Positions 1 through 63,362 of a stretch of 63,362 nt of DNA are shown in pieces; the stretch's first letter is position 1, and the number at the start of each line of letters is the position of its first letter. The notes under the pieces are model-generated. The model ran no database searches. It saw only the letters and a list, made by a program, of their open reading frames with translations, and was not told the DNA's origin. The position numbers were made by a program, and so were the translations under genes. The DNA lies in IMG/VR virus record IMGVR_UViG_3300025030_000103, positions 1 to 63,362 of that record; one strand, given 5' to 3'. This DNA is from a virus (taxonomy: Duplodnaviria; Caudoviricetes).

Positions 1-127
1 TGCCGAGTAGACCAGAGCCGCACAACGCATTTTCGCCTCTGTGGCGTTTCAAACTCGCATGGCTGGTACTCACCGGGAAAGCCGACTGCTTAACATGGGA
101 AGCAAGAGCGGCAGGAGGTGGGGAGTG
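1..127 (+). repeat. 127-bp exact direct repeat, copy 1
   Basis: tgccgagtag...ggtggggagtg is identical to 45721-45847; the copies diverge at the next base. Confidence 0.98.
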
Positions 128-313
128 GGTGATTTACCTGATAAATTTTGGTCAGTGCCACAGACGGCTTCTACAACCATGACACGTAAGCAGTTGCAAG
201 ACGTGCTGCTGCGTCACGATGGGGCTATTTTAGCGTGCGGCTATATGTGGGATATCAAGTCAAAAAGTATCGGCCCTGGAGTATATAAAGTCACGCTGCA
301 GAGACAAGCATAA
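125..313 (+). CDS. Small hypothetical protein (GTG start)
   Basis: GGAGGT RBS at 114-119 precedes GTG 125. This is the 3' part of track ORF 41..313. Confidence 0.6.
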   Translation: MGDLPDKFWSVPQTASTTMTRKQLQDVLLRHDGAILACGYMWDIKSKSIGPGVYKVTLQRQA

Positions 314-317
314 GGAG

Positions 318-812
318 GTGGGGAGAATGGCTAAACCTAAGCTGATCTGTAGCCATTGGTACTACGAAGAAGCGGAGATAAACGACGAAATGGAAACCCT
401 CCGCGCCGAACTCACCAAAGCACAGGAGAGGGTGAATGAGAGAGATGAAGACTTGGCGGCACTGTGGAGAATTTATCATCACGCCGTTAAGGAGTTAGAA
501 AAAGCAAGAGATGAGCGCGACCAGCTCAAGGGGGAGAGGGATGAACTACTTGCAGAGGCCGCACCGGATAGCTGCAACTGCGAGGGACCGTGCGACCACG
601 CCATAGAAGCGCCTCATCTTTCAGTCGCCATCGACCTTGTGGAACGCACAGCCTACCGCCAAGGCTTCGAGGATTGCAGGGAGGCGGCGGCAATCGCGGC
701 AGATGAGTACGCAGAAAAGTGCATGTTGTACGACGAGACTGACGGTATAGAAAAAGAAGCCATTGGTTGTGTGATCCGCGCCCTGTCAGTGCCGGAGAGG
801 GAGGTTAAATAA
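318..812 (+). CDS. Ea22/Ead-like coiled-coil accessory protein
   Basis: Coiled-coil N-half; shares blocks DQLKxERDE, AYRQGFEDCREA and IRALxVPER with 46157..46609. Start may be ATG 327. Confidence 0.6.
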   Translation: MGRMAKPKLICSHWYYEEAEINDEMETLRAELTKAQERVNERDEDLAALWRIYHHAVKELEKARDERDQLKGERDELLAEAAPDSCNCEGPCDHAIEAPHLSVAIDLVERTAYRQGFEDCREAAAIAADEYAEKCMLYDETDGIEKEAIGCVIRALSVPEREVK

Positions 813-814
813 TC

Positions 815-1663
815 TTGCAAACTCAAGAAAAACCGCGAAGAAGAATCCTCTCTATAGAAGCCCGAGGCTCAACCCTTTTGAAAATCTTCACCGTTTTAGA
901 AGAGAAGGGAGTTGAGGTAAAAAACCTCTCAACCGCCATGCTAAGTTTTATAAACCTCCATCTGGAGCCGTATAATATCTTTGTCCCGCCGGACGAAGCT
1001 AAGTGCGAAGCTTTATTAGCGGAGAAGGTTAAGTTATCTGGCCATATGCGAAATGAGCGGATTAGAGCACAACAGCACTCTGCTCACACAACGGTGTCTA
1101 ACGGACAGAAAGCGACAAGAGAAGCAAAGGAGAATCTTTCAAGAGCCTTAACCGATAGTGACTTTTCGCCGATACATGTAATGGACCCGGCAAAACCTAT
1201 GCCCAGTGAAACAACTTTACAATTCGGCGAAAGATTGCATTCAAATTTCGAAGCGAATCTGGTGGATGTGGATGATCTCTTGAGAAAGGCAAAAGAGATG
1301 CCTATTGAGGACATCTATCCATCGAGCAAACCAGCTATTAATGGCTTCGATGATCTTGAGGAAATTATCAAAGGTGTTTTGGAAGAACAGAAGTTGGAAG
1401 AAGAGATAGATCTTCTTAGCAAGATAACCATCGGAAACATAGAAGACCTCCCGATGGTTGCTATCAAGAAGCAAACACCGAAGGCTCTTGATATCCGCGA
1501 TCCAAGGTTGAAGGATGATAAGCTTTGGAAGACCTTCTCAGGTGAAGCCGATGAAGCTAAGATGTTTGCTCTAAGGATTGTCTATTACAACTTACCCGAA
1601 GAATATTGGTCTTCGAAGAAAGCCGAAGAGATGCTTCTCTATATTCTCAACAACCTACCCTAG
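815..1663 (+). CDS. Hypothetical protein, 282 aa
   Basis: Long ORF; GGAGG upstream of a TTG start. Confidence 0.75.
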   Translation: MQTQEKPRRRILSIEARGSTLLKIFTVLEEKGVEVKNLSTAMLSFINLHLEPYNIFVPPDEAKCEALLAEKVKLSGHMRNERIRAQQHSAHTTVSNGQKATREAKENLSRALTDSDFSPIHVMDPAKPMPSETTLQFGERLHSNFEANLVDVDDLLRKAKEMPIEDIYPSSKPAINGFDDLEEIIKGVLEEQKLEEEIDLLSKITIGNIEDLPMVAIKKQTPKALDIRDPRLKDDKLWKTFSGEADEAKMFALRIVYYNLPEEYWSSKKAEEMLLYILNNLP

Positions 1664-1681
1664 AAAAAGGAGAAACCTGTA

Positions 1682-1873
1682 ATGAAATGCACAGACTTGA
1701 CGCCGGAAAAGGAGATGGCAATTGCTATAGAAGTTTGCAACCTTCACCCTCATAAGGCCTTAATAGCATCATGGCGCCCTCGCTTCTTTGTTATAAGAAA
1801 AGGCTGGGGTTCTCTTCGAAGGAGATTAGAAAAAGCAGATAAGGAGGCATTGAAAGATGGGAATGTATACTGA
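1682..1873 (+). CDS. Hypothetical protein
   Basis: AGGAG RBS; operon position. Confidence 0.6.
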   Translation: MKCTDLTPEKEMAIAIEVCNLHPHKALIASWRPRFFVIRKGWGSLRRRLEKADKEALKDGNVY

Positions 1874-2246
1874 GTTGGTTATAAAGGCAGATGTTCGGGC
1901 GGATATAACTGAGCAAGAGAAGAAAGTTCTAAACTTCCTCTTCAATAGGTCCGAAGAGCCATCTATTGAAGAACTCCCTCTTCATAAGTTTTTCATGGAA
2001 GTTCGTTGGAGATACATAGGTGACAGTTGTAGCTACTACCATATCCCATGGTCTACAAGTCGCTATCATGAAGATTATATCTTCAGCAGGAGTGATCTAA
2101 AGAACTATGGAACAGAGATCGAAAGTTTCTTAGATTGGATAGATCCGTTACTCGATAACGAAGAGGGTTCTTGCATAGGTTATTGGTGGTACGAAGAAGA
2201 TAAGGTACCTAATCTTGTATACAAACAAGGAGGCAAGAAGCAATGA
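1857..2246 (+). CDS. Hypothetical phage protein
   Basis: AAGGAGG RBS; overlaps its neighbours. Confidence 0.75.
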   Translation: MGMYTELVIKADVRADITEQEKKVLNFLFNRSEEPSIEELPLHKFFMEVRWRYIGDSCSYYHIPWSTSRYHEDYIFSRSDLKNYGTEIESFLDWIDPLLDNEEGSCIGYWWYEEDKVPNLVYKQGGKKQ

Positions 2247-2455
2247 GAATTAGGATAACAGACATATGGGAAATGTCATGGCACTATGATAATAAAGAGA
2301 ACCTTATAGGTAAGTGCGCAGATGTGAATCCAAAACTACCACAACGAGAAGACGGATTCTTTTATGGAAATATAAAATTCCTATCTCCCAAACTCAAGAA
2401 CGTAGATCATATACACGGCTTTAAATTCGAGAGAGTCTATAAGGGGAGGTCTTAG
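2243..2455 (+). CDS. Hypothetical protein
   Basis: ATGA coupling to the upstream gene; RBS present. Confidence 0.65.
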   Translation: MRIRITDIWEMSWHYDNKENLIGKCADVNPKLPQREDGFFYGNIKFLSPKLKNVDHIHGFKFERVYKGRS

Positions 2456-2608
2456 TTATGTTAGATAGTCTTATCCTGTTAGGATCTATATTAGTACTTC
2501 TAAGTATTCTAGCCATAATAATATTATGGTGCAGATATCTTTGGGTAGTCTTCACAACTAGCGATTGGTTCCTAGGTCTTAATTCTATCAAAAGAAGGGA
2601 GAGAAAAG

Positions 2609-3550
2609 ATGGCTAATCGTATAACATTAGATAGCCCCTTCCGGCCTATGCGAGCGGTTAAGGTAAGAGACAAAGACTCTCATAAAGTTCGCCTTCCGAG
2701 TTGGGTCGGACCTAAGTTTGATGGCATTCGAGGTGCAATCAAAAACGGAGTGGTTCTCTCAAACACCCTTATACCGATACCCAATAGGTATATACAGAAG
2801 GTCCTAGGTAGACCAGAATACGAGGGCTTTGACTGTGAGCTGATTGTCCGCGATAGCACTTTTAATCAGACAACAAGTGGGATCATGTCTGAAGACGGTA
2901 TCCCCGACTTCGAGGCGCAGGTCTTTGATCTCTGGAACCTCTACGACATGCCGTTTGAAACGCGCTATACAATGCTCCAGATTCTCTGCAAGGAAACAGA
3001 TCATATAAAGCTCATAGAGCAGAGACTCTGCACAACTTGGGAGGAAGTTCTCGAGGCTGAGGTGGAATACCTAGAAGAGGGCTACGAAGGGATTTGCGGG
3101 CGCTACTATAATGCCCCATATAAGTTCGGCCGCGGGACCTTCAATGATGGCTGTCTATGGAAACGAAAACCCTTTGAAGATGGCGAAGCTATGATTATAG
3201 GTTTCGAGGAACAGTTGGAGAATCTGAATGAAGCGATTATCGATGAGAGAGGTTTATCTAAACGATCTAGCCATCAGGCTAATAAAACAGGCAAAGGTAC
3301 GCTCGGAAAACTCATCTGTCATTCAAATGAGTTTGGAGAGATCAAGATCGGGACTGGAACAGGCCTTACACAACAACTCAGACAGTTTATCTGGGACAAC
3401 CAGGGGCTCTTCTTAAACAAGTTTTTCACCTACAAGTTTCAAAGAATCGGAACTCTTAATAAACCGCGCATAGCTGTTTTGGATAAAGACAGCTGTTTTG
3501 AGTTTATGAGGATGAGAGACTTTAGAGATATCCCGAGGGAGGGTCTTTAA
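2609..3550 (+). CDS. lig: ATP-dependent DNA ligase
   Basis: Motif I PKFDGIR, motif III FDCEL, VFDL, motif IV EGYEG, motif V WKRKP, and a C-terminal OB-fold with IGTG. Confidence 0.93.
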   Translation: MANRITLDSPFRPMRAVKVRDKDSHKVRLPSWVGPKFDGIRGAIKNGVVLSNTLIPIPNRYIQKVLGRPEYEGFDCELIVRDSTFNQTTSGIMSEDGIPDFEAQVFDLWNLYDMPFETRYTMLQILCKETDHIKLIEQRLCTTWEEVLEAEVEYLEEGYEGICGRYYNAPYKFGRGTFNDGCLWKRKPFEDGEAMIIGFEEQLENLNEAIIDERGLSKRSSHQANKTGKGTLGKLICHSNEFGEIKIGTGTGLTQQLRQFIWDNQGLFLNKFFTYKFQRIGTLNKPRIAVLDKDSCFEFMRMRDFRDIPREGL

Positions 3551-4039
3551 GATGCGAATGCCAAGATGTCGATACTGTAACAGGGAAATGGAGTGGTCAA
3601 CTCGACTCAAAGAGTACAGATGTAATTGCTCAGAGTTTAAAGAGGCGGATACAGCTGAGTACAACAAGCAAAGACAGGAAGAGGATTAACCTTTCAATTC
3701 AAATTTCAAACAGAAACTAATGGAGGTTTTATAAGATGAGCTTTTTACCTAGAACTGCAAAACCGAAAACAAAGGTATATTTCATATGCACTTTAACCTT
3801 ACCCGAGATAGAAACAGAAAGTGCTGATGATATCGAGACACTTGCGGATATCGCAAGAAAGTTTAATGGCAAATTAACTGTAGAAACCCAAATAGAGGAG
3901 GCAAACTAATAGATATAAATTAAAATCCATAGAAAGAAAAAAAGGATTGTAATCTATGTAACCATATGGTAATGTAATGTTTCGATGATTGACGAAGCCT
4001 TGGCAACAAGGCAAAAACCCAAAAAGGAGATTGTACAAA

Positions 4040-4477
4040 ATGGCAAAAACTAAGTTCGTAACCGCAGAAGGCACGGCTGTAAAGGAAGTACGCAACGAAG
4101 CTGGTGAAGTTGTAACTGCAGGCTATACCCCCCGCACTGTTGAGTGTGAATACAACTTCGGCGAGACCGTCGAAGAGGCAATCGAACTCTTCGGTAAAGA
4201 GGTTGTCTTCTCGGCATTCCTCGCAGCTGCTAAGGTCGATGCTCAGTCGCTGGTTCGTCGCAAACTCAAAACCAACGTACCTGCTGTCGAAGGCGTCTCG
4301 GCGGAGCGCCCCTACACTGATGCCGAAATCCAGGAGGCTCTCAGCCAGTGGAAGCCGGGCGTTAAGGCTGAAAGGGCCGCGGCATCTGTAACCGACAAAG
4401 CAGAGGCTCTTCTCACCAAGATGACCGAGGCACAGAAAGCTGAGTTCCTTGAGAAGCTCATGGCGATGGCTCAGTAG
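4040..4477 (+). CDS. Hypothetical Ala/Glu/Lys-rich protein; probable paralog of 40508..40942
   Basis: AAGGAG RBS before ATG 4040; followed by a hairpin and a terminator. Confidence 0.8.
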   Translation: MAKTKFVTAEGTAVKEVRNEAGEVVTAGYTPRTVECEYNFGETVEEAIELFGKEVVFSAFLAAAKVDAQSLVRRKLKTNVPAVEGVSAERPYTDAEIQEALSQWKPGVKAERAAASVTDKAEALLTKMTEAQKAEFLEKLMAMAQ

Positions 4478-4550
4478 TAGAAGCAAAGAAAATCTCGCCT
4501 TACAAAACGCTAATCCAGTCCATCAGCTGGAACACGTAAGGGAGATTTTG

Positions 4551-4589
4551 AATAGAGGGAGGTTGAAATAAAGGCCTCCCTCTATTTTT
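4551..4589 (+). terminator. Rho-independent terminator
   Basis: aatagagggagg...cctccctctattttt stem plus T-tract. Confidence 0.85.
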
Positions 4590-4653
4590 GTCCTTGGAAC
4601 TAAAAAATCACATTTGAGCGTTTATCACAACTAACAATAAGGGAGGTTTCTAG

Positions 4654-4989
4654 ATGCGCTGGAATCAAGTTGATAAGAGTTTTAACCTCGAGAGTTTGAA
4701 AGGTAAAGTTGTAACAAATATCGAAGCCGAGTACGAAGGCGATACTTGTAAATCCCTCCTTCTAGAGCTTGACGGCTCTCCTCTTTGTGTCAAATTTTCT
4801 TGGGAAACCTTGAAACTTATGACCCCGCAGAAAACCTATCGAATAACGGGCAAGATTCCCGTTGGAAATCTTTTCGCTACCATAGACCCGATCGACAAAG
4901 CCACTGAAGACGAAGCGAAAGCTGCTCTAGAAGATCTCTTGTTGGAGCATCCAGCTTTTGAGGGCGGAATCGAGATTATCAACGCATAA
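4654..4989 (+). CDS. Hypothetical protein
   Basis: GGGAGG RBS. Confidence 0.75.
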   Translation: MRWNQVDKSFNLESLKGKVVTNIEAEYEGDTCKSLLLELDGSPLCVKFSWETLKLMTPQKTYRITGKIPVGNLFATIDPIDKATEDEAKAALEDLLLEHPAFEGGIEIINA

Positions 4990-5001
4990 CGGAGTTCGAC
5001 A

Positions 5002-5322
5002 ATGCCAACCGTCTTTGTACCCAACCAAGGTGCTCATGATTTCTCAGATGCAGAGAGATACGGAACCTTGAGATATGTAACCAAAGGTATGCTCAGCAAA
5101 CACGCCCTGGGTATAATGACCAGAGCTTGGGAGGATGTTCTTGCTGATAGCAAGGAAGAAGATTTTATTCTCTTAACATCTTTAACAACCCTCTGCAGTG
5201 TAGGCTGTGCCATATTCGCTTTTAAACACGGAAAGCTTAATCTACTCATGTATAGGAACGGCCGCTATATGAGTAGGACAATTCTCTTAGATCGGGAGGT
5301 TTCTCATGAAGGTGCAGTGTAA
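5002..5322 (+). CDS. Hypothetical phage protein (alpha/beta)
   Basis: GGAG RBS; compact ORF. Confidence 0.75.
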   Translation: MPTVFVPNQGAHDFSDAERYGTLRYVTKGMLSKHALGIMTRAWEDVLADSKEEDFILLTSLTTLCSVGCAIFAFKHGKLNLLMYRNGRYMSRTILLDREVSHEGAV

Positions 5323-5509
5323 TAAAGCTGATGTGTGTGTTATAGATATCTGCCCTCATAGAGCTATACATAGCACAGATGGTTTCGAATATGAAGAAGA
5401 GACTGATGAAGGAGATTTTGCACTCACCTGCAGTTGCTTCGACGAAACAACTTGCCCGCAATTCCCAGGTGAAACAGTAACCTGTCTTGAGGTAAAAGAA
5501 AAAGATTAA
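5306..5509 (+). CDS. Small Cys-rich acidic protein
   Basis: GGAGG RBS; several Cys; stop codon lies inside a 29-bp palindrome copy. Confidence 0.6.
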   Translation: MKVQCNKADVCVIDICPHRAIHSTDGFEYEEETDEGDFALTCSCFDETTCPQFPGETVTCLEVKEKD

Positions 5510-5672
5510 ATTCAAATTTCGAATTGAAACTTAGGAGAGCTTATGCCAGTGTATAATACGCACAAGTGCGATACCTGTGACTGGACTACAAATAGCTTCA
5601 TAGAAGATGCAACGATCAAATGTAAGAATCCAAAGTGTTCAGGCACTATGCATCTTAGGAGGTAAATTCAAA

Positions 5673-6716
5673 GTGAACGATACCGACCTCAACCCAGCTT
5701 ATGCAATAACAACAGTGGATGCTGCGAAGGAGCTTAAGTTAAGTGGCATGAGTACGCCCTCGGGCAAAAGGTTCTTCGATAACAGTATGCTCGACGTCAT
5801 GAGGGTTTGCCCTCGAAAATTCTACTTCCGCCACATCAGACATTGGGAGACTTCAGGGATTAGAGTCCCTCTCATCTTCGGCAGCGCCTGGCACGCGGCG
5901 ATGGACTTCCTCTGGAATAATGTAAACAGCCTTAACGACTACCAACTCCTCGAGGGTGCGTCTTGTGAGTTTATAAAAACCTGGAAAGTTATGGGTATGA
6001 CAGACTCATTAGACTTCGATACCTTCCCAAGAACGCCAGCTCGTGCGGTTTCGATGCTGGAAGAGTATATCAGAACATATCGAAGTCAACTCGAGCGTAT
6101 ACAGTTGATGGAAACCGAAACAGCCTTTGTTGTGCCTCTTTCTTTAGACAATGCAAACATCTTCTACATAGGCAAGTGGGATAAGGTTTTCCGAGATCGA
6201 CTGGGCATAACAATCTGCGATCATAAAACCGCTTCGAGTATGCAAAGTAGTTGGATAAACTCCTTCTCGCCGAACGGCCAGATGGATGGCTATCTTCACG
6301 CTGGGCATATGACCTACGGAGATGAGATGCACGGAGTCTTGATCGACGGAGCTCTGGTTTCGAAAACAAAGATTGACTTCCAGAGAATCCCTCTGCAGAG
6401 GCAAACAAGTCAACTTAATGCATGGGTCTGGGAAGTTACAGATCTGATTGACATGATTGAGTTGAATGAGGAAAGGCTTCTTGAGTACAGAGCAAGCGGT
6501 GATCGCCTTGACTATCTACCAGCTTTCCCTAAGTGCACTACAAGTTGCACTCAATATTTCGGCACTTGTCCTTATCATGATCTATGTCAGTTCTGGGAGA
6601 ATCCGGAGCACAAAGAGATTCCGGATAATATGCAGAGTGCAACTTGGGTTCCTTTTAATATTACTGAGAACTTAGATGGCACCGTAACTTGTACCCCAAC
6701 AGCGGAGGCTAGCTAG
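5673..6716 (+). CDS. PD-(D/E)xK Cas4/AddB-like exonuclease
   Basis: CPRKFYF, GSAWH, ETE, D..DHKT, Q..GY and a C-terminal Cys cluster (C..SC...CPYHDLC). AGGAGG RBS before GTG 5673. Confidence 0.85.
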   Translation: MNDTDLNPAYAITTVDAAKELKLSGMSTPSGKRFFDNSMLDVMRVCPRKFYFRHIRHWETSGIRVPLIFGSAWHAAMDFLWNNVNSLNDYQLLEGASCEFIKTWKVMGMTDSLDFDTFPRTPARAVSMLEEYIRTYRSQLERIQLMETETAFVVPLSLDNANIFYIGKWDKVFRDRLGITICDHKTASSMQSSWINSFSPNGQMDGYLHAGHMTYGDEMHGVLIDGALVSKTKIDFQRIPLQRQTSQLNAWVWEVTDLIDMIELNEERLLEYRASGDRLDYLPAFPKCTTSCTQYFGTCPYHDLCQFWENPEHKEIPDNMQSATWVPFNITENLDGTVTCTPTAEAS

Positions 6717-6923
6717 ATGCAAGAGACTACAAATGTAAAGTGCGATTGCGGGAGCTTCATAGTCAGAACAGACGAAGGCAACTGGAATTACATCTGCCCA
6801 GATTGCAAACAAGAGTTCTTCGATAGCAGTTTATGCAGATGGAAGATGAACAAGACTGACACCACTAACACAAAGAAGGCAAATCTTGCCATCTAATACA
6901 ACAACACAAAGGAGATTTTTACA

Positions 6924-7190
6924 ATGATCAGAGACCTCACAATCCACCCTGTTTTGAATGGCTTTGTAGTTCAAGTCGGTTGCCAGACTTTGGTGTTTAA
7001 AAAGTTGGCGCATATGACAGCTGAGATTGAACGATACTATGGGAACCCTGAGCAAGTAGAGAAGGAATACATAGCTACCGCAGTTAATAAAACTAAGGGA
7101 GAGCCTGCAGGTATAGCCACACTTAATAGAGCGTATGCCGGCCAAACAGAGCAAGAAGAATCCTGCTGCGCTACGGAAAGGAGCTTCTAA
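6924..7190 (+). CDS. Hypothetical protein
   Basis: AAGGAG RBS; TAATG coupling to the next gene. Confidence 0.7.
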   Translation: MIRDLTIHPVLNGFVVQVGCQTLVFKKLAHMTAEIERYYGNPEQVEKEYIATAVNKTKGEPAGIATLNRAYAGQTEQEESCCATERSF

Positions 7191-8026
7191 TGCCCCATGC
7201 ATCTGCTATGGAAAAGCCAGCTAGAAACAACTTCCTCCTTTACGGAGACATAGGCTCAGGGAAGACAACTGCTTTTCGTACAATCCCTGGTAGAAAGTTC
7301 CTCTACATGTTCGACCCGGCAGGTTTGTCTTCGATCAAAGGTACGGATGATATCCACTATGAAGCCTTCATGCCTGAGAATATCTCAATGTCTGTATCTA
7401 CTCTCAAAGGTGTGAAGGATTCCTCTGCTCCACGTTACGAAGCTAATGATGTTTACTCCAAGTGGGAGAATGACTTCGAGAGAAGGCTCAAGGCGAACTG
7501 GTTCGCTGATCCCAACTCTGAGATAGACGGCGTAAAGGGAGGCTTCGATGCAGTTGGATTTGACAGTATTACTACTCTTAACGACCTTCTCATGGATCGT
7601 ATCCTGGAGATTAACGGACGAGCTGGCAAGCAGCCGGAGATCAGCGACTACGGAGTTGCTGCTAACGCTCTCGCTCGTATCATCCGTAACGCTAACGGTC
7701 AAGGTTGTTTTGTATTTTTTACCGGCCACGAGAACGCTGCCCAAGACAAGCTTATGAAGACCGTCAAGATCCAGCTCATGGTAGCTGGTCAACTTAAACA
7801 GAAACTTCCGATCCTCTTCTCTGACATCTACCACTGTCATGCAGACGTAGTCAATGGGCAGGTAAAGTATCTTATCGACACCGTCCCTACGGATATGTAC
7901 CCAACTGCAAGATGCAGCATGGAGCTTCCTCCGACCTTAGATATTACAATTCCTGCAAACTCTTCCGACGTAACAAAGTTCGGCCTTGGGAAGATCTTGC
8001 GGGAGAAGGGTATCTGGACGGATTAA
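7190..8026 (+). CDS. Sak4-like AAA_24 ATPase (recombination)
   Basis: Walker A GDIGSGKT, Walker B-like FDSIT, TGHE; lies between the nuclease and the SSB. Confidence 0.82.
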   Translation: MPHASAMEKPARNNFLLYGDIGSGKTTAFRTIPGRKFLYMFDPAGLSSIKGTDDIHYEAFMPENISMSVSTLKGVKDSSAPRYEANDVYSKWENDFERRLKANWFADPNSEIDGVKGGFDAVGFDSITTLNDLLMDRILEINGRAGKQPEISDYGVAANALARIIRNANGQGCFVFFTGHENAAQDKLMKTVKIQLMVAGQLKQKLPILFSDIYHCHADVVNGQVKYLIDTVPTDMYPTARCSMELPPTLDITIPANSSDVTKFGLGKILREKGIWTD

Positions 8027-8063
8027 CCATAGTAGAGACGTCGAAAACAAAGGAGGTGAGAAC

Positions 8064-8195
8064 ATGGCTGTTATGAAAAGCTGCGCTAATACCGACTGCA
8101 AGTATCAGGACGAGAACGCAGAAGGTAACTGCACCCTCGAGGAAATCACGCTTGACAACTGCGGAGATTGCGAACAACTGGACGAAGAAGAGTAG
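8064..8195 (+). CDS. Small Cys-rich protein
   Basis: AGGAGGTG RBS; MAVMKSCANTDCKY... Confidence 0.6.
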   Translation: MAVMKSCANTDCKYQDENAEGNCTLEEITLDNCGDCEQLDEEE

Positions 8196-8270
8196 TTTAA
8201 ATTCGAATTTCAAATCGAATCTAAACACAAACGAAACCTCAACCAAACAAAAGAAAAGGGAGAAACACAG

Positions 8271-8657
8271 ATGAGCTTTATCGACATGGAACTGGATGCA
8301 ATCGAAGAAGACAAGCCGGTAGCTGAAGGGGAGTACAGCCTGGTTATCACCGACGTCAAGGAGAAGCAGGATGAAAGTGGCAACAGCAAAGGCCTGCTGG
8401 TGATCCTTGAAGTTGAAGGCGCAACCGGCGCTGCCAACGTCCTCCACAACATCAGCTTCCCTCTCGCTCATGACGACGAGAGCAAGAAGAAAAACAAGCT
8501 CCTCTTCATGAAGCGCTTCCTCGTTCAGTTCGGTATTCCGTTCCAAGGAGGCATCGACCTTACCCGCTTCCCCGGCGCTCGCGCCAAGTGCTTCCTGACT
8601 CAGGATGAGTATCAGGGAGTTGTTTCTAACAAAATCAAGTTGCCGATGATGAAGTAA
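8271..8657 (+). CDS. Single-stranded DNA-binding protein (DUF669-like)
   Basis: PVAEGEYSLVITDV start and YQG..SNKIK end; follows the Sak4-like gene. Confidence 0.75.
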   Translation: MSFIDMELDAIEEDKPVAEGEYSLVITDVKEKQDESGNSKGLLVILEVEGATGAANVLHNISFPLAHDDESKKKNKLLFMKRFLVQFGIPFQGGIDLTRFPGARAKCFLTQDEYQGVVSNKIKLPMMK

Positions 8658-8753
8658 ACAAATGCGCCTGCAGCAATTAAGCCGAGGTTAGAACTATGGT
8701 TCTTGATCGTAAACGACTTGAGGCGGCGTAGTCCTCGGGCAGGTGCAGAACAC

Positions 8754-8798
8754 AAAGAGGGAGAGTTGGTTCTTAAACAAATCAGCTCTCCCTTTTTT
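8754..8798 (+). terminator. Rho-independent terminator
   Basis: agagggagagttggtt...atcagctctccctttttt. Confidence 0.8.
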
Positions 8799-8823
8799 GT
8801 CTCAATTTTCGAAGGGAGGTTTT

Positions 8824-9018
8824 ATGAAACTTGGCAGGATTACAACCTGTGACTGTTGTACAAAGCAAATAGTAAGAGGGAGCGGAACACCTGATAAATA
8901 CGTTACATACGGGCCGATTACGTTGTTAGGAATAAACCAACATGCCTGTAGAAGTTGTGCAGAAGATTTAGATGAAAACGGGCTCTTCCCGGAGGAGGCT
9001 GCTCAATGCCTCGTGTAA
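8824..9018 (+). CDS. Small Cys-rich (CxxC...CxxC) protein
   Basis: GGGAGG RBS; CDCC...CRSC. Confidence 0.6.
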   Translation: MKLGRITTCDCCTKQIVRGSGTPDKYVTYGPITLLGINQHACRSCAEDLDENGLFPEEAAQCLV

Positions 9019-9212
9019 GCATCATTATCGAAGACTCACTAGATCAGAGAATGAACAAGTTCCTTCCATGGGGCGTGAAGAACAAAGTAATGGAAGCTCT
9101 TTGTGAAAATCTCTGTGATGCAGTTGAAACTCATGGGAAGGAATTGGTAGGTTTGATTCTCAACAAAGATTGGAATGCCGTAACTAAACATGTTTCTAAG
9201 AAGGAGGTATAA
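9006..9212 (+). CDS. Possible ribbon-helix-helix DNA-binding protein
   Basis: N-terminal alternating strand RVSIII followed by helices; GGAGG RBS. Confidence 0.5.
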   Translation: MPRVSIIIEDSLDQRMNKFLPWGVKNKVMEALCENLCDAVETHGKELVGLILNKDWNAVTKHVSKKEV

Positions 9213-9214
9213 CA

Positions 9215-9433
9215 GTGGCTTTACTAGAAGACATTGTAACTACAATAAGCGAAATGTCTGATGAAGAGCTTTTCGAAGCTTTAAAGGATATCAGACACAA
9301 TCGTACTAAAGAAACAATAATCCTCACTAAAGCAAGAGAAAAGAAGAACAGTGCAGATAAGGTTCTCGCAAATATGACTCCGGAAATGGCTAGAGCTCTA
9401 CTGGCTCAGATGGGAGTTGAACTTCCGAAGTAA
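9215..9433 (+). CDS. Small helical hypothetical protein
   Basis: AAGGAGG RBS; GTG start. Confidence 0.7.
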   Translation: MALLEDIVTTISEMSDEELFEALKDIRHNRTKETIILTKAREKKNSADKVLANMTPEMARALLAQMGVELPK

Positions 9434-9476
9434 CTTTGAATTTAAAATTTGAACATAAACTTAGGAGGATAAAATA

Positions 9477-10922
9477 GTGAGCTTCGGTGATATGCTTACA
9501 GGTGCAGTTGAAGATCAACCATCTAAATACCTTTTTGTAGAAGACATAGTTATCGGAGAAAGATTCAGGAAGGAGTACAACAAGATAGATGAACTCTGCC
9601 AATCTATAGTCGAAAACGGCCTGATGCATTTTCCTGTAGTTGATGAACAGAATAATCTGATTGCCGGCGGCCGAAGAATGACTGCTCTGAAAAAACTGGG
9701 CTGGACCCAAATCCCTGTGAGGGAAATGAAAGATGTCAGTCCTATCAAGCTCAGAGAAATGGAACTGGAAGAAAACCTCCAGAGAGAAAACTTAACCTGG
9801 CAAGAGGAGGTTGCACTTAAAAATGAAATCCTCCGCCTTAAGCAAGAGCTTCACGGCATTAAAGGCACAGGTCGTGCAGCAACTAATTCATCTGGGGTAT
9901 CTCAGAAAGACGTCGCCGAGATGCTTGGTGACTCCCAAGCTAACTTCTCTATGGACGTGGCACTTGCGAAGGCTATGGAGGAAATCCCAGAGCTTGCGGC
10001 CTGTTCAACTAAGGATGAAGCGCGCAAGAAGCTTAAGCAGATGCAAGAGCGTCTTATTGTAGAAGAACTTGGAAGGAGGCACCGTGCTACGAACACAATT
10101 CAAGTTGACAAAGGCGGAGCTACTGTTGTTGAAAACCCAGCTCTTGCAACCCAAAAGCCTAAGTTATCTTTCTACTCACAAGCAGACGCAAGCTTTAGAA
10201 TCGGTGATGCTATCGAAGGCCTTAAGAATCTCGAGCCGAGCACAACCCTGCGATATATCAACGTCGACACTCCGTACGGAATCGACCTTAATGCAATCAA
10301 GCGAGATAACGGTGGAGACGTTAAGATTATCGAATCAGATTACCGAGAAGTGGCTGCAGGAGATTTTCTCTTCCGCGATAAAGAGAGTGGAGAATGGAGA
10401 GGTTTCGCTTATGAAGTCGCATCCGAGTGCTTTAGGCTTTCTGCAGATGACTGCTCCATGACTTGGTGGTTTGCAATCCAGTGGTATCAGCCTCTCCTTG
10501 AAATGCTCCAGCAGGTAGGGTGGAAAGTAGATGCTATCCCTAACATCTGGGATACCGGCGAACAAGGTCAGACAAATCAACCTGAGCTGTATCTTGCAAG
10601 ATGCTATGAACCCTTCTTCTCTTGTAGAAAAGGCACTCCGGTTATCTTCAAGAGGGGAAGAAGTAATATCTTCCGGCATAAAAAACTCAACGGAGATAAG
10701 AAGATTCACCCTACGGAAAAGCCTTTATCCCTTATGAAGGAGGTCTTCGAAACCTATGCTCAGCCGGGCTGTACAATCCTTGTGCCGTTTATCGGAAGTG
10801 GTAATGATCTACTCACTGGCTTTTCTATGGGCCATAGTACATTCGGCTTTGACCTTAATGAGGAGGTTAAGAAGAGATTCCTTATCAGGCTCGTTGAAAT
10901 GGAACAGGCCGGAATTCTATGA
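9477..10922 (+). CDS. ParB-like CTPase + HTH fused to an N4/N6 DNA methyltransferase (beta order)
   Basis: ParB motifs IAGGRRMTAL and ELEENLQRENL; HTH SQKDVAEMLGDSQANFS; MTase motif IV variant VDTPYG, HPTEKP and motif I PFIGSG. Confidence 0.88.
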   Translation: MSFGDMLTGAVEDQPSKYLFVEDIVIGERFRKEYNKIDELCQSIVENGLMHFPVVDEQNNLIAGGRRMTALKKLGWTQIPVREMKDVSPIKLREMELEENLQRENLTWQEEVALKNEILRLKQELHGIKGTGRAATNSSGVSQKDVAEMLGDSQANFSMDVALAKAMEEIPELAACSTKDEARKKLKQMQERLIVEELGRRHRATNTIQVDKGGATVVENPALATQKPKLSFYSQADASFRIGDAIEGLKNLEPSTTLRYINVDTPYGIDLNAIKRDNGGDVKIIESDYREVAAGDFLFRDKESGEWRGFAYEVASECFRLSADDCSMTWWFAIQWYQPLLEMLQQVGWKVDAIPNIWDTGEQGQTNQPELYLARCYEPFFSCRKGTPVIFKRGRSNIFRHKKLNGDKKIHPTEKPLSLMKEVFETYAQPGCTILVPFIGSGNDLLTGFSMGHSTFGFDLNEEVKKRFLIRLVEMEQAGIL

Positions 10923-11128
10923 GTCAGAGTAAGATCGGCTCCTTCATAGAAAGTTGGGCGAATATCTTTATAGGTTGGGCAGTTGCAGTTGCAAGCCAGG
11001 TATTGATCTTTCCTCTTTATGGAATCAACTGCCCTTTGGAAACCAACATAAAGATCAGTCTCTGGTTCACAGCTATTTCTCTTATCCGAAGTTATACAAT
11101 AAGAAGAATCTTTAATCGCTTGCATTAG
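10919..11128 (+). CDS. Small two-TM membrane protein
   Basis: Two hydrophobic helices and an RSY..RR.F tail; ATGA-coupled to the MTase gene. Confidence 0.7.
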   Translation: MSQSKIGSFIESWANIFIGWAVAVASQVLIFPLYGINCPLETNIKISLWFTAISLIRSYTIRRIFNRLH

Positions 11129-11185
11129 ATTGCATTCGAAATTTGAATACAAACTGCATAGACGGTGCAGTTACTTGGAGGTTTT

Positions 11186-11353
11186 ATGGAAAGACGTTGT
11201 GGCAGTTGCCTTTGGAAGAAGGAAAATAGATGTTGCTTTAACCCGCCTGTGTTGGTAATGCAAAAAGATATCACAACATGGCAGCAACCGAAAGTTGAAG
11301 ACTCTGATTCTTGTAGCCAGTATAAACACTACAGGTCGGAGGACTGCGAATGA
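11186..11353 (+). CDS. Small Cys-rich protein
   Basis: CGSC..W, CC..PP, SCSQY; GGAGG RBS. Confidence 0.65.
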   Translation: MERRCGSCLWKKENRCCFNPPVLVMQKDITTWQQPKVEDSDSCSQYKHYRSEDCE

Positions 11354-13968
11354 GCTTCATTCAAATGGACGGTCTACAAACACAAACTGAAGGCATATCC
11401 CAAATAATCCCTGGTAGTAGGATCGTAGTCATAGGAGATTCTCCATGCTCAGACGACTTCAAAACTCGCAAGCCTTTCTCTGGTACTGCTGGGACTCTCT
11501 TAGGGCAATGCTTGGGTACTGCTGGTATTCAACTCTCATCGTTATCCGTTATCTTCTTAAACCCGACTGGCATCAGCTGCGCAGGTCTATGGACAGAGAA
11601 GGGAGGTTTTACAACTACAGGTGCCGACGCAATAGGGAATATCTGTTCCATAGTCAAGGTCATAAATCCTAATGTCATTGTCCCTCTAGGTGAAATCCCC
11701 TTCCAAGCTGTCTGCCGAAGATCAGGGATAACCAAGTACAGAAACTCAATGCTCGAAGCAGCTGGGAACTTTACTCGCGAAGATGGAACGCCCTACAAAG
11801 TTATCCCAACGCTATCTCCAGCAACCGCAATTAGACAATATCTCTTAAGATATCACATCGCCAATGACTTTCGGAGGATTCATGAAGAGAGTTTTTACCC
11901 AGACATTCGAGTCCCGGCCCGTACTTTACTGGTCCAACCCAGTTTCCTTGAATGTAAGGCTTTTCTTCTTGAGCTTATCACCGATAAGAAACCTTCCGCT
12001 TTCGATATCGAGGTTTACAAAGGTGAAGTTTCTTGTATCTCTTTCGCTCCTGATTCCTTGCTATCTATGTCAATCCCTTTCGACTCGCGTTGGACTATCG
12101 AAGAGGAAGCAGAACTCTGGAGATTGATTGAGGCTTATCTAGGCGATGCCTCTATAGCAAAATATCTCCAAAACGGAATGTTTGATAGAAGCTTTCTTTT
12201 GATGCGGAATAAGATTATCGTAAGAGGCATAGTCCACGACACAATGATAAAGTGCCATCTGAACTACCCTGACTTCCCGAAAGGCTTAGGTTTCATCTGC
12301 TCCCTCTTTACAAGGGAACCCTACTATAAAGACGACGGCAAGACTTGGTTCAATGATATCAAAGGTAGCGGCCATAACAACATTAATCAGTTCTACGAGT
12401 ATAATGCAAAAGACTCTGCGGTGCTTCTCGAAGCTGATCCTTTGCTACAAGATGAGCTAGTCAAGTTTGGAAACGCTGAGACATATGACTTCTGCCGCAG
12501 ACTCATGGAGCCACTTCTGTTCATGGCAACCAGAGGAATTAAGGTTAACAAAGATAAGTTGCAGGCACATAAAGTTGAAGCAACAGCGTCCCTTGAGAAG
12601 GCGCAAATCGAGTTGAATAAACTCTGCGGCTTTGCTCTTAACGTCTCAAGTCCGAAACAATGCAAAGAGTACTTCTACGGCGTCAAAGGTTATAAGCCAA
12701 TAACCGCCTTGAAGAAAGACCCTGTTACTGGAGAGCGAAGTTCAAAAGCTACAACAGACAACAAAGCAATGAAAAAACTAGCCCTTAAAGGCTGCAAGGA
12801 GGCAACCCTTGTCCAACAAGTACGTGCTTACAGGAAGCTTATCGGTACCTACCTTAATATTAGCTTTGATAGTGATGGCCGTCTTAGGTGTTCTTGGAAT
12901 ATCTCTGGCACTAATAGTGGTAGACTTTCTTCCAGCGCAACGATATTTGGCACCGGAACTAACATGCAAAACCTTCCTAAAATCTTTAAGGCCTTCTTAG
13001 AGGCTGACGAAGGTTATCTCATGTGCGAGATGGACAAAGCACAAGCTGAATGGGTTGTCGTAGCTTATCTCTGTGGCGATGCTAATATGATCCGCACCAT
13101 AGAGAATAGGGAAGATGCGCATATCAATACAGCCCATCTAATGTTCGGCGCACCGAAAGAGCTTATAAAGTTAGAGGATGAAATCCTAGGGAGTGAGTCT
13201 GATGAATCTGTTATTCTACAGAAGCGGAAAGAGTATTGCCCTGATATCCTTCGCTATCATCCTATTCCTAATATGTCCTGTAGGCAAGCCGGGAAGAAGT
13301 CAAATCACGGTCTCAACTACGACCTCGGAGCGAACGGATTTGCTGCTACATATGGTCTCGATCTCAGGGAAGCGCGGCGCTGCTGTGATCTCTACCACAG
13401 AGCTTATCCTTCTATTAGAATCTGGCACGCACATATCAGAACGCAATTGGGAAAAGATCGGACTCTTGTAAATCTGTTTGGAAGGAAAAGGAGGTTTTTA
13501 GATCGCTGGGGAGATGATCTCTTTAAAGCAGCTTACGCCTATATCCCTCAGAGCACGGTTGCTCAGCTTCTTAACAAAGCCCTGATTGATTGCTACGAGA
13601 AGCAGACTTTGCCAGACTTTGAGTTCTTGCGAAAGCTAGAGCTACTCTCCCAAGTGCATGACTCTGTCCTCTGGCAAAGGATTCTCTCAGATCTTAGAGG
13701 CTACGCCCAGTGTATGCTGGCTATAAAGGAGTTTGCTGAAGTCCCCTTGGTGGCTAATGGCAGATCATTTATAATCAGAACAGATGCAAAAGTAGGCTTT
13801 GATGCAAAGAATCTTGAGAAAGTCTCCATAGAAGGAACACTAGACGAAGTTACAGCAAACCTCGAACAGGTTGTCGCAAAGCTACTTGAGAAGCAAAAAC
13901 AAACCTCAACCGCTATCGACTTAGATGAATTGGAGGACTCTGAAGATGATGAAGTTGAGGAGGGGTAA
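11350..13968 (+). CDS. polA: Family A DNA polymerase with N-terminal uracil-DNA-glycosylase-like domain and 3'-5' exonuclease
   Basis: UDG-like VIGDSP/PFSG.AG/IVPLG; exonuclease FDIE, QNGMFD, YNAKD; SGRLSS; polymerase motifs A MDKAQAE, B RQAGKKSNHGLNY, C QVHDS. Confidence 0.93.
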   Translation: MSFIQMDGLQTQTEGISQIIPGSRIVVIGDSPCSDDFKTRKPFSGTAGTLLGQCLGTAGIQLSSLSVIFLNPTGISCAGLWTEKGGFTTTGADAIGNICSIVKVINPNVIVPLGEIPFQAVCRRSGITKYRNSMLEAAGNFTREDGTPYKVIPTLSPATAIRQYLLRYHIANDFRRIHEESFYPDIRVPARTLLVQPSFLECKAFLLELITDKKPSAFDIEVYKGEVSCISFAPDSLLSMSIPFDSRWTIEEEAELWRLIEAYLGDASIAKYLQNGMFDRSFLLMRNKIIVRGIVHDTMIKCHLNYPDFPKGLGFICSLFTREPYYKDDGKTWFNDIKGSGHNNINQFYEYNAKDSAVLLEADPLLQDELVKFGNAETYDFCRRLMEPLLFMATRGIKVNKDKLQAHKVEATASLEKAQIELNKLCGFALNVSSPKQCKEYFYGVKGYKPITALKKDPVTGERSSKATTDNKAMKKLALKGCKEATLVQQVRAYRKLIGTYLNISFDSDGRLRCSWNISGTNSGRLSSSATIFGTGTNMQNLPKIFKAFLEADEGYLMCEMDKAQAEWVVVAYLCGDANMIRTIENREDAHINTAHLMFGAPKELIKLEDEILGSESDESVILQKRKEYCPDILRYHPIPNMSCRQAGKKSNHGLNYDLGANGFAATYGLDLREARRCCDLYHRAYPSIRIWHAHIRTQLGKDRTLVNLFGRKRRFLDRWGDDLFKAAYAYIPQSTVAQLLNKALIDCYEKQTLPDFEFLRKLELLSQVHDSVLWQRILSDLRGYAQCMLAIKEFAEVPLVANGRSFIIRTDAKVGFDAKNLEKVSIEGTLDEVTANLEQVVAKLLEKQKQTSTAIDLDELEDSEDDEVEEG

Positions 13969-15179
13969 TGGCAAGAAACTACGAGGACTTCTTAACAGCG
14001 TATCTAAGATACACTGCAAACACGGAACCCCCTACAAACTACCATATCTGGACAGCGCTTTCCGCTATCAGCGGATGCTTACAAAGAAGGGTATACTTAA
14101 AGTGGGGTTTCAAAAGACTCTATCCGAATTTGTACATAGTCTTGATTGGGCCCAGCGGGTGTCGTAAGGGAACTGCGATGGGCATAGGCAAGGACCTCTT
14201 GCAAGACATCAACGGAGTTGTCCTTACAAGCGAGTCTGTAACTAGGGAGGCTCTCATCAGAGATATGCGAGACTGTGTCGCTACCTACATGGACCCTACG
14301 GATAACGTCCCAAAGTTTCATTGCTCTATAACAGTTCAATCGGAGGAACTCAGTGTCTTTCTTGGCCAGGGTAATATCAAATTCCTTGCTGATCTCACTG
14401 ACTGGTTTGATTGTCACGACCAGTGGACATACAGAACCAAGGGCAGTGGCACAGACAAACTCACCGGCGTGTGTGTTAACTTCCTCGGAGCCACAGCACC
14501 TGATTGGCTGCGATCTATCTTGCCTCAAGAAGCGTTCGGGGGTGGGTTTACATCTCGAATTATATTCGTCGTCGAGGATACTAAAAAACAGATTGTAGCT
14601 GATCCTACTGTTTCGCAAGATATTCTGAATATGCGGCCCTACTTAGTGAATGATCTTGAGCAGATTGCACTGATGGCCGGGGAGATGCGATTTGATAACA
14701 AAACTATGGAAGCTTATACAAAGTGGTATACTCACCAAAGCAAGAGTCCGGTTATTAAAGATCCTCACTTTGCTGGCTATTGTGAGCGAAGAGCTGTTCA
14801 CACTCTTAAGCTCAGTATGGTTGCTAGTGCTTCTCGCTCTTCTGACAGAATTATTCTTGTATCTGACTTTGAGCGAGCTGTTTCTTTGCTTGAATCAGTA
14901 GAGCCTAAGATGCCTAGAGCTTTCCTTGGACTCGGCAAAGCTAGATACAGTGAATCAACTGCTCAAATCTTCGATTACCTTCTCAAGGTAAAGCAAACAA
15001 CTAGAAGTGATATCTTAGATAAGTTCTGCTACGATATAGATGAATACACCTTGCAGATTATCATGAAGACTCTTGCAGCTAGGAAGGTTATAGATATCCG
15101 ATACGATGCAGAGAGAACAGATTATCTCTATTCAATCTCGAAACACATACTGGAGGGAAAGACTAATGAAGCTGTATAG
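13968..15179 (+). CDS. DUF3987-like P-loop ATPase (putative replicative helicase)
   Basis: YPNLYIVLIGPSGCRKGT Walker A-like, SEELSVFL, GGFTSR; TAATG-coupled to polA. Confidence 0.75.
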   Translation: MARNYEDFLTAYLRYTANTEPPTNYHIWTALSAISGCLQRRVYLKWGFKRLYPNLYIVLIGPSGCRKGTAMGIGKDLLQDINGVVLTSESVTREALIRDMRDCVATYMDPTDNVPKFHCSITVQSEELSVFLGQGNIKFLADLTDWFDCHDQWTYRTKGSGTDKLTGVCVNFLGATAPDWLRSILPQEAFGGGFTSRIIFVVEDTKKQIVADPTVSQDILNMRPYLVNDLEQIALMAGEMRFDNKTMEAYTKWYTHQSKSPVIKDPHFAGYCERRAVHTLKLSMVASASRSSDRIILVSDFERAVSLLESVEPKMPRAFLGLGKARYSESTAQIFDYLLKVKQTTRSDILDKFCYDIDEYTLQIIMKTLAARKVIDIRYDAERTDYLYSISKHILEGKTNEAV

Positions 15180-15268
15180 GTGCATAACCTGCGGAACAAA
15201 GCAAGCTAACGACAAGTCTTGCAAGGGTTGCTATGGAACAATCTTTATTACACTAAAGGAGGTTAAAA

Positions 15269-15637
15269 GTGGAGCGCCCTGATAACAATCCAAAATCTAT
15301 CTTCGGTATGAAGAAGCCTGCTCTGGGTCTTATACCTTCCCCAGCGCTGATTCACACCGCCATAGCTTTTCAACTAGGCGCAGCTAAGTATGGGCCATAC
15401 AACTGGAGAGAGAAGTCAGTATCTGCTATGGTTTATCTTAATGCCGCCGAACGTCACTTGAGAGCTTTCCTAGATAGGGAAGATGTAGAAGAAGAGTCTG
15501 GAGCTTGCCACTTAGGTCACGTAATGGCATGTTGTGCAATTATCCTAGATGCCATGGCGGTAAATAATCTTATAGACGACCGACCAATCTATGCCCCTGT
15601 TGGAGATATCTTGAAACAATTTACTAAGGAGGATTAA
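15269..15637 (+). CDS. dATP/dGTP diphosphohydrolase domain protein (DUF5664-like)
   Basis: NPK..G.KK, GAAKYGPYNWR, RHL, ESG..HLGH..C, DDRP. Confidence 0.85.
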   Translation: MERPDNNPKSIFGMKKPALGLIPSPALIHTAIAFQLGAAKYGPYNWREKSVSAMVYLNAAERHLRAFLDREDVEEESGACHLGHVMACCAIILDAMAVNNLIDDRPIYAPVGDILKQFTKED

Positions 15638-15640
15638 ACA

Positions 15641-15823
15641 ATGGGAACCTGTGCCGAATGCGAAGAGAAAGAAAAGAAAGCCAAGACTAGAAATCAAGAA
15701 ACTCAAGGTGGCTGCGTTCGCTGTAAGTTCCGCTTCAAGCGCTATGATCAAGAACCTTGTAAGTCTTGTAACTTAGATAGCTGTGTAGAAGATTACTTCC
15801 CAGGCTTTGAGGCCTCTAAATAG
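15641..15823 (+). CDS. Small Cys-rich protein
   Basis: Three CxxC pairs; GGAGG RBS. Confidence 0.6.
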   Translation: MGTCAECEEKEKKAKTRNQETQGGCVRCKFRFKRYDQEPCKSCNLDSCVEDYFPGFEASK

Positions 15824-15876
15824 ATAAGAAAAGGGAGATAGACAATAGCTAAGTCTATCTCCCTTTCTTTTATCTA
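15821..15876. terminator. Bidirectional terminator where the two genome arms converge
   Basis: tagataagaaaagggagatagac...gtctatctccctttcttttatcta, a long inverted repeat with A/T tracts on both sides. Confidence 0.88.
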
Positions 15877-15877
15877 C

Positions 15878-15964
15878 TTAACACTTCCCACCTTTCTTTC
15901 CGCCCTTAGGCATCTGCGGCATATCTTTCTTGGGCATCATCGGCATAGTAGGTTTCTTCGGCAT
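15878..15964 (-). CDS. 28-aa basic peptide MPKKPTMPMMPKKDMPQMPKGGKKGGKC
   Basis: Translated by hand; strong AAAGGAGGTGA RBS; last ORF before the terminator. Confidence 0.65.
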   Translation of the reverse strand: MPKKPTMPMMPKKDMPQMPKGGKKGGKC

Positions 15965-16007
15965 CTATATCACCTCCTTTAGTTTAAATTCGAAATTCGA
16001 ATGGAAA

Positions 16008-16202
16008 CTAATCCGTGCTGATTATCTTAGCCTCTTTCTTATTAGTCGCCCAACCGAGCAGACCGAAAACAACCGCCATAGCAAGTTGCAGCCAATCACC
16101 TTGATGCATGGTGCCAGAGCTTGCAGAAACAACCGGCTCAGCGGCGGTTACAACGGCACCAACCGCACCAAGAATGGTAGTGAGTTTATCTTTATCTTGC
16201 AT
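16008..16202 (-). CDS. Putative holin
   Basis: Two hydrophobic segments and a basic C-terminus; next to the lysin. Confidence 0.6.
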   Translation of the reverse strand: MQDKDKLTTILGAVGAVVTAAEPVVSASSGTMHQGDWLQLAMAVVFGLLGWATNKKEAKIISTD

Positions 16203-16213
16203 AACAATCTCCT

Positions 16214-16423
16214 TTAGGAATGCGTCGAAGTGTAGGAAGCAAAAATAGCCTTATCTGCATCGATCCGAGTTCTAAGCTCTTCCAGATTCTGCTTAATCAG
16301 CTCGAGCTTCTGATTATCTCCGAGTGTGCCGTGGCTAGCTGAGGGCAGTGTCGAAGTCCATGCCGAAGCAATACCTGCGGTTAGTGCCACAAGAATAATA
16401 GCCGTATAAATCTTATTCCACAT
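16214..16423 (-). CDS. Signal/TM-anchored small protein (possible spanin component)
   Basis: N-terminal hydrophobic helix then a coiled coil; in the lysis cassette. Confidence 0.5.
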   Translation of the reverse strand: MWNKIYTAIILVALTAGIASAWTSTLPSASHGTLGDNQKLELIKQNLEELRTRIDADKAIFASYTSTHS

Positions 16424-16426
16424 TCT

Positions 16427-16873
16427 CTACGCCTCCTCTGTTGGCCATCTCATACCAACGATCCTATAAGACCCAAGACCGAAACCACTTTCTTTTACTG
16501 AATCACCTTGGTTCCCGCCCAGAAGTCTAACCCGCCCATCTTGCTCTCTAAGATAAAACCCTACGTGATATCCCGAGGAGCTTCCAGTTGCTTTATCTGC
16601 TCCGGCCTGCTTCTGCTGTATAATACAGATAGCCCCCTCCCTAGGCTCGCAAGCCACACCCCAGTCAAGCCAACTCTTCGCAGCTGCACTATTTGTACCT
16701 TTGAGTCCGGCTTTCAAGATGCACCAGTTTACAAAGCTAGAGCACCACGGTATCTCGTCCTCCTTCGCCTTTAGTGTGGTGGTAGAATGATACTCGATGA
16801 TCTTCTTATTCTCGCCTCCTTTGACCTCAGATACTCCGACTTCACCCTTTGCGATCTCTAGCCACTTTGCCAT
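16427..16873 (-). CDS. TIGR02594-like NlpC/P60 (CHAP-type) endolysin
   Basis: DEIPWCSSFVNW catalytic Cys, AKSW, GYHVGF His, LLGGNQ. Confidence 0.88.
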   Translation of the reverse strand: MAKWLEIAKGEVGVSEVKGGENKKIIEYHSTTTLKAKEDEIPWCSSFVNWCILKAGLKGTNSAAAKSWLDWGVACEPREGAICIIQQKQAGADKATGSSSGYHVGFYLREQDGRVRLLGGNQGDSVKESGFGLGSYRIVGMRWPTEEA

Positions 16874-16878
16874 CTTCG

Positions 16879-19800
16879 CTACCTCCTTTTTCCGTCTACA
16901 AAGTTAACAACCGCTTCTTTCTTGGTGGGCATAACATTCTTCTCTATCGCCGGAGCTACAAAGCCCAAACCAGCTGCAATAGGAATACCGATCTTAGCCG
17001 GAAGCACCCTAGCAGATACATAAATACCTGCATCAACGAAAGTTCTCACAGCCATAACATACGTATACTCGGTAATAGGTTTCCCTTGCACAGCGTTTTT
17101 CGCTGCCCCAAGGGCAAGACTACCTACATCTTTACCTTTCTCGATCAAAGGTCCGCCCCCGCTAGATCCTTGGTAACCCATCAAAGCTGAGCCTAGACTA
17201 TCTACAAATAACCCTAAACCAGAGCCGGACATGAACATCTTGTATAGAGTAGCAAAGACTCCATCTTCTTCAAACTGTTTAAACGGATCAACTCCTTTTG
17301 CTAATAATCTAAGCATATAGATAGGAGCGCCTATGATTGTCGTACTCATCCCCTGCCTAAATAGTCTTTCTGGGTGATTAAGTAGCATATCTTTAAGATA
17401 CTTATGCTGATGATAACTGTACCGAGAAAACAAAGTTAGCATCTGCATCCAAGGGTTTGCCTTCTCTAAAATCTTCGGTGTTGTAAGAGCATCTGTTGCA
17501 AAGTTAGTCTTTTGTGTTAGAGAGAAAGCTCCAAGTTGAATCCAATCTTCAACTTCTTTCTCCTCGTTTGCATTATATGCAGCTATGATAGCGTCTGCAT
17601 CTACGTAGGCCTCTTTAAGATTTGCCCTCGCCTTCGCACTTCCAGAAACCGCCTTAGCTGTTTCTTCCATTAAATAGCTATGGAAAGCCAAAGCTGAGCC
17701 AGCGCGCATCCACTGGTCAATCCCTACCATCTTCCAAGCGCGCAAAAGCTTATCTGTCCGCTCCCTAGCTGGGCTATCTATATCCAGGTTATCTATAATC
17801 TCCCTGGATACGAACCTCTCAGCGACGCCCATAGCAAAAGCTCTTGCCTTAGCCTGCTCTCTGGTTGCTCTATCTCTGAAAAGAATCTGAGAAAAGCCTT
17901 TAATCAAATGCTTATAACCTGATATCGCAGATACGTTAGACGCCACACCTGGTTGAAGTAATTGCGAGTGTTGAAGCATAGTAGCAACTGCCATAGCTTG
18001 ACCCTCTCCAACACCCCAACCAACTGCTGTATCTTTCTCTACTGCTGAACGCCCGCCTATGATTGCATTGACAGCATTGATGGCGTCTTCCATAGCTTCT
18101 GGTATGGCGCTCTGGCGAAGATGTTCAGCTGCGAGAGAGACCAACTTCGCCTCTGCCGTAGGTCCGAGCATCCTGACAACTGCAAGTCTTCTACTCCCGT
18201 TTGCTACATAAGATCTCAGGACCTCAACCGGATCTTTAATCCACCCATCCATGTTCGTTTCTCTTGCCATCTCCATGTTTGCATACCTAGGAACATGCAA
18301 AAGAGCTTGTCTGCGGCGCATCTTGTTAATCAGCTTCCTAGCGTGTTCTTCATTGAAAGCTTCCCCGCTTCTTATAAGACTTTGAATCATAATCTCAGAG
18401 GGCTTTTCAAAAGCTCCTTTCGGCCACATCCTGGGGAAGTATCTCACAGTTGGATCGTGCTTAAATAGTTCCCGCCGGCCAGAGTTATAGAAAGTCTTAA
18501 AGCCTAGAATCTCCATCTCCTTGCCGTAGGCTTGAAAAATCTGATCCATCATATTAAAGTATCTAGTCTCAGTCTCATTTCTTCCAGCCTGCCCTGGGAC
18601 ACCCTCCAGATATCTCTCTAGCAACTCTTCTCGAGCCGCCTTATCTGGTATCTCTTGCAGCATGTTATCTATCTGTCTCATGTAGTCTCTAGAATAAAGA
18701 GCATACTGAGCTCCGAGGACCTGCTTCAGATGATAGACAATCTTAGATCCTGCCGGTGTTACAGAGAGATTCTCTTCAACCTGATCTATAATGCGTAACT
18801 TAAAAGCCAATAGCCTATCCCATGTTGCTAGACCTTTGAACTCCTCAGCTTTCTCTGCTTTAAAATCTCGAAGCGTTTTCTCCTTTGTAAAGTCCATAAA
18901 GTCTTGGTTCTGATTAAAGTAGAGTTCCTGTAACCTGTGCAGGATAATATCCTTACCACGGATACCAATAGTATCAAGAGTTCCATAGCTTTTTGGGAAC
19001 ACCGTAAGGATAAATTCCTGTAAACCTTCATCACCAGACACACTATCGGAAAGTCCCAGTGCAGTTGCAAGGCGCATAATATGCTCGCGCTGATTAAAGA
19101 CTCCTCGGTTCTGAAGATACAACCTCACCATCTTAACGTTCTCTTCATCAGAGAAACCGCTTTGCTGGAGATATTCCGTTAAGGCAAGTCCTTTCTCCTT
19201 CGCAGTCTCAGCGAGCTTTATCACGTTTTTGAGAAGCTCTCTTCTTTGGCGTTCGGCTTTAGATCTTCTCTCTAACTTAGCTGCTTCTCTCTTTTCAAGT
19301 TCATCAGGCGTAAGAGGTTTAAGGTTTCTCTTCTGGGGGCGGACTTTATAGAGTGTATCTTTTATCCTCTGGGCTTTCTTTTCTTCCTTTGACTTACCCG
19401 CAAAGTCACTAATCTCACTAATCTCAACATCATCCTCGTTGAAGATTACGTAGTTGTAATGCCCTTCGCCCTTTGAGCGGCTATTGCCATCTAGATACTT
19501 GTTCCCTCTGATGCCGAGACTGTAAAGATAAGCAGAAGCTTCACTTTGACTTCCTAGTCTACTAACCAATTCAGAGTAAAAGCCTTTGCCAGAAGTTCCA
19601 AACATATAGTTTATATGATCGGGATCATCTATACGAGCCCACTCCTTAAGTGTAGGCAGTACAGCTGTTCTTACCTTCTTACTTTGCTCTTCTAAAGGCT
19701 CATCCCAAAGCAAATACTCATCTTCCTGCGGAGCAAGTTCGACTTTGTAGAGAGCTCCTCTTTTGGGTTTACTTACTTCGACGTATTTAGATACTTCCCA

Positions 19801-22800
19801 TTCCTTAGCTAATCTTAAAACATCCCTCCAATACTGCACACCATCAATAGCTCCGCCTAAAGTGTTTTCTTTTGCTCCTGATTGTTTTAGTACATTCAAA
19901 TGTTTAATACTATTTTCCAACTTTTTATCTACGTCATATATTACCTTCTCCCATATAAAAGCACTTCTATCTTTTGGCAAGGCTACGCGAGCTATAATTT
20001 TAGTTAAAATAGCTTGAGGAGACTCGTCTAAACGATAGAAGTTTTGCACTACGCCATTCAACTTAACGGTGACAGGCCCATCTTTCTCTTTAGATAATTT
20101 ATCCTTATACCACCTAGCAACTTTTTCATTACTAGCAAAGTACAATCCCCATCCATATACCTGCGCACCTTCCCCACTTCCGATATGCTTCGTAGAGAAC
20201 TTCTCAAACCTATGAGGCGTTCCATGCCATGCGGCAGCAAAACTATCTAGCATATCCATAAACATCTTTGCTTCTTCATCACTTACTTCATCGGGCACAG
20301 ATATCCGATCCCATGAGTTTAAATTCGAATTTTGAATTGAAACTGGTTCAGGTTGGAAGTCACTGTAATCAGCATTCCCAGCTATGATATCATTATACTG
20401 GTTTAGAAGAACCTCCAGTTGCATTGCAATATCACTATTTGAAGGGGCCTTCGAGAGCCTCTTAACAACCTCTTGCTTTGCCTCAATAGCTTCTTCTTTG
20501 CCTACCTTGGGAATGTCGGATACAGATACTTTCTTCCTTACAATAACTTTCTTCTCCGTCGCAGCTAGCTCTGCATTAACAGCTTCGGTCTCTTTAACAA
20601 CTTCTTGAACCTCCTCAGATATAACCCGCTTCTCATAGAGGATGGCTCTTTTAACTGCATTAGGGTTATGCTCAACCGCAGCCGCAAGCTTATTAAACAA
20701 CCTCATGTTAACAAACATCGGCTTAGGTCCTAGCTTGCCAAGGAAGTTCGCCGGATCACCTATGAAGTTCAGCCAAGTCTGTTCAAAAGACAAGCCGTGG
20801 TCGTCTGCATACTGTTGGATTTCCTGCTTGAAGTTAGTAATCAACCCCCTATAGTATTCGATACGCTTGGAGGTCGTACTCGAAGTGTTGATAAAATCTT
20901 TACCTGCTGCCGCGATAATAAGTTTATAGAACTCAGCTTCTCTTTGTGCGGTTGACCTACTTGAGGCAGTTATAGTCTTCAAAGGAACGAGACTATTCAG
21001 ATTCCCCTTAGCAAAGACAGTAACAGCATTACTGTACTTCCCCTCAATCTGCTTAAGCTGCCTCTTCTTGTTCTCAACCTCTACACTTGACATGCCAGTC
21101 TTAGTTATAGCCTTGATATCACTGCGAAGCTTAGATGCAATCTTCTCATCTTCCGGAGACATTACAGCTTTGCCTATTGTGTACCGTTCAAGTACTTTCG
21201 GATCAACAGCCTTTCTCAGCTTCGCAACTTGTCGCTTTCTTGAAAGAACTTTCCGTCCATCCTGCGCTGGAACCTCAATCAAGTTTGAATTCGAATTTTG
21301 AATTGAATCTAAACGAGAGGGATCGAAGATACTATTCAGCCAATCTGCGACAGAGTCTACAGCTAACGCAGTTGTATCTCCTTTCCGCTTCATCTTCGTC
21401 AGAGCCTTCCTAAACTGATTTGCAAGAGCCTTGAACCATTTATCTGCGAGGGTCAGCGGAGCCTTGTCAGTAGTCGCCCACTTAGTTATCTGGTTCGCAA
21501 GCCACTCTTTGCCGACATTAGTTCCGTCTTGTAGAACGGAGATGTAACCTATATCAACTGGCAGGTTAGGAGAAGCAAGGTTAAAGGGATACATATCTTT
21601 AGCTAGCTGCTCATTAGATACACCGCCATTAACCTTTGCGACATAGGCTTGATAGTCTGCCTCGATAGCCGTCTTCTGCTCTGTAGTGGCCTTATCGAAA
21701 TGTTCATAGGCGATCACATGCCCAACTGCTTCGTGGGTTACCAGCTCGAGAGTTTGGGCATCTGTATTACCAGACCCAACTGCAACTACATACCTACCTC
21801 CGGCTTTTAAAATAGCTGCACGAGGGGCATCAACTTGACTCATGTAATCAACTAGTTTAGTAACAGAATCTCCTAGCGCAGTCCCAATCTCTGGATTGCT
21901 TCTAAGATCTTCTACAGTAAGCACAGCTACTTTGGCCTTTGTATCTGTGCTAATAAGCAAATCTTCTGCATAGTTACTAAAAGATTGAAGAGCGGGAGAA
22001 CTCACCAAAAGCTCATCATCTTTAAGAGGGCTACCCAGATGTTGAACAATCATAGATGCGAAGAGCGGATCGGGCTGTTGTTCTTGTACAACTTGTGTAG
22101 TAGACTCAAGAGAATCTTCTTGCATCAACTCAGTATCATTCGCAAGTTCTTCAGGCGTTACCTCAGCTAGGTCCTTTACACTTTGAAGAGCTTCTTTAGT
22201 AGATGCAATAACTTCATCTTCGGTAGGCTGCCCTTCAGTCTGAGAGGGTGCCTCAGGCGCACCTTCTTCAATATCCCTAGCCGCCTCAGCTTCCTGTGCC
22301 GGTATCGTAAGTTCAAAAGCTTTTTCAAGATCTGCTTTCTCTTGTTTGATCTCTGCAAGTTGAACAACAGCTCCGCCGGGCATTTCTATCTGCGTTTCCC
22401 CAGCAGCTTCTGCTTCGGTTATAAAATCTTGAAGTTGGTTTACATAGTTAGTAGCGCGCCTCTTACTGTCAAACTGCACAACCTTGCCTGGGATGCCCAT
22501 AAGGCTAGACTGCATCAAAGTAGCAACAGCCGTATCAATCTGATCAGACAGATGCTGCTTTGAGAAGATATAATCTAAGGGAGCCCCAGAAAAGTCATTA
22601 GCTCCTTGCAAAGCTGTTGCGCTTGATTCACCTACAACCTCACTAATCAGATTCTGCACAAACGGCTTGAGAACGCCTTGACCAGCTTTCGCAGCCTTCC
22701 AGAACTGCCCCATGAAATAAGCTCCTCCTAGCTCAGTCGCAACTTCGACAGTGCCATGGAAAGCTGCATCCCTCTGCGCAGTCTCTACATCAATGCCTTG

Positions 22801-23400
22801 TTCGTTCCTTCTCTCTCCGTACTTCTGCCCAGAAGTTGTGACGTACATAGAAGTTGTAAGTGGCACAGCCAGCTCTGGCATGATAAAAGATGCAGCCATT
22901 ACAGGCAACTGGAGGCCGACGCTGGTAGTTACTCCTCGAGCAACTGTTCCAAGATAAGATTTCTGCGGAAAGGCTTCAGCTAAACCCGCTTCCAAGGCCT
23001 TGCCTTCATTGTAAAGATCTTTACCCTGCTTAACCGTAGCTTGCATAGCAGCTAGAGCTTGCTTTACATTTTCCGCCTTTTCAAGCGGGTCTTCTTCTTG
23101 GATGCCTGCAAAAGTTCTGAGGGGCTTCCAAGCTTGTGTAAGGTCTTTAATCTGCTGCTCACCTCGCATCTGTTGAAAGCCGCCAATAGATTGCTCAAGC
23201 CCAGCTCGCATTGTGCCGAATGTAAGGGCTGGATTCTTAACAGCCTGTGCAATGTCACTAACAGTGTTAGAGAGTTCCGAAACTACACTAGCCTCCTGCG
23301 CAGGAACATCACTCAACTCAGAATCGATCATCCACTGCGGCTTCTGTGCAGCCTTCACAGGTTCGTTTACTTCTCTTAGTGAATCTTCCATCCAGCCCAT
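16879..23400 (-). CDS. Giant ejection/polyvalent protein, 2173 aa (metallopeptidase-like and ADP-ribosyltransferase-like domains)
   Basis: Last internal-virion gene position; THEAVGH...EWLA zincin-like motif; AWHGTPH...GEGAQVYGWGLYFA...YVIFN ART-PolyVal-like motifs. Confidence 0.8.
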   Translation of the reverse strand: MGWMEDSLREVNEPVKAAQKPQWMIDSELSDVPAQEASVVSELSNTVSDIAQAVKNPALTFGTMRAGLEQSIGGFQQMRGEQQIKDLTQAWKPLRTFAGIQEEDPLEKAENVKQALAAMQATVKQGKDLYNEGKALEAGLAEAFPQKSYLGTVARGVTTSVGLQLPVMAASFIMPELAVPLTTSMYVTTSGQKYGERRNEQGIDVETAQRDAAFHGTVEVATELGGAYFMGQFWKAAKAGQGVLKPFVQNLISEVVGESSATALQGANDFSGAPLDYIFSKQHLSDQIDTAVATLMQSSLMGIPGKVVQFDSKRRATNYVNQLQDFITEAEAAGETQIEMPGGAVVQLAEIKQEKADLEKAFELTIPAQEAEAARDIEEGAPEAPSQTEGQPTEDEVIASTKEALQSVKDLAEVTPEELANDTELMQEDSLESTTQVVQEQQPDPLFASMIVQHLGSPLKDDELLVSSPALQSFSNYAEDLLISTDTKAKVAVLTVEDLRSNPEIGTALGDSVTKLVDYMSQVDAPRAAILKAGGRYVVAVGSGNTDAQTLELVTHEAVGHVIAYEHFDKATTEQKTAIEADYQAYVAKVNGGVSNEQLAKDMYPFNLASPNLPVDIGYISVLQDGTNVGKEWLANQITKWATTDKAPLTLADKWFKALANQFRKALTKMKRKGDTTALAVDSVADWLNSIFDPSRLDSIQNSNSNLIEVPAQDGRKVLSRKRQVAKLRKAVDPKVLERYTIGKAVMSPEDEKIASKLRSDIKAITKTGMSSVEVENKKRQLKQIEGKYSNAVTVFAKGNLNSLVPLKTITASSRSTAQREAEFYKLIIAAAGKDFINTSSTTSKRIEYYRGLITNFKQEIQQYADDHGLSFEQTWLNFIGDPANFLGKLGPKPMFVNMRLFNKLAAAVEHNPNAVKRAILYEKRVISEEVQEVVKETEAVNAELAATEKKVIVRKKVSVSDIPKVGKEEAIEAKQEVVKRLSKAPSNSDIAMQLEVLLNQYNDIIAGNADYSDFQPEPVSIQNSNLNSWDRISVPDEVSDEEAKMFMDMLDSFAAAWHGTPHRFEKFSTKHIGSGEGAQVYGWGLYFASNEKVARWYKDKLSKEKDGPVTVKLNGVVQNFYRLDESPQAILTKIIARVALPKDRSAFIWEKVIYDVDKKLENSIKHLNVLKQSGAKENTLGGAIDGVQYWRDVLRLAKEWEVSKYVEVSKPKRGALYKVELAPQEDEYLLWDEPLEEQSKKVRTAVLPTLKEWARIDDPDHINYMFGTSGKGFYSELVSRLGSQSEASAYLYSLGIRGNKYLDGNSRSKGEGHYNYVIFNEDDVEISEISDFAGKSKEEKKAQRIKDTLYKVRPQKRNLKPLTPDELEKREAAKLERRSKAERQRRELLKNVIKLAETAKEKGLALTEYLQQSGFSDEENVKMVRLYLQNRGVFNQREHIMRLATALGLSDSVSGDEGLQEFILTVFPKSYGTLDTIGIRGKDIILHRLQELYFNQNQDFMDFTKEKTLRDFKAEKAEEFKGLATWDRLLAFKLRIIDQVEENLSVTPAGSKIVYHLKQVLGAQYALYSRDYMRQIDNMLQEIPDKAAREELLERYLEGVPGQAGRNETETRYFNMMDQIFQAYGKEMEILGFKTFYNSGRRELFKHDPTVRYFPRMWPKGAFEKPSEIMIQSLIRSGEAFNEEHARKLINKMRRRQALLHVPRYANMEMARETNMDGWIKDPVEVLRSYVANGSRRLAVVRMLGPTAEAKLVSLAAEHLRQSAIPEAMEDAINAVNAIIGGRSAVEKDTAVGWGVGEGQAMAVATMLQHSQLLQPGVASNVSAISGYKHLIKGFSQILFRDRATREQAKARAFAMGVAERFVSREIIDNLDIDSPARERTDKLLRAWKMVGIDQWMRAGSALAFHSYLMEETAKAVSGSAKARANLKEAYVDADAIIAAYNANEEKEVEDWIQLGAFSLTQKTNFATDALTTPKILEKANPWMQMLTLFSRYSYHQHKYLKDMLLNHPERLFRQGMSTTIIGAPIYMLRLLAKGVDPFKQFEEDGVFATLYKMFMSGSGLGLFVDSLGSALMGYQGSSGGGPLIEKGKDVGSLALGAAKNAVQGKPITEYTYVMAVRTFVDAGIYVSARVLPAKIGIPIAAGLGFVAPAIEKNVMPTKKEAVVNFVDGKRR

Positions 23401-23411
23401 AAAGAGCCCTC

Positions 23412-24395
23412 CTATTGAGGATTATAAGTGAATCGCTTACCGGCACTACCGGAACCGGCTTTCTTGGTTTTCGGCTGATCTTGTCCGGGCAATCCCAAGA
23501 CAGGTTTCATACTCACGTATTGGTATTTGCCATCTACGACTTTGCGCCCATAGAAGCCATCGGGCCTAAGAACTACCTGAGTTGCGCCATTTAGGTATCG
23601 AGCTAAATTAGCATCATTCACATCAAAGGCTTTATTAAAAGGTTGCCCTAACGCAACAGCATACAACTGATTTGTGGCCATATTAACTTTAGAAAGCGGA
23701 TCATCTTTGCCAGCCCAATAAGTTGCTTGCTTCGTATAGTGCTCTTGCAGCTCACTATCGAAAGGCAAACCCGTCTGCGGCTGAGCTTGCTGCTGGGCGT
23801 TAAAGCTCTGCCAGTACTTCATCTCGCTGGCTTTCAACCTAAGACCTTCAAGGCCTTGCCTCTCGACTTCCCGGCTATGCCTTACTTGCTCTTGCAAAGA
23901 TGCTTCGCTCTCCGCCCTTCTGTTATTTACAGAGAATTGTTGATTATAAACATCTTGTTGACTTCTCTGATTAGCTGAATCAACTTGCATCTGGTTATTC
24001 GCCTTATCAGCTTCAAACCTCTGTCCGCCTTGGAACAACTGATTAGCCATGCTCCGGATAGCATCTCGATTCTCAGGCCCACCTGTAACTGCATCGAAAG
24101 TCTTCTGACCTTGCTGCAACTGGTTGTTCACAGACTGACCTTGGGTGAGCATCATAAGTTCTTGAGGCGATAAACCTAGAACATCCGTAGGACTATTAAA
24201 GCCAAACGTATTAGAAAGTGAGCCCCCATTACTGAGGGCCTCTCTCAAGACAGTTGGGTCTATTCGACCAAAGTTAGCTGCCTGTGCATACTGTTGCTGA
24301 AGACCCGCTTTCAAAGCATCATAAGCTGGATTCATATTCGGAGCGACAATAGGCGCAGCCTGTTGAAGAGGCGCAGTTTGTTTTATCAAAGCCAT
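23412..24395 (-). CDS. Putative internal virion (ejection) protein
   Basis: Q/N-rich; GGAGG RBS before MALIKQ; syntenic position. Confidence 0.65.
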   Translation of the reverse strand: MALIKQTAPLQQAAPIVAPNMNPAYDALKAGLQQQYAQAANFGRIDPTVLREALSNGGSLSNTFGFNSPTDVLGLSPQELMMLTQGQSVNNQLQQGQKTFDAVTGGPENRDAIRSMANQLFQGGQRFEADKANNQMQVDSANQRSQQDVYNQQFSVNNRRAESEASLQEQVRHSREVERQGLEGLRLKASEMKYWQSFNAQQQAQPQTGLPFDSELQEHYTKQATYWAGKDDPLSKVNMATNQLYAVALGQPFNKAFDVNDANLARYLNGATQVVLRPDGFYGRKVVDGKYQYVSMKPVLGLPGQDQPKTKKAGSGSAGKRFTYNPQ

Positions 24396-24396
24396 C

Positions 24397-24813
24397 TTAT
24401 TTACCTCCCATAGCTCCGGATAGCGAAAGCCCACTTTGCTCGGGACTTTGCATACCTAGTGCAGATGCTGTTTCAAGGCCAACTTTCCCATGCGCTTCCA
24501 AGATTTTCTTTAAAAAATCTCTCTGGCCTTTCTCTCTTTCGAGAAGCGCGCCAGCCATCATACTGCCATTAGCTGCCTGTTGTACACCACTGCCAAGTCT
24601 TCCCTGCCAGCTGTTAGGACCTCCAATAGCGCTGCCAGCCAACCCAAGAACAGAAGCCAACATCATAGGATTCATTGCCTTATCTAGAATAGCTGGAGCA
24701 TTCTTAATAAGCGGCCCGTTCATTGGATTCAAAGGTGTATCTTTCACAGCATTGAGGATAGGCATTGAAGTTAAGAAACCGCCACCATCTGTAAGAGAGT
24801 CAAAAAGTCCCAT
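24397..24813 (-). CDS. Putative internal virion protein
   Basis: Gly/Ala-rich with an MGLFD start, similar to the start of phage B 59129..59932. Confidence 0.6.
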   Translation of the reverse strand: MGLFDSLTDGGGFLTSMPILNAVKDTPLNPMNGPLIKNAPAILDKAMNPMMLASVLGLAGSAIGGPNSWQGRLGSGVQQAANGSMMAGALLEREKGQRDFLKKILEAHGKVGLETASALGMQSPEQSGLSLSGAMGGK

Positions 24814-24853
24814 TTGTTTTCTCCTTTGTATTCAAAATTTGAATTGAAACTTA

Positions 24854-25741
24854 TTAGAAAAGCCCGCCAGCTAGGCCCATCGCCCCACCTACAGCCGCTC
24901 CCCAAGGACCGCCAACCATAGCGCCCGCTGCAGCACCTGACAACGCGCCACTAACGGCACTTCCTAGCTTCGATCCTTTTCCCTCATCAACAGCTAAAGC
25001 AGCTCCAGATATAGCCCCAAGTGTATTAGCGGCGTACTGATAAAGCTTTATATCCCATAAAAGATCTTTAGCCCCCCACTCAGCATTAGTGTCCTCAATT
25101 TCTGCCTTGATTGCATGGTAGTATTTAGACGCATCTAATGTAAGAGCTGCAATGCCTTTATCGAAATCCATCTGCATAGACGCCTTGCGCATTGAAAGAT
25201 CAGCCGCCTTTAGCTTAAGCTCCTCAACTATCATCCTATGCTTCGCAAGTGCTTTGATTTTATCTCCTTGGATTGTGGCATCTCCGATTACAAAGGCCGA
25301 GGACATAACCATTCCAATATCTCGCATAGAGGCGTGAAACTTAGGTGCGACGTTATTATCTATCTCATCATCTAACACAGTTGTTTCGGCTGCAATAAGG
25401 GCTAGAGTATAATCATCGTTGGTTACATTGAAGTTGAACTCAGTCACCAAAGTAGAAAAGTCTAAAAGCTGAAGCGTACCTAAGAGATCGAATGGCTTCT
25501 TATAAGATGCATCTGTAATCAACTTACCAGAGCCGAGCATAAGTTGATTAACCGTCAGCTGCCCTGTTGTATAGGCGAAGTAAGGTGAATTACCGGCCAG
25601 CGCCGCATTTACACAATCAACTATAGAAAGATCAAAAGTATCTGTGCCCCCATGATCTAACATAGAGCCATGAAAAGTCTTCATGTAATCCGGAAAGTCT
25701 GTCTTACCACTAGATCCACCGCCGCCGCCACCTTTTCCCAT
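24854..25741 (-). CDS. Putative internal virion protein with glycine-zipper C-terminus
   Basis: MGKGGGGGGSS start; GAAAGAMVGGPWGAAVGG end. Confidence 0.65.
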   Translation of the reverse strand: MGKGGGGGGSSGKTDFPDYMKTFHGSMLDHGGTDTFDLSIVDCVNAALAGNSPYFAYTTGQLTVNQLMLGSGKLITDASYKKPFDLLGTLQLLDFSTLVTEFNFNVTNDDYTLALIAAETTVLDDEIDNNVAPKFHASMRDIGMVMSSAFVIGDATIQGDKIKALAKHRMIVEELKLKAADLSMRKASMQMDFDKGIAALTLDASKYYHAIKAEIEDTNAEWGAKDLLWDIKLYQYAANTLGAISGAALAVDEGKGSKLGSAVSGALSGAAAGAMVGGPWGAAVGGAMGLAGGLF

Positions 25742-25742
25742 C

Positions 25743-26186
25743 TTACACCTCCAGTGAGAGTAACCTAGTTGAGATGAAGCCTAGCTTTTGGCAGACTTCC
25801 ATAACTTTAGGATGTGCACTTAGACTTGTGATATATTTACACCTATTTGCTTTTGCAAACTCTTTTAAAGCGTCAATACCTTGTTCCCACATCTCATCTG
25901 GTATGGGCCGGAATCCGAAGATTGTATACAAGCAAAGATTTCTCTCTTGTGTAACTTCGTCGATGAGAATCTTACTTAGGAGAACCACATATACTTGATT
26001 ATCCGGATCAGGTTCCGCCTTATCAACTCCAACCCAGCACTGACTGGTTTCAAGAAGCAAACTGTGAAGGACGCCCTGCACTGCTTCACTATCTTCCTTC
26101 GTTCCGACGGGCAAAGATCTCAGATAACAAAACCTAACAATATCCCATATCTTAGCCGTTTGGCTCGGCAATAGTTTAATTAGCAT
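25743..26186 (-). CDS. GNAT-like virion assembly protein
   Basis: LKEFAKANRCKYI...KLGF pattern; sits between the tail and ejection genes. Confidence 0.5.
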   Translation of the reverse strand: MLIKLLPSQTAKIWDIVRFCYLRSLPVGTKEDSEAVQGVLHSLLLETSQCWVGVDKAEPDPDNQVYVVLLSKILIDEVTQERNLCLYTIFGFRPIPDEMWEQGIDALKEFAKANRCKYITSLSAHPKVMEVCQKLGFISTRLLSLEV

Positions 26187-27492
26187 TCTGAGCTCCTGTC
26201 CAGCCTAAACCTGATCGGCCGTCTACTCTTATTGTCTGTACATAAAGATTGGAAATCGAACCACTCGTGAAGTTCTTAGCAATTCTCTTAACAGCCATTA
26301 CGTTTCCTGTAAGATGTGGATACGTAACTCCGTTGTCGTTTTCAAGAAATTCTCTCGAAGCATAATCTACTTGCTTCTTCGTAAGTGTCAGCTCTGTATA
26401 CTTCGAACCACTGCTATCATCTTGACAATAAACCTCAGAAATTGTCTTATCCCCACCTATGTTAAAGTCCAACTTACTGGTCTTAAACCAAGCAGCTGTT
26501 TCGGTTCCAGAAACTTTTAAACCGTATAAAACTGAGCCTTCTTTGAAAAGGCCCGATACCTCAACACTTCTCTGATACATCCCACTTTTATTCAAAACAA
26601 AGTTTCCATTCGAATTTCGAATCCAAACTTCATCAAGGTCCCTTGAGTAGAAGAGGCTTGCATCTGTGTCTCGCAGAATCCACTCGTAATCAAGAACCTC
26701 AGGCCCTTTCTCTGCTTGCAAGACTTTAGGAGTTCCGGTAACTCGACAGAGCTTCCCAAAGGTGTCTATAAAATAAACCTCTTCACCATTCCCAGCACAG
26801 CTCGCTTTATCCCTTGCGCCAACACCCCAGATTTTCTTATACGAAAAAGTCTGAAGGGCGGGCTTATAGATTGCAACGCCAGCATCTCCGATCGCGCAGA
26901 AACCTTTGTCGAGAGGAAGAACCTTTAGAACATTGCCAATATCTGGATTATGGAATCCAGCTTCTGTGTCTTTACCTACTGTGAAATTAACAGCTCCGAT
27001 CTTCGACCAAGCTACGAAAGTACCATCTAGATTATTCCAAGCAGATGTTAAACCGCCTAAGATAAGTTGCCCATGTAAATCTGTCATAGAGTTCGAAACT
27101 GGCAAATCCGCATCAAAGGGTTTATCTAAACTAGCTACGCCATCGCTTATAAAGATAGTAACATCACCATTAGATATAATCCCAAACTTGATAAAGTTCG
27201 CAGAATCCCAATGCTTGTTAGTCTCAGTGAAGTCCAAAACCTTTGTGAGAACACCGCCAGATATAGAATAACAAGCACTATTATCAACCGCCCAGCTCTG
27301 GTTGCCAATTCTAAACTCCTGAGTTTTCTTACTAACAGGAACAAGAGTGAGTTTATCTACATACTTTAACTTAGATTCCCACGGCTTTAGATTAACAAGC
27401 TCAACGAAGCCTTCTTGATTAACTCCAGCTGGATGCGAAGATAGCAAGCCCTTTCCAAGGAGTTTCGATAAATCGAACTTGTTTTGTCGCAT
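26176..27492 (-). CDS. Tail tubular B / P22 gp10-like stabilisation protein
   Basis: Beta-rich, 438 aa; VAWSKIG, VYFIDTFG; synteny. Confidence 0.65.
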   Translation of the reverse strand: MRQNKFDLSKLLGKGLLSSHPAGVNQEGFVELVNLKPWESKLKYVDKLTLVPVSKKTQEFRIGNQSWAVDNSACYSISGGVLTKVLDFTETNKHWDSANFIKFGIISNGDVTIFISDGVASLDKPFDADLPVSNSMTDLHGQLILGGLTSAWNNLDGTFVAWSKIGAVNFTVGKDTEAGFHNPDIGNVLKVLPLDKGFCAIGDAGVAIYKPALQTFSYKKIWGVGARDKASCAGNGEEVYFIDTFGKLCRVTGTPKVLQAEKGPEVLDYEWILRDTDASLFYSRDLDEVWIRNSNGNFVLNKSGMYQRSVEVSGLFKEGSVLYGLKVSGTETAAWFKTSKLDFNIGGDKTISEVYCQDDSSGSKYTELTLTKKQVDYASREFLENDNGVTYPHLTGNVMAVKRIAKNFTSGSISNLYVQTIRVDGRSGLGWTGAQNAN

Positions 27493-27933
27493 CTAGATAA
27501 CCTCCGCCCTAGGTTCGAAGACAAAGCCAGCTGTAAGGAAGGCAACTTCTATTAGGGAAGCATGCTTGAGTTTAAGAAAAACCTCAGTGCCGGCTTCGAT
27601 AACTATAGGAGTCGCAAAAGATGTTGTGCCACTTAAAGCAACTTCATCAATAACTGTCTGGGAGTCTTTACTTCTAATTATCTCCACAGATAGATTTCTA
27701 TCTCCAACTGGGGTTATGAAAGTAAAGTTCTTCAATGTTCCAGCTGTTACATAAAAACCAACTCCGAGTAGTTCTCCTATTAGGACGTTTCTAAGTTGAC
27801 AACCGGCCGGATGTTGGTGGATGCAAAGTTCAATAATCCTCCTAGGCTTTCTCGTGAGAACATCTATGTGAGCATCAATACTTTCAAGAAGATGCTCCAG
27901 TGTATCGCCTGTTATCTGTTTATAAGCCATCAC
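27493..27933 (-). CDS. Hypothetical structural-region protein
   Basis: Coupled ORF in the late operon. Confidence 0.65.
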   Translation of the reverse strand: MMAYKQITGDTLEHLLESIDAHIDVLTRKPRRIIELCIHQHPAGCQLRNVLIGELLGVGFYVTAGTLKNFTFITPVGDRNLSVEIIRSKDSQTVIDEVALSGTTSFATPIVIEAGTEVFLKLKHASLIEVAFLTAGFVFEPRAEVI

Positions 27934-28316
27934 AGCACCCCATTTACACTCTCGTTTAGTTTCGCTAAATCTACTGGAGTTACTTTAACTTCCTTGGAAA
28001 CCAAAGCGAAGTCTCGCAGCTTCTTTGGAAGCTTTTCAAAGATTTGCTCCGGCGTGTCGCCTGGGTTAAGAAGCTCAAGACTCTGAATAGCCTCAGCAAC
28101 CTTCGCTTTCTGCTCTACATACTGAGGATGTTCCGCGAAGAATTTTGTATAAAGCCCTTGTAAATGTGCCTGCCTCTTTGATAAATGATTCAAGAGTTCT
28201 GGTAAATTACAAAGGGCTTTTTCTATAGCAAGATTATAAACCCTCTCAAGGATTTTATTAACCTTCTCTTTGTTCAACCCCAGCTCAACGGCCTCTGCAT
28301 TAGTTATAAAGTCCAT
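27930..28316 (-). CDS. Hypothetical protein
   Basis: Coupled ORF in the late operon. Confidence 0.7.
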   Translation of the reverse strand: MDFITNAEAVELGLNKEKVNKILERVYNLAIEKALCNLPELLNHLSKRQAHLQGLYTKFFAEHPQYVEQKAKVAEAIQSLELLNPGDTPEQIFEKLPKKLRDFALVSKEVKVTPVDLAKLNESVNGVL

Positions 28317-28319
28317 AAC

Positions 28320-29021
28320 CTACCCTTTCATGATCGAAGATCTGTTAGATTCATTCTCGATTTCATCGAAATATATTGTCTGAGCACCTAGAGTCAAACT
28401 CTCAAGAAGCTCTTTGCCTCCATTTGTATTTCGATAGTTGTTATCCATTCTATAGATTGCAGCTTGTATAACCAGTTCAGGATGCCTAACACTCCACCAA
28501 TTCTCTACCGTTTCGGAAGACAAAGACTCTGTGTAAAAGTTCCCAAGGATTTCTAGGCTATAATCTATGTCCGGCCTCGGCCAGATCATAATAGCTTCTC
28601 TTACTGTATCCACAGATCCTGGAAAATCGGCCCAGACTCCCGGAATATCCCCTTGTTGATTGTTCTCATTAGTTGCAACTAATCTAACTGGAGAGGGGCT
28701 GTAATGAGTTGGAATCCCACTCGAGCTTGTAAAGTCTTTATACAGTTTCCTCATATCACCTAAAGGTAGGTAGGCAAGTTCAAATCTCTCTGTATCTGTA
28801 TAAGCCCAAACACTCTTGATTGCTCTAACAGTTCTGTGTATAACAACTCCAGTTGTTTCTGCACTGATAAGGGCAAAATGCATTGCATCTTCTTGAACTT
28901 TAAAAGTTATCTCATCAAGAAACTTGCAGCCTCTGTTTAAATACTTAGTAGCCTCAGCAACCGATAAATCAATTCGCCCAGTTGCTTCTTTAAATTCCTC
29001 TATTAATTCACTCAAGGTCAT
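28320..29021 (-). CDS. Head-tail adaptor / tail tubular protein A
   Basis: MTLSEL start, GIPTHY, IWPRPD..Y, HPEL; synteny. Confidence 0.75.
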   Translation of the reverse strand: MTLSELIEEFKEATGRIDLSVAEATKYLNRGCKFLDEITFKVQEDAMHFALISAETTGVVIHRTVRAIKSVWAYTDTERFELAYLPLGDMRKLYKDFTSSSGIPTHYSPSPVRLVATNENNQQGDIPGVWADFPGSVDTVREAIMIWPRPDIDYSLEILGNFYTESLSSETVENWWSVRHPELVIQAAIYRMDNNYRNTNGGKELLESLTLGAQTIYFDEIENESNRSSIMKG

Positions 29022-29032
29022 ACAGAACCTCC

Positions 29033-29653
29033 TTAGTTAAAATGCAAGACACACCAAGCTAAACCAGCTCCAACTCTGCTCTCTATAACATGCCCTATCT
29101 CATAGAAATGTTTATCGCTCGCCGCGGGCGGAGTTGGATAGGCTTCAGATAAAGCATAGCCAGCTATATAACCAGCATCAGCACCTATGAAACCTCTAGC
29201 TATATGACCGCAGGTAGTATCCCCAATAAACAAAACTTGAGCCTTTCCACCTACAGCTACCCAGACAGAAGCTCCATCTGCAATTCCATCTTCTGTAATA
29301 ACTCCAATAGGTCCGGGCTGATCAACTACAATCTTCTTCACAGCTTGATCCACTGTGCCATCTATCGCAACCACAGTACCTTTGACTGAAGCGGCTCCTG
29401 TTTTATTTATCAACTGTATCCAATCTTTTCGCTCTGTAAGAACATCCAAAAGATCTTTAAGCACTTTCCCTTGTTTGGCGCTAAGAATCTTCGTAGCGTC
29501 ATTAGTTATTAAATCATCCGCTATGTCCGATGGTTCCAGATAATCGGCTACCTCACTCTTTATAACAACTTGCCCTGGATCGGCATAAGCCGGATCTGTG
29601 TCTTCAACATAGAAAGGTCCATGTGAACCTAGATAATATTCCTTAAAGGCCAT
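29033..29653 (-). CDS. Capsid decoration / head fibre-like protein
   Basis: Follows the MCP; LSAKQGKVL repeat-type motif; GGAGG RBS before ATG 29653. Confidence 0.55.
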   Translation of the reverse strand: MAFKEYYLGSHGPFYVEDTDPAYADPGQVVIKSEVADYLEPSDIADDLITNDATKILSAKQGKVLKDLLDVLTERKDWIQLINKTGAASVKGTVVAIDGTVDQAVKKIVVDQPGPIGVITEDGIADGASVWVAVGGKAQVLFIGDTTCGHIARGFIGADAGYIAGYALSEAYPTPPAASDKHFYEIGHVIESRVGAGLAWCVLHFN

Positions 29654-29688
29654 ACAGCCTCCTGAGTTTATATTCAAATTTCGAATAT

Positions 29689-29730
29689 AAACTGAAGAGG
29701 GTTTGAAGTTATCTCTCCCTCTTCAGTTTT
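29689..29730 (-). terminator. Terminator-like hairpin after the major capsid gene
   Basis: aaactgaagaggg...ccctcttcagtttt; overlaps a palindrome copy. Confidence 0.7.
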
Positions 29731-29739
29731 ATTCACTTC

Positions 29740-31050
29740 CTAAGAAGCAGGCGCATTGCCCAGACCGTTCAGAATAGCATGAGTTTTCTCAAGACCCAGC
29801 TCAAGGCCGCACTCAGTGAGATACTCCGACTTCTTCCCGTCGAGGTCATTAGCTTGGATTTCCGGCTTATAGGTGGTATCGTCTACATACCTATAAGTCA
29901 GCTTCTCAGTATCGAGAATAGTGCACTCTCCGCGGGTAGCTGCATCAAGATTCATCAGCGGATGAGTCTTAAGCAGCAGCTCACCGAACGGGCAGGTGAG
30001 GTTCTGGAACTTGAAACCATAAGCCATCTTGGTTTCGCCCATACTGATTGTGACGTTTGTGCTTCCAAGAGCCAGAATCAGCTTCTGGATAGCCAGAGGA
30101 ACTGCGTTGCCGCAGAAACCGATCTTGGTATCGGTACCGTAGCGGAAGATTTCTTCCAGACGATCAAGCAGCCAACTGTAGTTCTTCAAAGCATCAGCTG
30201 CAGAGCCTGCCCAAGTGGTAGAGCCTACGCCAGTTGCCGCGCGGAAATCCCACTTATTAGTGCTAATCGCACCTCGAACACCGCCAGTGAGTCGGAGCGG
30301 CTGACCATTAGCGCCGGTGGTTACATACTTCGGACCATTGTTAAAGAACGCCTGCTCCATCTCTATCATGTGCAGCTCAAGGCATTCTTTCTTAGCCTGG
30401 CTTACAGCATCCCCAGTGCGAAGACGCGTCTTACCTGCGGTACGGGTATTCTCCAGAGAGTTCCTGAAGATCTGAGTGTAGTTGCTAACCTCAGTCGGGT
30501 CGTAACCAATAGATACGCCAGAAGTATCACCTTCGGGATACGCCGTACCACTCGGCTTAGCGGTGGTATAAGATGCAGAGGCCAGAGAAGTGAAGGTCGC
30601 CGAAACCAGCTTACCCTGGATATAGCTATTTGCCCCGTTCGAAGTCGGGGTCGCCGTAACCAGAACCATGAAACGATTCTTAGCGAGATCGCCAGATGCC
30701 GGAGCGGATACTGCGACAACGTGGCCGATCTTGAAATTCGTCACATGAGCTGCACTCATCTTTAGATAGACATCAGCGCCTTGAGCCTTTTCGGCTGCGC
30801 CCCAAGCGCTGCTCAGAGCATCACTGTAGACGCCGGTAACAGTAACGATCTGATTCGGCATCTCTTTTTCAAACCAGTGGAATATCGGGTCGTCCGTCGA
30901 CTTGCTCTTCATCAAGCTCAGGAGCGCGGTCAACGGAGCCTGACCGTTCGGATAAAGGAGAGTCATGGTCTCTCTCCAGTTCTCCGGCCTACGTGCGAGG
31001 GTGCCATCTGCTGCGAAACTCACAGTTCCGCGAAGTCCAGTAACTGCCAT
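29740..31050 (-). CDS. Major capsid protein (SU10/DUF5309-like)
   Basis: PLTALLS, FHWFE, NYTQIFR, EMEQAFF, TGGV, YLTECGLE; follows the scaffold gene. Confidence 0.88.
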   Translation of the reverse strand: MAVTGLRGTVSFAADGTLARRPENWRETMTLLYPNGQAPLTALLSLMKSKSTDDPIFHWFEKEMPNQIVTVTGVYSDALSSAWGAAEKAQGADVYLKMSAAHVTNFKIGHVVAVSAPASGDLAKNRFMVLVTATPTSNGANSYIQGKLVSATFTSLASASYTTAKPSGTAYPEGDTSGVSIGYDPTEVSNYTQIFRNSLENTRTAGKTRLRTGDAVSQAKKECLELHMIEMEQAFFNNGPKYVTTGANGQPLRLTGGVRGAISTNKWDFRAATGVGSTTWAGSAADALKNYSWLLDRLEEIFRYGTDTKIGFCGNAVPLAIQKLILALGSTNVTISMGETKMAYGFKFQNLTCPFGELLLKTHPLMNLDAATRGECTILDTEKLTYRYVDDTTYKPEIQANDLDGKKSEYLTECGLELGLEKTHAILNGLGNAPAS

Positions 31051-31088
31051 TTTGTTTTCCTCCTTGGGAAATTTAAGGGTTAGTAGCT

Positions 31089-31928
31089 CTAGCGAAGATT
31101 AAGCATATCCGCCACAGCTGGATCAAAAAACTCTTCTTTACCGGCGGGCCTAGATGTTCCAGTTCTCCTACTCCCAGCAAAAGCAGGTTTTTGCTTCTGC
31201 GAAGACTGGCTTCGGTCTGCAACTTGTGCAGCCGGATTCTTCAGTCCAAGTCTTTTTCGACTTTCATCGGCCGTAAGCTGGAAGATTTCGTTAAAAGTTT
31301 TATCTTTATGCTTCGTCTCCATTTCGCTCATCACAAACTTTACAAAGCTACCATACTGCCGAAGGTCCTGATTAGCTTCATAGAACTCACTAACAGCCTG
31401 CTGTACCATCACTTGTTGATTTACGATCTGACTGATAACCTGCGGAAGATTAGCTGCAATCTGTCCGACTACGTCCTGCTGCGCCCTTTGGATGGCCGTC
31501 ACAATTAGTGTGGGATTGTCAATAACTTGATCTAATTCCTCATCTGTGAGATATGCCTGAGTTGCGGTAACTTGCTGCTTTTGCGCAACTTGCTGAGTTT
31601 GTGCCTGCGCCTGCGCTTCAGGTGCTTGCTCACCTTGGGCCACGGGATATATCTGCTGTACCTCCGCACCTCCAAGTCGCTGTGTCAGTTCAAGTATCTG
31701 GGCTCTAAGGGTTTCTTCCACAGTCGGTTCTGTTACCGCAGATTCCTGAACCGCATCAACTACAGGGGCCTGATCAACTGGAGCGCTATCTTCCAGATTC
31801 GATTCAAATTCCGAATTTAAACTATCTTGATTGTCCTCAGCTTTTTCCGCTTCCACAGGAGCTATGCCAAGCAAATCTCCCATCAATACCTGCTGTTCTG
31901 CTTGTGCCGCAAGTTCTTCTTCATCCAT
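31089..31928 (-). CDS. Capsid scaffolding protein
   Basis: Acidic, Q-rich and helical; between portal and MCP. Confidence 0.7.
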   Translation of the reverse strand: MDEEELAAQAEQQVLMGDLLGIAPVEAEKAEDNQDSLNSEFESNLEDSAPVDQAPVVDAVQESAVTEPTVEETLRAQILELTQRLGGAEVQQIYPVAQGEQAPEAQAQAQTQQVAQKQQVTATQAYLTDEELDQVIDNPTLIVTAIQRAQQDVVGQIAANLPQVISQIVNQQVMVQQAVSEFYEANQDLRQYGSFVKFVMSEMETKHKDKTFNEIFQLTADESRKRLGLKNPAAQVADRSQSSQKQKPAFAGSRRTGTSRPAGKEEFFDPAVADMLNLR

Positions 31929-31929
31929 C

Positions 31930-32175
31930 TTAATTCTCCTTATCTCTTATTGTAGAGTTCTCAGCGTTTTGACTAAGCTGCATCTTAATCATCGCCGGTA
32001 TGTTTTCGAAATATTCAAGTTCGTGTATCCTACCCCTGATTTGTTCATCACTCCACTTTGGACTTCCGTTAACAAGAAGCTCTGTTAAAAACCTTCTTCG
32101 ATCATTCACATCGAAGGTGAAAGCTTTCCAAATTAGTGACCGTTCGAAAAGCCTCCACTCTTCTAAGGAGATCAT
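31930..32175 (-). CDS. Small portal-adjacent hypothetical protein
   Basis: MISLEEWR...QIRGRIHEL; start uncertain. Confidence 0.6.
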   Translation of the reverse strand: MISLEEWRLFERSLIWKAFTFDVNDRRRFLTELLVNGSPKWSDEQIRGRIHELEYFENIPAMIKMQLSQNAENSTIRDKEN

Positions 32176-32209
32176 TGCCCCATCAATCTCCTCTGTTGTC
32201 CGCCCTTCC

Positions 32210-34198
32210 TTAAAACCCCATATCGCCCATAGCAAGCGGAACAAGATTCCCTGCCTGAGCCTGCTGCTGTACATCAGCTGTTGGAAGTACCTGAGCACCT
32301 GCGATCCCACCTCCTTTATTTACAAAGTCATTTACATTCTTAGCTCCGTTCATTCTCGCAAGGTGCTTAAAGATTTTCCCTGCATTGAACTCCCCAAGTT
32401 TATCGCTGCTCAAGATAGATTGAAAGCTCTTAGTCCAGAAGTCGTTCTCCAGTGCCGTTGCACCTACTGTGGCGCCATCCTTGTAAACTATGTCATAGTC
32501 CGCCAAGATATCAAAGACAGAAACTTTCATAGGTTTAGAAGGATCAAACCCACCTTGCGAGAATTCTTCTAACAAAACATCTTCCCAATCTCCAACTGCC
32601 TTTACATAAACATCTTGGGACATCAGCTGCTGAGTGTGAGAGGCGTGAAAGTAAGCAAGGTCCATAAAGTATTGCCTTGAAATAAGCCTCCCCATATGCT
32701 CTAACCTGGATATTGCATTCTCCTGAGTTCCTCCAAACTCAGCTGCGGTTACCCGCTCGCCTCTGCTTCGTTGAATCCCCATAGTTGCATCTGACGTTCC
32801 CAGGGCTTTCTGCATAAGATCCATAACAACCGGAACGTCTGCCATGTTACCTCTGGTTATGTCAGTCACAGCTAGCTGCTTCACAACATTCTCAACACCA
32901 TGCCCCCAAGCTGAGCGTCTTAATCTAATAAGCTTCCCGGGTTCTGGATTCTCCATATCTTCCATGTTTACCAAAGAAGGATCAACAATCAACATATCAT
33001 TGATGGCTTTCCTTACGTTGGCTATATGACTATTGAAGAGCCAATTCAAGGTGGTCTGTAAACCACCTACAAGTTCCATCTTACTCAATGGTGTAACCGA
33101 GTAACCATCATAATCAGGAGCTGCTATTGCTATCGGATACTGGTTGTGATTCAATCCAAGGGGAGAGGCTTTGATCACTATAAGCTCATTCGCCACTGTG
33201 AAGAGCCAAATCTCTGGGTATTCCCCTCTTGGATTATCCTCAGAAAAAGGAAGCTTCCAATCTTTCGGAATCAACGTAACGTACATGTTTATGAGAGTTA
33301 CGTAGTTGGTCGAAGAGTTAGTAGAAGCCTCATCTCTTTTCGCAATCCTCCTGCTTGCATCGGTAGAATACTTCGATCTGGCTTCAACGAATGGTTGATC
33401 TTTAAGATACTTTACATTAAAAGTACTTGCATCTGTCTGCTCATCTGCGAGAAGCTTATAAAGACTCTTAAACTCAATCCAGCCAACGAACTCCCCATGC
33501 TGTACATTGTGTATCGAGACGTTAGGATCGGGAAGATATCGATAAGGATCGATAGCGATTACTTCATTCCCTTCGAACAACAAAGCATCTACGTTCTCCC
33601 TCAGCTTATTCGTCGATAAAGGATTTCCAAATCTACTAAAGTTAGGCTGCTCCCTAACAACTGGCCTTTTCCCCCACCTCTCTGTCCAGTTCAGCGTAGA
33701 AGCGCCAAGCCCGTAGGAGAGGCAGTCACTAAGAGTCGTATGCATCTCGAGAACGCTCTTAAACCTATTGACCTGTTGATTCACAGTTAGCTCAAGCAGC
33801 TTAGCTCCGATAGTATCCTCAGGGCCATAACCTTCGAACTGGAAGACCGTATCCGTCAGATAAGCCTTTGTAAGGTAACTCATCATGGTTTCTTTCGTAG
33901 CGTAGCTATATGGCACAACTATAGAAACCGGCTTCCTCTTATCTTGGTACTTAATAAGCTTTTCTACCTGATCTGTAGGTATATAGACTTTCAGAGTCTC
34001 ATCAATCTCATTCCACTTCTTATGCCTCTTACTCATAACCGCATAAGAGTCATCTGCCATTCTTGTTACTTTGTTTATAATCTCACTATGCAATCTACTC
34101 CCAGGCTTTAAATCCGCCCCATTAGGGTAATCATATGCCAGATCTTTTACTGGCCCTATATTAGTGCCTTTATAAGCTCCAGCTATTTGAATTGGCAT
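32210..34198 (-). CDS. Portal protein
   Basis: ~660 aa; GPEDTIGAKL, IDPYRYLPDP, PGKLIR, RVTAAE; GGAG RBS before MPIQIAG. Confidence 0.88.
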   Translation of the reverse strand: MPIQIAGAYKGTNIGPVKDLAYDYPNGADLKPGSRLHSEIINKVTRMADDSYAVMSKRHKKWNEIDETLKVYIPTDQVEKLIKYQDKRKPVSIVVPYSYATKETMMSYLTKAYLTDTVFQFEGYGPEDTIGAKLLELTVNQQVNRFKSVLEMHTTLSDCLSYGLGASTLNWTERWGKRPVVREQPNFSRFGNPLSTNKLRENVDALLFEGNEVIAIDPYRYLPDPNVSIHNVQHGEFVGWIEFKSLYKLLADEQTDASTFNVKYLKDQPFVEARSKYSTDASRRIAKRDEASTNSSTNYVTLINMYVTLIPKDWKLPFSEDNPRGEYPEIWLFTVANELIVIKASPLGLNHNQYPIAIAAPDYDGYSVTPLSKMELVGGLQTTLNWLFNSHIANVRKAINDMLIVDPSLVNMEDMENPEPGKLIRLRRSAWGHGVENVVKQLAVTDITRGNMADVPVVMDLMQKALGTSDATMGIQRSRGERVTAAEFGGTQENAISRLEHMGRLISRQYFMDLAYFHASHTQQLMSQDVYVKAVGDWEDVLLEEFSQGGFDPSKPMKVSVFDILADYDIVYKDGATVGATALENDFWTKSFQSILSSDKLGEFNAGKIFKHLARMNGAKNVNDFVNKGGGIAGAQVLPTADVQQQAQAGNLVPLAMGDMGF

Positions 34199-34312
34199 AT
34201 CTTTATCTCCGTTGAAGATTATATTCAAAATTTGAATTTAAACTGTTCTGATGAAATCTATGCTCTGCGCGTATCTTGCCATGGGGCGGCTCCTATTGCA
34301 GTGATTAGTGGG

Positions 34313-36310
34313 TTATGGCCTAAAGCTGATACCGCTCAAATCAATGCCAGTTGTTGCGTTACCCGTCCTAAATTCCAAAATCCCTGTAGTATTTAGTTTC
34401 ACGGGTACCGGAGCATCCGCATTGCTGGCTATAAAAGTCATAGCGATAGATGGGCGATACGGTACAGGCAGCGTAAGCATTGTTTCATAGGCCACCCCTG
34501 CCACTGTTTTTGTGATGACTCCTTGCAAATGCACTACTCCGCCATCATCCATGTAATATTTCACGTTTGAACCGGAGTAGTTTGTCCCAAAGGTGGGCGC
34601 AAGTAAATTAGACCTATTGGCCGCAATGCTTCCACTGATAATATCGTGGCCCTTGTCTCCAACATTCCCGATATAGGCGTTTGTGCTTGCGTTGCCTGCA
34701 CCCTCGTCAATATTCGCAGTGTGACTCTCGCTCTTAAATGTGTTGGCGAGGATATATGACAGTTGTGTGTTGGTAACAGGCATTGAACTGCCAACTGTTA
34801 CCGTGCCGTTGCCATAGAAATCATTCCGGCTTACATTGGAAGCGTAAAGATAGTTCAATTTCATACCAATGCTGGTATTGGATATGAGTTTGTTCCCTGT
34901 CACGAACGAGTACGTCAAACCGTTCAAAATCATACCGTGAGTGTTTGCCCTCGCGGTGTTGTTGTTTATGGTGTAATTGCTTTCCCCTGTGCCGGCGAAA
35001 ATATACAAACCGGCGTTAGCGTTGTCGTGCAGTTTGTTGTCTGATATATCGAGTTTCTTGGTGTAATCCGAGGTTGCAATTCCGCTCCCTGTAGATGGAT
35101 CAGTGCCAATATTACCCTCAGTCATATTTTTTACTGTGTTGCGGAGCACCCGTACATCTTGTATATATCTGGAATTAAAGCCACGCAGGTAGATTCCAAC
35201 AGAGACACCCCCTAACACTGTGTTGTCATTTACAGAACCGTCACCCCCATAGGTAGTCGGCATCCCAATGGTGGCGTTTGCCGCAGACGTAGTATCACCT
35301 GCGCCCACCTCGAATGCATAGTCTGCGTTACCGTTGGCTGTGTTGTAACTTACATCGAAGTCAGTATTATCCGAGCCATGGAATCCATTAAGGTTGTTGT
35401 TGAAAAAGCTGTTGTGCGTAACGGATACATTCTTGCTAGACTGTATGTAGCCACCTTTTTGAGTAGCATTTACAGCGGTCACGTTTTTGATTGTTACTCG
35501 GTCCATTAACGTGAAGACAAACCCGTTGCTAGTTGCGCCAGGAGCTCCGGCTTTGTTACAATCCAGCGTTAAGTCTCTGAGGGATATGTCGTAGTTCGGT
35601 GTTTTAGCTGAATAGTCTGGAACGGTGGGATTACCCTTGCCGCCATAAGCCGTGTAATTTGAGTTCTGGAAGATGTTTATTGACCCCACGGCCCCATCAA
35701 TGATTCGTACAGTTGCGTTTCCAAAACCTACAACTGCCGTGTGGTCGTAGAGTTTGGTTGACGCACTCACCCCGTAGGTTGACGATAGCAGTAACTCCCC
35801 GCCCACTGAAAGTGCAGTTGCGGCACGGTTCAGTGCGACAGTCATGTCTGTCGTGCCAGGAATCGCGTTAACCGCCCACCAATCAGGCCGCGCCTCTTTC
35901 AGCCCCGTAACCACCTGACTCGCCCCGAAGCACCCGTCACTGCCCTCAAACGCCCCGGTGATAGCAACAGTTCCGCTACCGTTCAGCTTTCCACCGGGGA
36001 GGATCTTGACGGCAGGGGCGGAAAGTGTGGCAGGTACGGTGGTGTAGACGGTGGAAATCACCAGTTGCTTACCGGCGGAGGTAGCGGCAGCGTCAGCAAG
36101 TGCGAGTGTCGAATAAGCCCTTGAATCTATAGAAGGCCCTTTAAAAACTGCATCAGCTGCATACACAGTCCCAGAGAATTGCCCAGACACTGAAGAGACA
36201 TTTTTAAACTTCGCATGATTCCCAACAAATCTATCATAGGTACTCGTAGCTGCGAATACACTCGAAGATACTCCCAGCAACATAAGCATTGTGATTATAT
36301 ATCTAAACAT
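34313..36310 (-). CDS. Tailspike-like right-handed beta-helix protein with signal-peptide-like N-terminus
   Basis: Asn/Gly-rich parallel beta-helix repeats, RPDWW...DMTVAL, and a C-terminal TLPVPYRP domain. Confidence 0.8.
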   Translation of the reverse strand: MFRYIITMLMLLGVSSSVFAATSTYDRFVGNHAKFKNVSSVSGQFSGTVYAADAVFKGPSIDSRAYSTLALADAAATSAGKQLVISTVYTTVPATLSAPAVKILPGGKLNGSGTVAITGAFEGSDGCFGASQVVTGLKEARPDWWAVNAIPGTTDMTVALNRAATALSVGGELLLSSTYGVSASTKLYDHTAVVGFGNATVRIIDGAVGSINIFQNSNYTAYGGKGNPTVPDYSAKTPNYDISLRDLTLDCNKAGAPGATSNGFVFTLMDRVTIKNVTAVNATQKGGYIQSSKNVSVTHNSFFNNNLNGFHGSDNTDFDVSYNTANGNADYAFEVGAGDTTSAANATIGMPTTYGGDGSVNDNTVLGGVSVGIYLRGFNSRYIQDVRVLRNTVKNMTEGNIGTDPSTGSGIATSDYTKKLDISDNKLHDNANAGLYIFAGTGESNYTINNNTARANTHGMILNGLTYSFVTGNKLISNTSIGMKLNYLYASNVSRNDFYGNGTVTVGSSMPVTNTQLSYILANTFKSESHTANIDEGAGNASTNAYIGNVGDKGHDIISGSIAANRSNLLAPTFGTNYSGSNVKYYMDDGGVVHLQGVITKTVAGVAYETMLTLPVPYRPSIAMTFIASNADAPVPVKLNTTGILEFRTGNATTGIDLSGISFRP

Positions 36311-36351
36311 AAATCCTCCAGTTTGTGTTCAAAATTCGAATTTAAACTAAG

Positions 36352-36753
36352 CTAAACTTGCCAGAGATTAACGCCATCAGATATAAGCGAAACAACCTCG
36401 TTAGGTACTGTCAAGACTATTGAAGTCTGCCCATCTATAGTAGCAAACCCATAGGCTTGCAATGTGACAGTATTCTCTGTTGCATCTATCTTCTTTGTCT
36501 TATAAACAACTCCAGGGATCATCAAAGCTGCGTCGGGCAACAGAAAAGATTGATTCCCGCCAGCTGCGTTTGCCAGAACACAAGTGTCGGTTATCTCATA
36601 ACTATAATTCAGTACACTAAGAGTAAGCGGAGCACCTAAGGCTTGTATTGCAGTTTGCAGCTCATTCACCTTAGTCCGCGTTTCCCTGAGATAAGCTGCA
36701 TGAGTTTTAACCATGGCAACATCTGTTGGACTATTTGCATCTAGCAGACTCAT
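36352..36753 (-). CDS. Tail fibre-associated protein
   Basis: LPDA...KKID..NTVT...TIDG...SDG.NLW beta-domain pattern. Confidence 0.6.
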   Translation of the reverse strand: MSLLDANSPTDVAMVKTHAAYLRETRTKVNELQTAIQALGAPLTLSVLNYSYEITDTCVLANAAGGNQSFLLPDAALMIPGVVYKTKKIDATENTVTLQAYGFATIDGQTSIVLTVPNEVVSLISDGVNLWQV

Positions 36754-36763
36754 ATAAATCTCC

Positions 36764-36991
36764 TTATGTTATAGAAGGATTTTTGCAAGTTAAGTTACAA
36801 CCTTTGTTTTTATAGAAGCAAGCAGCGCAACCTAGAAGTTTCGGAATAAGAGCAAGAAGCCGGATAACTGAATAAGCTATAGCTAGCCAGAGGGCCCAAT
36901 CTTGAAGAGTCAAACCCAGAACGGGCGCCGATGCAACTATAGCAGGCGGACTAATATCTCTCACTGCGCCAAGAGCTTCTTTCGAGAACAT
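36764..36991 (-). CDS. Small membrane protein (holin-like)
   Basis: GLTLQDW plus a TM helix. Confidence 0.55.
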   Translation of the reverse strand: MFSKEALGAVRDISPPAIVASAPVLGLTLQDWALWLAIAYSVIRLLALIPKLLGCAACFYKNKGCNLTCKNPSIT

Positions 36992-37036
36992 AAAAATCTC
37001 CAGTGTTTTCGGTAAGTTTCGATTTGAAATTTGAAT

Positions 37037-38632
37037 TTAAACTATTCTGAATTTTACAGTTTTTCTATCTGCTCTATCTTCTATCTTCAATTCCTCATAT
37101 TCATCTTCTATTGTAAAGGGCTTGGCAGTTTTCTCTCTACCAGCACCTTGATATGAGAACGTTCTATTCCCGAGGTCAAACATATCTATGCAGTTCGCAA
37201 GACAGTCCATGACGTCTTTGAACTTTGATCGCGGAAAGCTCAGGAGCTGCGTCTCCAAAGTCCCATGCACATGAACATCTTCATTATGATAAACAGCTCC
37301 CATTCGATAGAATGGACTGAGGGCTGCGATCCTAAGATCCTTATCCTTCGTAGCTTTCAATTCATGTATATCGTAGAACTTCGGCCTAAGTGCTGCGGCC
37401 TGCTGCATCGGATAGGTTATGAAGTTATTTAAGCCAGTCACCTCAATGGCAATGGTATGAGTTCCTAACCGATCAGCCATATTAAAGGCTTCTTCGAAAA
37501 TCATATCAGGTGTGAGACGGGCATTGAGAGCGTCTCGAACCAAGATTCTATTGTTTGCAGAATCGAAGCCGATACCAAGAATAGCCGTAAAAGCACTTGT
37601 TGTATTCGCAGTCTTTGCTGGATCAACTATAACAACATTCTCGATATTCGTGAGCATTATCTTGTCTCTCTGCTCACTGTAATACCGAAACATACTTTTC
37701 TGAAAGGCTGAGGCTCCCTTCGCTATAACTATATTCCGCCACTCCCGGTAGAAGACATCTAAAAGACCTCTCTTCTCATACATAGCGGCTTTGAATTTCA
37801 GCTCATCATCGGTAAGATACTCCGGCCAGACACTCCTAAACTCATCATCACAAGCCTCAAGGCGGAGAGTTTTAAAAGTCTCTCTCTGCTTCATCATCTG
37901 CAGAGTGCCGTTAATCTCGGCTTCCTCTTCATCCTTATCGGACTCGTCAATGAGATTGGCCAGTAAGCTATCTTCGTGGAGAACAGTACCAATTAGAACA
38001 ACTCGCGTCTTCCCTGTCGAAGCTTGATCTCGAGCACCAAGCAAGTCTGCAAAGAACCACTCTTTCAGCTTCGCCCTAGACATTTCATTCATTACATCTT
38101 CTGCATCTTCAAGATCATCTACGAGAAAGATAGAAGGTCTATGCTTCCCCCACTTCAGACCCCTGACCTGGCTTCCAGCACCTTTAGCTTGAATAAAACA
38201 AAAAGCTCCCTTATCATCAGAAAGTTCTATCTCCCCTTTCTCTTCGGCCCATTTAACCCCTTTTAGATCGCCAAAAAGTTCTTTTATGATAGAATTCTCT
38301 TGAAGCTCCTTCGCAAGAGTTTTAACCTTCGCTGCAGCTTCGCTGGCTGTTGAAGATATATAGACTATATAAGGTGCAAGCCGGAACAAAGCTAACCGGC
38401 CGATAAAACCCAGACCAATAGTAGTAGTCTTTCCAAAGCCCCTCGGAGCTGCAATGGCAACCAGCTTAAAAGCATCATCATCTATGATCTCAAAAATCTG
38501 ATTATGCACTGTACAGAATGGTCTTGTAAAATGATCTTCAAAGAGCGTCACAGCTGTAAGGGCCGTTGAATCTAGGCAAGGCAGAATAAGATCATCAATC
38601 TCTTCTTGGCTTAAAAGAAGTGGCATACGCAT
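37037..38632 (-). CDS. terL: Terminase large subunit
   Basis: APRGFGKTT Walker A, LVDDLED Walker B, IGTVLHED, nuclease VDPA and DVMD. Confidence 0.93.
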   Translation of the reverse strand: MRMPLLLSQEEIDDLILPCLDSTALTAVTLFEDHFTRPFCTVHNQIFEIIDDDAFKLVAIAAPRGFGKTTTIGLGFIGRLALFRLAPYIVYISSTASEAAAKVKTLAKELQENSIIKELFGDLKGVKWAEEKGEIELSDDKGAFCFIQAKGAGSQVRGLKWGKHRPSIFLVDDLEDAEDVMNEMSRAKLKEWFFADLLGARDQASTGKTRVVLIGTVLHEDSLLANLIDESDKDEEEAEINGTLQMMKQRETFKTLRLEACDDEFRSVWPEYLTDDELKFKAAMYEKRGLLDVFYREWRNIVIAKGASAFQKSMFRYYSEQRDKIMLTNIENVVIVDPAKTANTTSAFTAILGIGFDSANNRILVRDALNARLTPDMIFEEAFNMADRLGTHTIAIEVTGLNNFITYPMQQAAALRPKFYDIHELKATKDKDLRIAALSPFYRMGAVYHNEDVHVHGTLETQLLSFPRSKFKDVMDCLANCIDMFDLGNRTFSYQGAGREKTAKPFTIEDEYEELKIEDRADRKTVKFRIV

Positions 38633-38770
38633 AGCCCTTGTGTTGGTTGTTTTATCTAAGGCAAAAGCGACCCCTTCGGGATCGCCGATAAGTTTCCATT
38701 CAAATTTTGAATTTAAAGTTATTCAAAGCGCGCCCTTTGAACAACCGCCTGGCCCCTACGGCGCCGGCCT

Positions 38771-39241
38771 CTAGTTAACCTGCAAAACCCTCTGTTGATT
38801 TTGCAACAAAGCTGCCCTCTTCGCTTTCAGGGCTTCGATCCTTTCACTATTTAGGTGAACCTCAACAGTTGTCTGCTCTATCTTCTTGACAGGAACATAA
38901 CCATCTCTATCAAGAAAATCCTTAGCTGTGGCAAGCTGGACCTTCTCATCTCCGCTCTTCAGAAGGCTTCTAAGAACTCCAACAGCCTCGATAGCTCCAG
39001 CATTAATCTCCTTGCGAATATCGGTTATCCCTATCTCTGTTCTAGCTCTGAGAGAATCTAAATACTTTATGAACGCGGGCGAAGTTGTAATGATCGAAAG
39101 CCAGCTGGGACTCACATTAATTGCTTTACAGATATCAACTTGCCTTTCCCCAAGCAGCAACCTCCGGGCAATCTCTTTATGATGCTCCCATAGGTTTGTA
39201 AGATTCACATGCTTATGTTTCCCTCTAGGTATTCTGGCCAT
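38771..39241 (-). CDS. terS: Terminase small subunit (HTH)
   Basis: N-terminal HTH; ATAKDFLDRDGY; upstream of terL. Confidence 0.75.
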   Translation of the reverse strand: MARIPRGKHKHVNLTNLWEHHKEIARRLLLGERQVDICKAINVSPSWLSIITTSPAFIKYLDSLRARTEIGITDIRKEINAGAIEAVGVLRSLLKSGDEKVQLATAKDFLDRDGYVPVKKIEQTTVEVHLNSERIEALKAKRAALLQNQQRVLQVN

Positions 39242-39275
39242 GGCTAAGGGCCTCCTTGTATGTTGTATAGTTGTA

Positions 39276-39515
39276 TCAATCCTTCAATCTCATGGAATCA
39301 AACAGATCCATCTTAAGCATCTCAATCATGCCCATTGTACTCACTTTATCAATCCCTTCAGTACATTGGAAATACCAATAGCCTTCGGCGTCTTGTGCAA
39401 CTATGATTGCTTTACAAAAGTTCATATCCGCTGCATCTACCAGAAGCCTCTCAACTGAAGTAGCCGTCCTCTCTTCTTTTCTAACCTTAGACAGGGAAAG
39501 AATTTTAGCTGCCAT
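39276..39515 (-). CDS. Hypothetical protein
   Basis: AAGGA RBS; first late gene. Confidence 0.7.
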   Translation of the reverse strand: MAAKILSLSKVRKEERTATSVERLLVDAADMNFCKAIIVAQDAEGYWYFQCTEGIDKVSTMGMIEMLKMDLFDSMRLKD

Positions 39516-40134
39516 TGTATTAGTTCCTTTGAAAGAAAAGATCCGCTGCGCTTGCAGTTGTAACTAGAAAGCCAGAGCAGCTCTCTATTTAAGGTCATTG
39601 TATCATATAGGCCTTTCAAAAACAAGGGTTATTTTAGAAGCAATTTTGATCATTTACACCTAGCATATAGAGAAAAATCTTAGCAAAAACTTGGTAAGTT
39701 TCAATTCGAAATTCGAATATAAACTGAGGCCGTCGAGTGATCTACAAAGAGCAAAATTGCGCTTTATACTGAAATTGGTGCGAGTTTTATCGAAGAGGGT
39801 CCCCGCGCGCGTAGGTGGCCAAAAACCCCCGTCTGGCACCCCCCTTTCGAATGTTGGCGCTTTTTGCATCTTGGCACGTGGGCTGCAATGTGTTGGCTGT
39901 CAACAACGGGACGTGTTACCGTCACATGGGACCATGCCATGCCGTTCCGAGCCATCGACCATCGAGACAATCCATGAACGTGGAGAAAGCCGGACCACAT
40001 TGTGCCAAGCGGGGCGATTGTATACGCCGTAACGAGCAAAGCACAGCGAACGGATGGGCACCGAACACACATGGACACATAGCGAATCAGGTGCGTTATG
40101 TTATATCGCCCGGCATATCAAAGGGGGTTATGAC

Positions 40135-40392
40135 ATGGCACAAAGAAAGTTTGACCATTTCACCGTAGATTTGCCGGTATTACAAGGCGATATGGTGCGG
40201 CGCATAGCGCATAAGAATAGAGAAACATTGACAGATGTTATATCGCGATTGATATACAGAGGTATGCAAGAAGAGGGTATGGTTATGTGCCCGAGATGTG
40301 ATACGGTATGCTTTCAGGAAGACTTGCATACAGATGGGAAGGAATGCATCTATTGCAATCCTCGGCCAGAAGCTGTCGGAGTATCAGAATAG
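40135..40392 (+). CDS. Ribbon-helix-helix + C4 zinc-ribbon regulator
   Basis: HFTVDLP strand then two helices (…TLTDVISRLIYRGM); CPRC...CIYC; GGGGG RBS. Confidence 0.65.
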   Translation: MAQRKFDHFTVDLPVLQGDMVRRIAHKNRETLTDVISRLIYRGMQEEGMVMCPRCDTVCFQEDLHTDGKECIYCNPRPEAVGVSE

Positions 40393-40507
40393 TAAAACAC
40401 AATAGCTGTGCGGTATAACATAGCGCATCCGATTCCTAGAGAACTCCAAAGTTATGCTCTTGATCTTAGGCTGGATTCTCTCTGGGTAAAACCCAAAGGA
40501 GATTATC

Positions 40508-40942
40508 ATGGCCAACGAGATCGAGAACAAGAGAACTATTACCATCCCCAACGAAGAGAAGCTTGTCTTCTCTTACCGGGCGGACAAAGACGTTGCGAAA
40601 GACGGAGCGAAAGAGGTTACTGTCTTGGTGGACCTCTCTAAGTTGACTGACAGCGATATCTTGGAGTGGGCCTTCTCTTCGATGGTTGTCTCCTATCAGG
40701 GGAAGCTTCGGAGCAAGAACCCTCCCAAGGCTGAAGAGGACGGGTCTTATAGGTGGTCTGTACCGAGTAGGGGGTCTAGAACAGTGGCGGACCCAGCGAA
40801 GATAGCCGAAGCAGCTAACAAGCTGGTTGACAAGATGGGCGAAGAGCAGAAGAAGGAGCTTCTGTATCACACCTTGGTATCCATGGGCAAGAGTGCGGCA
40901 GAGGCAACTGCGATATCTGGCTTTACCCCTGCCAAGAAGTAA
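40508..40942 (+). CDS. Early hypothetical protein; probable paralog of 4040..4477
   Basis: AAGGAG RBS; enclosed by 28-bp inverted repeats. Confidence 0.8.
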   Translation: MANEIENKRTITIPNEEKLVFSYRADKDVAKDGAKEVTVLVDLSKLTDSDILEWAFSSMVVSYQGKLRSKNPPKAEEDGSYRWSVPSRGSRTVADPAKIAEAANKLVDKMGEEQKKELLYHTLVSMGKSAAEATAISGFTPAKK

Positions 40943-41012
40943 ACATCAACCTCAACCTACAACAATGAATCCAGTCTAGGCTCAAGGGCATAACGATAAG
41001 GAGGCATATCTT

Positions 41013-41285
41013 ATGAGACACGTTATACTAACTTGCAAGAATCACCCTGAGCTTAGGTGGTCAACTAAAGAATGTGCTGTCAACTCAGATGGCACCTACA
41101 ACGGAAGTCGGAATATCTTCTTTGGCGGCGTACCCTCGGGAGAGGGAATGTACAGCGATATGAGTGGCCTTCACTGTACCCAGACTCAGCTAGTTGATGG
41201 CCATCTCCAGATTATTAAAGAATGTGACTGCCCCTCTTCTTGCTTAACTTTCGCGCCGGAAGATGCTTTAGTGAAACGAGACTAA
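41013..41285 (+). CDS. Early Cys/His-containing hypothetical protein
   Basis: AAGGAGG RBS; CKNH...ECDC. Confidence 0.75.
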   Translation: MRHVILTCKNHPELRWSTKECAVNSDGTYNGSRNIFFGGVPSGEGMYSDMSGLHCTQTQLVDGHLQIIKECDCPSSCLTFAPEDALVKRD

Positions 41286-41709
41286 CCTAACAGATATGCC
41301 CTTGGATTCAATAGCATAGCTTTGGAGTTTTAAAGCAGTTTCGATTCGAAAATCGAATTGAATCTATTTTCTCTAAAAGGAGGTGATTGTTATCATGCTT
41401 AGTCCCATTGAACTGCAGGACATTCAAGGCTATCTGGATGGCTACTTGAATGGGCGGCCATTAGTTGGCTTCGACCGAATGAGAGTGTATGAGCTAATTC
41501 AAGCTGTGCTGGACGAACTTGAGATGGAGGAGCGATGCAAGAGCACAGACTAGTATATGTCTACAGTCGCATAAACGGGAGGGTGAAGACAAGAGCTACG
41601 CTTATTGCAACTAATATGGGCCTGGGATCTCTTACGCTGGCCTCTCTAGGTAAAGAGCCTTTGAAAGTTCCAAAAGCCTAAACATCTTTCAATAAATCGA
41701 ACACAAACT

Positions 41710-41761
41710 AGGGACGGGTTTGTTAGTGTTGTATCGCTAACAAACTTGTCCTTTTTTTTTT
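41710..41761 (+). terminator. Rho-independent terminator
   Basis: agggacgggtttgttag...ctaacaaacttgtcc followed by a long T tract. Confidence 0.88.
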
Positions 41762-41856
41762 GTTTTAATCTTCGAAGCACCTATTGCAAGGCAACCAACT
41801 ATCGAAGCACATATCGCAGATCAATGATCAAACACATTAACCGATCCACATATAAC

Positions 41857-42174
41857 ATGTAGCCTGTAGCTTGTAGCTTTTCCTTCATGCCATTTTCTCC
41901 CCAAATTCGAGAAACATAGAAAGTTTAGTGTCATCTCGATACAGATTATCGCTCTTAATCTATCTCTTCGCTATAGATGATTGTCTATATCCATCTATAC
42001 CCCGTTTTCTTATATATATGATTATTTATATATTTTTTTTTTAATATATAAGGCAATATTGATCACTCTAGTTACAGAGCCTCTCAAGATGTTTTTCTCT
42101 AAGATGTGTGTAAAATGTTCTCGAATTTGAAGGGAAATGGTGTTGGATAAAAAGCTACAGGCTACAAGCTACAT
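41857..42174. other. Putative replication origin: ~60-bp inverted arms around an AT-rich core
   Basis: Arms at 41857-41917 and 42115-42174, each with three TGTAGCY heptamers; nearly pure A/T at 42010-42051; non-coding. Confidence 0.6.
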
Positions 42175-42761
42175 TTCTGTTAACGACCATTAATTGATCA
42201 AATACACAGTGCCGGCCTCCCTAAGTTGTTTGGCCTTATCACCTTTATGGGACACACCAAGTAGATATAACAACCCCGGAGACGTCAGTCGACTAAAGTA
42301 GACAAACCCGACTGATGTTTTGCAAAGGCCCGGAGGTGAAGCCGACTAAGGTTAGAGCAACCTCACCAATATCTTGAACACTTTCCACACTGATACGTAA
42401 CACGCCATATAACTACTATAGAAACGCCCGGAGTCCCGCAGGGCGACCAGAGTTGTAAGCCCCTCAACATCTTGTATAATTACAAATAGATTGAATTCAA
42501 ATTTCGAAGAGAAAGATTGTCCGGCGTTCTTATCTTATGCAAAGCAACCAGTGAGCGCCGCAGGCCGAACTGTGCAGGCTCTCCCTTAGTAAGTTAAAGA
42601 AACAGCACGAACATAACGGTACGAAGAAAAGAGTTCCGGCTCTTGTAACTTAACCAATGCACATAAGTTTATATTCGAAATTCAAATTGAAACTGATGGA
42701 TTTGCTATAAGTTAAGCAACATTGCAGATGTAAGAAAAACCAACAAGTTGTGTAAAGAATA

Positions 42762-42790
42762 TTGACAACTAGAGATTATTATGTTATGGT
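42762..42790 (+). promoter_or_regulatory. Sigma70-type promoter
   Basis: TTGACA-17 bp-TATGGT with an extended TG. Confidence 0.7.
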
Positions 42791-42808
42791 ACAGGTTGCT
42801 TTTAGATT

Positions 42809-43036
42809 ATGGGACATAGACCTTCTATGGTGTTGAAATTGCAAGCTGTGATGCAGCAATATGGAGTTCTTATGAAGAGCAAAGAACAGAAGTACGAAGA
42901 AGCTGTTGTTAGAAACCTCAAGACTTTTGGAATAAAATCTAAACACAAGTACATGACCCTGACGCAGATGAAACACTGCGTTGGAATCCGGCAGAGCGAT
43001 ACCCGCTTTGATCATCTTTGGAGTGGCAACATTTAG
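42809..43036 (+). CDS. Small basic hypothetical protein
   Basis: Directly downstream of the promoter; stop codon lies in a palindrome copy. Confidence 0.5.
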   Translation: MGHRPSMVLKLQAVMQQYGVLMKSKEQKYEEAVVRNLKTFGIKSKHKYMTLTQMKHCVGIRQSDTRFDHLWSGNI

Positions 43037-43183
43037 TTTCAATTCAAATTTTGAATAGAATCTCTGCTCACACAACGCACTTTGATAGGAAACAAAACAG
43101 ATAGACTCATCCCGAGTAGGAGATTGAACATCTCCATCTAGTTCAGCTTCTTTTACAATAAAACAAAGGGAGGGTTTAAAAAG

Positions 43184-43510
43184 ATGAAGAATCCACAGAA
43201 TCTTAGAGAGCCGGCAAAGTATATTGAGGCGATGCAAGATACTATAGAAGCCTACAAAAGAGTATTAAAAAGGGGAAGTGGTTTCAAAGGCTCGGACTGT
43301 TCTTTGTGCCATCAAGCTCAGCAGAGACCGCAGAGACCTCCTGAAGATTCCTTTAGAGGACCTTGCCCGACCTGTCCTTGGCTTGTCATAGCTGGAACAT
43401 GTTGCACTGAGGCATCTATTCAGTATTACATGGCAAAAGATCCTGCTATCATCAAAAGAAGAATAAGACAACTCAGGAACTGGATCAAAATCTATCAGAA
43501 GCATCTTTAA
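43184..43510 (+). CDS. Cys-rich hypothetical protein
   Basis: CSLC...CPTCPW...CC; GGGAGG RBS. Confidence 0.7.
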   Translation: MKNPQNLREPAKYIEAMQDTIEAYKRVLKRGSGFKGSDCSLCHQAQQRPQRPPEDSFRGPCPTCPWLVIAGTCCTEASIQYYMAKDPAIIKRRIRQLRNWIKIYQKHL

Positions 43511-43541
43511 TCTATTTTATTATATAAAGGAGGGAATAAAA

Positions 43542-44015
43542 ATGACTCTCGATGAGCAACTCAAGAAGCTTCTCACAGAGCGCCCAGATTTAATGGCAAA
43601 GCTTCTCTCTAAACAACCCGGAGGGGTCTCCCCGACTTCTGTTGGAAATCCTACCAACTTAACAAGCACAAAGAGTAAAGAGCCTAAGAAGTATAAAGCG
43701 CCTTATGCAGATTACCGGCTTTCTATCTTTACGGGTTGCATAACTTGTCTTACAATAACCGAGACGGGTTTCTTCATGTCTTGGGATGCTGAGAAGAACT
43801 GTTTCCGGCCTAGAAATCTTGGAGGCTCTCTCTCAGCGAAAGCCTTTATCGAGACGAAGAAGCAAACATCAGTTTCGATAACCTGCAACTGCTGCATTTC
43901 AACCCTAAGCAAGCAGACACCCGTTGAGCTAACGCAATTGATTTTAAAGTTGCAAAATCCCATCGAGATGGAGAAGAGAGAATCTTTTTTAAAACAACAA
44001 CTAAGGGAGGCTTAG
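43542..44015 (+). CDS. Hypothetical protein with two CxxC motifs
   Basis: AGGAGG RBS; CITC...CNCC. Confidence 0.7.
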   Translation: MTLDEQLKKLLTERPDLMAKLLSKQPGGVSPTSVGNPTNLTSTKSKEPKKYKAPYADYRLSIFTGCITCLTITETGFFMSWDAEKNCFRPRNLGGSLSAKAFIETKKQTSVSITCNCCISTLSKQTPVELTQLILKLQNPIEMEKRESFLKQQLREA

Positions 44016-44225
44016 ATGCAAGTTACAAAAACAAGCATCTTCACAGGCATTACAAGAACTCTAGAGATAGACATAACTGAAGAGCAACTCTCTGAGATTG
44101 AGAGCAAAACCGGAAGGCTTATCCAACACATAGTGCCACATCTGACGCCAGATGAGAGGGAATTCCTCTTGACCGGCTGCGCCGCAGATGAGTGGAATGA
44201 GCTATTTAAAGAAGAGGAGGACTAA
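44016..44225 (+). CDS. Small hypothetical phage protein
   Basis: IQHIVPHLTPDEREFLLTG motif; RBS present. Confidence 0.75.
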   Translation: MQVTKTSIFTGITRTLEIDITEEQLSEIESKTGRLIQHIVPHLTPDEREFLLTGCAADEWNELFKEEED

Positions 44226-44228
44226 AAG

Positions 44229-44507
44229 ATGAACATCATAGATGCCGTGAAAGAACTCATAGAGAATCCTAACGCAGTCGCTATTGTTTTCTCTGGAAGG
44301 GGAAGCACCTATAGAGAAGTTAGATATGTTGATAAAAGATTAGTATATCCGTCCGGCTCTGTTCTGATGGCTGATAGCCCTTCTTTCATTCTCAGACAAG
44401 ATTTTACGATTCGATACAAGTATAAAGAAAGAGAACTCACTACAAAAGAAATCAAAGAGAGAGTCGCTAGCCTCCTTGATGAACTGGAAAGGAGATCATC
44501 TAAATGA
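44229..44507 (+). CDS. Hypothetical protein
   Basis: GGAGG RBS. Confidence 0.7.
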   Translation: MNIIDAVKELIENPNAVAIVFSGRGSTYREVRYVDKRLVYPSGSVLMADSPSFILRQDFTIRYKYKERELTTKEIKERVASLLDELERRSSK

Positions 44508-44652
44508 CCCACAGAAATTATAAACCCACGAAGCAAGATTACATTCTCGCAATTATCTTGAGCCTGCTCTTAACAGCTGGAGTTTCTTTCGTAGATTGGC
44601 TTTGTAAATAACTTTGCATTCAAAATTTGAATATAAACTAATGGAGGCTTAT

Positions 44653-45222
44653 ATGAGTATAGATTGGTGTTGGTGCTATGAGAACCCAAAAGAAGCTGCA
44701 AGTGAGATAAATCGCCTCACCGCCCTCTGCGAGGAGCAGGAGGCCGACCTGGAACATGAGCGCCTGAGATTGGCGGCTTGCGGTGTCGCCGCTCTTTGCA
44801 ACACGGAGCAGTCTATTGCGGAGCAGGGGATAACCGCAGACAACCCATACTACAGCGCCAGCTATCGGGACATCTGCGATGCCGTCAAGCGTGAAATGGA
44901 TATGAAATCCGCCCTCTCCCAAGCAAGAGAGGAGAGTGTGAAGCTGCAGATCCTCTTGGATGGCTACAAAATGGGCTACAAAGACCGAGCGGGAGCGGCT
45001 GAGGATTTTGCTGCACGTGCCTACCGGACAGAGGACGCTTACCAAGAAGCCATTGCCCGCGCCGAAGCCGCCGAGCAGCGCGAAAAGGGGCTGAGGGAGG
45101 CGTTTGCGCTGTACGGCTGGCATTCTTCTGGTTGTGCTTGCAACATGGGCGAAGGACTAGGTAAAAAATGCTCTTGTGGTTTTGAAGCCGCCCTCGCTGC
45201 GGCATCGGAGGAATCACAATGA
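44653..45222 (+). CDS. Ead/Ea22-like coiled-coil accessory protein
   Basis: GGAGG RBS after a palindrome copy; RLAACGVAA; GC-richer after ~44710. Confidence 0.7.
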   Translation: MSIDWCWCYENPKEAASEINRLTALCEEQEADLEHERLRLAACGVAALCNTEQSIAEQGITADNPYYSASYRDICDAVKREMDMKSALSQAREESVKLQILLDGYKMGYKDRAGAAEDFAARAYRTEDAYQEAIARAEAAEQREKGLREAFALYGWHSSGCACNMGEGLGKKCSCGFEAALAAASEESQ

Positions 45223-45419
45223 AACTATCAACTAGTGATTTGATACTTATCCACAATCTGCTCCGTGCGGATGCGAAGTTTCATGACGGCTTTATGCCTC
45301 AAATTGCAGCAGATCGTAGATCGTTGGCTGAAAGGCTCAAAGCCGAGGTAGAAGCCAGAGACAACGCCATGCTTAAAACTGCGGCATCGGAGGTAGGGGA
45401 AGATGTGGAAATGCCATAA
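45219..45419 (+). CDS. Small hypothetical protein
   Basis: ATGA coupling. Confidence 0.65.
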   Translation: MKLSTSDLILIHNLLRADAKFHDGFMPQIAADRRSLAERLKAEVEARDNAMLKTAASEVGEDVEMP

Positions 45420-45621
45420 ATGTAATAACGAGTTTGAGCGTCTTAAAATCGCTTGGGGTACCAGTGGGGGTATGAAGGTAGATGTACTTGATTACTTTTG
45501 CCCTCATTGCGGGAATACTGACTACAGAGAAGAACCTCAGATTACTTTCCTCGGTACCAAGGAAGACCGTGAAATGTACTGGAATGCCGCCCTCGCGGCA
45601 GAGACGAAAGGGGAGGAGTAG
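45403..45621 (+). CDS. Small zinc-ribbon protein
   Basis: CHKC...CPHCG. Confidence 0.65.
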   Translation: MWKCHKCNNEFERLKIAWGTSGGMKVDVLDYFCPHCGNTDYREEPQITFLGTKEDREMYWNAALAAETKGEE

Positions 45622-45623
45622 AG

Positions 45624-45848
45624 ATGAGACAGCCAGATATTTGGGATGTGAACACTATCTGCCTATTTGCAGGGAGCAACCGCAAGAAGATCACAACTAC
45701 ACTCGGCACAGAGTTATGGGTGCCGAGTAGACCAGAGCCGCACAACGCATTTTCGCCTCTGTGGCGTTTCAAACTCGCATGGCTGGTACTCACCGGGAAA
45801 GCCGACTGCTTAACATGGGAAGCAAGAGCGGCAGGAGGTGGGGAGTGA
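45624..45848 (+). CDS. Hypothetical protein containing the shared 127-bp repeat
   Basis: WVPSRPEP...RFKLAWLVLTGKAD; GGAGG RBS. Confidence 0.75.
   Translation: MRQPDIWDVNTICLFAGSNRKKITTTLGTELWVPSRPEPHNAFSPLWRFKLAWLVLTGKADCLTWEARAAGGGE
45721..45847 (+). repeat. 127-bp exact direct repeat, copy 2 (phage A/B junction)
   Basis: Identical to 1-127. Confidence 0.98.
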
Positions 45849-46156
45849 AGGTCTATTTCTACACAAAACACGGTAAATGGTTCTACTTCTCGATAGGTAA
45901 ATGGTGTCCGTTTCGCTACATGCAACACGGAGGATGGGTTTGTCTTGAGTGGCCGTGGATCAAGCAATATGCACTCAAGGTAAGAGGTGGGGGATGATCA
46001 AGGATTGGCAGGTTATCGACTATGCTGGTACTGACGCTAAGGCGTTGGCGGCGCTATTTCTCGACGGATGGGAGACCGCTCCAGGTACACATGAAAGTCT
46101 AACCGATCATGATGATCTGAGCTATGTGGTGTTGGTTAAAAGAGGAGATAGCGAGA

Positions 46157-46609
46157 ATGAGTAATTGCCTATATGGATGTGTACCAGGAGCACCGAACGA
46201 CCATTGCGGTCAACACGGTTTAGCCGCGCAACTCATAACCCTCAAGGCCGACCTCGCCGCGGCGCTGGAGAGGGTGGGGGAGTCCGTCAAGCTGATTGAC
46301 GAGATAGACAGGGAGTACAACCAGAAAACCAACGCCTTGATAGAACGCCACGCTGCACAACTCGACCAGCTCAAGAGGGAGAGGGACGAGGCGCAGGAAG
46401 GATGGGCAGCGGCTGAGGATCGGGCTAGCATCGAAGCAGGATGCTGCCACGAGGAGCGAACCAAGGCCAAGAAAGCCTACCGCCAAGGCTTCGAGGATTG
46501 CAGGGAGGCGATACACGACCATTTGGTTGACGTCGGCGTGCTGGTGGACATATGCCCCGCCTACGCTGAAATCCGCGCACTGACGGTGCCGGAGAGGGGG
46601 CAAGGGTGA
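46157..46609 (+). CDS. Ea22/Ead-like coiled-coil accessory protein
   Basis: Mosaic homolog of 318..812. Confidence 0.65.
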   Translation: MSNCLYGCVPGAPNDHCGQHGLAAQLITLKADLAAALERVGESVKLIDEIDREYNQKTNALIERHAAQLDQLKRERDEAQEGWAAAEDRASIEAGCCHEERTKAKKAYRQGFEDCREAIHDHLVDVGVLVDICPAYAEIRALTVPERGQG

Positions 46610-46851
46610 AGACACCAAAAGAGAAATACATGAACGACCCCGAGTATCACAATCTAGTGTGTACGCTTGAATCACTCATAGAGCAAGCTAGATTTACACC
46701 ATCCGAATTGCGTGAGGCTTGTATCCTCGCCTGCATAAATTATGAAATGCGCCACATTCGGGAATACCTAATTGACCCGCATGTGCTCAACGCCCTTGAT
46801 ACATTAGATAGGTTCACCTCACAGCGTACTCAGAGAGGCCCAATAGCATGA
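46606..46851 (+). CDS. Hypothetical protein
   Basis: GTGA coupling; FTPSELREA. Confidence 0.7.
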   Translation: MKTPKEKYMNDPEYHNLVCTLESLIEQARFTPSELREACILACINYEMRHIREYLIDPHVLNALDTLDRFTSQRTQRGPIA

Positions 46852-47445
46852 ACGAGCCAAAACACCCATGCGGCAAATGCACCTGGGCGGGGAAATCACG
46901 GTTGGGCTTCGGCTGTGTTCTGAAACAAATGGTGGTCACTGAGAAATGTGGTGGGTACACGGAGGGATAGCATGGACGAGTTCGCATATGAAAAATGGTG
47001 GGTGACGGTCAGTGAAGAGGACAGGAAGCTTCCGCCTGAGTGCTTAGCATGTTGGCAGAGGGTCTTTCTCAGAGGGTGGTTGCAGAAAGGTTCGGAGTGA
47101 GTCATGCAACCATAGGGTATGTGGCAAGGGACCAATCATGGAAATCGGTAGATTGCCAGCGCGATCCTGCCGGCAGATTGCGGCCAGGATATACACGAAA
47201 AGCAACCATCTGTATCTGTGGACAAGTTTTTGCTTCTCCGCAAAGGATGGGGCGACATCTCAAGCGCAGTCGCTGCGGGGTAGAAGGGGAGTGACCACCG
47301 CCAAGGACCCAGCAAGAACTCCCCAGCGCACCTACGAGGATCGGCGGAAATCAGCGCAGGACGCGTGCAGAAAAGAACCGTGCCACAGCGCGGGGGATTA
47401 CCCCAAGTGCGTGTGGTGCTATTGGGAGAAAAGGAGGAAGTGATA

Positions 47446-47730
47446 ATGGCGCATGATATGGGGTTATTGGGTGACATAGGAGGCTTGCGCATATTTGTGA
47501 GTGAGCTTTGCACAGAGGCCGAAGAATACGAGGTGGTAGTGCAGCTTTCCTTCCGCCAAAGGTGGATAGAACCGCTGCTGCACGGAATAACGATGCCTTT
47601 TGAGCCGTGGGTAAAAACGCGCACCGAAACCCGCCGCAGAAATGTACCGTTAAAGAAAGTGATACAGACCCCGCAGGGTTTGCTGATGCACCCCGCCATG
47701 AAGGATGAGTTATTACGGGCGCTTTTGTGA
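47446..47730 (+). CDS. Hypothetical protein
   Basis: AAGGAGG RBS; MHPA motif. Confidence 0.65.
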   Translation: MAHDMGLLGDIGGLRIFVSELCTEAEEYEVVVQLSFRQRWIEPLLHGITMPFEPWVKTRTETRRRNVPLKKVIQTPQGLLMHPAMKDELLRALL

Positions 47731-48074
47731 CCGCGCCCCCACAATGGAAGGTCAAGCCGTGGCGGTGCAAAGCCTATGGCCTATACGTCCGCACATTGCC
47801 GTGCGCTCTCACCGGTCACCGCGCCACTGAATGGATGGCAGTAGACCCACACCACGAAGAAAGGCCAGGGCATTCTGGCACCGGGACCAAAGCTTGCGAC
47901 TCGCGGCAGATCCCAATACGGCACGATTTACACGTGCTGATGGAGTCGCCGGGGAACAGCAGGGCGGCGGTGTACGCAAGGTATGGCAAAGACCCTGAAG
48001 AGATTATCGGGCAGACGCAGGAGGAGTGGGCGAGGAGAGGAAACAGCAAAGCATGGGAAGCAGTAACCGGCTAA
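47727..48074 (+). CDS. DUF968-like (HNH-related) protein
   Basis: YVRTLPC..G, DPHH, GTGTKACD, IPIRHDLH. Confidence 0.7.
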   Translation: MTAPPQWKVKPWRCKAYGLYVRTLPCALTGHRATEWMAVDPHHEERPGHSGTGTKACDSRQIPIRHDLHVLMESPGNSRAAVYARYGKDPEEIIGQTQEEWARRGNSKAWEAVTG

Positions 48075-48108
48075 GGTCGGTAAACTAGTTGTCATAGGGA
48101 GGAATAAA

Positions 48109-48432
48109 ATGGAAATGGTTATTTTGTTTTTGAAACTGTTGGCAGGGCATTTTGTGGCAGATTACCCTTTGCAGTCGGATTTCATAGCCAATGGCAAGAA
48201 GCGCCCCGGCCTGTATGGGGTGCCGTGGTATTACACCTTGTCTGGCCACGCGGCAACCCACGCCGTGGCTGTGTATCTTGTCACTGGCAGCATGGTGCCA
48301 TCTCTAGTCGAGTTTGCGGCGCACTTTGTTATAGACACGCTGAAGTGTGAAAAGCTGATAGGGATACACACTGACCAGTGGCTGCACATTGGGTGCAAAG
48401 CGGCGTTTGCGCTGTTTATCACACTTGCTTAG
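48109..48432 (+). CDS. DUF3307-like membrane protein
   Basis: HFVADYPLQ, H...H, HFVID, DQWLH. Confidence 0.8.
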   Translation: MEMVILFLKLLAGHFVADYPLQSDFIANGKKRPGLYGVPWYYTLSGHAATHAVAVYLVTGSMVPSLVEFAAHFVIDTLKCEKLIGIHTDQWLHIGCKAAFALFITLA

Positions 48433-48630
48433 GTGGGTGGCTATGGGCAAGGAAAGGGGGTGGGAGGATGGCGCTGTTTTGTGAGTTGTTGGCGTACGTG
48501 TGGTTTGCCTTTGGAACATGGGCGTTGTCACAGCAGACAGACGCTTTACTTTGTGCAACCGGCGTATTTCACATGGCTGTAGGTGCAATGTGGGTAGCAA
48601 AGTGGTCAGAGTTGGGGGAGTGGAGAGCCT

Positions 48631-48655
48631 AGGGGCCACGCGCCCCTTTTCTTTT
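48631..48655 (+). terminator. Rho-independent terminator
   Basis: aggggc-cacgc-gcccct followed by a T tract. Confidence 0.7.
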
Positions 48656-48658
48656 ATC

Positions 48659-48687
48659 TTGCATCCCTCATTAGCAAGTGGTAGACT
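48659..48687 (+). promoter_or_regulatory. Putative sigma70 promoter upstream of terS
   Basis: TTGCAT-17 bp-TAGACT with an extended TG. Confidence 0.5.
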
Positions 48688-48770
48688 CCGCGCCAAGCTA
48701 TGGCCCCTCCTCCGTGGCTTCCTTCAGCCGGTACGGGTTAGACCGGCACCTTTAATATCAAGGGGGCAGC

Positions 48771-49343
48771 ATGGCAGGGAAGAAAAAGGACACCACGGAA
48801 GCTGTGATAAGGCCACTCACCGATAAGGAGGAGTGGCTTTGTCGTGAGTTCGTGTCCGATGCGGGGGAGAATCAGACAAAGGCGTACATGAGGGTCTACA
48901 AGGGCTGTACGTATGAATCCGGCAGAGTGTTGGCGTCCAAAGCTTTCGCAGATGTTAACATCCGTCAAAGAATTGACGAGTTGAGGCTTGAGCGCAACAA
49001 GCGCCTTGAGATCACCGCCGACAAGGTATTGGCAGGTATTGCCAAGCTTGCCTTTTACGACTCCCGCGACTTCTTTGATGATAACGGCAAGCTGAAACCC
49101 CTTAGCGAGTTGGACCCCGACCATGCAGACGTGATTGCAGGGCTTGAAACCTTCCACAAGGTGACAGGGGACGAGTCAGACGAGGTAGCGATCACTACGA
49201 AGATCAAGCTTGCCGATAGGGGCCAGAACCTTGAGCGGCTGGGGAAATATCTTAAGCTATTTACGGATAAGATGGAACTAGGCGGGGTGGACGGCAAAGA
49301 CCTTAACCTCACCGTGTCGTTTGTAAAGCCCGATGTCGGTTAA
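48771..49343 (+). CDS. terS: Terminase small subunit
   Basis: LTDKEE.LC.EF, KAYMR.Y, EITADKVL, LERLGKYLKLFTDK. Confidence 0.9.
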   Translation: MAGKKKDTTEAVIRPLTDKEEWLCREFVSDAGENQTKAYMRVYKGCTYESGRVLASKAFADVNIRQRIDELRLERNKRLEITADKVLAGIAKLAFYDSRDFFDDNGKLKPLSELDPDHADVIAGLETFHKVTGDESDEVAITTKIKLADRGQNLERLGKYLKLFTDKMELGGVDGKDLNLTVSFVKPDVG

Positions 49344-50598
49344 CGCGCAATTTCCCGACAAGCTCTCGTTCCTTTTCGACTCTGTACGCTACAAGGTGGC
49401 AAGAGGCGGCAGGGGGTCGGGAAAAAGTTGGAGTTTTGCAAGAGCTTTGCTTATCCAGGCAGCATCGCAACCCCTCCTAGTCCTCTGCACCCGCGAGGTG
49501 CAGAAGTCGATAAAAGATTCCGTTCACAAGCTACTTAGCGACCAGATACAGGCGCTGGGCCTTGGTAGTTTCTACACTGTCCTCGAAACAGAAATAAGGG
49601 GCCGCAACGGCTCAAAGTTCATCTTTGCCGGTCTTTCTCAGCAGACGGTGGAGAGCATCAAGTCTCTAGAGGGCTGCGACCGCGTATGGTGTGAAGAAGC
49701 CCAAGCGATCACTAAGCGGTCATGGGATGTGCTGATACCGACTATCCGCAAAGACGGCTCAGAGATATGGATCAGTTACAACCCCGAGTTAGAGACGGAC
49801 GAAACGCACCAGCGGTTCACGGTGAACCCGCCCGAAGATTGCGTTTCGGTGTTGGTGAATTACCTTGACAATCCATGGTTCCCCGAAGTGCTGGAGAAGG
49901 AGCGCAAGCGGTGTCAGGAGAAAGACCCGATAGCCTACCCGAACATATGGGAGGGGAAGTGCAAGCCGGCAGTTGAGGGCGCGATCTACTACAACGAGGT
50001 GGCAAAGGCTGAGTTGAACGGCCAAATTTGCAATGTGCCATATGACCCACTTCTAAAGGTGCATGTGGTGTTCGACCTTGGGTGGAACGACAGCATGAGC
50101 ATTAGCCTTGTGCAAAAGATACGTTCAGAGGTCCGCGTCATTGAGTACATTGAGGACAGCCACAGGACGCTTGACGATTACTCCGCAGACTTGAAGCTGA
50201 AGCGGTACAACTGGGGCAAGGTGTGGTTGCCTCATGACGGGTTTAGCCGGGATTTCAAAAGCGGTAAGAGTTCCGAAGAGATCCTTAAAAAGCTAGGGTG
50301 GGACGTGGCAAGCCGTGAGCTTATCGTGGAAATGGGGCTGGAAGAGGGCATAAAGGCAACGCGCACCACTTTCGGCCAGGTCTACTTTGACAAGAACAAG
50401 ACCACACGCCTTATCGAGTGCTTGAAGCGTTACCGTCGCGCTATCAACCAGACAACAAGGGAAGCAGGCGCACCGTTACATGATGAGTTTTCGCATGGTG
50501 CTGATAATTTTCGATATATCTGCATAAACGCAGAGAAGATGACCAACGACACCGTAGATCATAAGCCATTGCCCCTTCCCCGGCTCGGCTGCGTATAG
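49333..50598 (+). CDS. terL: Terminase large subunit (PBSX family)
   Basis: GGRGSGKS, CTREVQKSI, WCEEAQ, YNP, DLG, HGADNFRY. Confidence 0.95.
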   Translation: MSVNAQFPDKLSFLFDSVRYKVARGGRGSGKSWSFARALLIQAASQPLLVLCTREVQKSIKDSVHKLLSDQIQALGLGSFYTVLETEIRGRNGSKFIFAGLSQQTVESIKSLEGCDRVWCEEAQAITKRSWDVLIPTIRKDGSEIWISYNPELETDETHQRFTVNPPEDCVSVLVNYLDNPWFPEVLEKERKRCQEKDPIAYPNIWEGKCKPAVEGAIYYNEVAKAELNGQICNVPYDPLLKVHVVFDLGWNDSMSISLVQKIRSEVRVIEYIEDSHRTLDDYSADLKLKRYNWGKVWLPHDGFSRDFKSGKSSEEILKKLGWDVASRELIVEMGLEEGIKATRTTFGQVYFDKNKTTRLIECLKRYRRAINQTTREAGAPLHDEFSHGADNFRYICINAEKMTNDTVDHKPLPLPRLGCV

Positions 50599-50606
50599 GA
50601 GATCTC

Positions 50607-52580
50607 ATGGACGTTTCAAAGCTCAACAAGGACGACATCACCACCAAGTGCATCGGCTACTTACGGGACTACAGTGCGGATATGTCCGAACTCCAAACGG
50701 CAAGGGAACGGGCGCTTAAATCCTATATGTCGCAGCCATACGGCAACGAGGTAGAAGGACGCTCCCAGGTGGTTATGTCGGACGTGTTCAACACTGTTGA
50801 GTCGCTGATGCCGTCGCTGATGCGGATATTCGCAGGGTCTGCCGATGTTGTCCAGGTTGAGGGGCAAGGCGAGGGAGACGACCAGAAGGCGCAGCTCATG
50901 GGGGAGTTGCTGAACTACCAGAGCCGCAAATGCTTCAACTCCTTTACCGTGTTCCACGATTGGTTTAAAGACGCGCTCATGTATAAGCTTGGCGTGGTCA
51001 AATACTACTGGCAGAAGGAAACCACCTACAAGGCGAAGGAGTACAAAGGGCTGACACCGGAAGAGCACGCCGCGCTGTCTGCATCCGAAGAGTTTGAGGT
51101 GGACAAGGCAGAAGGCGATGACGTTACCGGCTACAACGTCAAAGGCAAGGTGAAGACCACCACAAGTAAGCCGATGGTGGAGGTGTTGCCACCCGAAGAG
51201 TTCATTTTTGACGTGAGGGCCAAAGACCTCAAAGACTCCTTCTGCGCTCATAAGAAAAAGGTCCACCGCCAGACGCTCAAAAAATACGGTGTCAAAAGCG
51301 CGGATGTGGCCGATACCATCACCGAAATGAGCGGCGAAAACTTGGAGAACGAGCGTTTCCGCGACCTTGGTGGCAAGAACTTCCTTGTTGACGAGGACGA
51401 CGAGAACTTTGTCTACATCTACGAGTGCTATTACAACGAGTACGAGGACGGCGAACCTGTACCAGTCAAGGCTGTTGTGATGGGCAATAAGGTCATTGAC
51501 CTTGAGGAAAACAAATACGGCAAGCCGCCCTTCCGTGAACTGTCGGCGATTCGCTTGACTCACCGCGTAGTCGGTCGATCCTTTGCCGACTTGGTGGAAG
51601 AGATTCAAAAGCTCAAGACGGCCCTTGTACGGTATATTCTCGATAACATCTATTACCAGAACAATGCGCAGCGGGTAGTCAACCCGTACAAGATCAACAT
51701 TGACGACCTGTTTACACAAAACGTGCCGGGAGGGACGGTCAGGACGCTGGACATAAACACCCCCGTTGGCGATGCAATCATGAACGTGCCGACAGCCCCC
51801 CTTCCCCCGCAGGTTTTCGGGTTTCTCGATTACGCGGACGGCTCCATACTGGAGAACCGCACCGGAGTCACGCGGTACAACCAGGGGCTTGACTCCGATA
51901 GCCTGAACAAGACCGCCACGGGCATCAGCCAGATCATGTCGGCATCGCAGCAACGCATCGAGTTGATAGCGCGGCTGTTTGCTGAAACCGGCGTTAAGGG
52001 GCTATACGAAGACTTGGTACATATGAACCTGGACTTCTTCGATATGGCGACTTCCATCAAGATCAACGAGGAATGGCAGACCATAAACCCCGAAGACATC
52101 GACGGGCGGTATGACATCAACATTGACGTGGGCATAGGCACCGGCACCAAGGAAATGATTGTCCAGCAGCTCATGACCATGCTGCAACTGTACCTCAACG
52201 GGCTGATTCAGGTGGGCGTGGTCACACCGGAAAATGTGTCCGAGATGGTCAAGGCTATATGGGAAAACATGGGCTTCAAAAATGCTTCTAAGTTCGTGCA
52301 GAGCGGCAAGGAGGGTGAAGACCCCAATGCACCGCCGCAACAGCCGCAGGAAGATCCCATGCAAGCAATGCAAGCGCAAATGCAAATGATTGCTGCCCAG
52401 TTAGAAATGCAGAAAAAACAGGCCGAGATAAACAAGATAGAAACCGCTGCCATACTCGATCTTGCAAAAGCCGAAGCCGCAGAAATGGGGCAGCAGTTGG
52501 CAGAATACAAAGCAACGTTCGATATGTTGAACGCGGCACAGCAGACAGAGCAACAGCCTATGGCGCAGGAGGGTATGTAA
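50607..52580 (+). CDS. Portal protein
   Basis: 657 aa after terL; GRSQVV, PPEEF, TGVTRYNQG, KTATG. Confidence 0.92.
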   Translation: MDVSKLNKDDITTKCIGYLRDYSADMSELQTARERALKSYMSQPYGNEVEGRSQVVMSDVFNTVESLMPSLMRIFAGSADVVQVEGQGEGDDQKAQLMGELLNYQSRKCFNSFTVFHDWFKDALMYKLGVVKYYWQKETTYKAKEYKGLTPEEHAALSASEEFEVDKAEGDDVTGYNVKGKVKTTTSKPMVEVLPPEEFIFDVRAKDLKDSFCAHKKKVHRQTLKKYGVKSADVADTITEMSGENLENERFRDLGGKNFLVDEDDENFVYIYECYYNEYEDGEPVPVKAVVMGNKVIDLEENKYGKPPFRELSAIRLTHRVVGRSFADLVEEIQKLKTALVRYILDNIYYQNNAQRVVNPYKINIDDLFTQNVPGGTVRTLDINTPVGDAIMNVPTAPLPPQVFGFLDYADGSILENRTGVTRYNQGLDSDSLNKTATGISQIMSASQQRIELIARLFAETGVKGLYEDLVHMNLDFFDMATSIKINEEWQTINPEDIDGRYDINIDVGIGTGTKEMIVQQLMTMLQLYLNGLIQVGVVTPENVSEMVKAIWENMGFKNASKFVQSGKEGEDPNAPPQQPQEDPMQAMQAQMQMIAAQLEMQKKQAEINKIETAAILDLAKAEAAEMGQQLAEYKATFDMLNAAQQTEQQPMAQEGM

Positions 52581-52891
52581 TGGGGCTGACAGACATATTT
52601 AAGCGCAAGCAACAGTGTATCAAGGAGATAGAGCTATCAGCGGAGGCCAAGGTGATACTTGATTCCCCCCTGGTGCAGGACTTCTTTGCCAAGGCAGAGG
52701 CCGCAGCTTATGAGAGGTGGAGAGCTACACCGGACGAGGCGGTAGACGTGAGAGAGCGTCTGTACGCATTAGACGGGATGCTCCGCAACTTTAAGCAGTA
52801 TTTCATCGGATTCATTGCCAACGGGCAGTTTGCAGAGCGGCAGCTTGAGGAAATTATCAAGGGTGAAGAGTTGCAAAGCAAAAAGCATTGA
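52580..52891 (+). CDS. Portal-adjacent hypothetical protein
   Basis: TAATG coupling; RERLY. Confidence 0.75.
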   Translation: MGLTDIFKRKQQCIKEIELSAEAKVILDSPLVQDFFAKAEAAAYERWRATPDEAVDVRERLYALDGMLRNFKQYFIGFIANGQFAERQLEEIIKGEELQSKKH

Positions 52892-53000
52892 CATAAGGCG
52901 CTAATGAGTGTAATTGATGCACTCAACAGATTCCTTTTTTTACACAGTGATGCCGACTAACGGGCAATGGTGATGCCGACCCACGGGCAAGGAGACAGAG

Positions 53001-53795
53001 ATGGAAGACGAGTATGTAGAAGAGTTGGACGCGGAGCAGGAAGAGGCTGAAACACCCGAACAGGAACAGCCGGAGACAGAGGCAGAAGAGGCTGAGGTTG
53101 ACGCGGAGCAGGAAGAGGCCGAGACAACCAGCAAAAACCCTGTCATTCCCCGCAAGGCGTACCAGGCAGAGAAAGAGAAGCGCCAAGGGCTTGAAAAGCG
53201 TTTACAGGAGATGGAGCAACAGCTTGCGGCAACAAAAAACGCCCCCATCTCGCAGAAGCAACCGGAAACCATCGAGGAACTGTTTGACGTTAACCCTGAT
53301 GCCGCTCTTTCCCACATCGACCAGCAAATAAGGGCGGCAAAGGACGCTTACGACGTTGACGCCGAGCAGCGGTACAAAGACCTCAAGGTGGATCTGGTGG
53401 CAAGGGGGCTTAGAAGCCAGCACCAGCGGCAGAGCCAAGAAACGCTCACCTCAAAGATCAACAGCGAGATTTACAAGTCAATCCCCGACTTTGACACCAA
53501 GAAAACCGCGCTTGTCGCGCTTGCCGTCGAATACGGGTTGACCGAACAGGAAGCCGCCCAGGTGATGGACCCCACTGTAGTGGGCGACACCGCCGCCCGC
53601 ATGGCAAAAATGCTAAACAAGGTACACGCGGTTGTCAACGCAGGGAAGACCGCTAAAACCAAAGAGGTGAAGCAGCCGAACCGAACTGAACCGGCTGGGG
53701 CAGGTGGTTTCAGCAACAACAACCAACCAACAAAACTACTCAACAGAGCAAAGGAAAGCGGCAATCTTGACGATTGGGCGTCCTTGCTCGGATAA
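53001..53795 (+). CDS. Capsid scaffolding protein
   Basis: Acidic N-terminus; EKEKRQ coiled coil; precedes the MCP. Confidence 0.8.
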   Translation: MEDEYVEELDAEQEEAETPEQEQPETEAEEAEVDAEQEEAETTSKNPVIPRKAYQAEKEKRQGLEKRLQEMEQQLAATKNAPISQKQPETIEELFDVNPDAALSHIDQQIRAAKDAYDVDAEQRYKDLKVDLVARGLRSQHQRQSQETLTSKINSEIYKSIPDFDTKKTALVALAVEYGLTEQEAAQVMDPTVVGDTAARMAKMLNKVHAVVNAGKTAKTKEVKQPNRTEPAGAGGFSNNNQPTKLLNRAKESGNLDDWASLLG

Positions 53796-53806
53796 AGGAG
53801 CAGACC

Positions 53807-54748
53807 ATGACCGTCGCAGCGGATACCTTTAAAACCTATGAGAGCATCGGCAATAGGGAAGACCTGTCCGATGTAATTACCAACATTTCCCCCGTTGATA
53901 CCATCTTCTACAGCCAGCTTTCCGAAGATGGCGCAAAGGCTACCACCAAAGAGTGGCAGACTGACAGCCTCGCCGCCGCTGGCGAGAATGCACAGCTTGA
54001 GGGTGACACCACGGCCAACGTCGCCGCGACCCCCACCGTACGCCTCAACAACACCATGCAGATCCAGAAGAAGCAGCTCAGCGTTTCCGGCACACAGGAA
54101 GCCGTCGCGAAATCCGGTGGTGCCGCTGGCCGTCCTTCCGAGCTTGGCTACCAGACCGCAAAGAAAGCCAAGGAACTGGCAAAGGATATCGAATACGCAT
54201 TCCTGCGCGGTGTACAGGTTGCCGGCGACGCCGCTACTGCACGCAAGATGAAAGGGGCGCTGAACTGGACCACTACCAACCTTGACAAGGCCGGCGACGC
54301 GACCCTCAACGCAGACGGTACCGTAACCGGTGGCACAGCCCGCGACCTGTCGGAAACGCTCATCCAGAACGTCCGCCAAAACATCTTCACCGCTGGCGGC
54401 GACCCCAAAGTGGTTCTTTGCGGCCCCTTCCAGAAGCGCGGCTTCTCGGCCTTTGCCGGGACCAGTAACTACCGCCGCCCCATCGAGGAAAAGAAACTGA
54501 CCAACACCGTGGACGTCTACGTTGACGATTACGGGATGCTGTCCATCAAGCCTCACCGCAACATGCCCACCGATGTGGTTTTTATCCCCGACATGGCCTA
54601 CTGGAAAAAGGCAACTCTCCGCGCCGTCAAACGTGAGGAGCTGGCCAAAGCCGGTGATGCTACCATCTATCACCTCATCGGTGAGCACACCTGCGTTGCC
54701 AAAGCAGAAAACGCCTCGGGCAGGATCACCAACCTTACCACCGCCTAA
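53807..54748 (+). CDS. Major capsid protein (SU10/DUF5309-like)
   Basis: REDLSDVITNISP, EWQTDSL, KELAKDIEYA, YVDDYG; AAGGAG RBS. Confidence 0.92.
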   Translation: MTVAADTFKTYESIGNREDLSDVITNISPVDTIFYSQLSEDGAKATTKEWQTDSLAAAGENAQLEGDTTANVAATPTVRLNNTMQIQKKQLSVSGTQEAVAKSGGAAGRPSELGYQTAKKAKELAKDIEYAFLRGVQVAGDAATARKMKGALNWTTTNLDKAGDATLNADGTVTGGTARDLSETLIQNVRQNIFTAGGDPKVVLCGPFQKRGFSAFAGTSNYRRPIEEKKLTNTVDVYVDDYGMLSIKPHRNMPTDVVFIPDMAYWKKATLRAVKREELAKAGDATIYHLIGEHTCVAKAENASGRITNLTTA

Positions 54749-54750
54749 CA

Positions 54751-54778
54751 AGGGGGGGGCTACGGCCCCTCTCTTTTT
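54751..54778 (+). terminator. Terminator after the MCP
   Basis: gggggggc-tac-ggcccctctcttttt. Confidence 0.75.
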
Positions 54779-54790
54779 AAAGGAGACCGT

Positions 54791-55213
54791 ATGAAAACGA
54801 TTCTCTCTGTCCTTTTCCTCCTGGCTTTTGCCACTTCCGCATTTGCAGCTGGTTCCGGCGGCACCGCATTTGCCATCTACTCGGCGGCTTCGGGTGCAGT
54901 CAAGACTTCGGACGCGTTCAAAGTCAATGGGTACAAGACCAAAACCATGACCGTTTCTGGCGTCACCCTGGGAAGCAACGCATCTTCCATCACCTACAAA
55001 AACATGTCGGGTACGGTCGTGGCTCAGTGTGCGCCGACATCCACCGGACCGTGGTCTACTTGCATCGCAGGGGATTACGCACAGACCGCCGCATCGCTGA
55101 CTGCCAACAATCAGTTTACCTGGTCCGATGCCGTTGCCTATGTGCGGCTCAAATGGACCGCATCAACCACCGGCCAAAAGATCAAGGCTTGGTTCAACTG
55201 GACCGAAAACTAA
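54791..55213 (+). CDS. Beta-rich protein with Sec-type signal peptide
   Basis: MKTILSVLFLLAFATSAFA|A; YVRLKW C-terminal strand. Confidence 0.75.
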   Translation: MKTILSVLFLLAFATSAFAAGSGGTAFAIYSAASGAVKTSDAFKVNGYKTKTMTVSGVTLGSNASSITYKNMSGTVVAQCAPTSTGPWSTCIAGDYAQTAASLTANNQFTWSDAVAYVRLKWTASTTGQKIKAWFNWTEN

Positions 55214-55257
55214 CGCATCGGGGGCTTAACGGCCCCCTTTGTTCATGAGGTGAACGG

Positions 55258-55569
55258 TTGAGCGACCTGATACTTACCGGGGTTCATAACGTAGATGACA
55301 AGCTGGTGATTCAGCACACCCAGAACATTGCCAGTGTGCTGGAAGCCAACTATGAGACCCGCAAATACACTGATGAAATCTGGGGTGGACGGCAGACCGT
55401 CAAACCCGCCGCGACCATCGACTTAGCCACGTACCTAGAGTTGCAGCGTTCGGGCATCATGGACGACCCGCAATTGTTTTTTCAGTGGCTGGAACGCAAC
55501 CCGCAATACAAGGTCGTCAACAAGACCTTCGCGCGTAATCTTCAAACCTTTTCAGGAGGCAAAAAGTGA
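55258..55569 (+). CDS. Hypothetical head-region protein
   Basis: GAGGTG RBS; TTG start. Confidence 0.7.
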   Translation: MSDLILTGVHNVDDKLVIQHTQNIASVLEANYETRKYTDEIWGGRQTVKPAATIDLATYLELQRSGIMDDPQLFFQWLERNPQYKVVNKTFARNLQTFSGGKK

Positions 55570-55823
55570 GCAACCTTCAGGACCAGATCAACGCCATTTC
55601 CAACAAAACTAAGGTGAGGTTCTACAAGCCTTTGGACAACCAGGACGACAGGGTATCCCTTGCTGGCGAACCTGTGCAGCGCGACGAGGACGGGCGGCAG
55701 TTCTTTGCTATCCCCGCGCACCAGGCTGAATACCAGACCAAACTGCACCCGCACTATGAGGCGGGCGAGGTTTTCGTGGAGGAACCCAAAAGGGGGCCGG
55801 GGCGTCCGGCTAAAAGCGAATGA
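55566..55823 (+). CDS. Hypothetical protein with KRGPGRPAK tail
   Basis: GTGA coupling; AT-hook-like C-terminus. Confidence 0.65.
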   Translation: MSNLQDQINAISNKTKVRFYKPLDNQDDRVSLAGEPVQRDEDGRQFFAIPAHQAEYQTKLHPHYEAGEVFVEEPKRGPGRPAKSE

Positions 55824-56482
55824 CCACCAGTGGAACCACGGCATACGCGCCCAACCGGGCGCAGGTTATCCAAGACGCGCTGGAGATGTGCGGCTCGGAC
55901 GTGTACGGCGAGAACGACCCCGCTGTGTTTGCATCGGCGGGGCGCAGTCTCAACACGCTCATCAAGGCGCTTAACGCCAACAAGACCGATGTTAACGTCA
56001 TAGTGCGGACCACCTTTGACACCGCCGCAGGCACCGGCAGCTATGCCACGGACGCGCTAGGGGTTGACGGCATGACGGTCAACACGGCGGGTGGTGATTC
56101 TGTGGTGTCGCCTATCACCAAGCAGCAATACGATGCCAAGGTGGACAAGGCCGCGCAGGGCAGGCCGTCGCACTTCTACCACGATAAACAGGCGGGAGTA
56201 CTTTACCTGCACCCTGTGCCGGATGCTGTTTATGAGGTGGTTTACGGCAAGGTGCGGCAGTACCAGGACATTGACGAACCGGAACAGACCTTTGATTTCC
56301 CTTCTTCGGCAATCGAGATGCTAACATTCGGTCTTGCTCACCGCTACGGGTTCAAGTCGGGCATGGATGCCAGGACACGGCAGGATCTGGAGCGGCAGTT
56401 TATCATCGCAGAAAAGAAATACCTCGTTGCCAACTCAGCTTACACCAAGGGGCAGCGCGCGACCTCTTGCATGGTGGTGTGA
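55820..56482 (+). CDS. Head-tail adaptor / tail tubular protein A
   Basis: MTTSGT, QGRPSHFY, LYLHPVPD, FDFP. Confidence 0.8.
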   Translation: MTTSGTTAYAPNRAQVIQDALEMCGSDVYGENDPAVFASAGRSLNTLIKALNANKTDVNVIVRTTFDTAAGTGSYATDALGVDGMTVNTAGGDSVVSPITKQQYDAKVDKAAQGRPSHFYHDKQAGVLYLHPVPDAVYEVVYGKVRQYQDIDEPEQTFDFPSSAIEMLTFGLAHRYGFKSGMDARTRQDLERQFIIAEKKYLVANSAYTKGQRATSCMVV

Positions 56483-56484
56483 AT

Positions 56485-57942
56485 ATGACCATCCGCCCCC
56501 TTCCCATAGGCAAGGGCGTCACGCTTGACGTTGACGATACCACGGCCAAAGACGGCAGCGCCATATCCTTCATCAACGGCTATCTTGATCGCGGCGGGGC
56601 TTTCCGCACTGTGCCGGGGCATGAACTGTACGCAGATACCGGTGAAGGTGGGGCGAAGACGTGGGCTTTTTTCTGCACGAATCACACTCGGCTGTTCGTG
56701 GTAGCCGCTGGCAGGATCTGGCAGCAGACTGCACCCGATGCCGCACTGGAGGAGATAACTGGCGCTACGTTTGACGCTGATGCGATACCAACTTTTGCGG
56801 AGAATGGCGATAACGTGTTCTTTGCCGCTAACTCTAAGATACACAAGATTACCGGCCTCACGGCAGCAGATTTAGGTGCGACTTCCCCTGTGAACGTGAC
56901 AAGCCTAGCGTATATCGGCGGGTATCTCATGGCAAAGGGTGACGATGCTTTGGGCGCGGTTGCCGGTGACACGCACTACAGCGATGACAAAGACAACAGC
57001 TACGCTACGTGGGAGGTCTACAACAACGAGTCCCGGCCCGACGCCTTGCAAGCCTTGATCGTCGCGTATGAGCAGATTTACAACATCGGCGCTCAGACGG
57101 TAGAGGTGTCATACATCGATGGCACTGTCCCGTTTTCAGTCAACAAGAATGCAAGCCAGCAGTTTGGTACTCCCGCCGCTGGTTCATGTGCGTTTGACGG
57201 TGAAAACATCTATTACATTTCGGTTGTGGCCGGTGCGCGTAAGGTTGTGCAGCTCAAGGGTGGCGGATCTCCCCAAATTGTTTCCTTCCCGGTGGACATC
57301 CCGATAGAGGCGTTTGAGCGGGTAGACGATGCTTTCGGCTTCATCATGGCCTTTCGGGGGCAGAACGGCTATGCAATCACTTTCCCGACCACTAACGCCG
57401 TGGTGGATGAACAGTTTTACGAGACGATCACCCTTTTCTACCATCTGCAAACCAAAGCCTGGATCATCCTTGGCAAATGGGATGCAACCAATGGCGTTTA
57501 TGGCGCATACCGTGGCAATTCCTTTACCTACGCTGAGCCGTGGGGTTTGCGGCTGATTGGTGGGCGTGACGGCAAGATTTACAAACTGGTAGAGCCGAGC
57601 GAGACGGCAGAAGAGCCCGTATTCGTCCACAGGTGGCGCGACAACGGCAAGAAGGAGTGGAAGCCGGGGCGCACTATCAACTTAGGGCTAACAGGGCAGT
57701 ACGGTACGTTTCCGGTCACTAGGCAGAACGGTCTATACCGCAGCCGCCAAAGCGAGTTCATTTACTCCGACCTTTCCGACGCTGGCGAGATATTCCGCGC
57801 AGCAGTGAGGACAGGACATATCACATGGGGCGCTGTCCACCGGCAGAAGCGGTGCAACTGCTACCGCTATGACGTGCGGAGAGGTAAGGCGGGATTCGTG
57901 CTAAACGGCGTGACTGAAGAATTTGAGGGGCAGAGCAACTAG
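56485..57942 (+). CDS. P22 gp10-like packaged-DNA stabilisation protein
   Basis: ESRPD.L.A, G..TVEV, AFRGQ..Y.ITFP, RWRDNG..W. Confidence 0.8.
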   Translation: MTIRPLPIGKGVTLDVDDTTAKDGSAISFINGYLDRGGAFRTVPGHELYADTGEGGAKTWAFFCTNHTRLFVVAAGRIWQQTAPDAALEEITGATFDADAIPTFAENGDNVFFAANSKIHKITGLTAADLGATSPVNVTSLAYIGGYLMAKGDDALGAVAGDTHYSDDKDNSYATWEVYNNESRPDALQALIVAYEQIYNIGAQTVEVSYIDGTVPFSVNKNASQQFGTPAAGSCAFDGENIYYISVVAGARKVVQLKGGGSPQIVSFPVDIPIEAFERVDDAFGFIMAFRGQNGYAITFPTTNAVVDEQFYETITLFYHLQTKAWIILGKWDATNGVYGAYRGNSFTYAEPWGLRLIGGRDGKIYKLVEPSETAEEPVFVHRWRDNGKKEWKPGRTINLGLTGQYGTFPVTRQNGLYRSRQSEFIYSDLSDAGEIFRAAVRTGHITWGAVHRQKRCNCYRYDVRRGKAGFVLNGVTEEFEGQSN

Positions 57943-57952
57943 GGAGGCAGTC

Positions 57953-58120
57953 ATGGGACAGGAAGTAATTGCAGACAAGATAATTGACATGCTTATTGGA
58001 GAAGGGATGACCATTGACGGTGCAGCGGCGTTTTTGCGGGAATTGGCTGGCAAGATAATAGCCCCCGTCCACGCGGAGATGGATGCAATGGTTGCAAAGC
58101 CCTTGACCAAAGAGGCGTAA
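57953..58120 (+). CDS. Small hypothetical protein
   Basis: GGGAGG RBS. Confidence 0.55.
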   Translation: MGQEVIADKIIDMLIGEGMTIDGAAAFLRELAGKIIAPVHAEMDAMVAKPLTKEA

Positions 58121-59119
58121 ATGGCTGGAGAGAACCCCCAAACTACGCTGCCGCCCGTACCCAGAGAGCCGTTAATCGACTCACGCGGCGGCATGTCTTC
58201 TCAGTGGGAACGGTGGCTGCAACAGGTGCAGAGGGTGCTGTCTTTTTCAGGTGGCATAGCATGGGGGATCATCAACAAAGGCAGTTCAAAACTGTCGGAC
58301 ATAGAAAACCGCACCCATGCCATGTTGCAAAGTATCCTCGGATGGAGTTCCGGCACCGATACCACTCAGAACAAGCACATTTCCAACGCCGATGGAAAGG
58401 TTTGGCAGGATCACGTCGAAATTACCAATGGCAACCCACACGGCACCGACCATGCCATGTTGGACGGTCTTGAGGATGACGACCACACTCAATATCTGTT
58501 ATTGGCCGGGAGGGCAGGTCAGAGGGCTGTAACACCACTGATTCTTGGCACGGAAACTGACAACACAACTTTTGAAGCAGACGGGACTGCTGTTTTCAAC
58601 GGTGCGGCTACGGTCTGGAAAGACGTGATGTTTCCGATGGCCCCGCCAAAAACCACCGGAGCGGGGAATCCCACGCTTGTCACATACAACGGCAACCTTC
58701 GGGGCTACGCCTTTGCTGTTAACGATGTCCACGATTTCGACCCTCAAGAGCAGGAGCACGATTCGAAGGTAGGGTCTACAGCGACATTCCACATCCACTG
58801 GCTAAGTAGAAGCAATGACGCTTCAGATAGAACGGTTGGATGGGAATTGGAATACGATGTCGAGCCTGGAAGCGGGGCGCTTCCTGCAACCGTCACAGCA
58901 AGCATTGAGGCGGTCATTCCGGCAAACAGCGATGTTAACACGGTTCAGCGGACGGACATAACCACATTTACCGTTGTAGCCATTGCGCGGCTTGTAGGGG
59001 CAAGGATCAAGCGCGTAGCAAGCACCGGCACGGCCCCCTCCGTTGACCCCGTTTTAAGGGCTTTGCACTTTCACTATGAGCTGGATACTGTGGGCAGCAG
59101 ACAGATATTGACCAAATAG
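58121..59119 (+). CDS. Tail fibre/needle-like protein
   Basis: NPH and DDDHTQY fibre-type motifs; C-terminal jelly-roll-like domain. Confidence 0.6.
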   Translation: MAGENPQTTLPPVPREPLIDSRGGMSSQWERWLQQVQRVLSFSGGIAWGIINKGSSKLSDIENRTHAMLQSILGWSSGTDTTQNKHISNADGKVWQDHVEITNGNPHGTDHAMLDGLEDDDHTQYLLLAGRAGQRAVTPLILGTETDNTTFEADGTAVFNGAATVWKDVMFPMAPPKTTGAGNPTLVTYNGNLRGYAFAVNDVHDFDPQEQEHDSKVGSTATFHIHWLSRSNDASDRTVGWELEYDVEPGSGALPATVTASIEAVIPANSDVNTVQRTDITTFTVVAIARLVGARIKRVASTGTAPSVDPVLRALHFHYELDTVGSRQILTK

Positions 59120-59128
59120 AGGTGACAC

Positions 59129-59932
59129 ATGGGGCTTTTTGACGCGATTGACAGTTTTCTAGGGCTGTCCGGTAAAGACGATGCGCTGGAGCAAAACCAG
59201 AACGCAATTGATGCTCAAAAGGAAATGGCCGGTGCGTCTAACCAGACCATCCGGGACATGTACAGCACAGGTCGGCAAGACCAGATGCCGTTCATTACCC
59301 CCTCGCTCTCGGCTCTGCCTATGTACCAGTCTGCTATCCTGGGCGGGCCGGTCGAGTATTCCGACCCTCGCTATCAGCGAATTACATCTTTTGATCCCGA
59401 CTACGCCGCCGCTATGTCGAGCGTGTACGGTGACAGGCCAGCCCAAAGCGGGAGCGTGTTTGCCAATCTGCGGAACCCTTCTGCACAAGGGACGCGGCCA
59501 ACGCTACAACTGTACCGCGCCCCTGATGGATCGTACACTGACAAGCCGCCGCAGATGACCGCGCAATTCAACCTGCAAGAAGATCCCGGTTTTCAGTGGC
59601 GGAACAAGCAGCTTGATAGGTCGTTGCGTTCTCTCGGCAGAAACAACAGCACCTACGGGATGCAGGCAAAAGCCGACTTCGCCGGGAACGAGTATGACAG
59701 AGGCGTCAATCGCCTCGCCACTCTCGCAGGCTTTGGCAGCGGTACTAACAGCAACGTTGCGGCATCCGGTAATAACGCGGCGGGCCAGATTGCAGGGGTC
59801 AACACCAACGCAGCAAACTCCCTTGGCAACCTGTACACGGCAAGGGGCGGTCTGTATACCGACTATTCGCCACTGGCAATAGGGCTGGGCGCGGCATCGG
59901 CTGGCGCAGCTTATGGGGGGACGCCTAGATGA
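59129..59932 (+). CDS. DNA transfer (ejection) protein, P22 gp7-like
   Basis: DPGFQW, A.NEY...NRLA.LAG.G; Gly/Ala-rich. Confidence 0.7.
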   Translation: MGLFDAIDSFLGLSGKDDALEQNQNAIDAQKEMAGASNQTIRDMYSTGRQDQMPFITPSLSALPMYQSAILGGPVEYSDPRYQRITSFDPDYAAAMSSVYGDRPAQSGSVFANLRNPSAQGTRPTLQLYRAPDGSYTDKPPQMTAQFNLQEDPGFQWRNKQLDRSLRSLGRNNSTYGMQAKADFAGNEYDRGVNRLATLAGFGSGTNSNVAASGNNAAGQIAGVNTNAANSLGNLYTARGGLYTDYSPLAIGLGAASAGAAYGGTPR

Positions 59933-61374
59933 CAGCACTAGACAGAGGATTTGACCGTCTTGCTAACATTCTTATGCAAAATCGGCAAATGCAAGCGCAA
60001 GCGCAGCAGCAGGAGCGGGGCAACCGCCTTGCCGATCTGCAATACAAGCAGCTTCAGCGCGAGGACGACTACCAGACCGGTTTGCAGGGGGCAATGTCTA
60101 ACCCCAAGGGGCCGGTGTCCACCACAAGCGTGATTCCTGAAAGCCCGCGTCTCGGTCTGTCCATGTTGGCGGGACAAGCGCAGCCCCAGCAGTTTCAATT
60201 GGCGCAGGTTCAATCTTCCCCCATAGTGGCCGCTTACCGTGACGGCAGGGTGCAGACCACGACCACACCGGGACAGACCCGAGCGCAGGCGGGGGCGGAA
60301 TATGCGCTATCGCAGGGCAGGATTGATGATGCTGTCAAAATGTTCAGCGTCGATGATGCTGTAGCACAGCTCCAGGCCAAGGGAGATTTGCAAGGGTATT
60401 ACAAGGCAAAGCAGGAACTCGACCAAGGGAAGCAGTTTTTTGAAACCGTCAAGCCCTACACAAAAAACCCCGCCGCCATGAAGCAGCTTTGGCCGCAGAT
60501 ACAGCGCATGTTCCCCAACCAGACGGCGGGGATCAATCCAGAGGACATTCAAGACCGTGAAGGGGCGACCTTCATGCCGCTTGAGGTTAACGGGCAGATC
60601 ATCCCCAACCGCGCCGTATACCACGACGCAGACGGCAGCATTAAGATTGTGGACACCACGCCAAAGGAACAGCCCGAAACGTGGGGCACGCCAGAACTCA
60701 TGACCGTGGGCGGGAAAAAGGCGATGGTGCAGAAAAGCAGCCGGGGGCAGGTTAGGCCGGTGTTGCAGGATAACAGCACGACCGTCAAAGTGACCACAGG
60801 GGAGAAGAAGGAGCGGGACTTGCCAACCGGCATACAGGACAAGCTTTCGCAAAAACTGGAAATCTACAATGATTGGTCAACCCTCAAAACCGGCTTCAAG
60901 CCTGAGTATATGCCAAAGACGGCGTTTAAGAATATCGGGGAGTTTCAGATCAACCTCAACAAGATTTTTGGCAACAATCAGGCGGCTGTTGATTGGTGGA
61001 CACAGTACTTTGACGCCCGCAACATCATCCTCAAAGAGCGGTCTGGCGCGGCAGTTATGGAGCCAGAGTTCAAGCGGTTTGAGCAGGGGACTATTGCGGC
61101 CAACACCAACCCGCAATCCGTCATCAACTACCTTGACCGCAGCGAGAAAAAGTACAAGCAGCATGTGGACTCTTACCTTGAAGCCAATAGAAAGAACCAC
61201 CCCGAAGCTGTGAGCGCGTTTGAAACCGCATACGGTTATACACCAACAAAGGCTAAGGCGTCTCCCCCTCCTGCCTCACCATCTGGCCCTAAACCCGGCT
61301 CAGTGGTTGATGGTTACAGGTTTAAAGGTGGCAACCCAGCCGATAAAGCCAACTGGATGAAGGTGAAACGCTAA
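59929..61374 (+). CDS. DNA transfer protein (gp20 position)
   Basis: RSGAAV..EF motif; C-terminal GYRFKGGNPADKANW. Confidence 0.65.
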   Translation: MTALDRGFDRLANILMQNRQMQAQAQQQERGNRLADLQYKQLQREDDYQTGLQGAMSNPKGPVSTTSVIPESPRLGLSMLAGQAQPQQFQLAQVQSSPIVAAYRDGRVQTTTTPGQTRAQAGAEYALSQGRIDDAVKMFSVDDAVAQLQAKGDLQGYYKAKQELDQGKQFFETVKPYTKNPAAMKQLWPQIQRMFPNQTAGINPEDIQDREGATFMPLEVNGQIIPNRAVYHDADGSIKIVDTTPKEQPETWGTPELMTVGGKKAMVQKSSRGQVRPVLQDNSTTVKVTTGEKKERDLPTGIQDKLSQKLEIYNDWSTLKTGFKPEYMPKTAFKNIGEFQINLNKIFGNNQAAVDWWTQYFDARNIILKERSGAAVMEPEFKRFEQGTIAANTNPQSVINYLDRSEKKYKQHVDSYLEANRKNHPEAVSAFETAYGYTPTKAKASPPPASPSGPKPGSVVDGYRFKGGNPADKANWMKVKR

Positions 61375-63230
61375 TGGGCGGGCCTTGGGAAAAATACGCT
61401 GACACAGCCCCCAAAAAGCCGTGGGAGGCATACGCGGCAACCGGCACCCCCTCCTACGACAACCGCGTGACCGACAGATCGGAGATAGAGCGCAAGCGGC
61501 GGGAGTTTGTGCAAGGGACAGGGGAACTAGAGACGCGGGTGAAGGATGTAGCCAACCAAGCGTTTAACCCCAACGTGCAGATTCCCGCAGCGGACGGAGT
61601 GGGCGACTTCATGGGCCGCGTTCTGCCGCAGTCGATAACCCAGCTCGGCCCGAAGATGGTTAAGGGCGTCTATGAGGGCATCAAGGGGCAGACAGACCCG
61701 CTTGTAAGGTCGCTGTCCTCTTTGCAGCCGCAGGGCTTGCCGGGGCCACAGATGGAGCGCAACGCGGGGCAGACGGTGCGGGGACTTGCAGAGGCAATGA
61801 CGGCCCCCACCGGCTTGATGGGCGCAGACCGTGCTAAGGAGGCGTGGCTCACCGACCCTGCGGGGAGTGCGCTTGCTGTTGCGCCTACTCTCAAGGCGCT
61901 GGGGAGTGGTGTTAAGGCGCTTCCAAAACCCAAAGGGTCAACTTTGGAAGGTGTTATAGACACCGGCATAAACAAAGGCATACGCCCCGGCATCGAGGGC
62001 AACCGCACGTTTGCGCAGTCCACGCAGTACCACAAGAGAGCACAGCAAGCGGTTAAAACTATCATAGATAACCACGCTCAAGGCGCGTTGAAGTTGACCG
62101 ATGAATTTGGGGAAGTACAGCCGGGGTTACCCAAGAACTTGAGGCAGTTTAGCCAAGCCATTGACCAATCTAAGCGCAACGTCTACGAGCAATATAACCA
62201 AATGGCGGTGCAATCCGGCGAAGCTGGGGCAGTTGTGGATCTTTCCCCCATACCGGCAGAATTGATGACGGTAGCCAACAACCGCGCCTTGCAAAAAGCT
62301 GCTCCAGACGTTGCGGCATATGCCAGAAAACGAGCAGAGGCGTTTAGCGGCGGCAATGCTGTAACGGATGGTGTCACCTCGCGCAGGGCTAACACGTTCA
62401 CGGCTCAGGAGGCCCAAGAAGCGATAGCGATGTACAACCAGAGTTTGGAAGCGTTCAACAAAAACCCCTCTTATGACACAGCTTCTCGCGCTTACATTGA
62501 TTCTTTGGTGGTCAACAACCTACGGAAAGGGCTTGACGCTTCCATAGAGAAAGCCACGGGGCCGGGATACCAAGCGTTGAAAAATCAATACGGCGCACTC
62601 AAGACTATAGAGAAAGATGTTTCTCGCCGCGCCATTGTTGACGCTAGGAAAAACCCAAAGGGGCTGCTTGACTTTTCGGATGTGTTCAGCGGTGGGCAGG
62701 TTGTTAGCGGCCTTATCAGCATGAACCCTGCGACTGTTGGAACCGGCATTGCATCAAAGGTCATTGCCAACTTTTACAAGCGGCTGAACGATCCTAACAA
62801 GATTGTTGGCAAGATGTTCGACCGCGCTGGGAAGATGTACACGCCAAAGCAAAGGGCCGAGATGCAAGCACCTACACCGCAAGCGCCGCAAAGCGTGGTC
62901 AATCCTATGGCCGGTAAGGTTAACACGGGTGGCATCACTCAGCCGGGGCCAGTGGTCAGACGCTCAGACATGGGTGTCAATCAAGGTGGCATTGTACAGC
63001 CGGGGCCAGTGGTTCAGCGCATGGCGGGGATTAACAGTGGGAACCTAGACGCGCCAGCCCGCAACCAGTCTAGCTTTAACTTGCTTAAATCGGCATCGGT
63101 TACTGCTAAACAGCCAGTGTCCACTTGGCGGGAGTTTGTAGGCTCAAAAATGAGCCAATATATGAAAGAAGAAGGGTCACACGGCGCGGCAATGAAACGT
63201 CTTGGTAAAGAATGGAAAGAGCGTAACTGA
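61374..63230 (+). CDS. DNA transfer protein (gp16 position)
   Basis: GPWEKY...PWEAY N-terminus; third ejection gene. Confidence 0.65.
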   Translation: MGGPWEKYADTAPKKPWEAYAATGTPSYDNRVTDRSEIERKRREFVQGTGELETRVKDVANQAFNPNVQIPAADGVGDFMGRVLPQSITQLGPKMVKGVYEGIKGQTDPLVRSLSSLQPQGLPGPQMERNAGQTVRGLAEAMTAPTGLMGADRAKEAWLTDPAGSALAVAPTLKALGSGVKALPKPKGSTLEGVIDTGINKGIRPGIEGNRTFAQSTQYHKRAQQAVKTIIDNHAQGALKLTDEFGEVQPGLPKNLRQFSQAIDQSKRNVYEQYNQMAVQSGEAGAVVDLSPIPAELMTVANNRALQKAAPDVAAYARKRAEAFSGGNAVTDGVTSRRANTFTAQEAQEAIAMYNQSLEAFNKNPSYDTASRAYIDSLVVNNLRKGLDASIEKATGPGYQALKNQYGALKTIEKDVSRRAIVDARKNPKGLLDFSDVFSGGQVVSGLISMNPATVGTGIASKVIANFYKRLNDPNKIVGKMFDRAGKMYTPKQRAEMQAPTPQAPQSVVNPMAGKVNTGGITQPGPVVRRSDMGVNQGGIVQPGPVVQRMAGINSGNLDAPARNQSSFNLLKSASVTAKQPVSTWREFVGSKMSQYMKEEGSHGAAMKRLGKEWKERN

Positions 63231-63305
63231 CATAGGGCAAGTCTGTCATTGAATAACTGCGTATTTTAATGTATTTTGCACCCCAACCCAGAAAGGAGAC
63301 ATACC

Positions 63306-63362
63306 ATGATGAAGATGCCGAAGGGAAAGCCGATCAAAGGAAAGCCGCCTGTTAAAAAGGGT
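63306..63362 (+). CDS. Truncated basic peptide MMKMPKGKPIKGKPPVKKG...
   Basis: GAAAGGAG RBS; runs off the window end. Confidence 0.55.
   Translation, partial: MMKMPKGKPIKGKPPVKKG

What the first reader, a model, noticed from the sequence alone, without database searches (positions are those of the whole stretch)
1232..44639. A 29-bp palindrome recurs at least 23 times around the whole phage A genome
Seen: a fixed 5-2-7-1-7-2-5 geometry, e.g. 15981 AGTTT aa ATTCGAA a TTCGAAT gg AAACT, 26601 AGTTT cc ATTCGAA t TTCGAAT cc AAACT and 29665 AGTTT at ATTCAAA t TTCGAAT at AAACT. The NN positions vary and are usually not complementary, which fits a dsDNA protein-binding site better than an RNA hairpin. 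The core is two TTYRAA hexamers 1 bp apart. Copies average about one per 2 kb (largest gap ~4.8 kb) and occur in early, replication, structural and origin regions on both arms. I saw none in phage B. Inference: an ordinary repressor operator would cluster at a few promoters, so this even coverage suggests a genome-organising, loading or protective site network.
Basis: partly seen in the sequence, partly recalled or inferred. Interest (0 to 1): 0.88.

Follow-up and report, generated by a model that had tools for sequence, protein, structure and literature searches.

The report
Evenly spaced palindromes, ParB-methylase phage
An uncultured 45.7-kb phage carries 23 near-identical 29-bp palindromes about every 2 kb, most likely docking sites for its own ParB-like DNA-binding methyltransferase, an enzyme type common in phages whose target sites and role are unknown.

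Summary
Exactly 23 copies of AGTTT-NN-ATTYRAA-N-TTYRAAT-NN-AAACT lie in 1232..44639. The weakest copy scores 30.5 bits and the next-best position in the window 1.5 bits. There is none in the second phage.

The window is a chimeric contig: a complete 45,720-bp circular phage A joined to part of a phage B.

The two halves of each site vary independently (paired cells 86.6% against 87.1% in shuffles). This points to a double-stranded protein-binding site, not a hairpin.

Spacing is more even than random (P about 0.002). Most copies sit in stop-to-Shine-Dalgarno gaps.

The feature is lineage-wide. 44 of 82 related sources carry their own dispersed 21-29-bp palindrome, and spacing was below the random-placement mean in all 12 complete genomes tested.

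The best candidate reader is gp 9477..10922, a fusion of a ParB N-domain, a Noc/ParB-type helix-turn-helix and an N6/N4 DNA methyltransferase.
- It is present in all 41 of 81 loci that carried a palindrome family of three or more copies.
- It is absent from the one complete relative that lacks palindromes.
- Its recognition helix is the protein segment that tracks the site sequence best.

These links are suggestive, not statistically secure, and a co-conserved ribbon-helix-helix-like protein also co-varies. Function is inferred, not shown: loading sites for spreading methylation, or KorB-like silencing.

The parts
1232..1260 (.). palindrome copy 1 (AGATT..AATCT variant), inside ORF 815-1663, read in frame
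   Evidence: PWM; flanks; in-frame peptide; internal SD+ATG at 1298
3690..3718 (.). copy 2, abuts stop of ORF 3552-3689; SD+ATG 17 nt downstream (3736)
5503..5531 (.). copy 3, overlaps stop of ORF 5306-5509; SD+ATG 11 nt downstream; exonuclease gene follows
8194..8222 (.). copy 4, 48 nt upstream of conserved 128-aa gene 8271-8657
9433..9461 (.). copy 5, begins at last base of h72 gene; 15 nt upstream of the GTG of the ParB-methyltransferase gene
11127..11155 (.). copy 6, overlaps stop of DUF7220 gene 10919-11128; upstream of small ORF before DNA polymerase
15981..16009 (.). copy 7, at the junction of the convergent + and - gene arms
20316..20344 (.). copy 8, inside the 2173-aa virion protein gene (16879-23400, -), read in frame as ..SIQNSNLNS..
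21282..21310 (.). copy 9, inside the same 2173-aa gene, same frame (..SIQNSNSNL..)
24823..24851 (.). copy 10 (CCTTT outer arm doubles as SD), 9 nt upstream of ATG 24813 (-)
26601..26629 (.). copy 11, inside 438-aa gene 26176-27492 (-), read in frame (..WIRNSNGNF..)
29665..29693 (.). copy 12, between major head protein gene and next gene; 11 nt upstream of ATG 29653 (-)
31795..31823 (.). copy 13, in the N-terminal part of ORF 31089-31928 (-), read in frame
34216..34244 (.). copy 14, 17 nt upstream of portal gene ATG 34198 (-)
36320..36348 (.). copy 15, 9 nt upstream of ATG 36310 of beta-helix (tailspike-like) gene (-)
37015..37043 (.). copy 16, between TerL and holin-like gene; 23 nt upstream of ATG 36991 (-)
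38691..38719 (.). copy 17, 58 nt upstream of TerL ATG 38632 (-)
39697..39725 (.). copy 18, in the divergent region between the - arm and the early + arm
41337..41365 (.). copy 19, 29 nt upstream of ATG 41395 (52-aa ORF)
42488..42516 (.). copy 20, starts 8 nt after the -10 hexamer of sigma-70-like promoter 42453-42480 (TTGTAA-16-TATAAT)
42666..42694 (.). copy 21, coding-poor early region
43035..43063 (.). copy 22, overlaps the last 2 nt of ORF 42809-43036
44611..44639 (.). copy 23, 13 nt upstream of ATG 44653
9477..10922 (+). candidate reader: ParB N-domain (33-102) + ParB/Noc-type HTH (helices 143-150 and 154-169) + beta-class N6/N4 DNA methyltransferase (263-466), 481 aa
   Evidence: Pfam; PHROGs; PDB phmmer to Noc 7NG0 E=1.5e-10 over residues 33-204; AF2 pLDDT 88.7; Foldseek Noc 7NFU 2e-7, CcrM 6PBD 2.3e-11; invariant GxRR, ENxxR, DPPY columns in 62 sequences
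9215..9433 (+). 72-aa helical protein always encoded just upstream of the ParB-methyltransferase gene (possible partner)
   Evidence: jackhmmer: 77 of 82 sources; synteny; no co-variation with the site (max r 0.14)
9006..9212 (+). 68-aa ribbon-helix-helix-like protein (possible second reader)
   Evidence: family in 64 of 82 sources; model with extended N-terminal strand then helices, pLDDT 87.6; N-terminal strand windows track the site best within this protein, r 0.24; absent at its place in 3 palindrome-bearing relatives
1..127 (+). exact repeat of 45721-45847: closes phage A as a 45,720-bp circle and is the joint to phage B

Best explanation
The 23 palindromes are double-stranded DNA binding sites. 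They play the role that parS, NBS or OB sites play for ParB, Noc and KorB. The most likely protein that reads them is the phage's own dimeric fusion protein gp 9477-10922.

That protein has three parts: a ParB N-terminal NTP-binding domain, a ParB/Noc-type helix-turn-helix, and a beta-class N6/N4 DNA methyltransferase. The methyltransferase stands where ParB normally has its C-terminal dimerisation domain.

Inferred mechanism: two HTH domains of a dimer, held together through the methyltransferase domains, dock on the symmetric site. The ParB N-domains then engage and the protein leaves the site along flanking DNA, as ParB-family clamps do. A site every 2 kb or so lets the whole 45.7-kb genome be reached. 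The consequence is either rapid methylation of the phage DNA (protection) or KorB-like silencing of the adjacent genes.

What is shown and what is inferred:
- Shown: the sites, their independence from base pairing, their even spacing, their conservation as a lineage trait with changing sequence, and the domain make-up of the protein.
- Suggestive: the link between this protein and the sites.
- Inferred: clamp loading, sliding, and what the methylation does.
For: (1) DNA site, not hairpin. Half-site variants AGATT/AGTTT and ATTCGAA/ATTCAAA/ATTTGAA combine at random (column 12/18 pairs are GC 6, AT 6, AC 7, GT 4 of 23). Standard pairs form 86.6% of cells against 87.1% in shuffles, and 390 of 500 shuffles were at least as high.

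(2) Even coverage. P=0.003/0.0006 in the window. The gap CV is below the null mean in 12 of 12 complete genomes. Fisher combined P is 8e-10, or 2e-8 without the window.

(3) Lineage trait with changing sequence. 44 of 82 sources have a family of 3 or more sites with a score gap of 8 bits or more. The 10 complete relatives carry 5-16 sites each, and MD01 carries 9.

(4) The protein.
- Pfam ParB_N plus N6_N4_Mtase.
- Residues 33-204 align to Noc, including its DNA-binding domain.
- Foldseek matches Noc, ParB and CcrM.
- GxRR, ENxxR and DPPY columns are invariant or nearly so in 62 sequences.
- A homodimer is supported through the methyltransferase domain: ipSAE 0.63, best of 3 controls 0.00. That mark was reached by 20 of 30 solved homomers and 1 of 23 single chains. 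The runs agree in at least 83% of contacts, and pLDDT is at least 70. Beta-class methyltransferase dimers are solved, so this pass may come from likeness.

(5) Link between protein and sites.
- The fusion is present in 41 of 41 palindrome-bearing loci.
- The complete relative G011 has no ParB_N and no palindrome family.
- In a scan of 365 seven-residue windows, the five that best track the inner half-site all lie on the HTH turn and recognition helix (150-154, r 0.28).
- On a tree built without those columns, helix-start V goes with a GAAC core in 4.2 of 5 independent pairs, and PM goes with TAC in 4 of 4.
- One relative's half-site equals the first seven bases of the parS consensus (consensus; parS found in print).
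Against: The co-variation evidence is weak.
- The partial Mantel test for the whole HTH segment was not significant (r 0.13, P 0.13).
- The family-wise permutation P for the peak window is 0.19.
- 2 of 1,749 control windows, both in the DNA polymerase, reach the same r, with a maximum of 0.296.
- The two residue/motif traits were chosen after I had seen the table, and each sign test gives only P 0.125.

Presence of the fusion does not guarantee palindromes.
- The fusion is nearly universal in the lineage (78 of 81 loci).
- 37 of those 78 show no family of 3 or more copies within +/-10 kb.
- The complete genome G014 has only 4 weak sites.
- 0 of 2 named distant phages with a 23%-identical fusion (Microcystis phage Mel-JY34 and MW202489) show a family.

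The negative control is thin. It is one complete genome, and that genome also lacks the RHH-like gene.

A second reader is possible. The N-terminal strand of the RHH-like protein also tracks the site (r 0.24).

The site and its placement differ from the known pattern. A 29-bp site is about twice the length of known ParB-family sites. Placement just upstream of ribosome-binding sites, and one copy at a promoter's start point, fits a plain regulator equally well.

There are no binding, methylation or transcript data.
Confidence: 0.5

Rival explanations
1. The sites form an operator network of a different dimeric or tetrameric regulator. This could be the RHH-like gp 9006-9212 alone, another small early protein, or a host factor. 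It would act as a repressor or roadblock at intercistronic junctions and early promoters. That resembles the stoperators of Cluster A mycobacteriophages, with the ParB-methyltransferase uninvolved.
For: - 13 of 23 sites have a Shine-Dalgarno sequence and start codon within 45 nt, against 0.14 for random positions. Across 12 genomes the count is 71 of 135.
- Copy 20 begins 8 nt after a strong sigma-70-like -10 hexamer.
- Sites are denser in the early region (7 between 39.7 and 44.7 kb).
- The top windows of the RHH-like protein lie on its predicted DNA-reading strand (r 0.24).
- The four-block site (5-2-7-1-7-2-5) would suit two RHH dimers (inference).
Against: - The RHH-like gene is absent from its place in 3 palindrome-bearing relatives, L053, L064 and L085, and from 6 of 41 palindrome-bearing loci.
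- No HTH or other DNA-binding family was found in 30 small phage A proteins scanned with Pfam at E<=0.01.
- The RHH fold is not confirmed: no PDB hit by sequence (best E 0.077) or by Foldseek.
- A host factor would not explain a different palindrome in nearly every relative.
- Sites inside long genes and the even spacing are not expected of a promoter regulon.
Confidence: 0.22
2. The palindromes are binding sites of an activator, or are themselves promoter elements for middle and late transcription by host RNA polymerase. This would resemble the dyad elements of P2 Ogr or Mu C promoters (comparison recalled from memory).
For: - No phage RNA polymerase was found among 40 phage A ORFs scanned against PHROGs, so host polymerase must be redirected.
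- Many sites precede gene starts on both arms.
- Relatives share a TGT-N11-ACA-like outline.
Against: - The site ends 0-30 nt before the start codon in many cases, and the Shine-Dalgarno sequence directly abuts it. This leaves no room for a -10 element and a leader downstream of an upstream activator site.
- A symmetric element would fire both ways.
- Five copies lie inside genes.
- No conserved -10-like hexamer lies at a fixed distance.
Confidence: 0.07
3. The palindromes work as RNA or single-stranded DNA hairpins: mRNA processing or stability signals, translation control, REP-like elements, or cruciforms.
For: - The location is intercistronic, directly 5' of ribosome-binding sites.
- Any palindrome can fold.
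Against: - There is no covariation at all: 86.6% of cells are paired against 87.1% in shuffles.
- On the sense strand, A.C mismatches (11) outnumber G.U wobbles (5) at columns 11-12.
- Some copies, such as 37015, lose the core stem yet keep both half-site consensus forms.
- There is no Rfam match and no T-run terminator tail.
Confidence: 0.04
4. The palindromes are selfish or recombination-related repeats. They could be miniature mobile palindromes, module-boundary sequences that promote gene shuffling, or nicking or packaging signals.
For: - They are short, near-identical copies at gene boundaries.
- Copy number varies from 5 to 23 among relatives.
Against: - No transposase or integrase was found.
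- No target-site duplications or longer conserved flanks are seen.
- The sequence is replaced as a whole between relatives while length, symmetry and spacing persist. That speaks for a co-evolving reader rather than a spreading element.
Confidence: 0.04

Closest known systems
ParB-parS and Noc-NBS (ParB-CTPase family DNA clamps)
   Same: - The N-terminal ParB fold keeps the GxRR and ENxxR motifs, followed by a ParB/Noc-type HTH.
- The sites are short, symmetric DNA sequences.
- Noc nucleates on dispersed 16-bp sites and spreads (abstract start in the listing).
- Four HTH-region residues set site specificity in ParB and Noc (passages of PMC7383237). Here the start of the recognition helix is the segment that tracks the site.
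   Different: - The C-terminal dimerisation domain is replaced by an active-looking DNA methyltransferase.
- The site is 29 bp, not 14-16 bp.
- There is no ParA.
- The genome is a lytic-type phage with no integrase.
- There are 23 evenly spaced sites on 45.7 kb.
- Binding and NTP dependence are untested.
KorB-OB (with KorA-OA) on plasmid RK2
   Same: - A ParB-family clamp loads at several palindromic operators spread over a mobile genome, slides, and silences promoters at a distance.
- A small DNA-binding partner locks it in place (passages of PMC11790492).
- Here two small conserved genes, RHH-like and h72, sit directly upstream of the fusion gene.
   Different: - KorB has its own C-terminal dimerisation domain and no enzyme domain.
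- Its partner is an HTH protein with separate operators.
- No regulatory effect is shown here.
Stoperators of Cluster A mycobacteriophages
   Same: Numerous copies of one repressor site are distributed across the whole phage genome, and they stop transcription elongation there (abstract of PMC9283540 in the listing). By recollection they lie in short intergenic gaps on both arms.
   Different: - Stoperators are asymmetric and are read by a monomeric repressor (title and abstract of PMC9283540).
- They belong to temperate phages.
- Here the sites are symmetric, five lie inside genes, and no repressor or integrase is found.
ParB-fold proteins coupled to phage DNA-modifying enzymes
   Same: - Fusions of ParB-CTPase with N6/N4 methyltransferase are enriched in phages, with a role unknown, 'perhaps anti-defense' (passages of PMC12704722).
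- A ParB-like protein activates phage thymidine dioxygenases (passages of PMC13229309).
   Different: - Neither paper names cognate DNA sites in the passages I read. 'Palindrom' occurs 0 times in both main texts.
[quoted passage not shown]
phiC31 conserved inverted repeats and P1 C1 operators (recalled from memory, not checked in a call)
   Same: One phage repressor has many operators dispersed over the genome.
   Different: These are temperate-phage immunity systems. No ParB fold or methyltransferase is involved, and no even spacing has been reported to my knowledge.

Membership tests
ParB-CTPase family (ParB/Noc/KorB-type site-loaded clamps) | ParB N-terminal domain with the nucleotide-binding motifs (GxRR box, ENxxR box) | tested here: met
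   PF02195 at residues 33-102, E 2e-7. G64, R67, E96, E99, N100 and R103 are invariant, and R66 nearly so, in 62 sequences. Foldseek matches ParB-CDP 6SDK and Caulobacter ParB 7BM8.
ParB-CTPase family (ParB/Noc/KorB-type site-loaded clamps) | Helix-turn-helix DNA-binding domain after the N-domain | tested here: met
   phmmer aligns residues 33-204 to Noc 7NG0 residues 24-191, E 1.5e-10. The model has helices 143-150 and 154-169. Foldseek matches Noc 7NFU over 206 columns, E 2e-7.
ParB-CTPase family (ParB/Noc/KorB-type site-loaded clamps) | C-terminal dimerisation domain that closes the clamp | tested here: not met
   It is replaced by an N6_N4 methyltransferase domain, residues 263-466. A symmetric dimer through residues 334-398 of that domain is predicted instead: 0.63 against a control of 0.00.
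ParB-CTPase family (ParB/Noc/KorB-type site-loaded clamps) | Specific binding of the HTH to a symmetric cognate site | tested here: inconclusive
   Presence and absence agree: 41 of 41 palindrome-bearing loci have the fusion, and G011 has neither. The recognition-helix windows rank 1-5 of 365. Independent pairs go 4.2 of 5 and 4 of 4 the same way. But the family-wise P is 0.19, control windows reach the same r, and 37 fusion-bearing loci have no detected family.
ParB-CTPase family (ParB/Noc/KorB-type site-loaded clamps) | NTP-dependent clamp closure and sliding away from the site | not testable with these tools
   This needs biochemistry. The even spacing of sites is only consistent with it.
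ParABS partition system | ParA ATPase partner | tested here: not met
   No PF13614 match at E<=0.01 in the record. The control search matched in 14 of 14 reference genomes.
Beta-class N6-adenine/N4-cytosine DNA methyltransferases | PF01555 fold with the DPPY catalytic motif | tested here: met
   PF01555, E 2.3e-10. D264 is invariant, and P266 and Y267 nearly so. Foldseek matches CcrM 6PBD, M.BceJIV, M.RsrI, M1.HpyAVI and MboIIA at E 1e-11 to 1e-9. The target sequence is not determined.
Stoperator network (Cluster A mycobacteriophages) | Asymmetric site, whose orientation follows transcription, read by an immunity repressor of a temperate phage | tested here: not met
   The sites are symmetric. 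No integrase is found. No repressor family was found. The closest named relative was predicted strictly lytic (passage of PMC10370329).
Structured RNA / REP-like hairpin | Base pairing maintained by compensatory change | tested here: not met
   86.6% of cells are paired against 87.1% in shuffles. The covariation score is 0.067 against 0.075. There is no Rfam family at gathering score.
Ribbon-helix-helix DNA-binding proteins (for gp 9006-9212) | N-terminal beta-strand that pairs in a dimer, followed by two helices | tested here: inconclusive
   The model shows an extended, confident N-terminus (residues 1-9, pLDDT about 92), then helices 10-19 and 25-43. There is no Pfam hit at 0.01, no PDB sequence hit below E 0.077 and no Foldseek hit. 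The wider structural library was unavailable.

The most novel reading that the evidence does not exclude
The palindromes are launch pads for a sliding methyltransferase. A ParB-type clamp, whose closing dimer is itself an active DNA methyltransferase, loads at each 29-bp site. It then diffuses along the phage DNA and methylates its short target motif as it goes. On this reading the spacing of the sites (about 2 kb here, 3-9 kb in relatives) has been selected so that the whole genome is modified, and so protected from restriction, within minutes of entry or replication. The HTH and the palindrome co-evolve as a private address code. That code keeps the enzyme on phage DNA and off host DNA.
Probability: 0.3. 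Interest if true: 0.9.

Novelty: new variant of a known kind. Interest (0 to 1): 0.78.

Why it matters
Fusions of a ParB fold with an N6/N4 DNA methyltransferase are among the commonest ParB-fold architectures in phages. Their role is unknown, and the 2025 survey I read in passages names no DNA sites for them.

This lineage offers a concrete, testable pairing. There is a defined 29-bp site and a defined 481-aa protein. There are dozens of natural variants in which site and recognition helix differ, and there is one natural relative lacking both.

If the link holds, it would extend the site-loaded clamp principle of ParB, Noc and KorB to an enzyme that chemically modifies DNA. It would also explain why the sites are evenly spaced, and it would provide a natural set of orthogonal protein-site pairs.

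If the link fails, the sites remain a clean example of a genome-wide, evenly spaced operator network in lytic-type phages of uncultured groundwater and sediment bacteria.

Tried and rejected
Searches for close relatives that found nothing:
- megablast of two 10-kb pieces against 50,697 phage records: no match.
- The exact degenerate motif in IMG/VR: 0 other contigs.
- The search for related loci with the single polymerase sequence: 16 pattern stretches, none confirmed. The alignment A1 was needed.

Other blanks:
- tRNA and Rfam scans: none.
- TTCGAA is not avoided outside the sites (18 observed, 24 expected). A restriction-avoidance reading was dropped.
- Pfam on 30 phage A proteins found no HTH, zinc-finger or repressor family above cut-off. 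There was only a sub-threshold MZB hit for 41013-41285.
- MD01's annotated 'transcriptional regulator' has no homologue in the window.
- No RNA holder listed: 6 runs hold the DNA, from 2 studies of groundwater and sediment, and none is on record as RNA. No statement on transcripts is possible.

Co-variation tests that did not reach significance:
- Partial Mantel on ParB-MT segments: not significant for the HTH. 23 taxa; L017 and L031 were dropped as duplicates.
- Permutation test of the scan maximum: P 0.19. 37 taxa; L036 and G014 were dropped for unclear motifs, and L017, L021, L031 and L033 as duplicates.
- The first scan was contaminated by gap-rich windows 206-217 and was replaced by the occupancy-filtered scan.

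Distant named phages with a ParB-MT (Mel-JY34, MW202489): only GC-rich chance families with a 4-bit gap.

RHH-like protein: no PDB or Foldseek support.

Supplementary files of the papers were not opened because they are closed. Dataset S4 of PMC12704722, which lists the 50 tested ParB-fold proteins, may bear on nucleotide binding by N6/N4-methyltransferase fusions.

Full report

A weight matrix built from these finds 23 sites. With the matrix rebuilt from all 23, the weakest site scores 30.5 bits and the next-best position anywhere in the 63,362 bases scores 1.5 bits. The family is therefore sharply bounded: 23 copies, all in 1232..44639, none in the high-GC tail.

All copies align without gaps in the 5-2-7-1-7-2-5 geometry.

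The window is an IMG/VR record and looks like an assembly chimera:
- Bases 1-127 recur exactly at 45721-45847.
- GC jumps from about 45% to about 55%.
- In public contigs one 9,134-nt record runs through 45847 and rejoins at the stretch identical to 650-686. This closes phage A as a circle.
- The phage B part is covered at a different depth, and in places not at all.

Phage A is therefore a complete 45,720-bp unit. On that circle the gaps average 1,988 bp, the largest is 4,854 bp, and their CV is 0.57 against 0.94 expected (P 0.003). Placement at random gene junctions never matched this evenness in 20,000 draws.

WHAT KIND OF PHAGE.

PHROGs and Pfam identify these genes:
- ligase, exonuclease and a Sak4-like ATPase;
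- a family A DNA polymerase and a primase;
- major head protein, portal, TerL and TerS;
- a beta-helix tailspike and a 2,173-aa virion protein.

No RNA polymerase was found. There is also no integrase and no ParA. Genes run on the + strand at 1-15.9 kb and 39.8-45.7 kb, and on the - strand in between.

The nearest named relative is Desulfofustis phage LS06-2018-MD01, with 33% polymerase identity and the same gene order. Its describers predicted it to be strictly lytic. In the passages I read they do not mention palindromes (PMC10370329).

DNA SITE, NOT HAIRPIN.

The outer arm occurs as AGTTT or AGATT, and the inner block as ATTCGAA, ATTCAAA or ATTTGAA. These choices are made independently in the two halves. 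At columns 12/18 the counts are GC 6, AT 6, AC 7 and GT 4 of 23. At columns 3/27 nine copies are mismatched and one is doubly changed.

Counted formally on the sense strands, 86.6% of cells pair against 87.1% in shuffles. 390 of 500 shuffles are at least as high, and the covariation score is below the shuffle mean. The apparent stem therefore follows only from each half matching a consensus. That is what a symmetric protein dimer selects for and what a hairpin does not.

The variable step is always pyrimidine-purine (CG, CA, TG, TA).

WHERE THE SITES SIT.

By my gene calls five copies lie inside genes. They are read through in two permissive frames as Ser/Asn-rich peptides. The rest lie between genes, often overlapping the upstream stop codon and ending 0-30 nt before a Shine-Dalgarno sequence and start codon of the arm's strand. 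That is true of 14 of 23 within 90 nt and of 13 of 23 within 45 nt, against 0.14 for random positions.

One copy starts 8 nt after the -10 hexamer of the best sigma-70-like promoter of the early region.

In a tightly packed genome any intergenic element is next to a start codon. This placement therefore does not by itself prove a role in expression. It does not exclude one either.

A LINEAGE-WIDE TRAIT.

The exact motif occurs in no other IMG/VR contig. MD01, however, has nine copies of a different 29-bp palindrome, again in intergenic gaps.

Using an alignment of 26 polymerases I fetched 80 related IMG/VR loci.
- A strict de novo search found a recurring palindrome in 24 of the 80.
- A relaxed search found one in 41 of 81 loci, against 1 of 20 shuffled loci.
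- After matrix refinement, 44 of 82 sources have 3 or more sites with a score gap of 8 bits or more.

Ten complete relatives carry 5-16 sites each, with clean score gaps. The two closest relatives (52-53% polymerase identity) share yet another 29-bp palindrome, with 8 and 11 sites.

Length, symmetry, an A/T-rich centre and often an outer CAnAG-like block persist, while the inner half-site changes.

In the 12 complete genomes tested:
- 35 of 135 sites lie inside any ORF of 100 aa or more, against about 0.8 for random positions.
- 71 of 135 are start-associated.
- In 12 of 12 the gap CV is below the random mean. Ten have P<0.05. Fisher combined P is 8e-10, or 2e-8 without the window.

These genomes are related and partly syntenic, so they are not fully independent.

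The window phage has the highest density of all.

WHO READS THE SITES.

A sequence that changes between relatives while its form persists calls for a co-evolving, phage-encoded reader.

Among core genes conserved across 12 genomes, gp 9477-10922 stands out. It has a ParB N-domain plus an N6/N4 methyltransferase. Between them, residues up to about 204 align to the nucleoid occlusion protein Noc, including its helix-turn-helix.
- The AlphaFold model is confident (pLDDT 88.7).
- It matches Noc, ParB and beta-class methyltransferases such as CcrM.
- The GxRR and ENxxR boxes of the ParB nucleotide pocket and the DPPY motif are invariant or nearly so in 62 sequences.
- A homodimer is predicted through the methyltransferase domain: 0.63 against a best control of 0.00. 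The mark was reached by 20 of 30 solved homomers and 1 of 23 single chains. Contact agreement is at least 83% and pLDDT at least 70. Dimers of this methyltransferase class are solved, so the pass may reflect likeness.

Topologically the methyltransferase dimer stands where ParB has its C-terminal dimerisation domain.

EVIDENCE LINKING PROTEIN AND SITES.

(a) Presence and absence. The fusion is present in 78 of 81 loci and in 41 of 41 palindrome-bearing loci. The complete relative G011 (48,878 bp with terminal repeats) has no ParB_N at E<=0.1 and no palindrome family. L006 (partial) behaves likewise. L008's locus lacks the relevant region.

(b) The RHH-like gene is not required. It is absent from its place in three palindrome-bearing relatives.

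(c) Window scan. I scanned 365 well-occupied seven-residue windows of the fusion for partial correlation with inner half-site distance, controlling for whole-protein divergence. The five best windows are 150-154, the HTH turn and the start of the recognition helix (r 0.28). That is the region where ParB and Noc specificity residues lie (passages of PMC7383237).

(d) Independent pairs. On a tree of 41 fusions built without those columns, recognition helices starting with V go with a GAAC core in 4.2 of 5 independent pairs. Those starting PM go with a TAC core in 4 of 4.

(e) parS likeness. One relative's half-site equals the first seven bases of the parS consensus, with one extra central base (the consensus was found in print).

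WEAKNESSES, TOLD IN FULL.
- The coarser Mantel test was not significant.
- The family-wise P of the scan maximum is 0.19.
- Among 1,749 windows of eight other proteins, two in the polymerase reach the same r.
- The two traits in (d) were picked after I had seen the table, and each gives only P 0.125.
- 37 fusion-bearing loci show no family in the 20 kb held.
- G014 has four weak sites.
- Two distant named phages with a 23%-identical fusion show none.
- In the RHH-like protein, the best windows fall on its own predicted DNA-reading strand (r 0.24). A second reader, or a KorA-like partner, is therefore possible. Variable surface segments may also score high in such scans for trivial reasons.

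MECHANISM.

I commit to the following, with about even odds. The palindromes are cognate sites of the ParB-HTH-methyltransferase dimer, used as nucleation or loading points from which the protein reaches flanking DNA. The even spacing and the presence of sites inside long genes argue for coverage of the whole genome.

Two consequences are possible and not exclusive:
- spreading methylation that protects the phage DNA;
- KorB-like silencing of neighbouring genes (KorB mechanism: passages of PMC11790492).

Nothing here measures binding, nucleotide use, sliding, methylation or transcription.

WHAT IS KNOWN.

The survey of the ParB-CTPase fold reports that fusions with N6/N4 methyltransferases are enriched in phages and are of unknown role (PMC12704722, passages). 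A second paper shows a ParB-like activator of phage thymidine dioxygenases that lacks an obvious DNA-binding domain (PMC13229309, passages).

Neither main text contains the word stem 'palindrom'. Two full-text searches found no paper describing cognate sites of ParB-methyltransferase fusions. Four specific phrases for such fusions occur in no held paper. The library lacks most subscription journals, and supplements were closed.

I therefore rate this a new variant of a known kind: site-loaded ParB-family proteins, here fused to a DNA-modifying enzyme in a lytic-type phage lineage, with evenly spaced 29-bp sites.

VERDICT.

| Claim | Status or estimate |
|---|---|
| Observation | confirmed |
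| dsDNA protein site | about 0.85 |
| ParB-methyltransferase as reader | about 0.55 |
| Whole loading model | about 0.5, within which the sliding-methylase reading is about 0.3 |
| Interest | 0.78 |

Noticed in passing
window 1-127 and 45721-45847; 45848-63362: The record is a chimera. Phage A is a complete 45,720-bp circle, joined through an exact 127-bp repeat to about 17.5 kb of a second, higher-GC phage. The early genes of that second phage are diverged homologues of phage A's (for example 318-812 against 46124-46609). Public contigs close the phage A circle and cover the phage B part at a different depth.
   Followed up: partly
window 41600-42800: This is a coding-poor stretch. It holds a strong terminator-like hairpin (41710-41753, 19 pairs plus a T-run) and a 57-nt inverted repeat pair (41857-41913 / 42118-42174). 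Two strong sigma-70-like promoters (42453-42480, 42762-42790) and four palindrome copies lie nearby. It may be an origin or a small-RNA region.
   Followed up: no
window 11350-13968: Precomputed Pfam hits on the polymerase family include a uracil-DNA glycosylase-like domain (PF03167) fused to the family A DNA polymerase. Several relatives are 1,165-1,480 aa instead of about 870 aa, which suggests inserts or inteins.
   Followed up: no
window 20316-20344, 21282-21310, 26601-26629, 31795-31823, 1232-1260: The five intragenic palindromes are read in only two of the possible frames. They give similar Ser/Asn-rich peptides: (S/W)I(Q/R)NSN.N in three copies and S.FE.NL in two. The site appears to be tolerated in coding DNA only in stop-free frames.
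   Followed up: partly
G005 (record of L085), consensus of 9 sites: This relative's palindrome has a 7-nt half-site identical to the first seven bases of the chromosomal parS consensus, with a 3-nt instead of a 2-nt centre.
   Followed up: partly
window 9215-9433 and relatives: A 72-aa helical protein is encoded directly upstream of the ParB-methyltransferase gene, often overlapping it, in 77 of 82 sources. It is kept even in the relative that lacks the fusion. Its function is unknown, and it does not co-vary with the site.
   Followed up: partly
L005 (MD01) 31600-32320: Tandem, diverged 42-132-nt repeats lie inside the large gene annotated as 'capsid protein'. This is the gene reported by its describers as CRISPR-targeted and diversifying.
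   Followed up: no
window 17226, 35145, 42458: A 12-nt word, ACATCTTGTATA, recurs three times. One copy forms the -35/-10 region of the promoter at 42453-42480.
   Followed up: no

Follow-up and report, generated by a model that had tools for sequence, protein, structure and literature searches.

Of the ParB-fold architectures that phages carry, fusions to N6_N4 methyltransferases (PF02195 + PF01555) are some of the commonest; they are enriched in phages and prophages, with a function given as unknown, "perhaps in anti-defense" (PMC12704722). The accessible text of that report names no N6_N4-methyltransferase fusion when it deals with its 11 NTP binders, and the accessible accounts of the phage fusions, including Bce_0392, tie them neither to a cognate DNA site nor to HTH specificity or a dispersed repeat (PMC12704722; PMC5512222). 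Dispersed palindromes have been described in the Cluster O mycobacteriophages (Corndog and its relatives), non-temperate phages without a ParA, in which 34 copies of a 17-bp palindrome with an A/T-rich centre, TGTTCGGNNNCCGAACA, are scattered over the genome, about a third of them inside genes and without a link to promoters; the ParB-like gp90 was one of three named candidate binders, and both the function and the reader of the repeats were left open in 2015 (PMC4351075). A third precedent is KorB of plasmid RK2, a ParB-family CTP clamp on a mobile element, whose palindromic sites (OB) are scattered over that element's genome (PMC11790492). The first-pass annotation of the locus described here was aware of no ParB-methyltransferase fusion linked to cognate dispersed sites; this stands for the fusions themselves, but the Cluster O phages, with their dispersed repeats and orphan ParB-like protein, had already been reported (PMC4351075). 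Our main reading of the locus, to which we give a rough probability of 0.45, is that 23 parS-like sites are read by the phage's own ParB-methyltransferase, which would load at them, slide away and concentrate its methyltransferase on phage DNA.

The window, by which we mean the whole stretch of 63,362 nucleotides that was analysed, is best explained as holding a circular or circularly permuted phage genome of about 45.7 kb, followed by a foreign part at 45.85-63.36 kb. Many small ORFs of this phage have no assigned function. On the plus strand, at 9477..10922, it encodes a 481-aa protein (ParB-MTase) comprised of a ParB/Noc-type NTPase domain, an HTH, a long helix, a linker and a beta-class DNA methyltransferase, the same domain architecture as that of the phage fusions cited above. 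Pfam, AlphaFold2 and direct reading of the sequence together bear out the earlier description of this protein as one with ParB motifs, a ParB-type HTH and a C-terminal beta-class methyltransferase. The N-terminal CTPase-fold domain (aa ~17-126; 9525..9854, plus strand) matches ParB_N (PF02195) at residues 33-102 with 31.4 bits against a cut-off of 26.3. Its GERFR, AGGRR and EENLQR boxes include AGGRR and EENLQRE segments that are read directly in the protein, the nucleotide-pocket residues of Box I (GERFR), Box II (GxxRxxA) and Box III (ENxxR) are present, and no variation occurs at R29, R31, G64, R66, R67, E96, E99, N100 and R103 across an alignment of 58 sequences of the family. The HTH DNA-binding region (aa ~133-175; 9873..10001, plus strand) was delineated from AlphaFold2 helices, profile alignment to Noc/ParB and the top covariation window described below; the AlphaFold2 model (pLDDT 87.6) places its helices at residues 143-149 and 154-169, the second being the recognition helix (nt 9936-9983, plus strand). 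The Pfam HTH_ParB model gave no match to ParB-MTase at E 0.01 or better, and the N-terminal 200 residues match Noc (7ng0) with a profile E of 9e-24 over profile positions 5-199, that is, through the DNA-binding domain. Foldseek matched the N-terminal part to 7nfu, the ParB/Spo0J structures 4umk, 6sdk and 6t1f are also among the best matches to residues 1-200, and KorB (8qa8) is among the PDB profile matches with E 5e-7. The N-terminus lacks the ParA-binding motif [LFI]G[KR]G[LFI] as defined in the accessible text of PMC12704722. The absence of a ParA noted in the first pass was upheld by a search with the profiles PF13614 and PF01656, which gave 0 matches in the record and was positive for the controls in 14 of 14 genomes.

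A linker of about 25 residues, modelled by AlphaFold2 with low confidence, joins the HTH part to the N6-adenine/N4-cytosine methyltransferase domain of the beta class (aa ~232-477; 10170..10907, plus strand), which was assigned by PF01555, profile and fold. It matches N6_N4_Mtase (PF01555) at residues 263-466 with 41.3 bits (cut-off 26.7), by profile it matches 5hek (E 5e-26), with DpnA and CcrM recovered by profile, and Foldseek matches it to CcrM, RsrI, MboIIA and N4CMT with E of about 1e-11 to 1e-12. Motif IV precedes motif I, the former being D-T-P-Y at 264-267 and the latter F-I-G-S-G at 438-442, of which G440, S441 and G442 are invariant in the 58 sequences. Motif IV reads DTPY in the studied phage and in its relative G001, DFPY in L001 and DPPY in more than 90% of relatives. 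As residues 232-477 are taken up by this domain, a ParB C-terminal dimerisation domain is lacking. Homodimer prediction gave an ipSAE of 0.65 against 0.00 for the best control; of proteins whose structures were solved as pairs, 20 of 30 attain this mark, and of those solved as single chains, 1 of 23. The three runs agree on at least 73% of contacts with partner pLDDT of at least 70, and the predicted interface lies within the methyltransferase domain (residues 334-398 and 426). The score may be due to likeness to solved beta-class methyltransferase dimers.

The phage genome carries 23 copies of one 29-base palindrome family, all inside positions 1-45,720 (at most 4 mismatches over 25 specified positions), with the consensus AGTTTnnATTCRAAWTTYGAATnnAAACT; the same family search found no copy in the foreign part of the window. 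The 16-nt core (at most 3 mismatches) has 35 matches against 2.03 expected, a count reached by 0 of 100 shuffles. Two palindromes had been pointed out earlier, one just before the RBS of the ParB-MTase gene and one over the stop of the gene that follows. Both are there and placed as described, with the copy at 9433-9461 ending 1 nt before the TAGGAGG that precedes the GTG start at 9477 and that at 11127-11155 overlapping the stop of the 69-aa gene by 2 nt, but they are 2 of the 23 family members, not a pair. Both are imperfect palindromes, with complementary arm pairs at 9/14 and 11/14 positions, respectively. The 69-aa gene (10919-11128), which was first described as a coupled membrane gene, encodes a DUF7220 protein (E 4.7e-28), and its ATG does overlap the stop of the 481-aa gene; nevertheless, it adjoins the fusion only in the studied phage and G004, and is not a conserved partner.

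Proceeding along the genome, the copies (given without strand) lie at 1232..1260 (3 mismatches; inside or at the 5' part of ORF 815-1663), 3690..3718 (4 mismatches; gene start 18 nt downstream), 5503..5531 (1 mismatch; SD and ATG 12 nt downstream), 8194..8222 (2 mismatches), 9433..9461 (3 mismatches; directly 5' of the ParB-MTase RBS), 11127..11155 (1 mismatch; at the DUF7220 gene stop) and 15981..16009 (0 mismatches), the last at the junction of plus- and minus-strand gene blocks. The 2173-aa virion gene contains copies at 20316..20344 (0 mismatches) and 21282..21310 (1 mismatch), and these are followed by an intergenic copy at 24823..24851 (2 mismatches), one at 26601..26629 (0 mismatches) inside the 438-aa gene 26176-27492, one at 29665..29693 (0 mismatches) that separates the major head gene from the following one, whose start is 12 nt downstream, and one at 31795..31823 (2 mismatches) near the 5' end of ORF 31089-31928. 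Further copies are situated 18 nt upstream of the portal gene start (34216..34244; 1 mismatch), 10 nt upstream of the 665-aa gene start (36320..36348; 1 mismatch), just after the large terminase gene (37015..37043; 1 mismatch), between the small and large terminase genes (38691..38719; 1 mismatch) and near the divergent junction of gene blocks (39697..39725; 0 mismatches). The remainder are at 41337..41365 (2 mismatches), 42488..42516 (4 mismatches) and 42666..42694 (1 mismatch), both of the latter in a gene-poor stretch, 43035..43063 (1 mismatch) and 44611..44639 (1 mismatch; 14 nt upstream of a gene start).

Given their largely intergenic location, and the potential of every copy to form a stem with as many as 14 pairs, the palindromes might be thought to act at the RNA level, as hairpins serving as terminators, RNase sites or mRNA stabilisers between genes. 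At the variable pairs 6-24, 7-23 and 12-18, Watson-Crick combinations occur in 6, 4 and 12 of the 23 copies, where 7.6, 7.1 and 11.3 would be expected if the positions were independent. Since the variable positions thus show no co-variation, the palindrome is a two-fold protein site and not a hairpin. Furthermore, within a genome it is the sequence rather than the structure that is conserved, no T-run follows the palindromes, a terminator scan picked up only the copy at 8195-8226, some copies are inside genes and no Rfam family matched the palindrome, all of which make an RNA element a next to negligible alternative.

The distribution of the sites, which occur about every 2 kb over the phage genome, is more even than random placement would give (CV 0.57 vs 0.94, P 0.003), and no gap exceeds 4854 nt, whereas random placement gives a largest gap of 7386 nt on average (P 0.04). 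At least three sites lie deep inside long genes, and without them a gap of 8.8 kb would open. On the other hand, about 11 of the 23 are followed by a start codon 10-31 nt downstream, and a regulatory role would fit these equally well. Hence, one could envisage ParB-MTase, or its ParB half, as a KorB-like global regulator that binds the palindromes as operators and, whether it remains in place or slides over a short distance, represses adjacent genes or sets their timing at the level of transcription or translation; methylation would then be a secondary activity or an additional layer of marking. Besides the sites close to an RBS or start codon, such a reading could invoke those at operon junctions (15981, 39697), the occurrence of sites at conserved places in relatives, e.g. 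just 3' of the primase gene, and the precedent of RK2 KorB, itself a CTP clamp with dispersed palindromic operators (PMC11790492). However, no sigma-70-like promoter was found at any site, and promoter-like matches were fewer than in shuffles (16 vs 28.3), though the sigma-70 model may not match the promoters of the host; the intragenic copies and a spacing that is even rather than promoter-bound also speak against it, and for the similar Cluster O repeats a role in transcription initiation was judged unlikely by the authors in the accessible text of their report (PMC4351075). We consider this kind of regulation possible, if unlikely. Autoregulation, which had been suggested from the copy at the RBS, finds no support as a conserved feature: that copy, with 3 mismatches, is among the four weakest of the 23, and in relatives the nearest site is 0.5-1.8 kb upstream of the ParB-MTase gene instead of at its RBS.

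Relatives of the phage carry their own versions of the palindrome, mostly 17-19 bp and of the form TGTnnnAAWTTnnnACA. L001 has 9 copies of ATGTCCCAAATTGGGACAT, G002 has 8 copies of GTGGAACATAATGTTCCAA and G005 has 11 copies; the G005 contig ends 416 nt upstream of pol, so that it was left out of the scoring for ParB-MTase. In the inner 15-mer the studied phage and G001 differ at symmetric positions. The distant relatives G002 and G003, with palindromes dispersed over their whole genomes, have only five proteins in common with the studied phage, namely a nuclease, an AAA_24 ATPase, ParB-MTase, PolA and primase. As ParB-MTase is the only one of these replication-module proteins with a recognised HTH, it is the foremost candidate for the reader. 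Conversely, the complete genomes G006 and G008 lack ParB-MTase (0/5 records searched), and no dispersed palindrome was found in them, even though they fall in a clade with 100% support with the palindrome-rich studied phage and G005 and have kept every other conserved gene, among them the 72-aa one that immediately precedes the fusion. L071 represents a separate second lineage without ParB-MTase and without palindromes. That two lineages without the fusion are also without palindromes again points to ParB-MTase as the reader. The pattern is less clear among carriers: at least 2 copies of a shared palindrome were found in 28 of 70 fusion-bearing loci with a strict pipeline, and a repeat in 35 of 70 with the union of two pipelines against 0 of 4 fusion-less loci, a contrast that alone is not significant (one-sided P about 0.07, hand calculation), with several near-duplicates among the 70. 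In the distant carriers G004, Microcystis phage Mel-JY34 and Vibrio phage VS-ABTNL-3, copies are weak and number no more than about 3. Co-occurrence, which had been put forward as a check, is thus upheld by the joint absences but not by about half of the carriers.

We also compared half-site differences with protein differences across 33 non-redundant ParB-MTases, after removal of whole-protein distance. Residues 150-159 track the half-site best (partial r 0.28, top of 409 sliding windows), followed by 152-161 and 153-162, and these three windows together cover the HTH turn and the recognition helix. For the first window the permutation P is 0.0005, and taken family-wise it is 0.08. With the primase as a control protein, partial r peaks at 0.22-0.25; when windows of size 6 or 15 are used, the HTH is equalled or surpassed elsewhere in ParB-MTase, and some phages have an identical half-site and different recognition helices. 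The comparison weakly suggests that half-site differences follow the recognition helix better than other parts of the protein; the anticipated covariation of HTH and motif is thus seen in the rank of the HTH window, but it is weak.

This weakness, the half of the fusion-bearing loci without a detectable repeat, the many small ORFs without assigned function and the three DNA-binding candidates named for Cluster O phages (PMC4351075) would all be compatible with another phage or host protein binding the palindromes, with a coincidental or indirect link to ParB-MTase. A host factor is unlikely, given a motif that differs among related phages. G002 and G003 have only five proteins in common with the studied phage, G006 and G008 have no palindromes and yet possess the conserved 72-aa neighbour, and loss of the fusion and of the palindromes coincide. 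Another binder therefore appears rather improbable to us, and ParB-MTase is, on this comparative sequence evidence, probably the reader. The original proposal that the palindromes are cognate, parS-like sites is accordingly supported by comparative evidence, with two-fold protein sites and ParB-MTase as their best candidate reader, through the phyletic pattern, the shared-module argument and the weak HTH/half-site covariation.

If so, ParB-MTase could act like ParB, Noc or KorB: a dimer would dock at a palindrome with its two HTH recognition helices, one on each half-site, and binding of a nucleotide, probably CTP, at the strictly conserved N-terminal pocket would close an N-terminal gate. The methyltransferase-methyltransferase dimer would hold the C-terminal side shut in place of the usual ParB C-terminal domain, and the closed ring could then depart from the site and diffuse over neighbouring DNA, concentrating the methyltransferase on phage DNA; the dense, even sites would allow it to reach over the entire genome. 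Nucleotide-gated loading and spreading of this sort is plausible but somewhat short of an even bet. Methylation of the whole genome as the purpose is a more doubtful proposition, as is the full version in which a nucleotide-gated sliding clamp, loaded at sites about 2 kb apart, moves along and methylates just the one DNA molecule on which they lie, as a cis-acting, self-selective epigenetic mark or anti-restriction device.

A simpler arrangement would have the HTH as a target-recognition module only, tethering the methyltransferase so that methylation occurs at or beside each palindrome and nowhere else, without sliding; some 23 fixed points would then be marked, e.g. for replication, packaging or timing. 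The presence of HTH and methyltransferase in one chain, connected by the low-confidence linker, would suit a tether, and a palindrome 29 bp long with four conserved blocks has room for a binding site plus a target. Yet a plain tether has no need of the full set of NTP-pocket residues that is invariant in 58 sequences, and it leaves the even spacing and the gap-filling intragenic copies unexplained, so that we regard it as distinctly improbable. The ParB-fold domain might alternatively be a nuclease that nicks at the palindromes. The primase of the phage has distant relatives (~28% identity) in Pseudomonas phages such as 119X and PaP2, and some related podophages carry localised nicks. The analogy would be with a Bacillus cereus ParB-methylase, Bce_0392, whose ParB domain has been credited with nicking, as cited in PMC5512222. 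However, that nicking was reported as nonspecific, and conservation in the present family is that of an NTP pocket, which makes site-specific nicking highly improbable. Sliding from parS-like sites, our main reading, would draw on both the pocket and the spacing.

Noc and ParB are the best sequence and structure matches to residues 1-200 of ParB-MTase, which has their Box I-III pocket and an HTH that would likewise read a short palindrome as a dimer, and Noc resembles the present case in having many sites (NBS) dispersed over a genome. The sites of the relatives, like parS, begin with TGT and end with ACA, and that of L099 is presumably about one base from canonical chromosomal parS. Unlike Noc and ParB, ParB-MTase comes without a ParB C-terminal dimerisation domain, ParA, ParA-binding motif or membrane-targeting helix; its C-terminus is a DNA methyltransferase, its carrier is a lytic-looking phage, and the 29-bp site has extra outer arms. 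KorB works with a ParA (IncC) and the clamp-locking partners KorA and TrbA, and has no enzymatic domain; it also differs in that no promoter association was found for the palindromes here, in a sigma-70-like scan that may not use the consensus of the host. The beta-class methyltransferases (CcrM, M.RsrI, M.MboIIA, M1.HpyAVI/DpnA and N4CMT) share profile, fold, the order of motif IV before I and a homodimer, here a predicted one, whereas in ParB-MTase the domain is fused behind a ParB NTPase-HTH module and has DTPY as motif IV. With the Cluster O phages there is a common 17-bp layout in the sites of the relatives (7-bp arms around an A/T-rich 3-bp centre), a matching distribution of the copies and an orphan ParB-like protein (PMC4351075), in a different type of phage and host. 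Corndog gp90 has a ParB_N domain and no methyltransferase domain, and is without significant overall similarity to the 481-aa protein (BLASTP E 0.12); since the two have only ParB_N in common, the likeness is one of system and not of demonstrated descent.

The locus and its more than 60 relatives supply a candidate cognate DNA site for the ParB-fold/methyltransferase fusions, and as this site varies from phage to phage along with the HTH, the function is directly testable with oligonucleotides and plasmids. Should loading and spreading occur, ParB-MTase would become the first known case of a ParB-type clamp directing a DNA-modifying enzyme in cis. Quick and selective marking of a phage's own DNA would then have an explanation, and the ParB switch would gain a third use on mobile elements, next to partition and KorB-type silencing. 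Dispersed parS-like repeats with an orphan ParB-fold protein might then be a general means by which phages deliver different C-terminal effectors along their own genomes, a possible explanation also for the 17-bp repeats of the Cluster O phages, unexplained since 2015 in phages that can be grown in a laboratory host. Taken together, the palindromes and ParB-MTase are to be placed with ParB/parS, as a KorB- or Noc-like theme in a new form.

The two 29-nt palindromes that the first-pass annotation had placed ahead of the ribosome-binding site of the ParB-methyltransferase fusion (ParB-MTase) at 9433-9461 and over the stop codon of the adjacent DUF7220 gene at 11127-11155 are present exactly there, and they belong to a larger family of 23 copies with the form AGTTTnnATTCRAAWTTYGAATnnAAACT, the copy at 9433 being a weak one. 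Its 16-nt core has 35 matches against 2.03 expected, a count reached in 0 of 100 shuffles, and an exact scan of IMG/VR with the 29-mer pattern recovered 0 other contigs. Most copies are intergenic on a longest-ORF map, and at least three lie deep within long genes that have homologues, namely those at 20316 and 21282 (2173-aa gene) and 26601 (438-aa gene). The conserved positions are conserved as sequence across the 23 copies, and the variable arm pairs are complementary in 6, 4 and 12 of the copies versus 7.6, 7.1 and 11.3 under independent assortment. Given that this complementarity is no greater than independence predicts, selection acts on two equivalent half-sites rather than on base pairing. 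This pattern is the signature of a dimeric DNA-binding protein, and it speaks against terminators, RNase sites and cruciform promoters. An Rfam scan of the window returned no match, and scans for sigma-70 promoters and terminators found nothing at the palindromes, bar a single terminator-like hit, which coincides with the copy at 8195-8226. Read by eye, variable positions 6 and 24 are oriented 11 versus 3 with respect to transcription, a bias that is not significant.

None of the copies falls in the last 17.5 kb of the record (45,848-63,362), which appears to be a piece of another phage, fused via a short shared stretch (650-686 is identical to 46474-46510). The 63,362-bp IMG/VR virus contig contains an exact 127-nt repeat (bases 1-127 are identical to 45,721-45,847), GC content rises from about 45% before 45,847 to about 55% after it, contig depth in public runs shifts at the same point, and a 9-kb contig from these runs spans 45,847 into sequence matching the start of the window. 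Hence, we treat the whole record as a composite and 1-45,720 (~45.72 kb) as a single circular or circularly permuted phage genome. This phage has a plus-strand replication block (PD-(D/E)XK nuclease, AAA_24 ATPase, ParB-MTase, PolA and DUF3987 primase) and a minus-strand virion block (terminase, portal, major head protein and the 2173-aa virion protein), and it occurs in groundwater or sediment samples. Its closest named relative is the Desulfofustis phage LS06-2018-MD01, which has the same gene order and a ParB-MTase of 33% identity; a megablast search of the phage collection with 9000-25000 found no match, and PolA as a single-protein query in IMG/VR retrieved nothing. The plus-strand gene at 15269-15637 encodes a stand-alone N-terminal domain of a dATP/dGTP diphosphohydrolase (PF18909, E 4.9e-25), which we take to be MazZ-like, with a homologue of 63-64% identity in G001, the record holding the closest relative of ParB-MTase. 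On account of this gene a PurZ-type adenylosuccinate synthetase was sought, and PF00709 had 0 matches in the record. A tRNA scan of the window likewise found nothing. At 4550-4587 on the plus strand, the early region has its strongest terminator-like hairpin (15 pairs followed by a T-run), which is unrelated to the palindrome family.

Two further features of the first phage concern the palindromes. Four copies are packed into 1.7 kb of a gene-poor stretch (41337-43063), a possible origin, terminal or control region, which also contains a 57-nt inverted repeat (41857-41913 and 42118-42174, 77% complementary). Contigs from the public runs (X1, X2 and X4) break or change strand at copies (44639 and 43000/44607), and one loose contig end at 44639 runs on into the flank of the copy at 38691; these breaks are an assembly-graph effect of the repeat and no evidence of rearrangement.

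The earlier description of the 481-aa ParB-MTase (9477..10922, plus strand) as a protein with both ParB motifs, an HTH and a C-terminal methyltransferase holds. Matches to ParB_N and N6_N4_Mtase both exceed the Pfam cut-offs, the translation contains AGGRR and EENLQRE, and an AlphaFold2 model (pLDDT 87.6) begins with the NTPase domain, followed by the HTH (helices 143-149 and 154-169), a helix of 29 residues and a flexible linker that leads into the methyltransferase domain. The first 200 residues, DNA-binding domain included, are homologous to Noc and ParB, and no variation occurs among 58 family members at the NTP-pocket positions of Boxes I-III, indicating that the NTP switch is under selection. 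Motif IV of the methyltransferase (aa 264-267, 10266-10277) deviates in the window and G001, which have DTPY, and in the Desulfofustis phage, which has DFPY, from the DPPY of more than 90% of the 58 relatives. The usual C-terminal dimerisation domain of ParB is absent. A homodimer with its interface in the methyltransferase domain is predicted with a score of 0.65, against 0.00 for the best control; among proteins with solved structures, 20 of 30 pairs and 1 of 23 single chains attain this score, and the prediction runs have at least 73% of contacts in common at a pLDDT of at least 70. Likeness to solved beta-class methyltransferase dimers may explain this result. The record also encodes no ParA, as had been noted from the sequence, making a simple role in partition unlikely. 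With both the C-terminal domain and the ParA partner absent, we classify the system as a variant of the ParB/parS kind and not as a canonical ParB.

To survey relatives we searched IMG/VR with ParB-MTase, which gave 12 loci, and with the primase, which gave 80 loci (of more than 531 primase relatives), and added several whole records. Dispersed palindromes of distinct sequence recur among them: ATGTCCCAAATTGGGACAT in 9 copies in the Desulfofustis phage, GTGGAACATAATGTTCCAA in 8-10 copies in G002, a 25-mer in 11 copies in G005, and 17-19-mers of the type TGTnnnAAWTTnnnACA in 2-6 copies per ~20 kb in many other loci, with one copy commonly just 3' of the primase gene. More distant carriers of the fusion have few or doubtful sites. 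A three-copy palindrome in the record G006 was only apparent, one good copy being left on rescanning. The relatives' sites presumably resemble chromosomal parS, the version in locus L099 coming within about one base of it. The inner 15-mers of the window and G001 differ at mirror-image positions, which is what a dimer co-evolving with its site would be expected to produce.

Four lines of evidence, namely a shared module, the phyletic pattern, covariation and the homology to Noc and ParB, point to ParB-MTase as the protein that reads these sites, and we put the probability of this link at roughly 0.7. The records G002 and G003 have virion modules unrelated to that of the window, share only five proteins with it and carry palindromes genome-wide; among these five, a recognised fold for sequence-specific DNA binding is confined to ParB-MTase. 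By tblastn the fusion is present in 70 of the 80 primase-anchored loci. Six of the ten others have less than 4 kb of upstream DNA and were left unscored, and the other four (L030, L031, L032 and L071) have upstream stretches of about 10 kb. In the whole records from which these four and L029, the locus of G005, come, ParB-MTase is present in 0 of 5 cases, two of the five being 100% complete; G005 itself is not scorable for the fusion because its contig ends 416 nt upstream of pol. The PolA of G005, the closest relative of the window, has 1176 aa (L029 417-3947) versus 872 aa in the window, and carries a large internal insert that looks like an intein from its sequence, and a deaminase-like ORF lies upstream of it at the contig end. 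The complete, fusion-less genomes G006 and G008 have no dispersed palindrome and retain all other conserved genes, the 72-aa gene just 5' of the fusion position among them, yet the tree groups them at 100% support with the window and G005, both rich in palindromes. L071 represents a second, separate lineage that lacks both fusion and palindromes; the tree needs two changes of the label. When further fusion-less relatives were sought, the L030 primase added only 5 loci and the L071 primase none; hence, this contrast rests on two lineages.

An automated detector requiring at least two copies of a common palindrome was positive in 28 of the 70 fusion-bearing loci, 0 of the 4 fusion-less ones, 3 of the 6 unscorable ones and 1 of 240 shuffles, and the union with a second pipeline raised the first figure to 35 of 70. 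As several loci are near-duplicates and the four negatives amount to two events, the contrast is suggestive and not significant. The proposed co-occurrence of fusion and dispersed palindrome is matched by two lineages that lack both, and only 28-35 of the 70 fusion loci display the repeat. The first-pass interpretation finds partial support, in the probable link between palindromes and protein.

The proposed covariation of HTH residues with the motif gave a modest signal. Half-site consensuses were derived for 44 sequences, and half-site distance was compared with protein distance in sliding windows (33 non-redundant of 37 ParB-MTases, 409 windows of 10 columns, whole-protein distance partialled out). 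Residues 150-159 ranked first of the 409 (partial r 0.28), followed by 152-161 and 153-162; together these cover the turn of the HTH and the first half of the recognition helix. Permutation of motif labels gave P 0.0005 for this best window, but the family-wise P is 0.08, the maximum partial r for the primase, which served as control, is 0.22-0.25, and at window sizes of 6 and 15 other parts of ParB-MTase equal or exceed the HTH. Some phages have the same half-site with different recognition helices.

Other candidates in the neighborhood were considered. The 72-aa protein encoded just upstream (9215-9433, plus strand) belongs to a family that a jackhmmer search located directly before the ParB-MTase position in nearly all of the relatives, fusion-less ones included; since it occurs in the palindrome-free G006 and G008, it was rejected as an alternative binder. 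DUF7220 was rejected as a conserved partner, being adjacent to ParB-MTase only in the window and in the record G004.

As to what the reader does at its sites, palindrome spacing is evener than chance (CV 0.57 versus 0.94, P 0.003), the largest gap is 4.85 kb versus a mean of 7.4 kb (P 0.04), and copies within the 6.5-kb virion gene close an otherwise 8.8-kb gap. About 11 copies lie 10-31 nt upstream of a start codon, and a KorB-like regulatory role is a live rival; the even spacing and the gap-filling copies fit limited-range loading sites better than operators. We therefore favor, tentatively and with considerably less assurance than the link itself, site-loaded spreading that would concentrate the methyltransferase on phage DNA. 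The methyltransferase pair would close a ring at one end and the NTP-dependent N-gate at the other, with loading at the palindromes followed by spreading. A purely tethered methyltransferase, held at the sites, is the other live rival to such a sliding methylase.

Several known systems bear on this proposal. A 2025 survey found fusions of the ParB fold to N6_N4-methyltransferases to be frequent in phages and prophages, and leaves their role open (PMC12704722). In an older paper, one such fusion is cited as nicking DNA nonspecifically (PMC5512222), and phage thymine dioxygenases are described as being activated by ParB-like proteins (PMC13229309). In the literature searched we found no link between a ParB-methyltransferase fusion and dispersed sites; such sites can serve a ParB clamp encoded by a mobile element, as KorB illustrates (PMC11790492). 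A parallel comes from the Cluster O mycobacteriophages, with 34 copies of TGTTCGGNNNCCGAACA, about one third of them inside genes and not promoter-linked, which their authors describe as the site of a dimeric protein of unknown function, the ParB-like gp90 being among three candidates in that account (PMC4351075). The gp90 of Corndog has a ParB_N domain and no methyltransferase; as in the window, an orphan ParB-like protein accompanies dispersed repeats, but unlike ParB-MTase it lacks the enzymatic domain. Dispersed parS-like repeats may therefore accompany orphan ParB-fold proteins more widely than the methyltransferase fusion occurs, the C-terminal domain then being a payload that varies.
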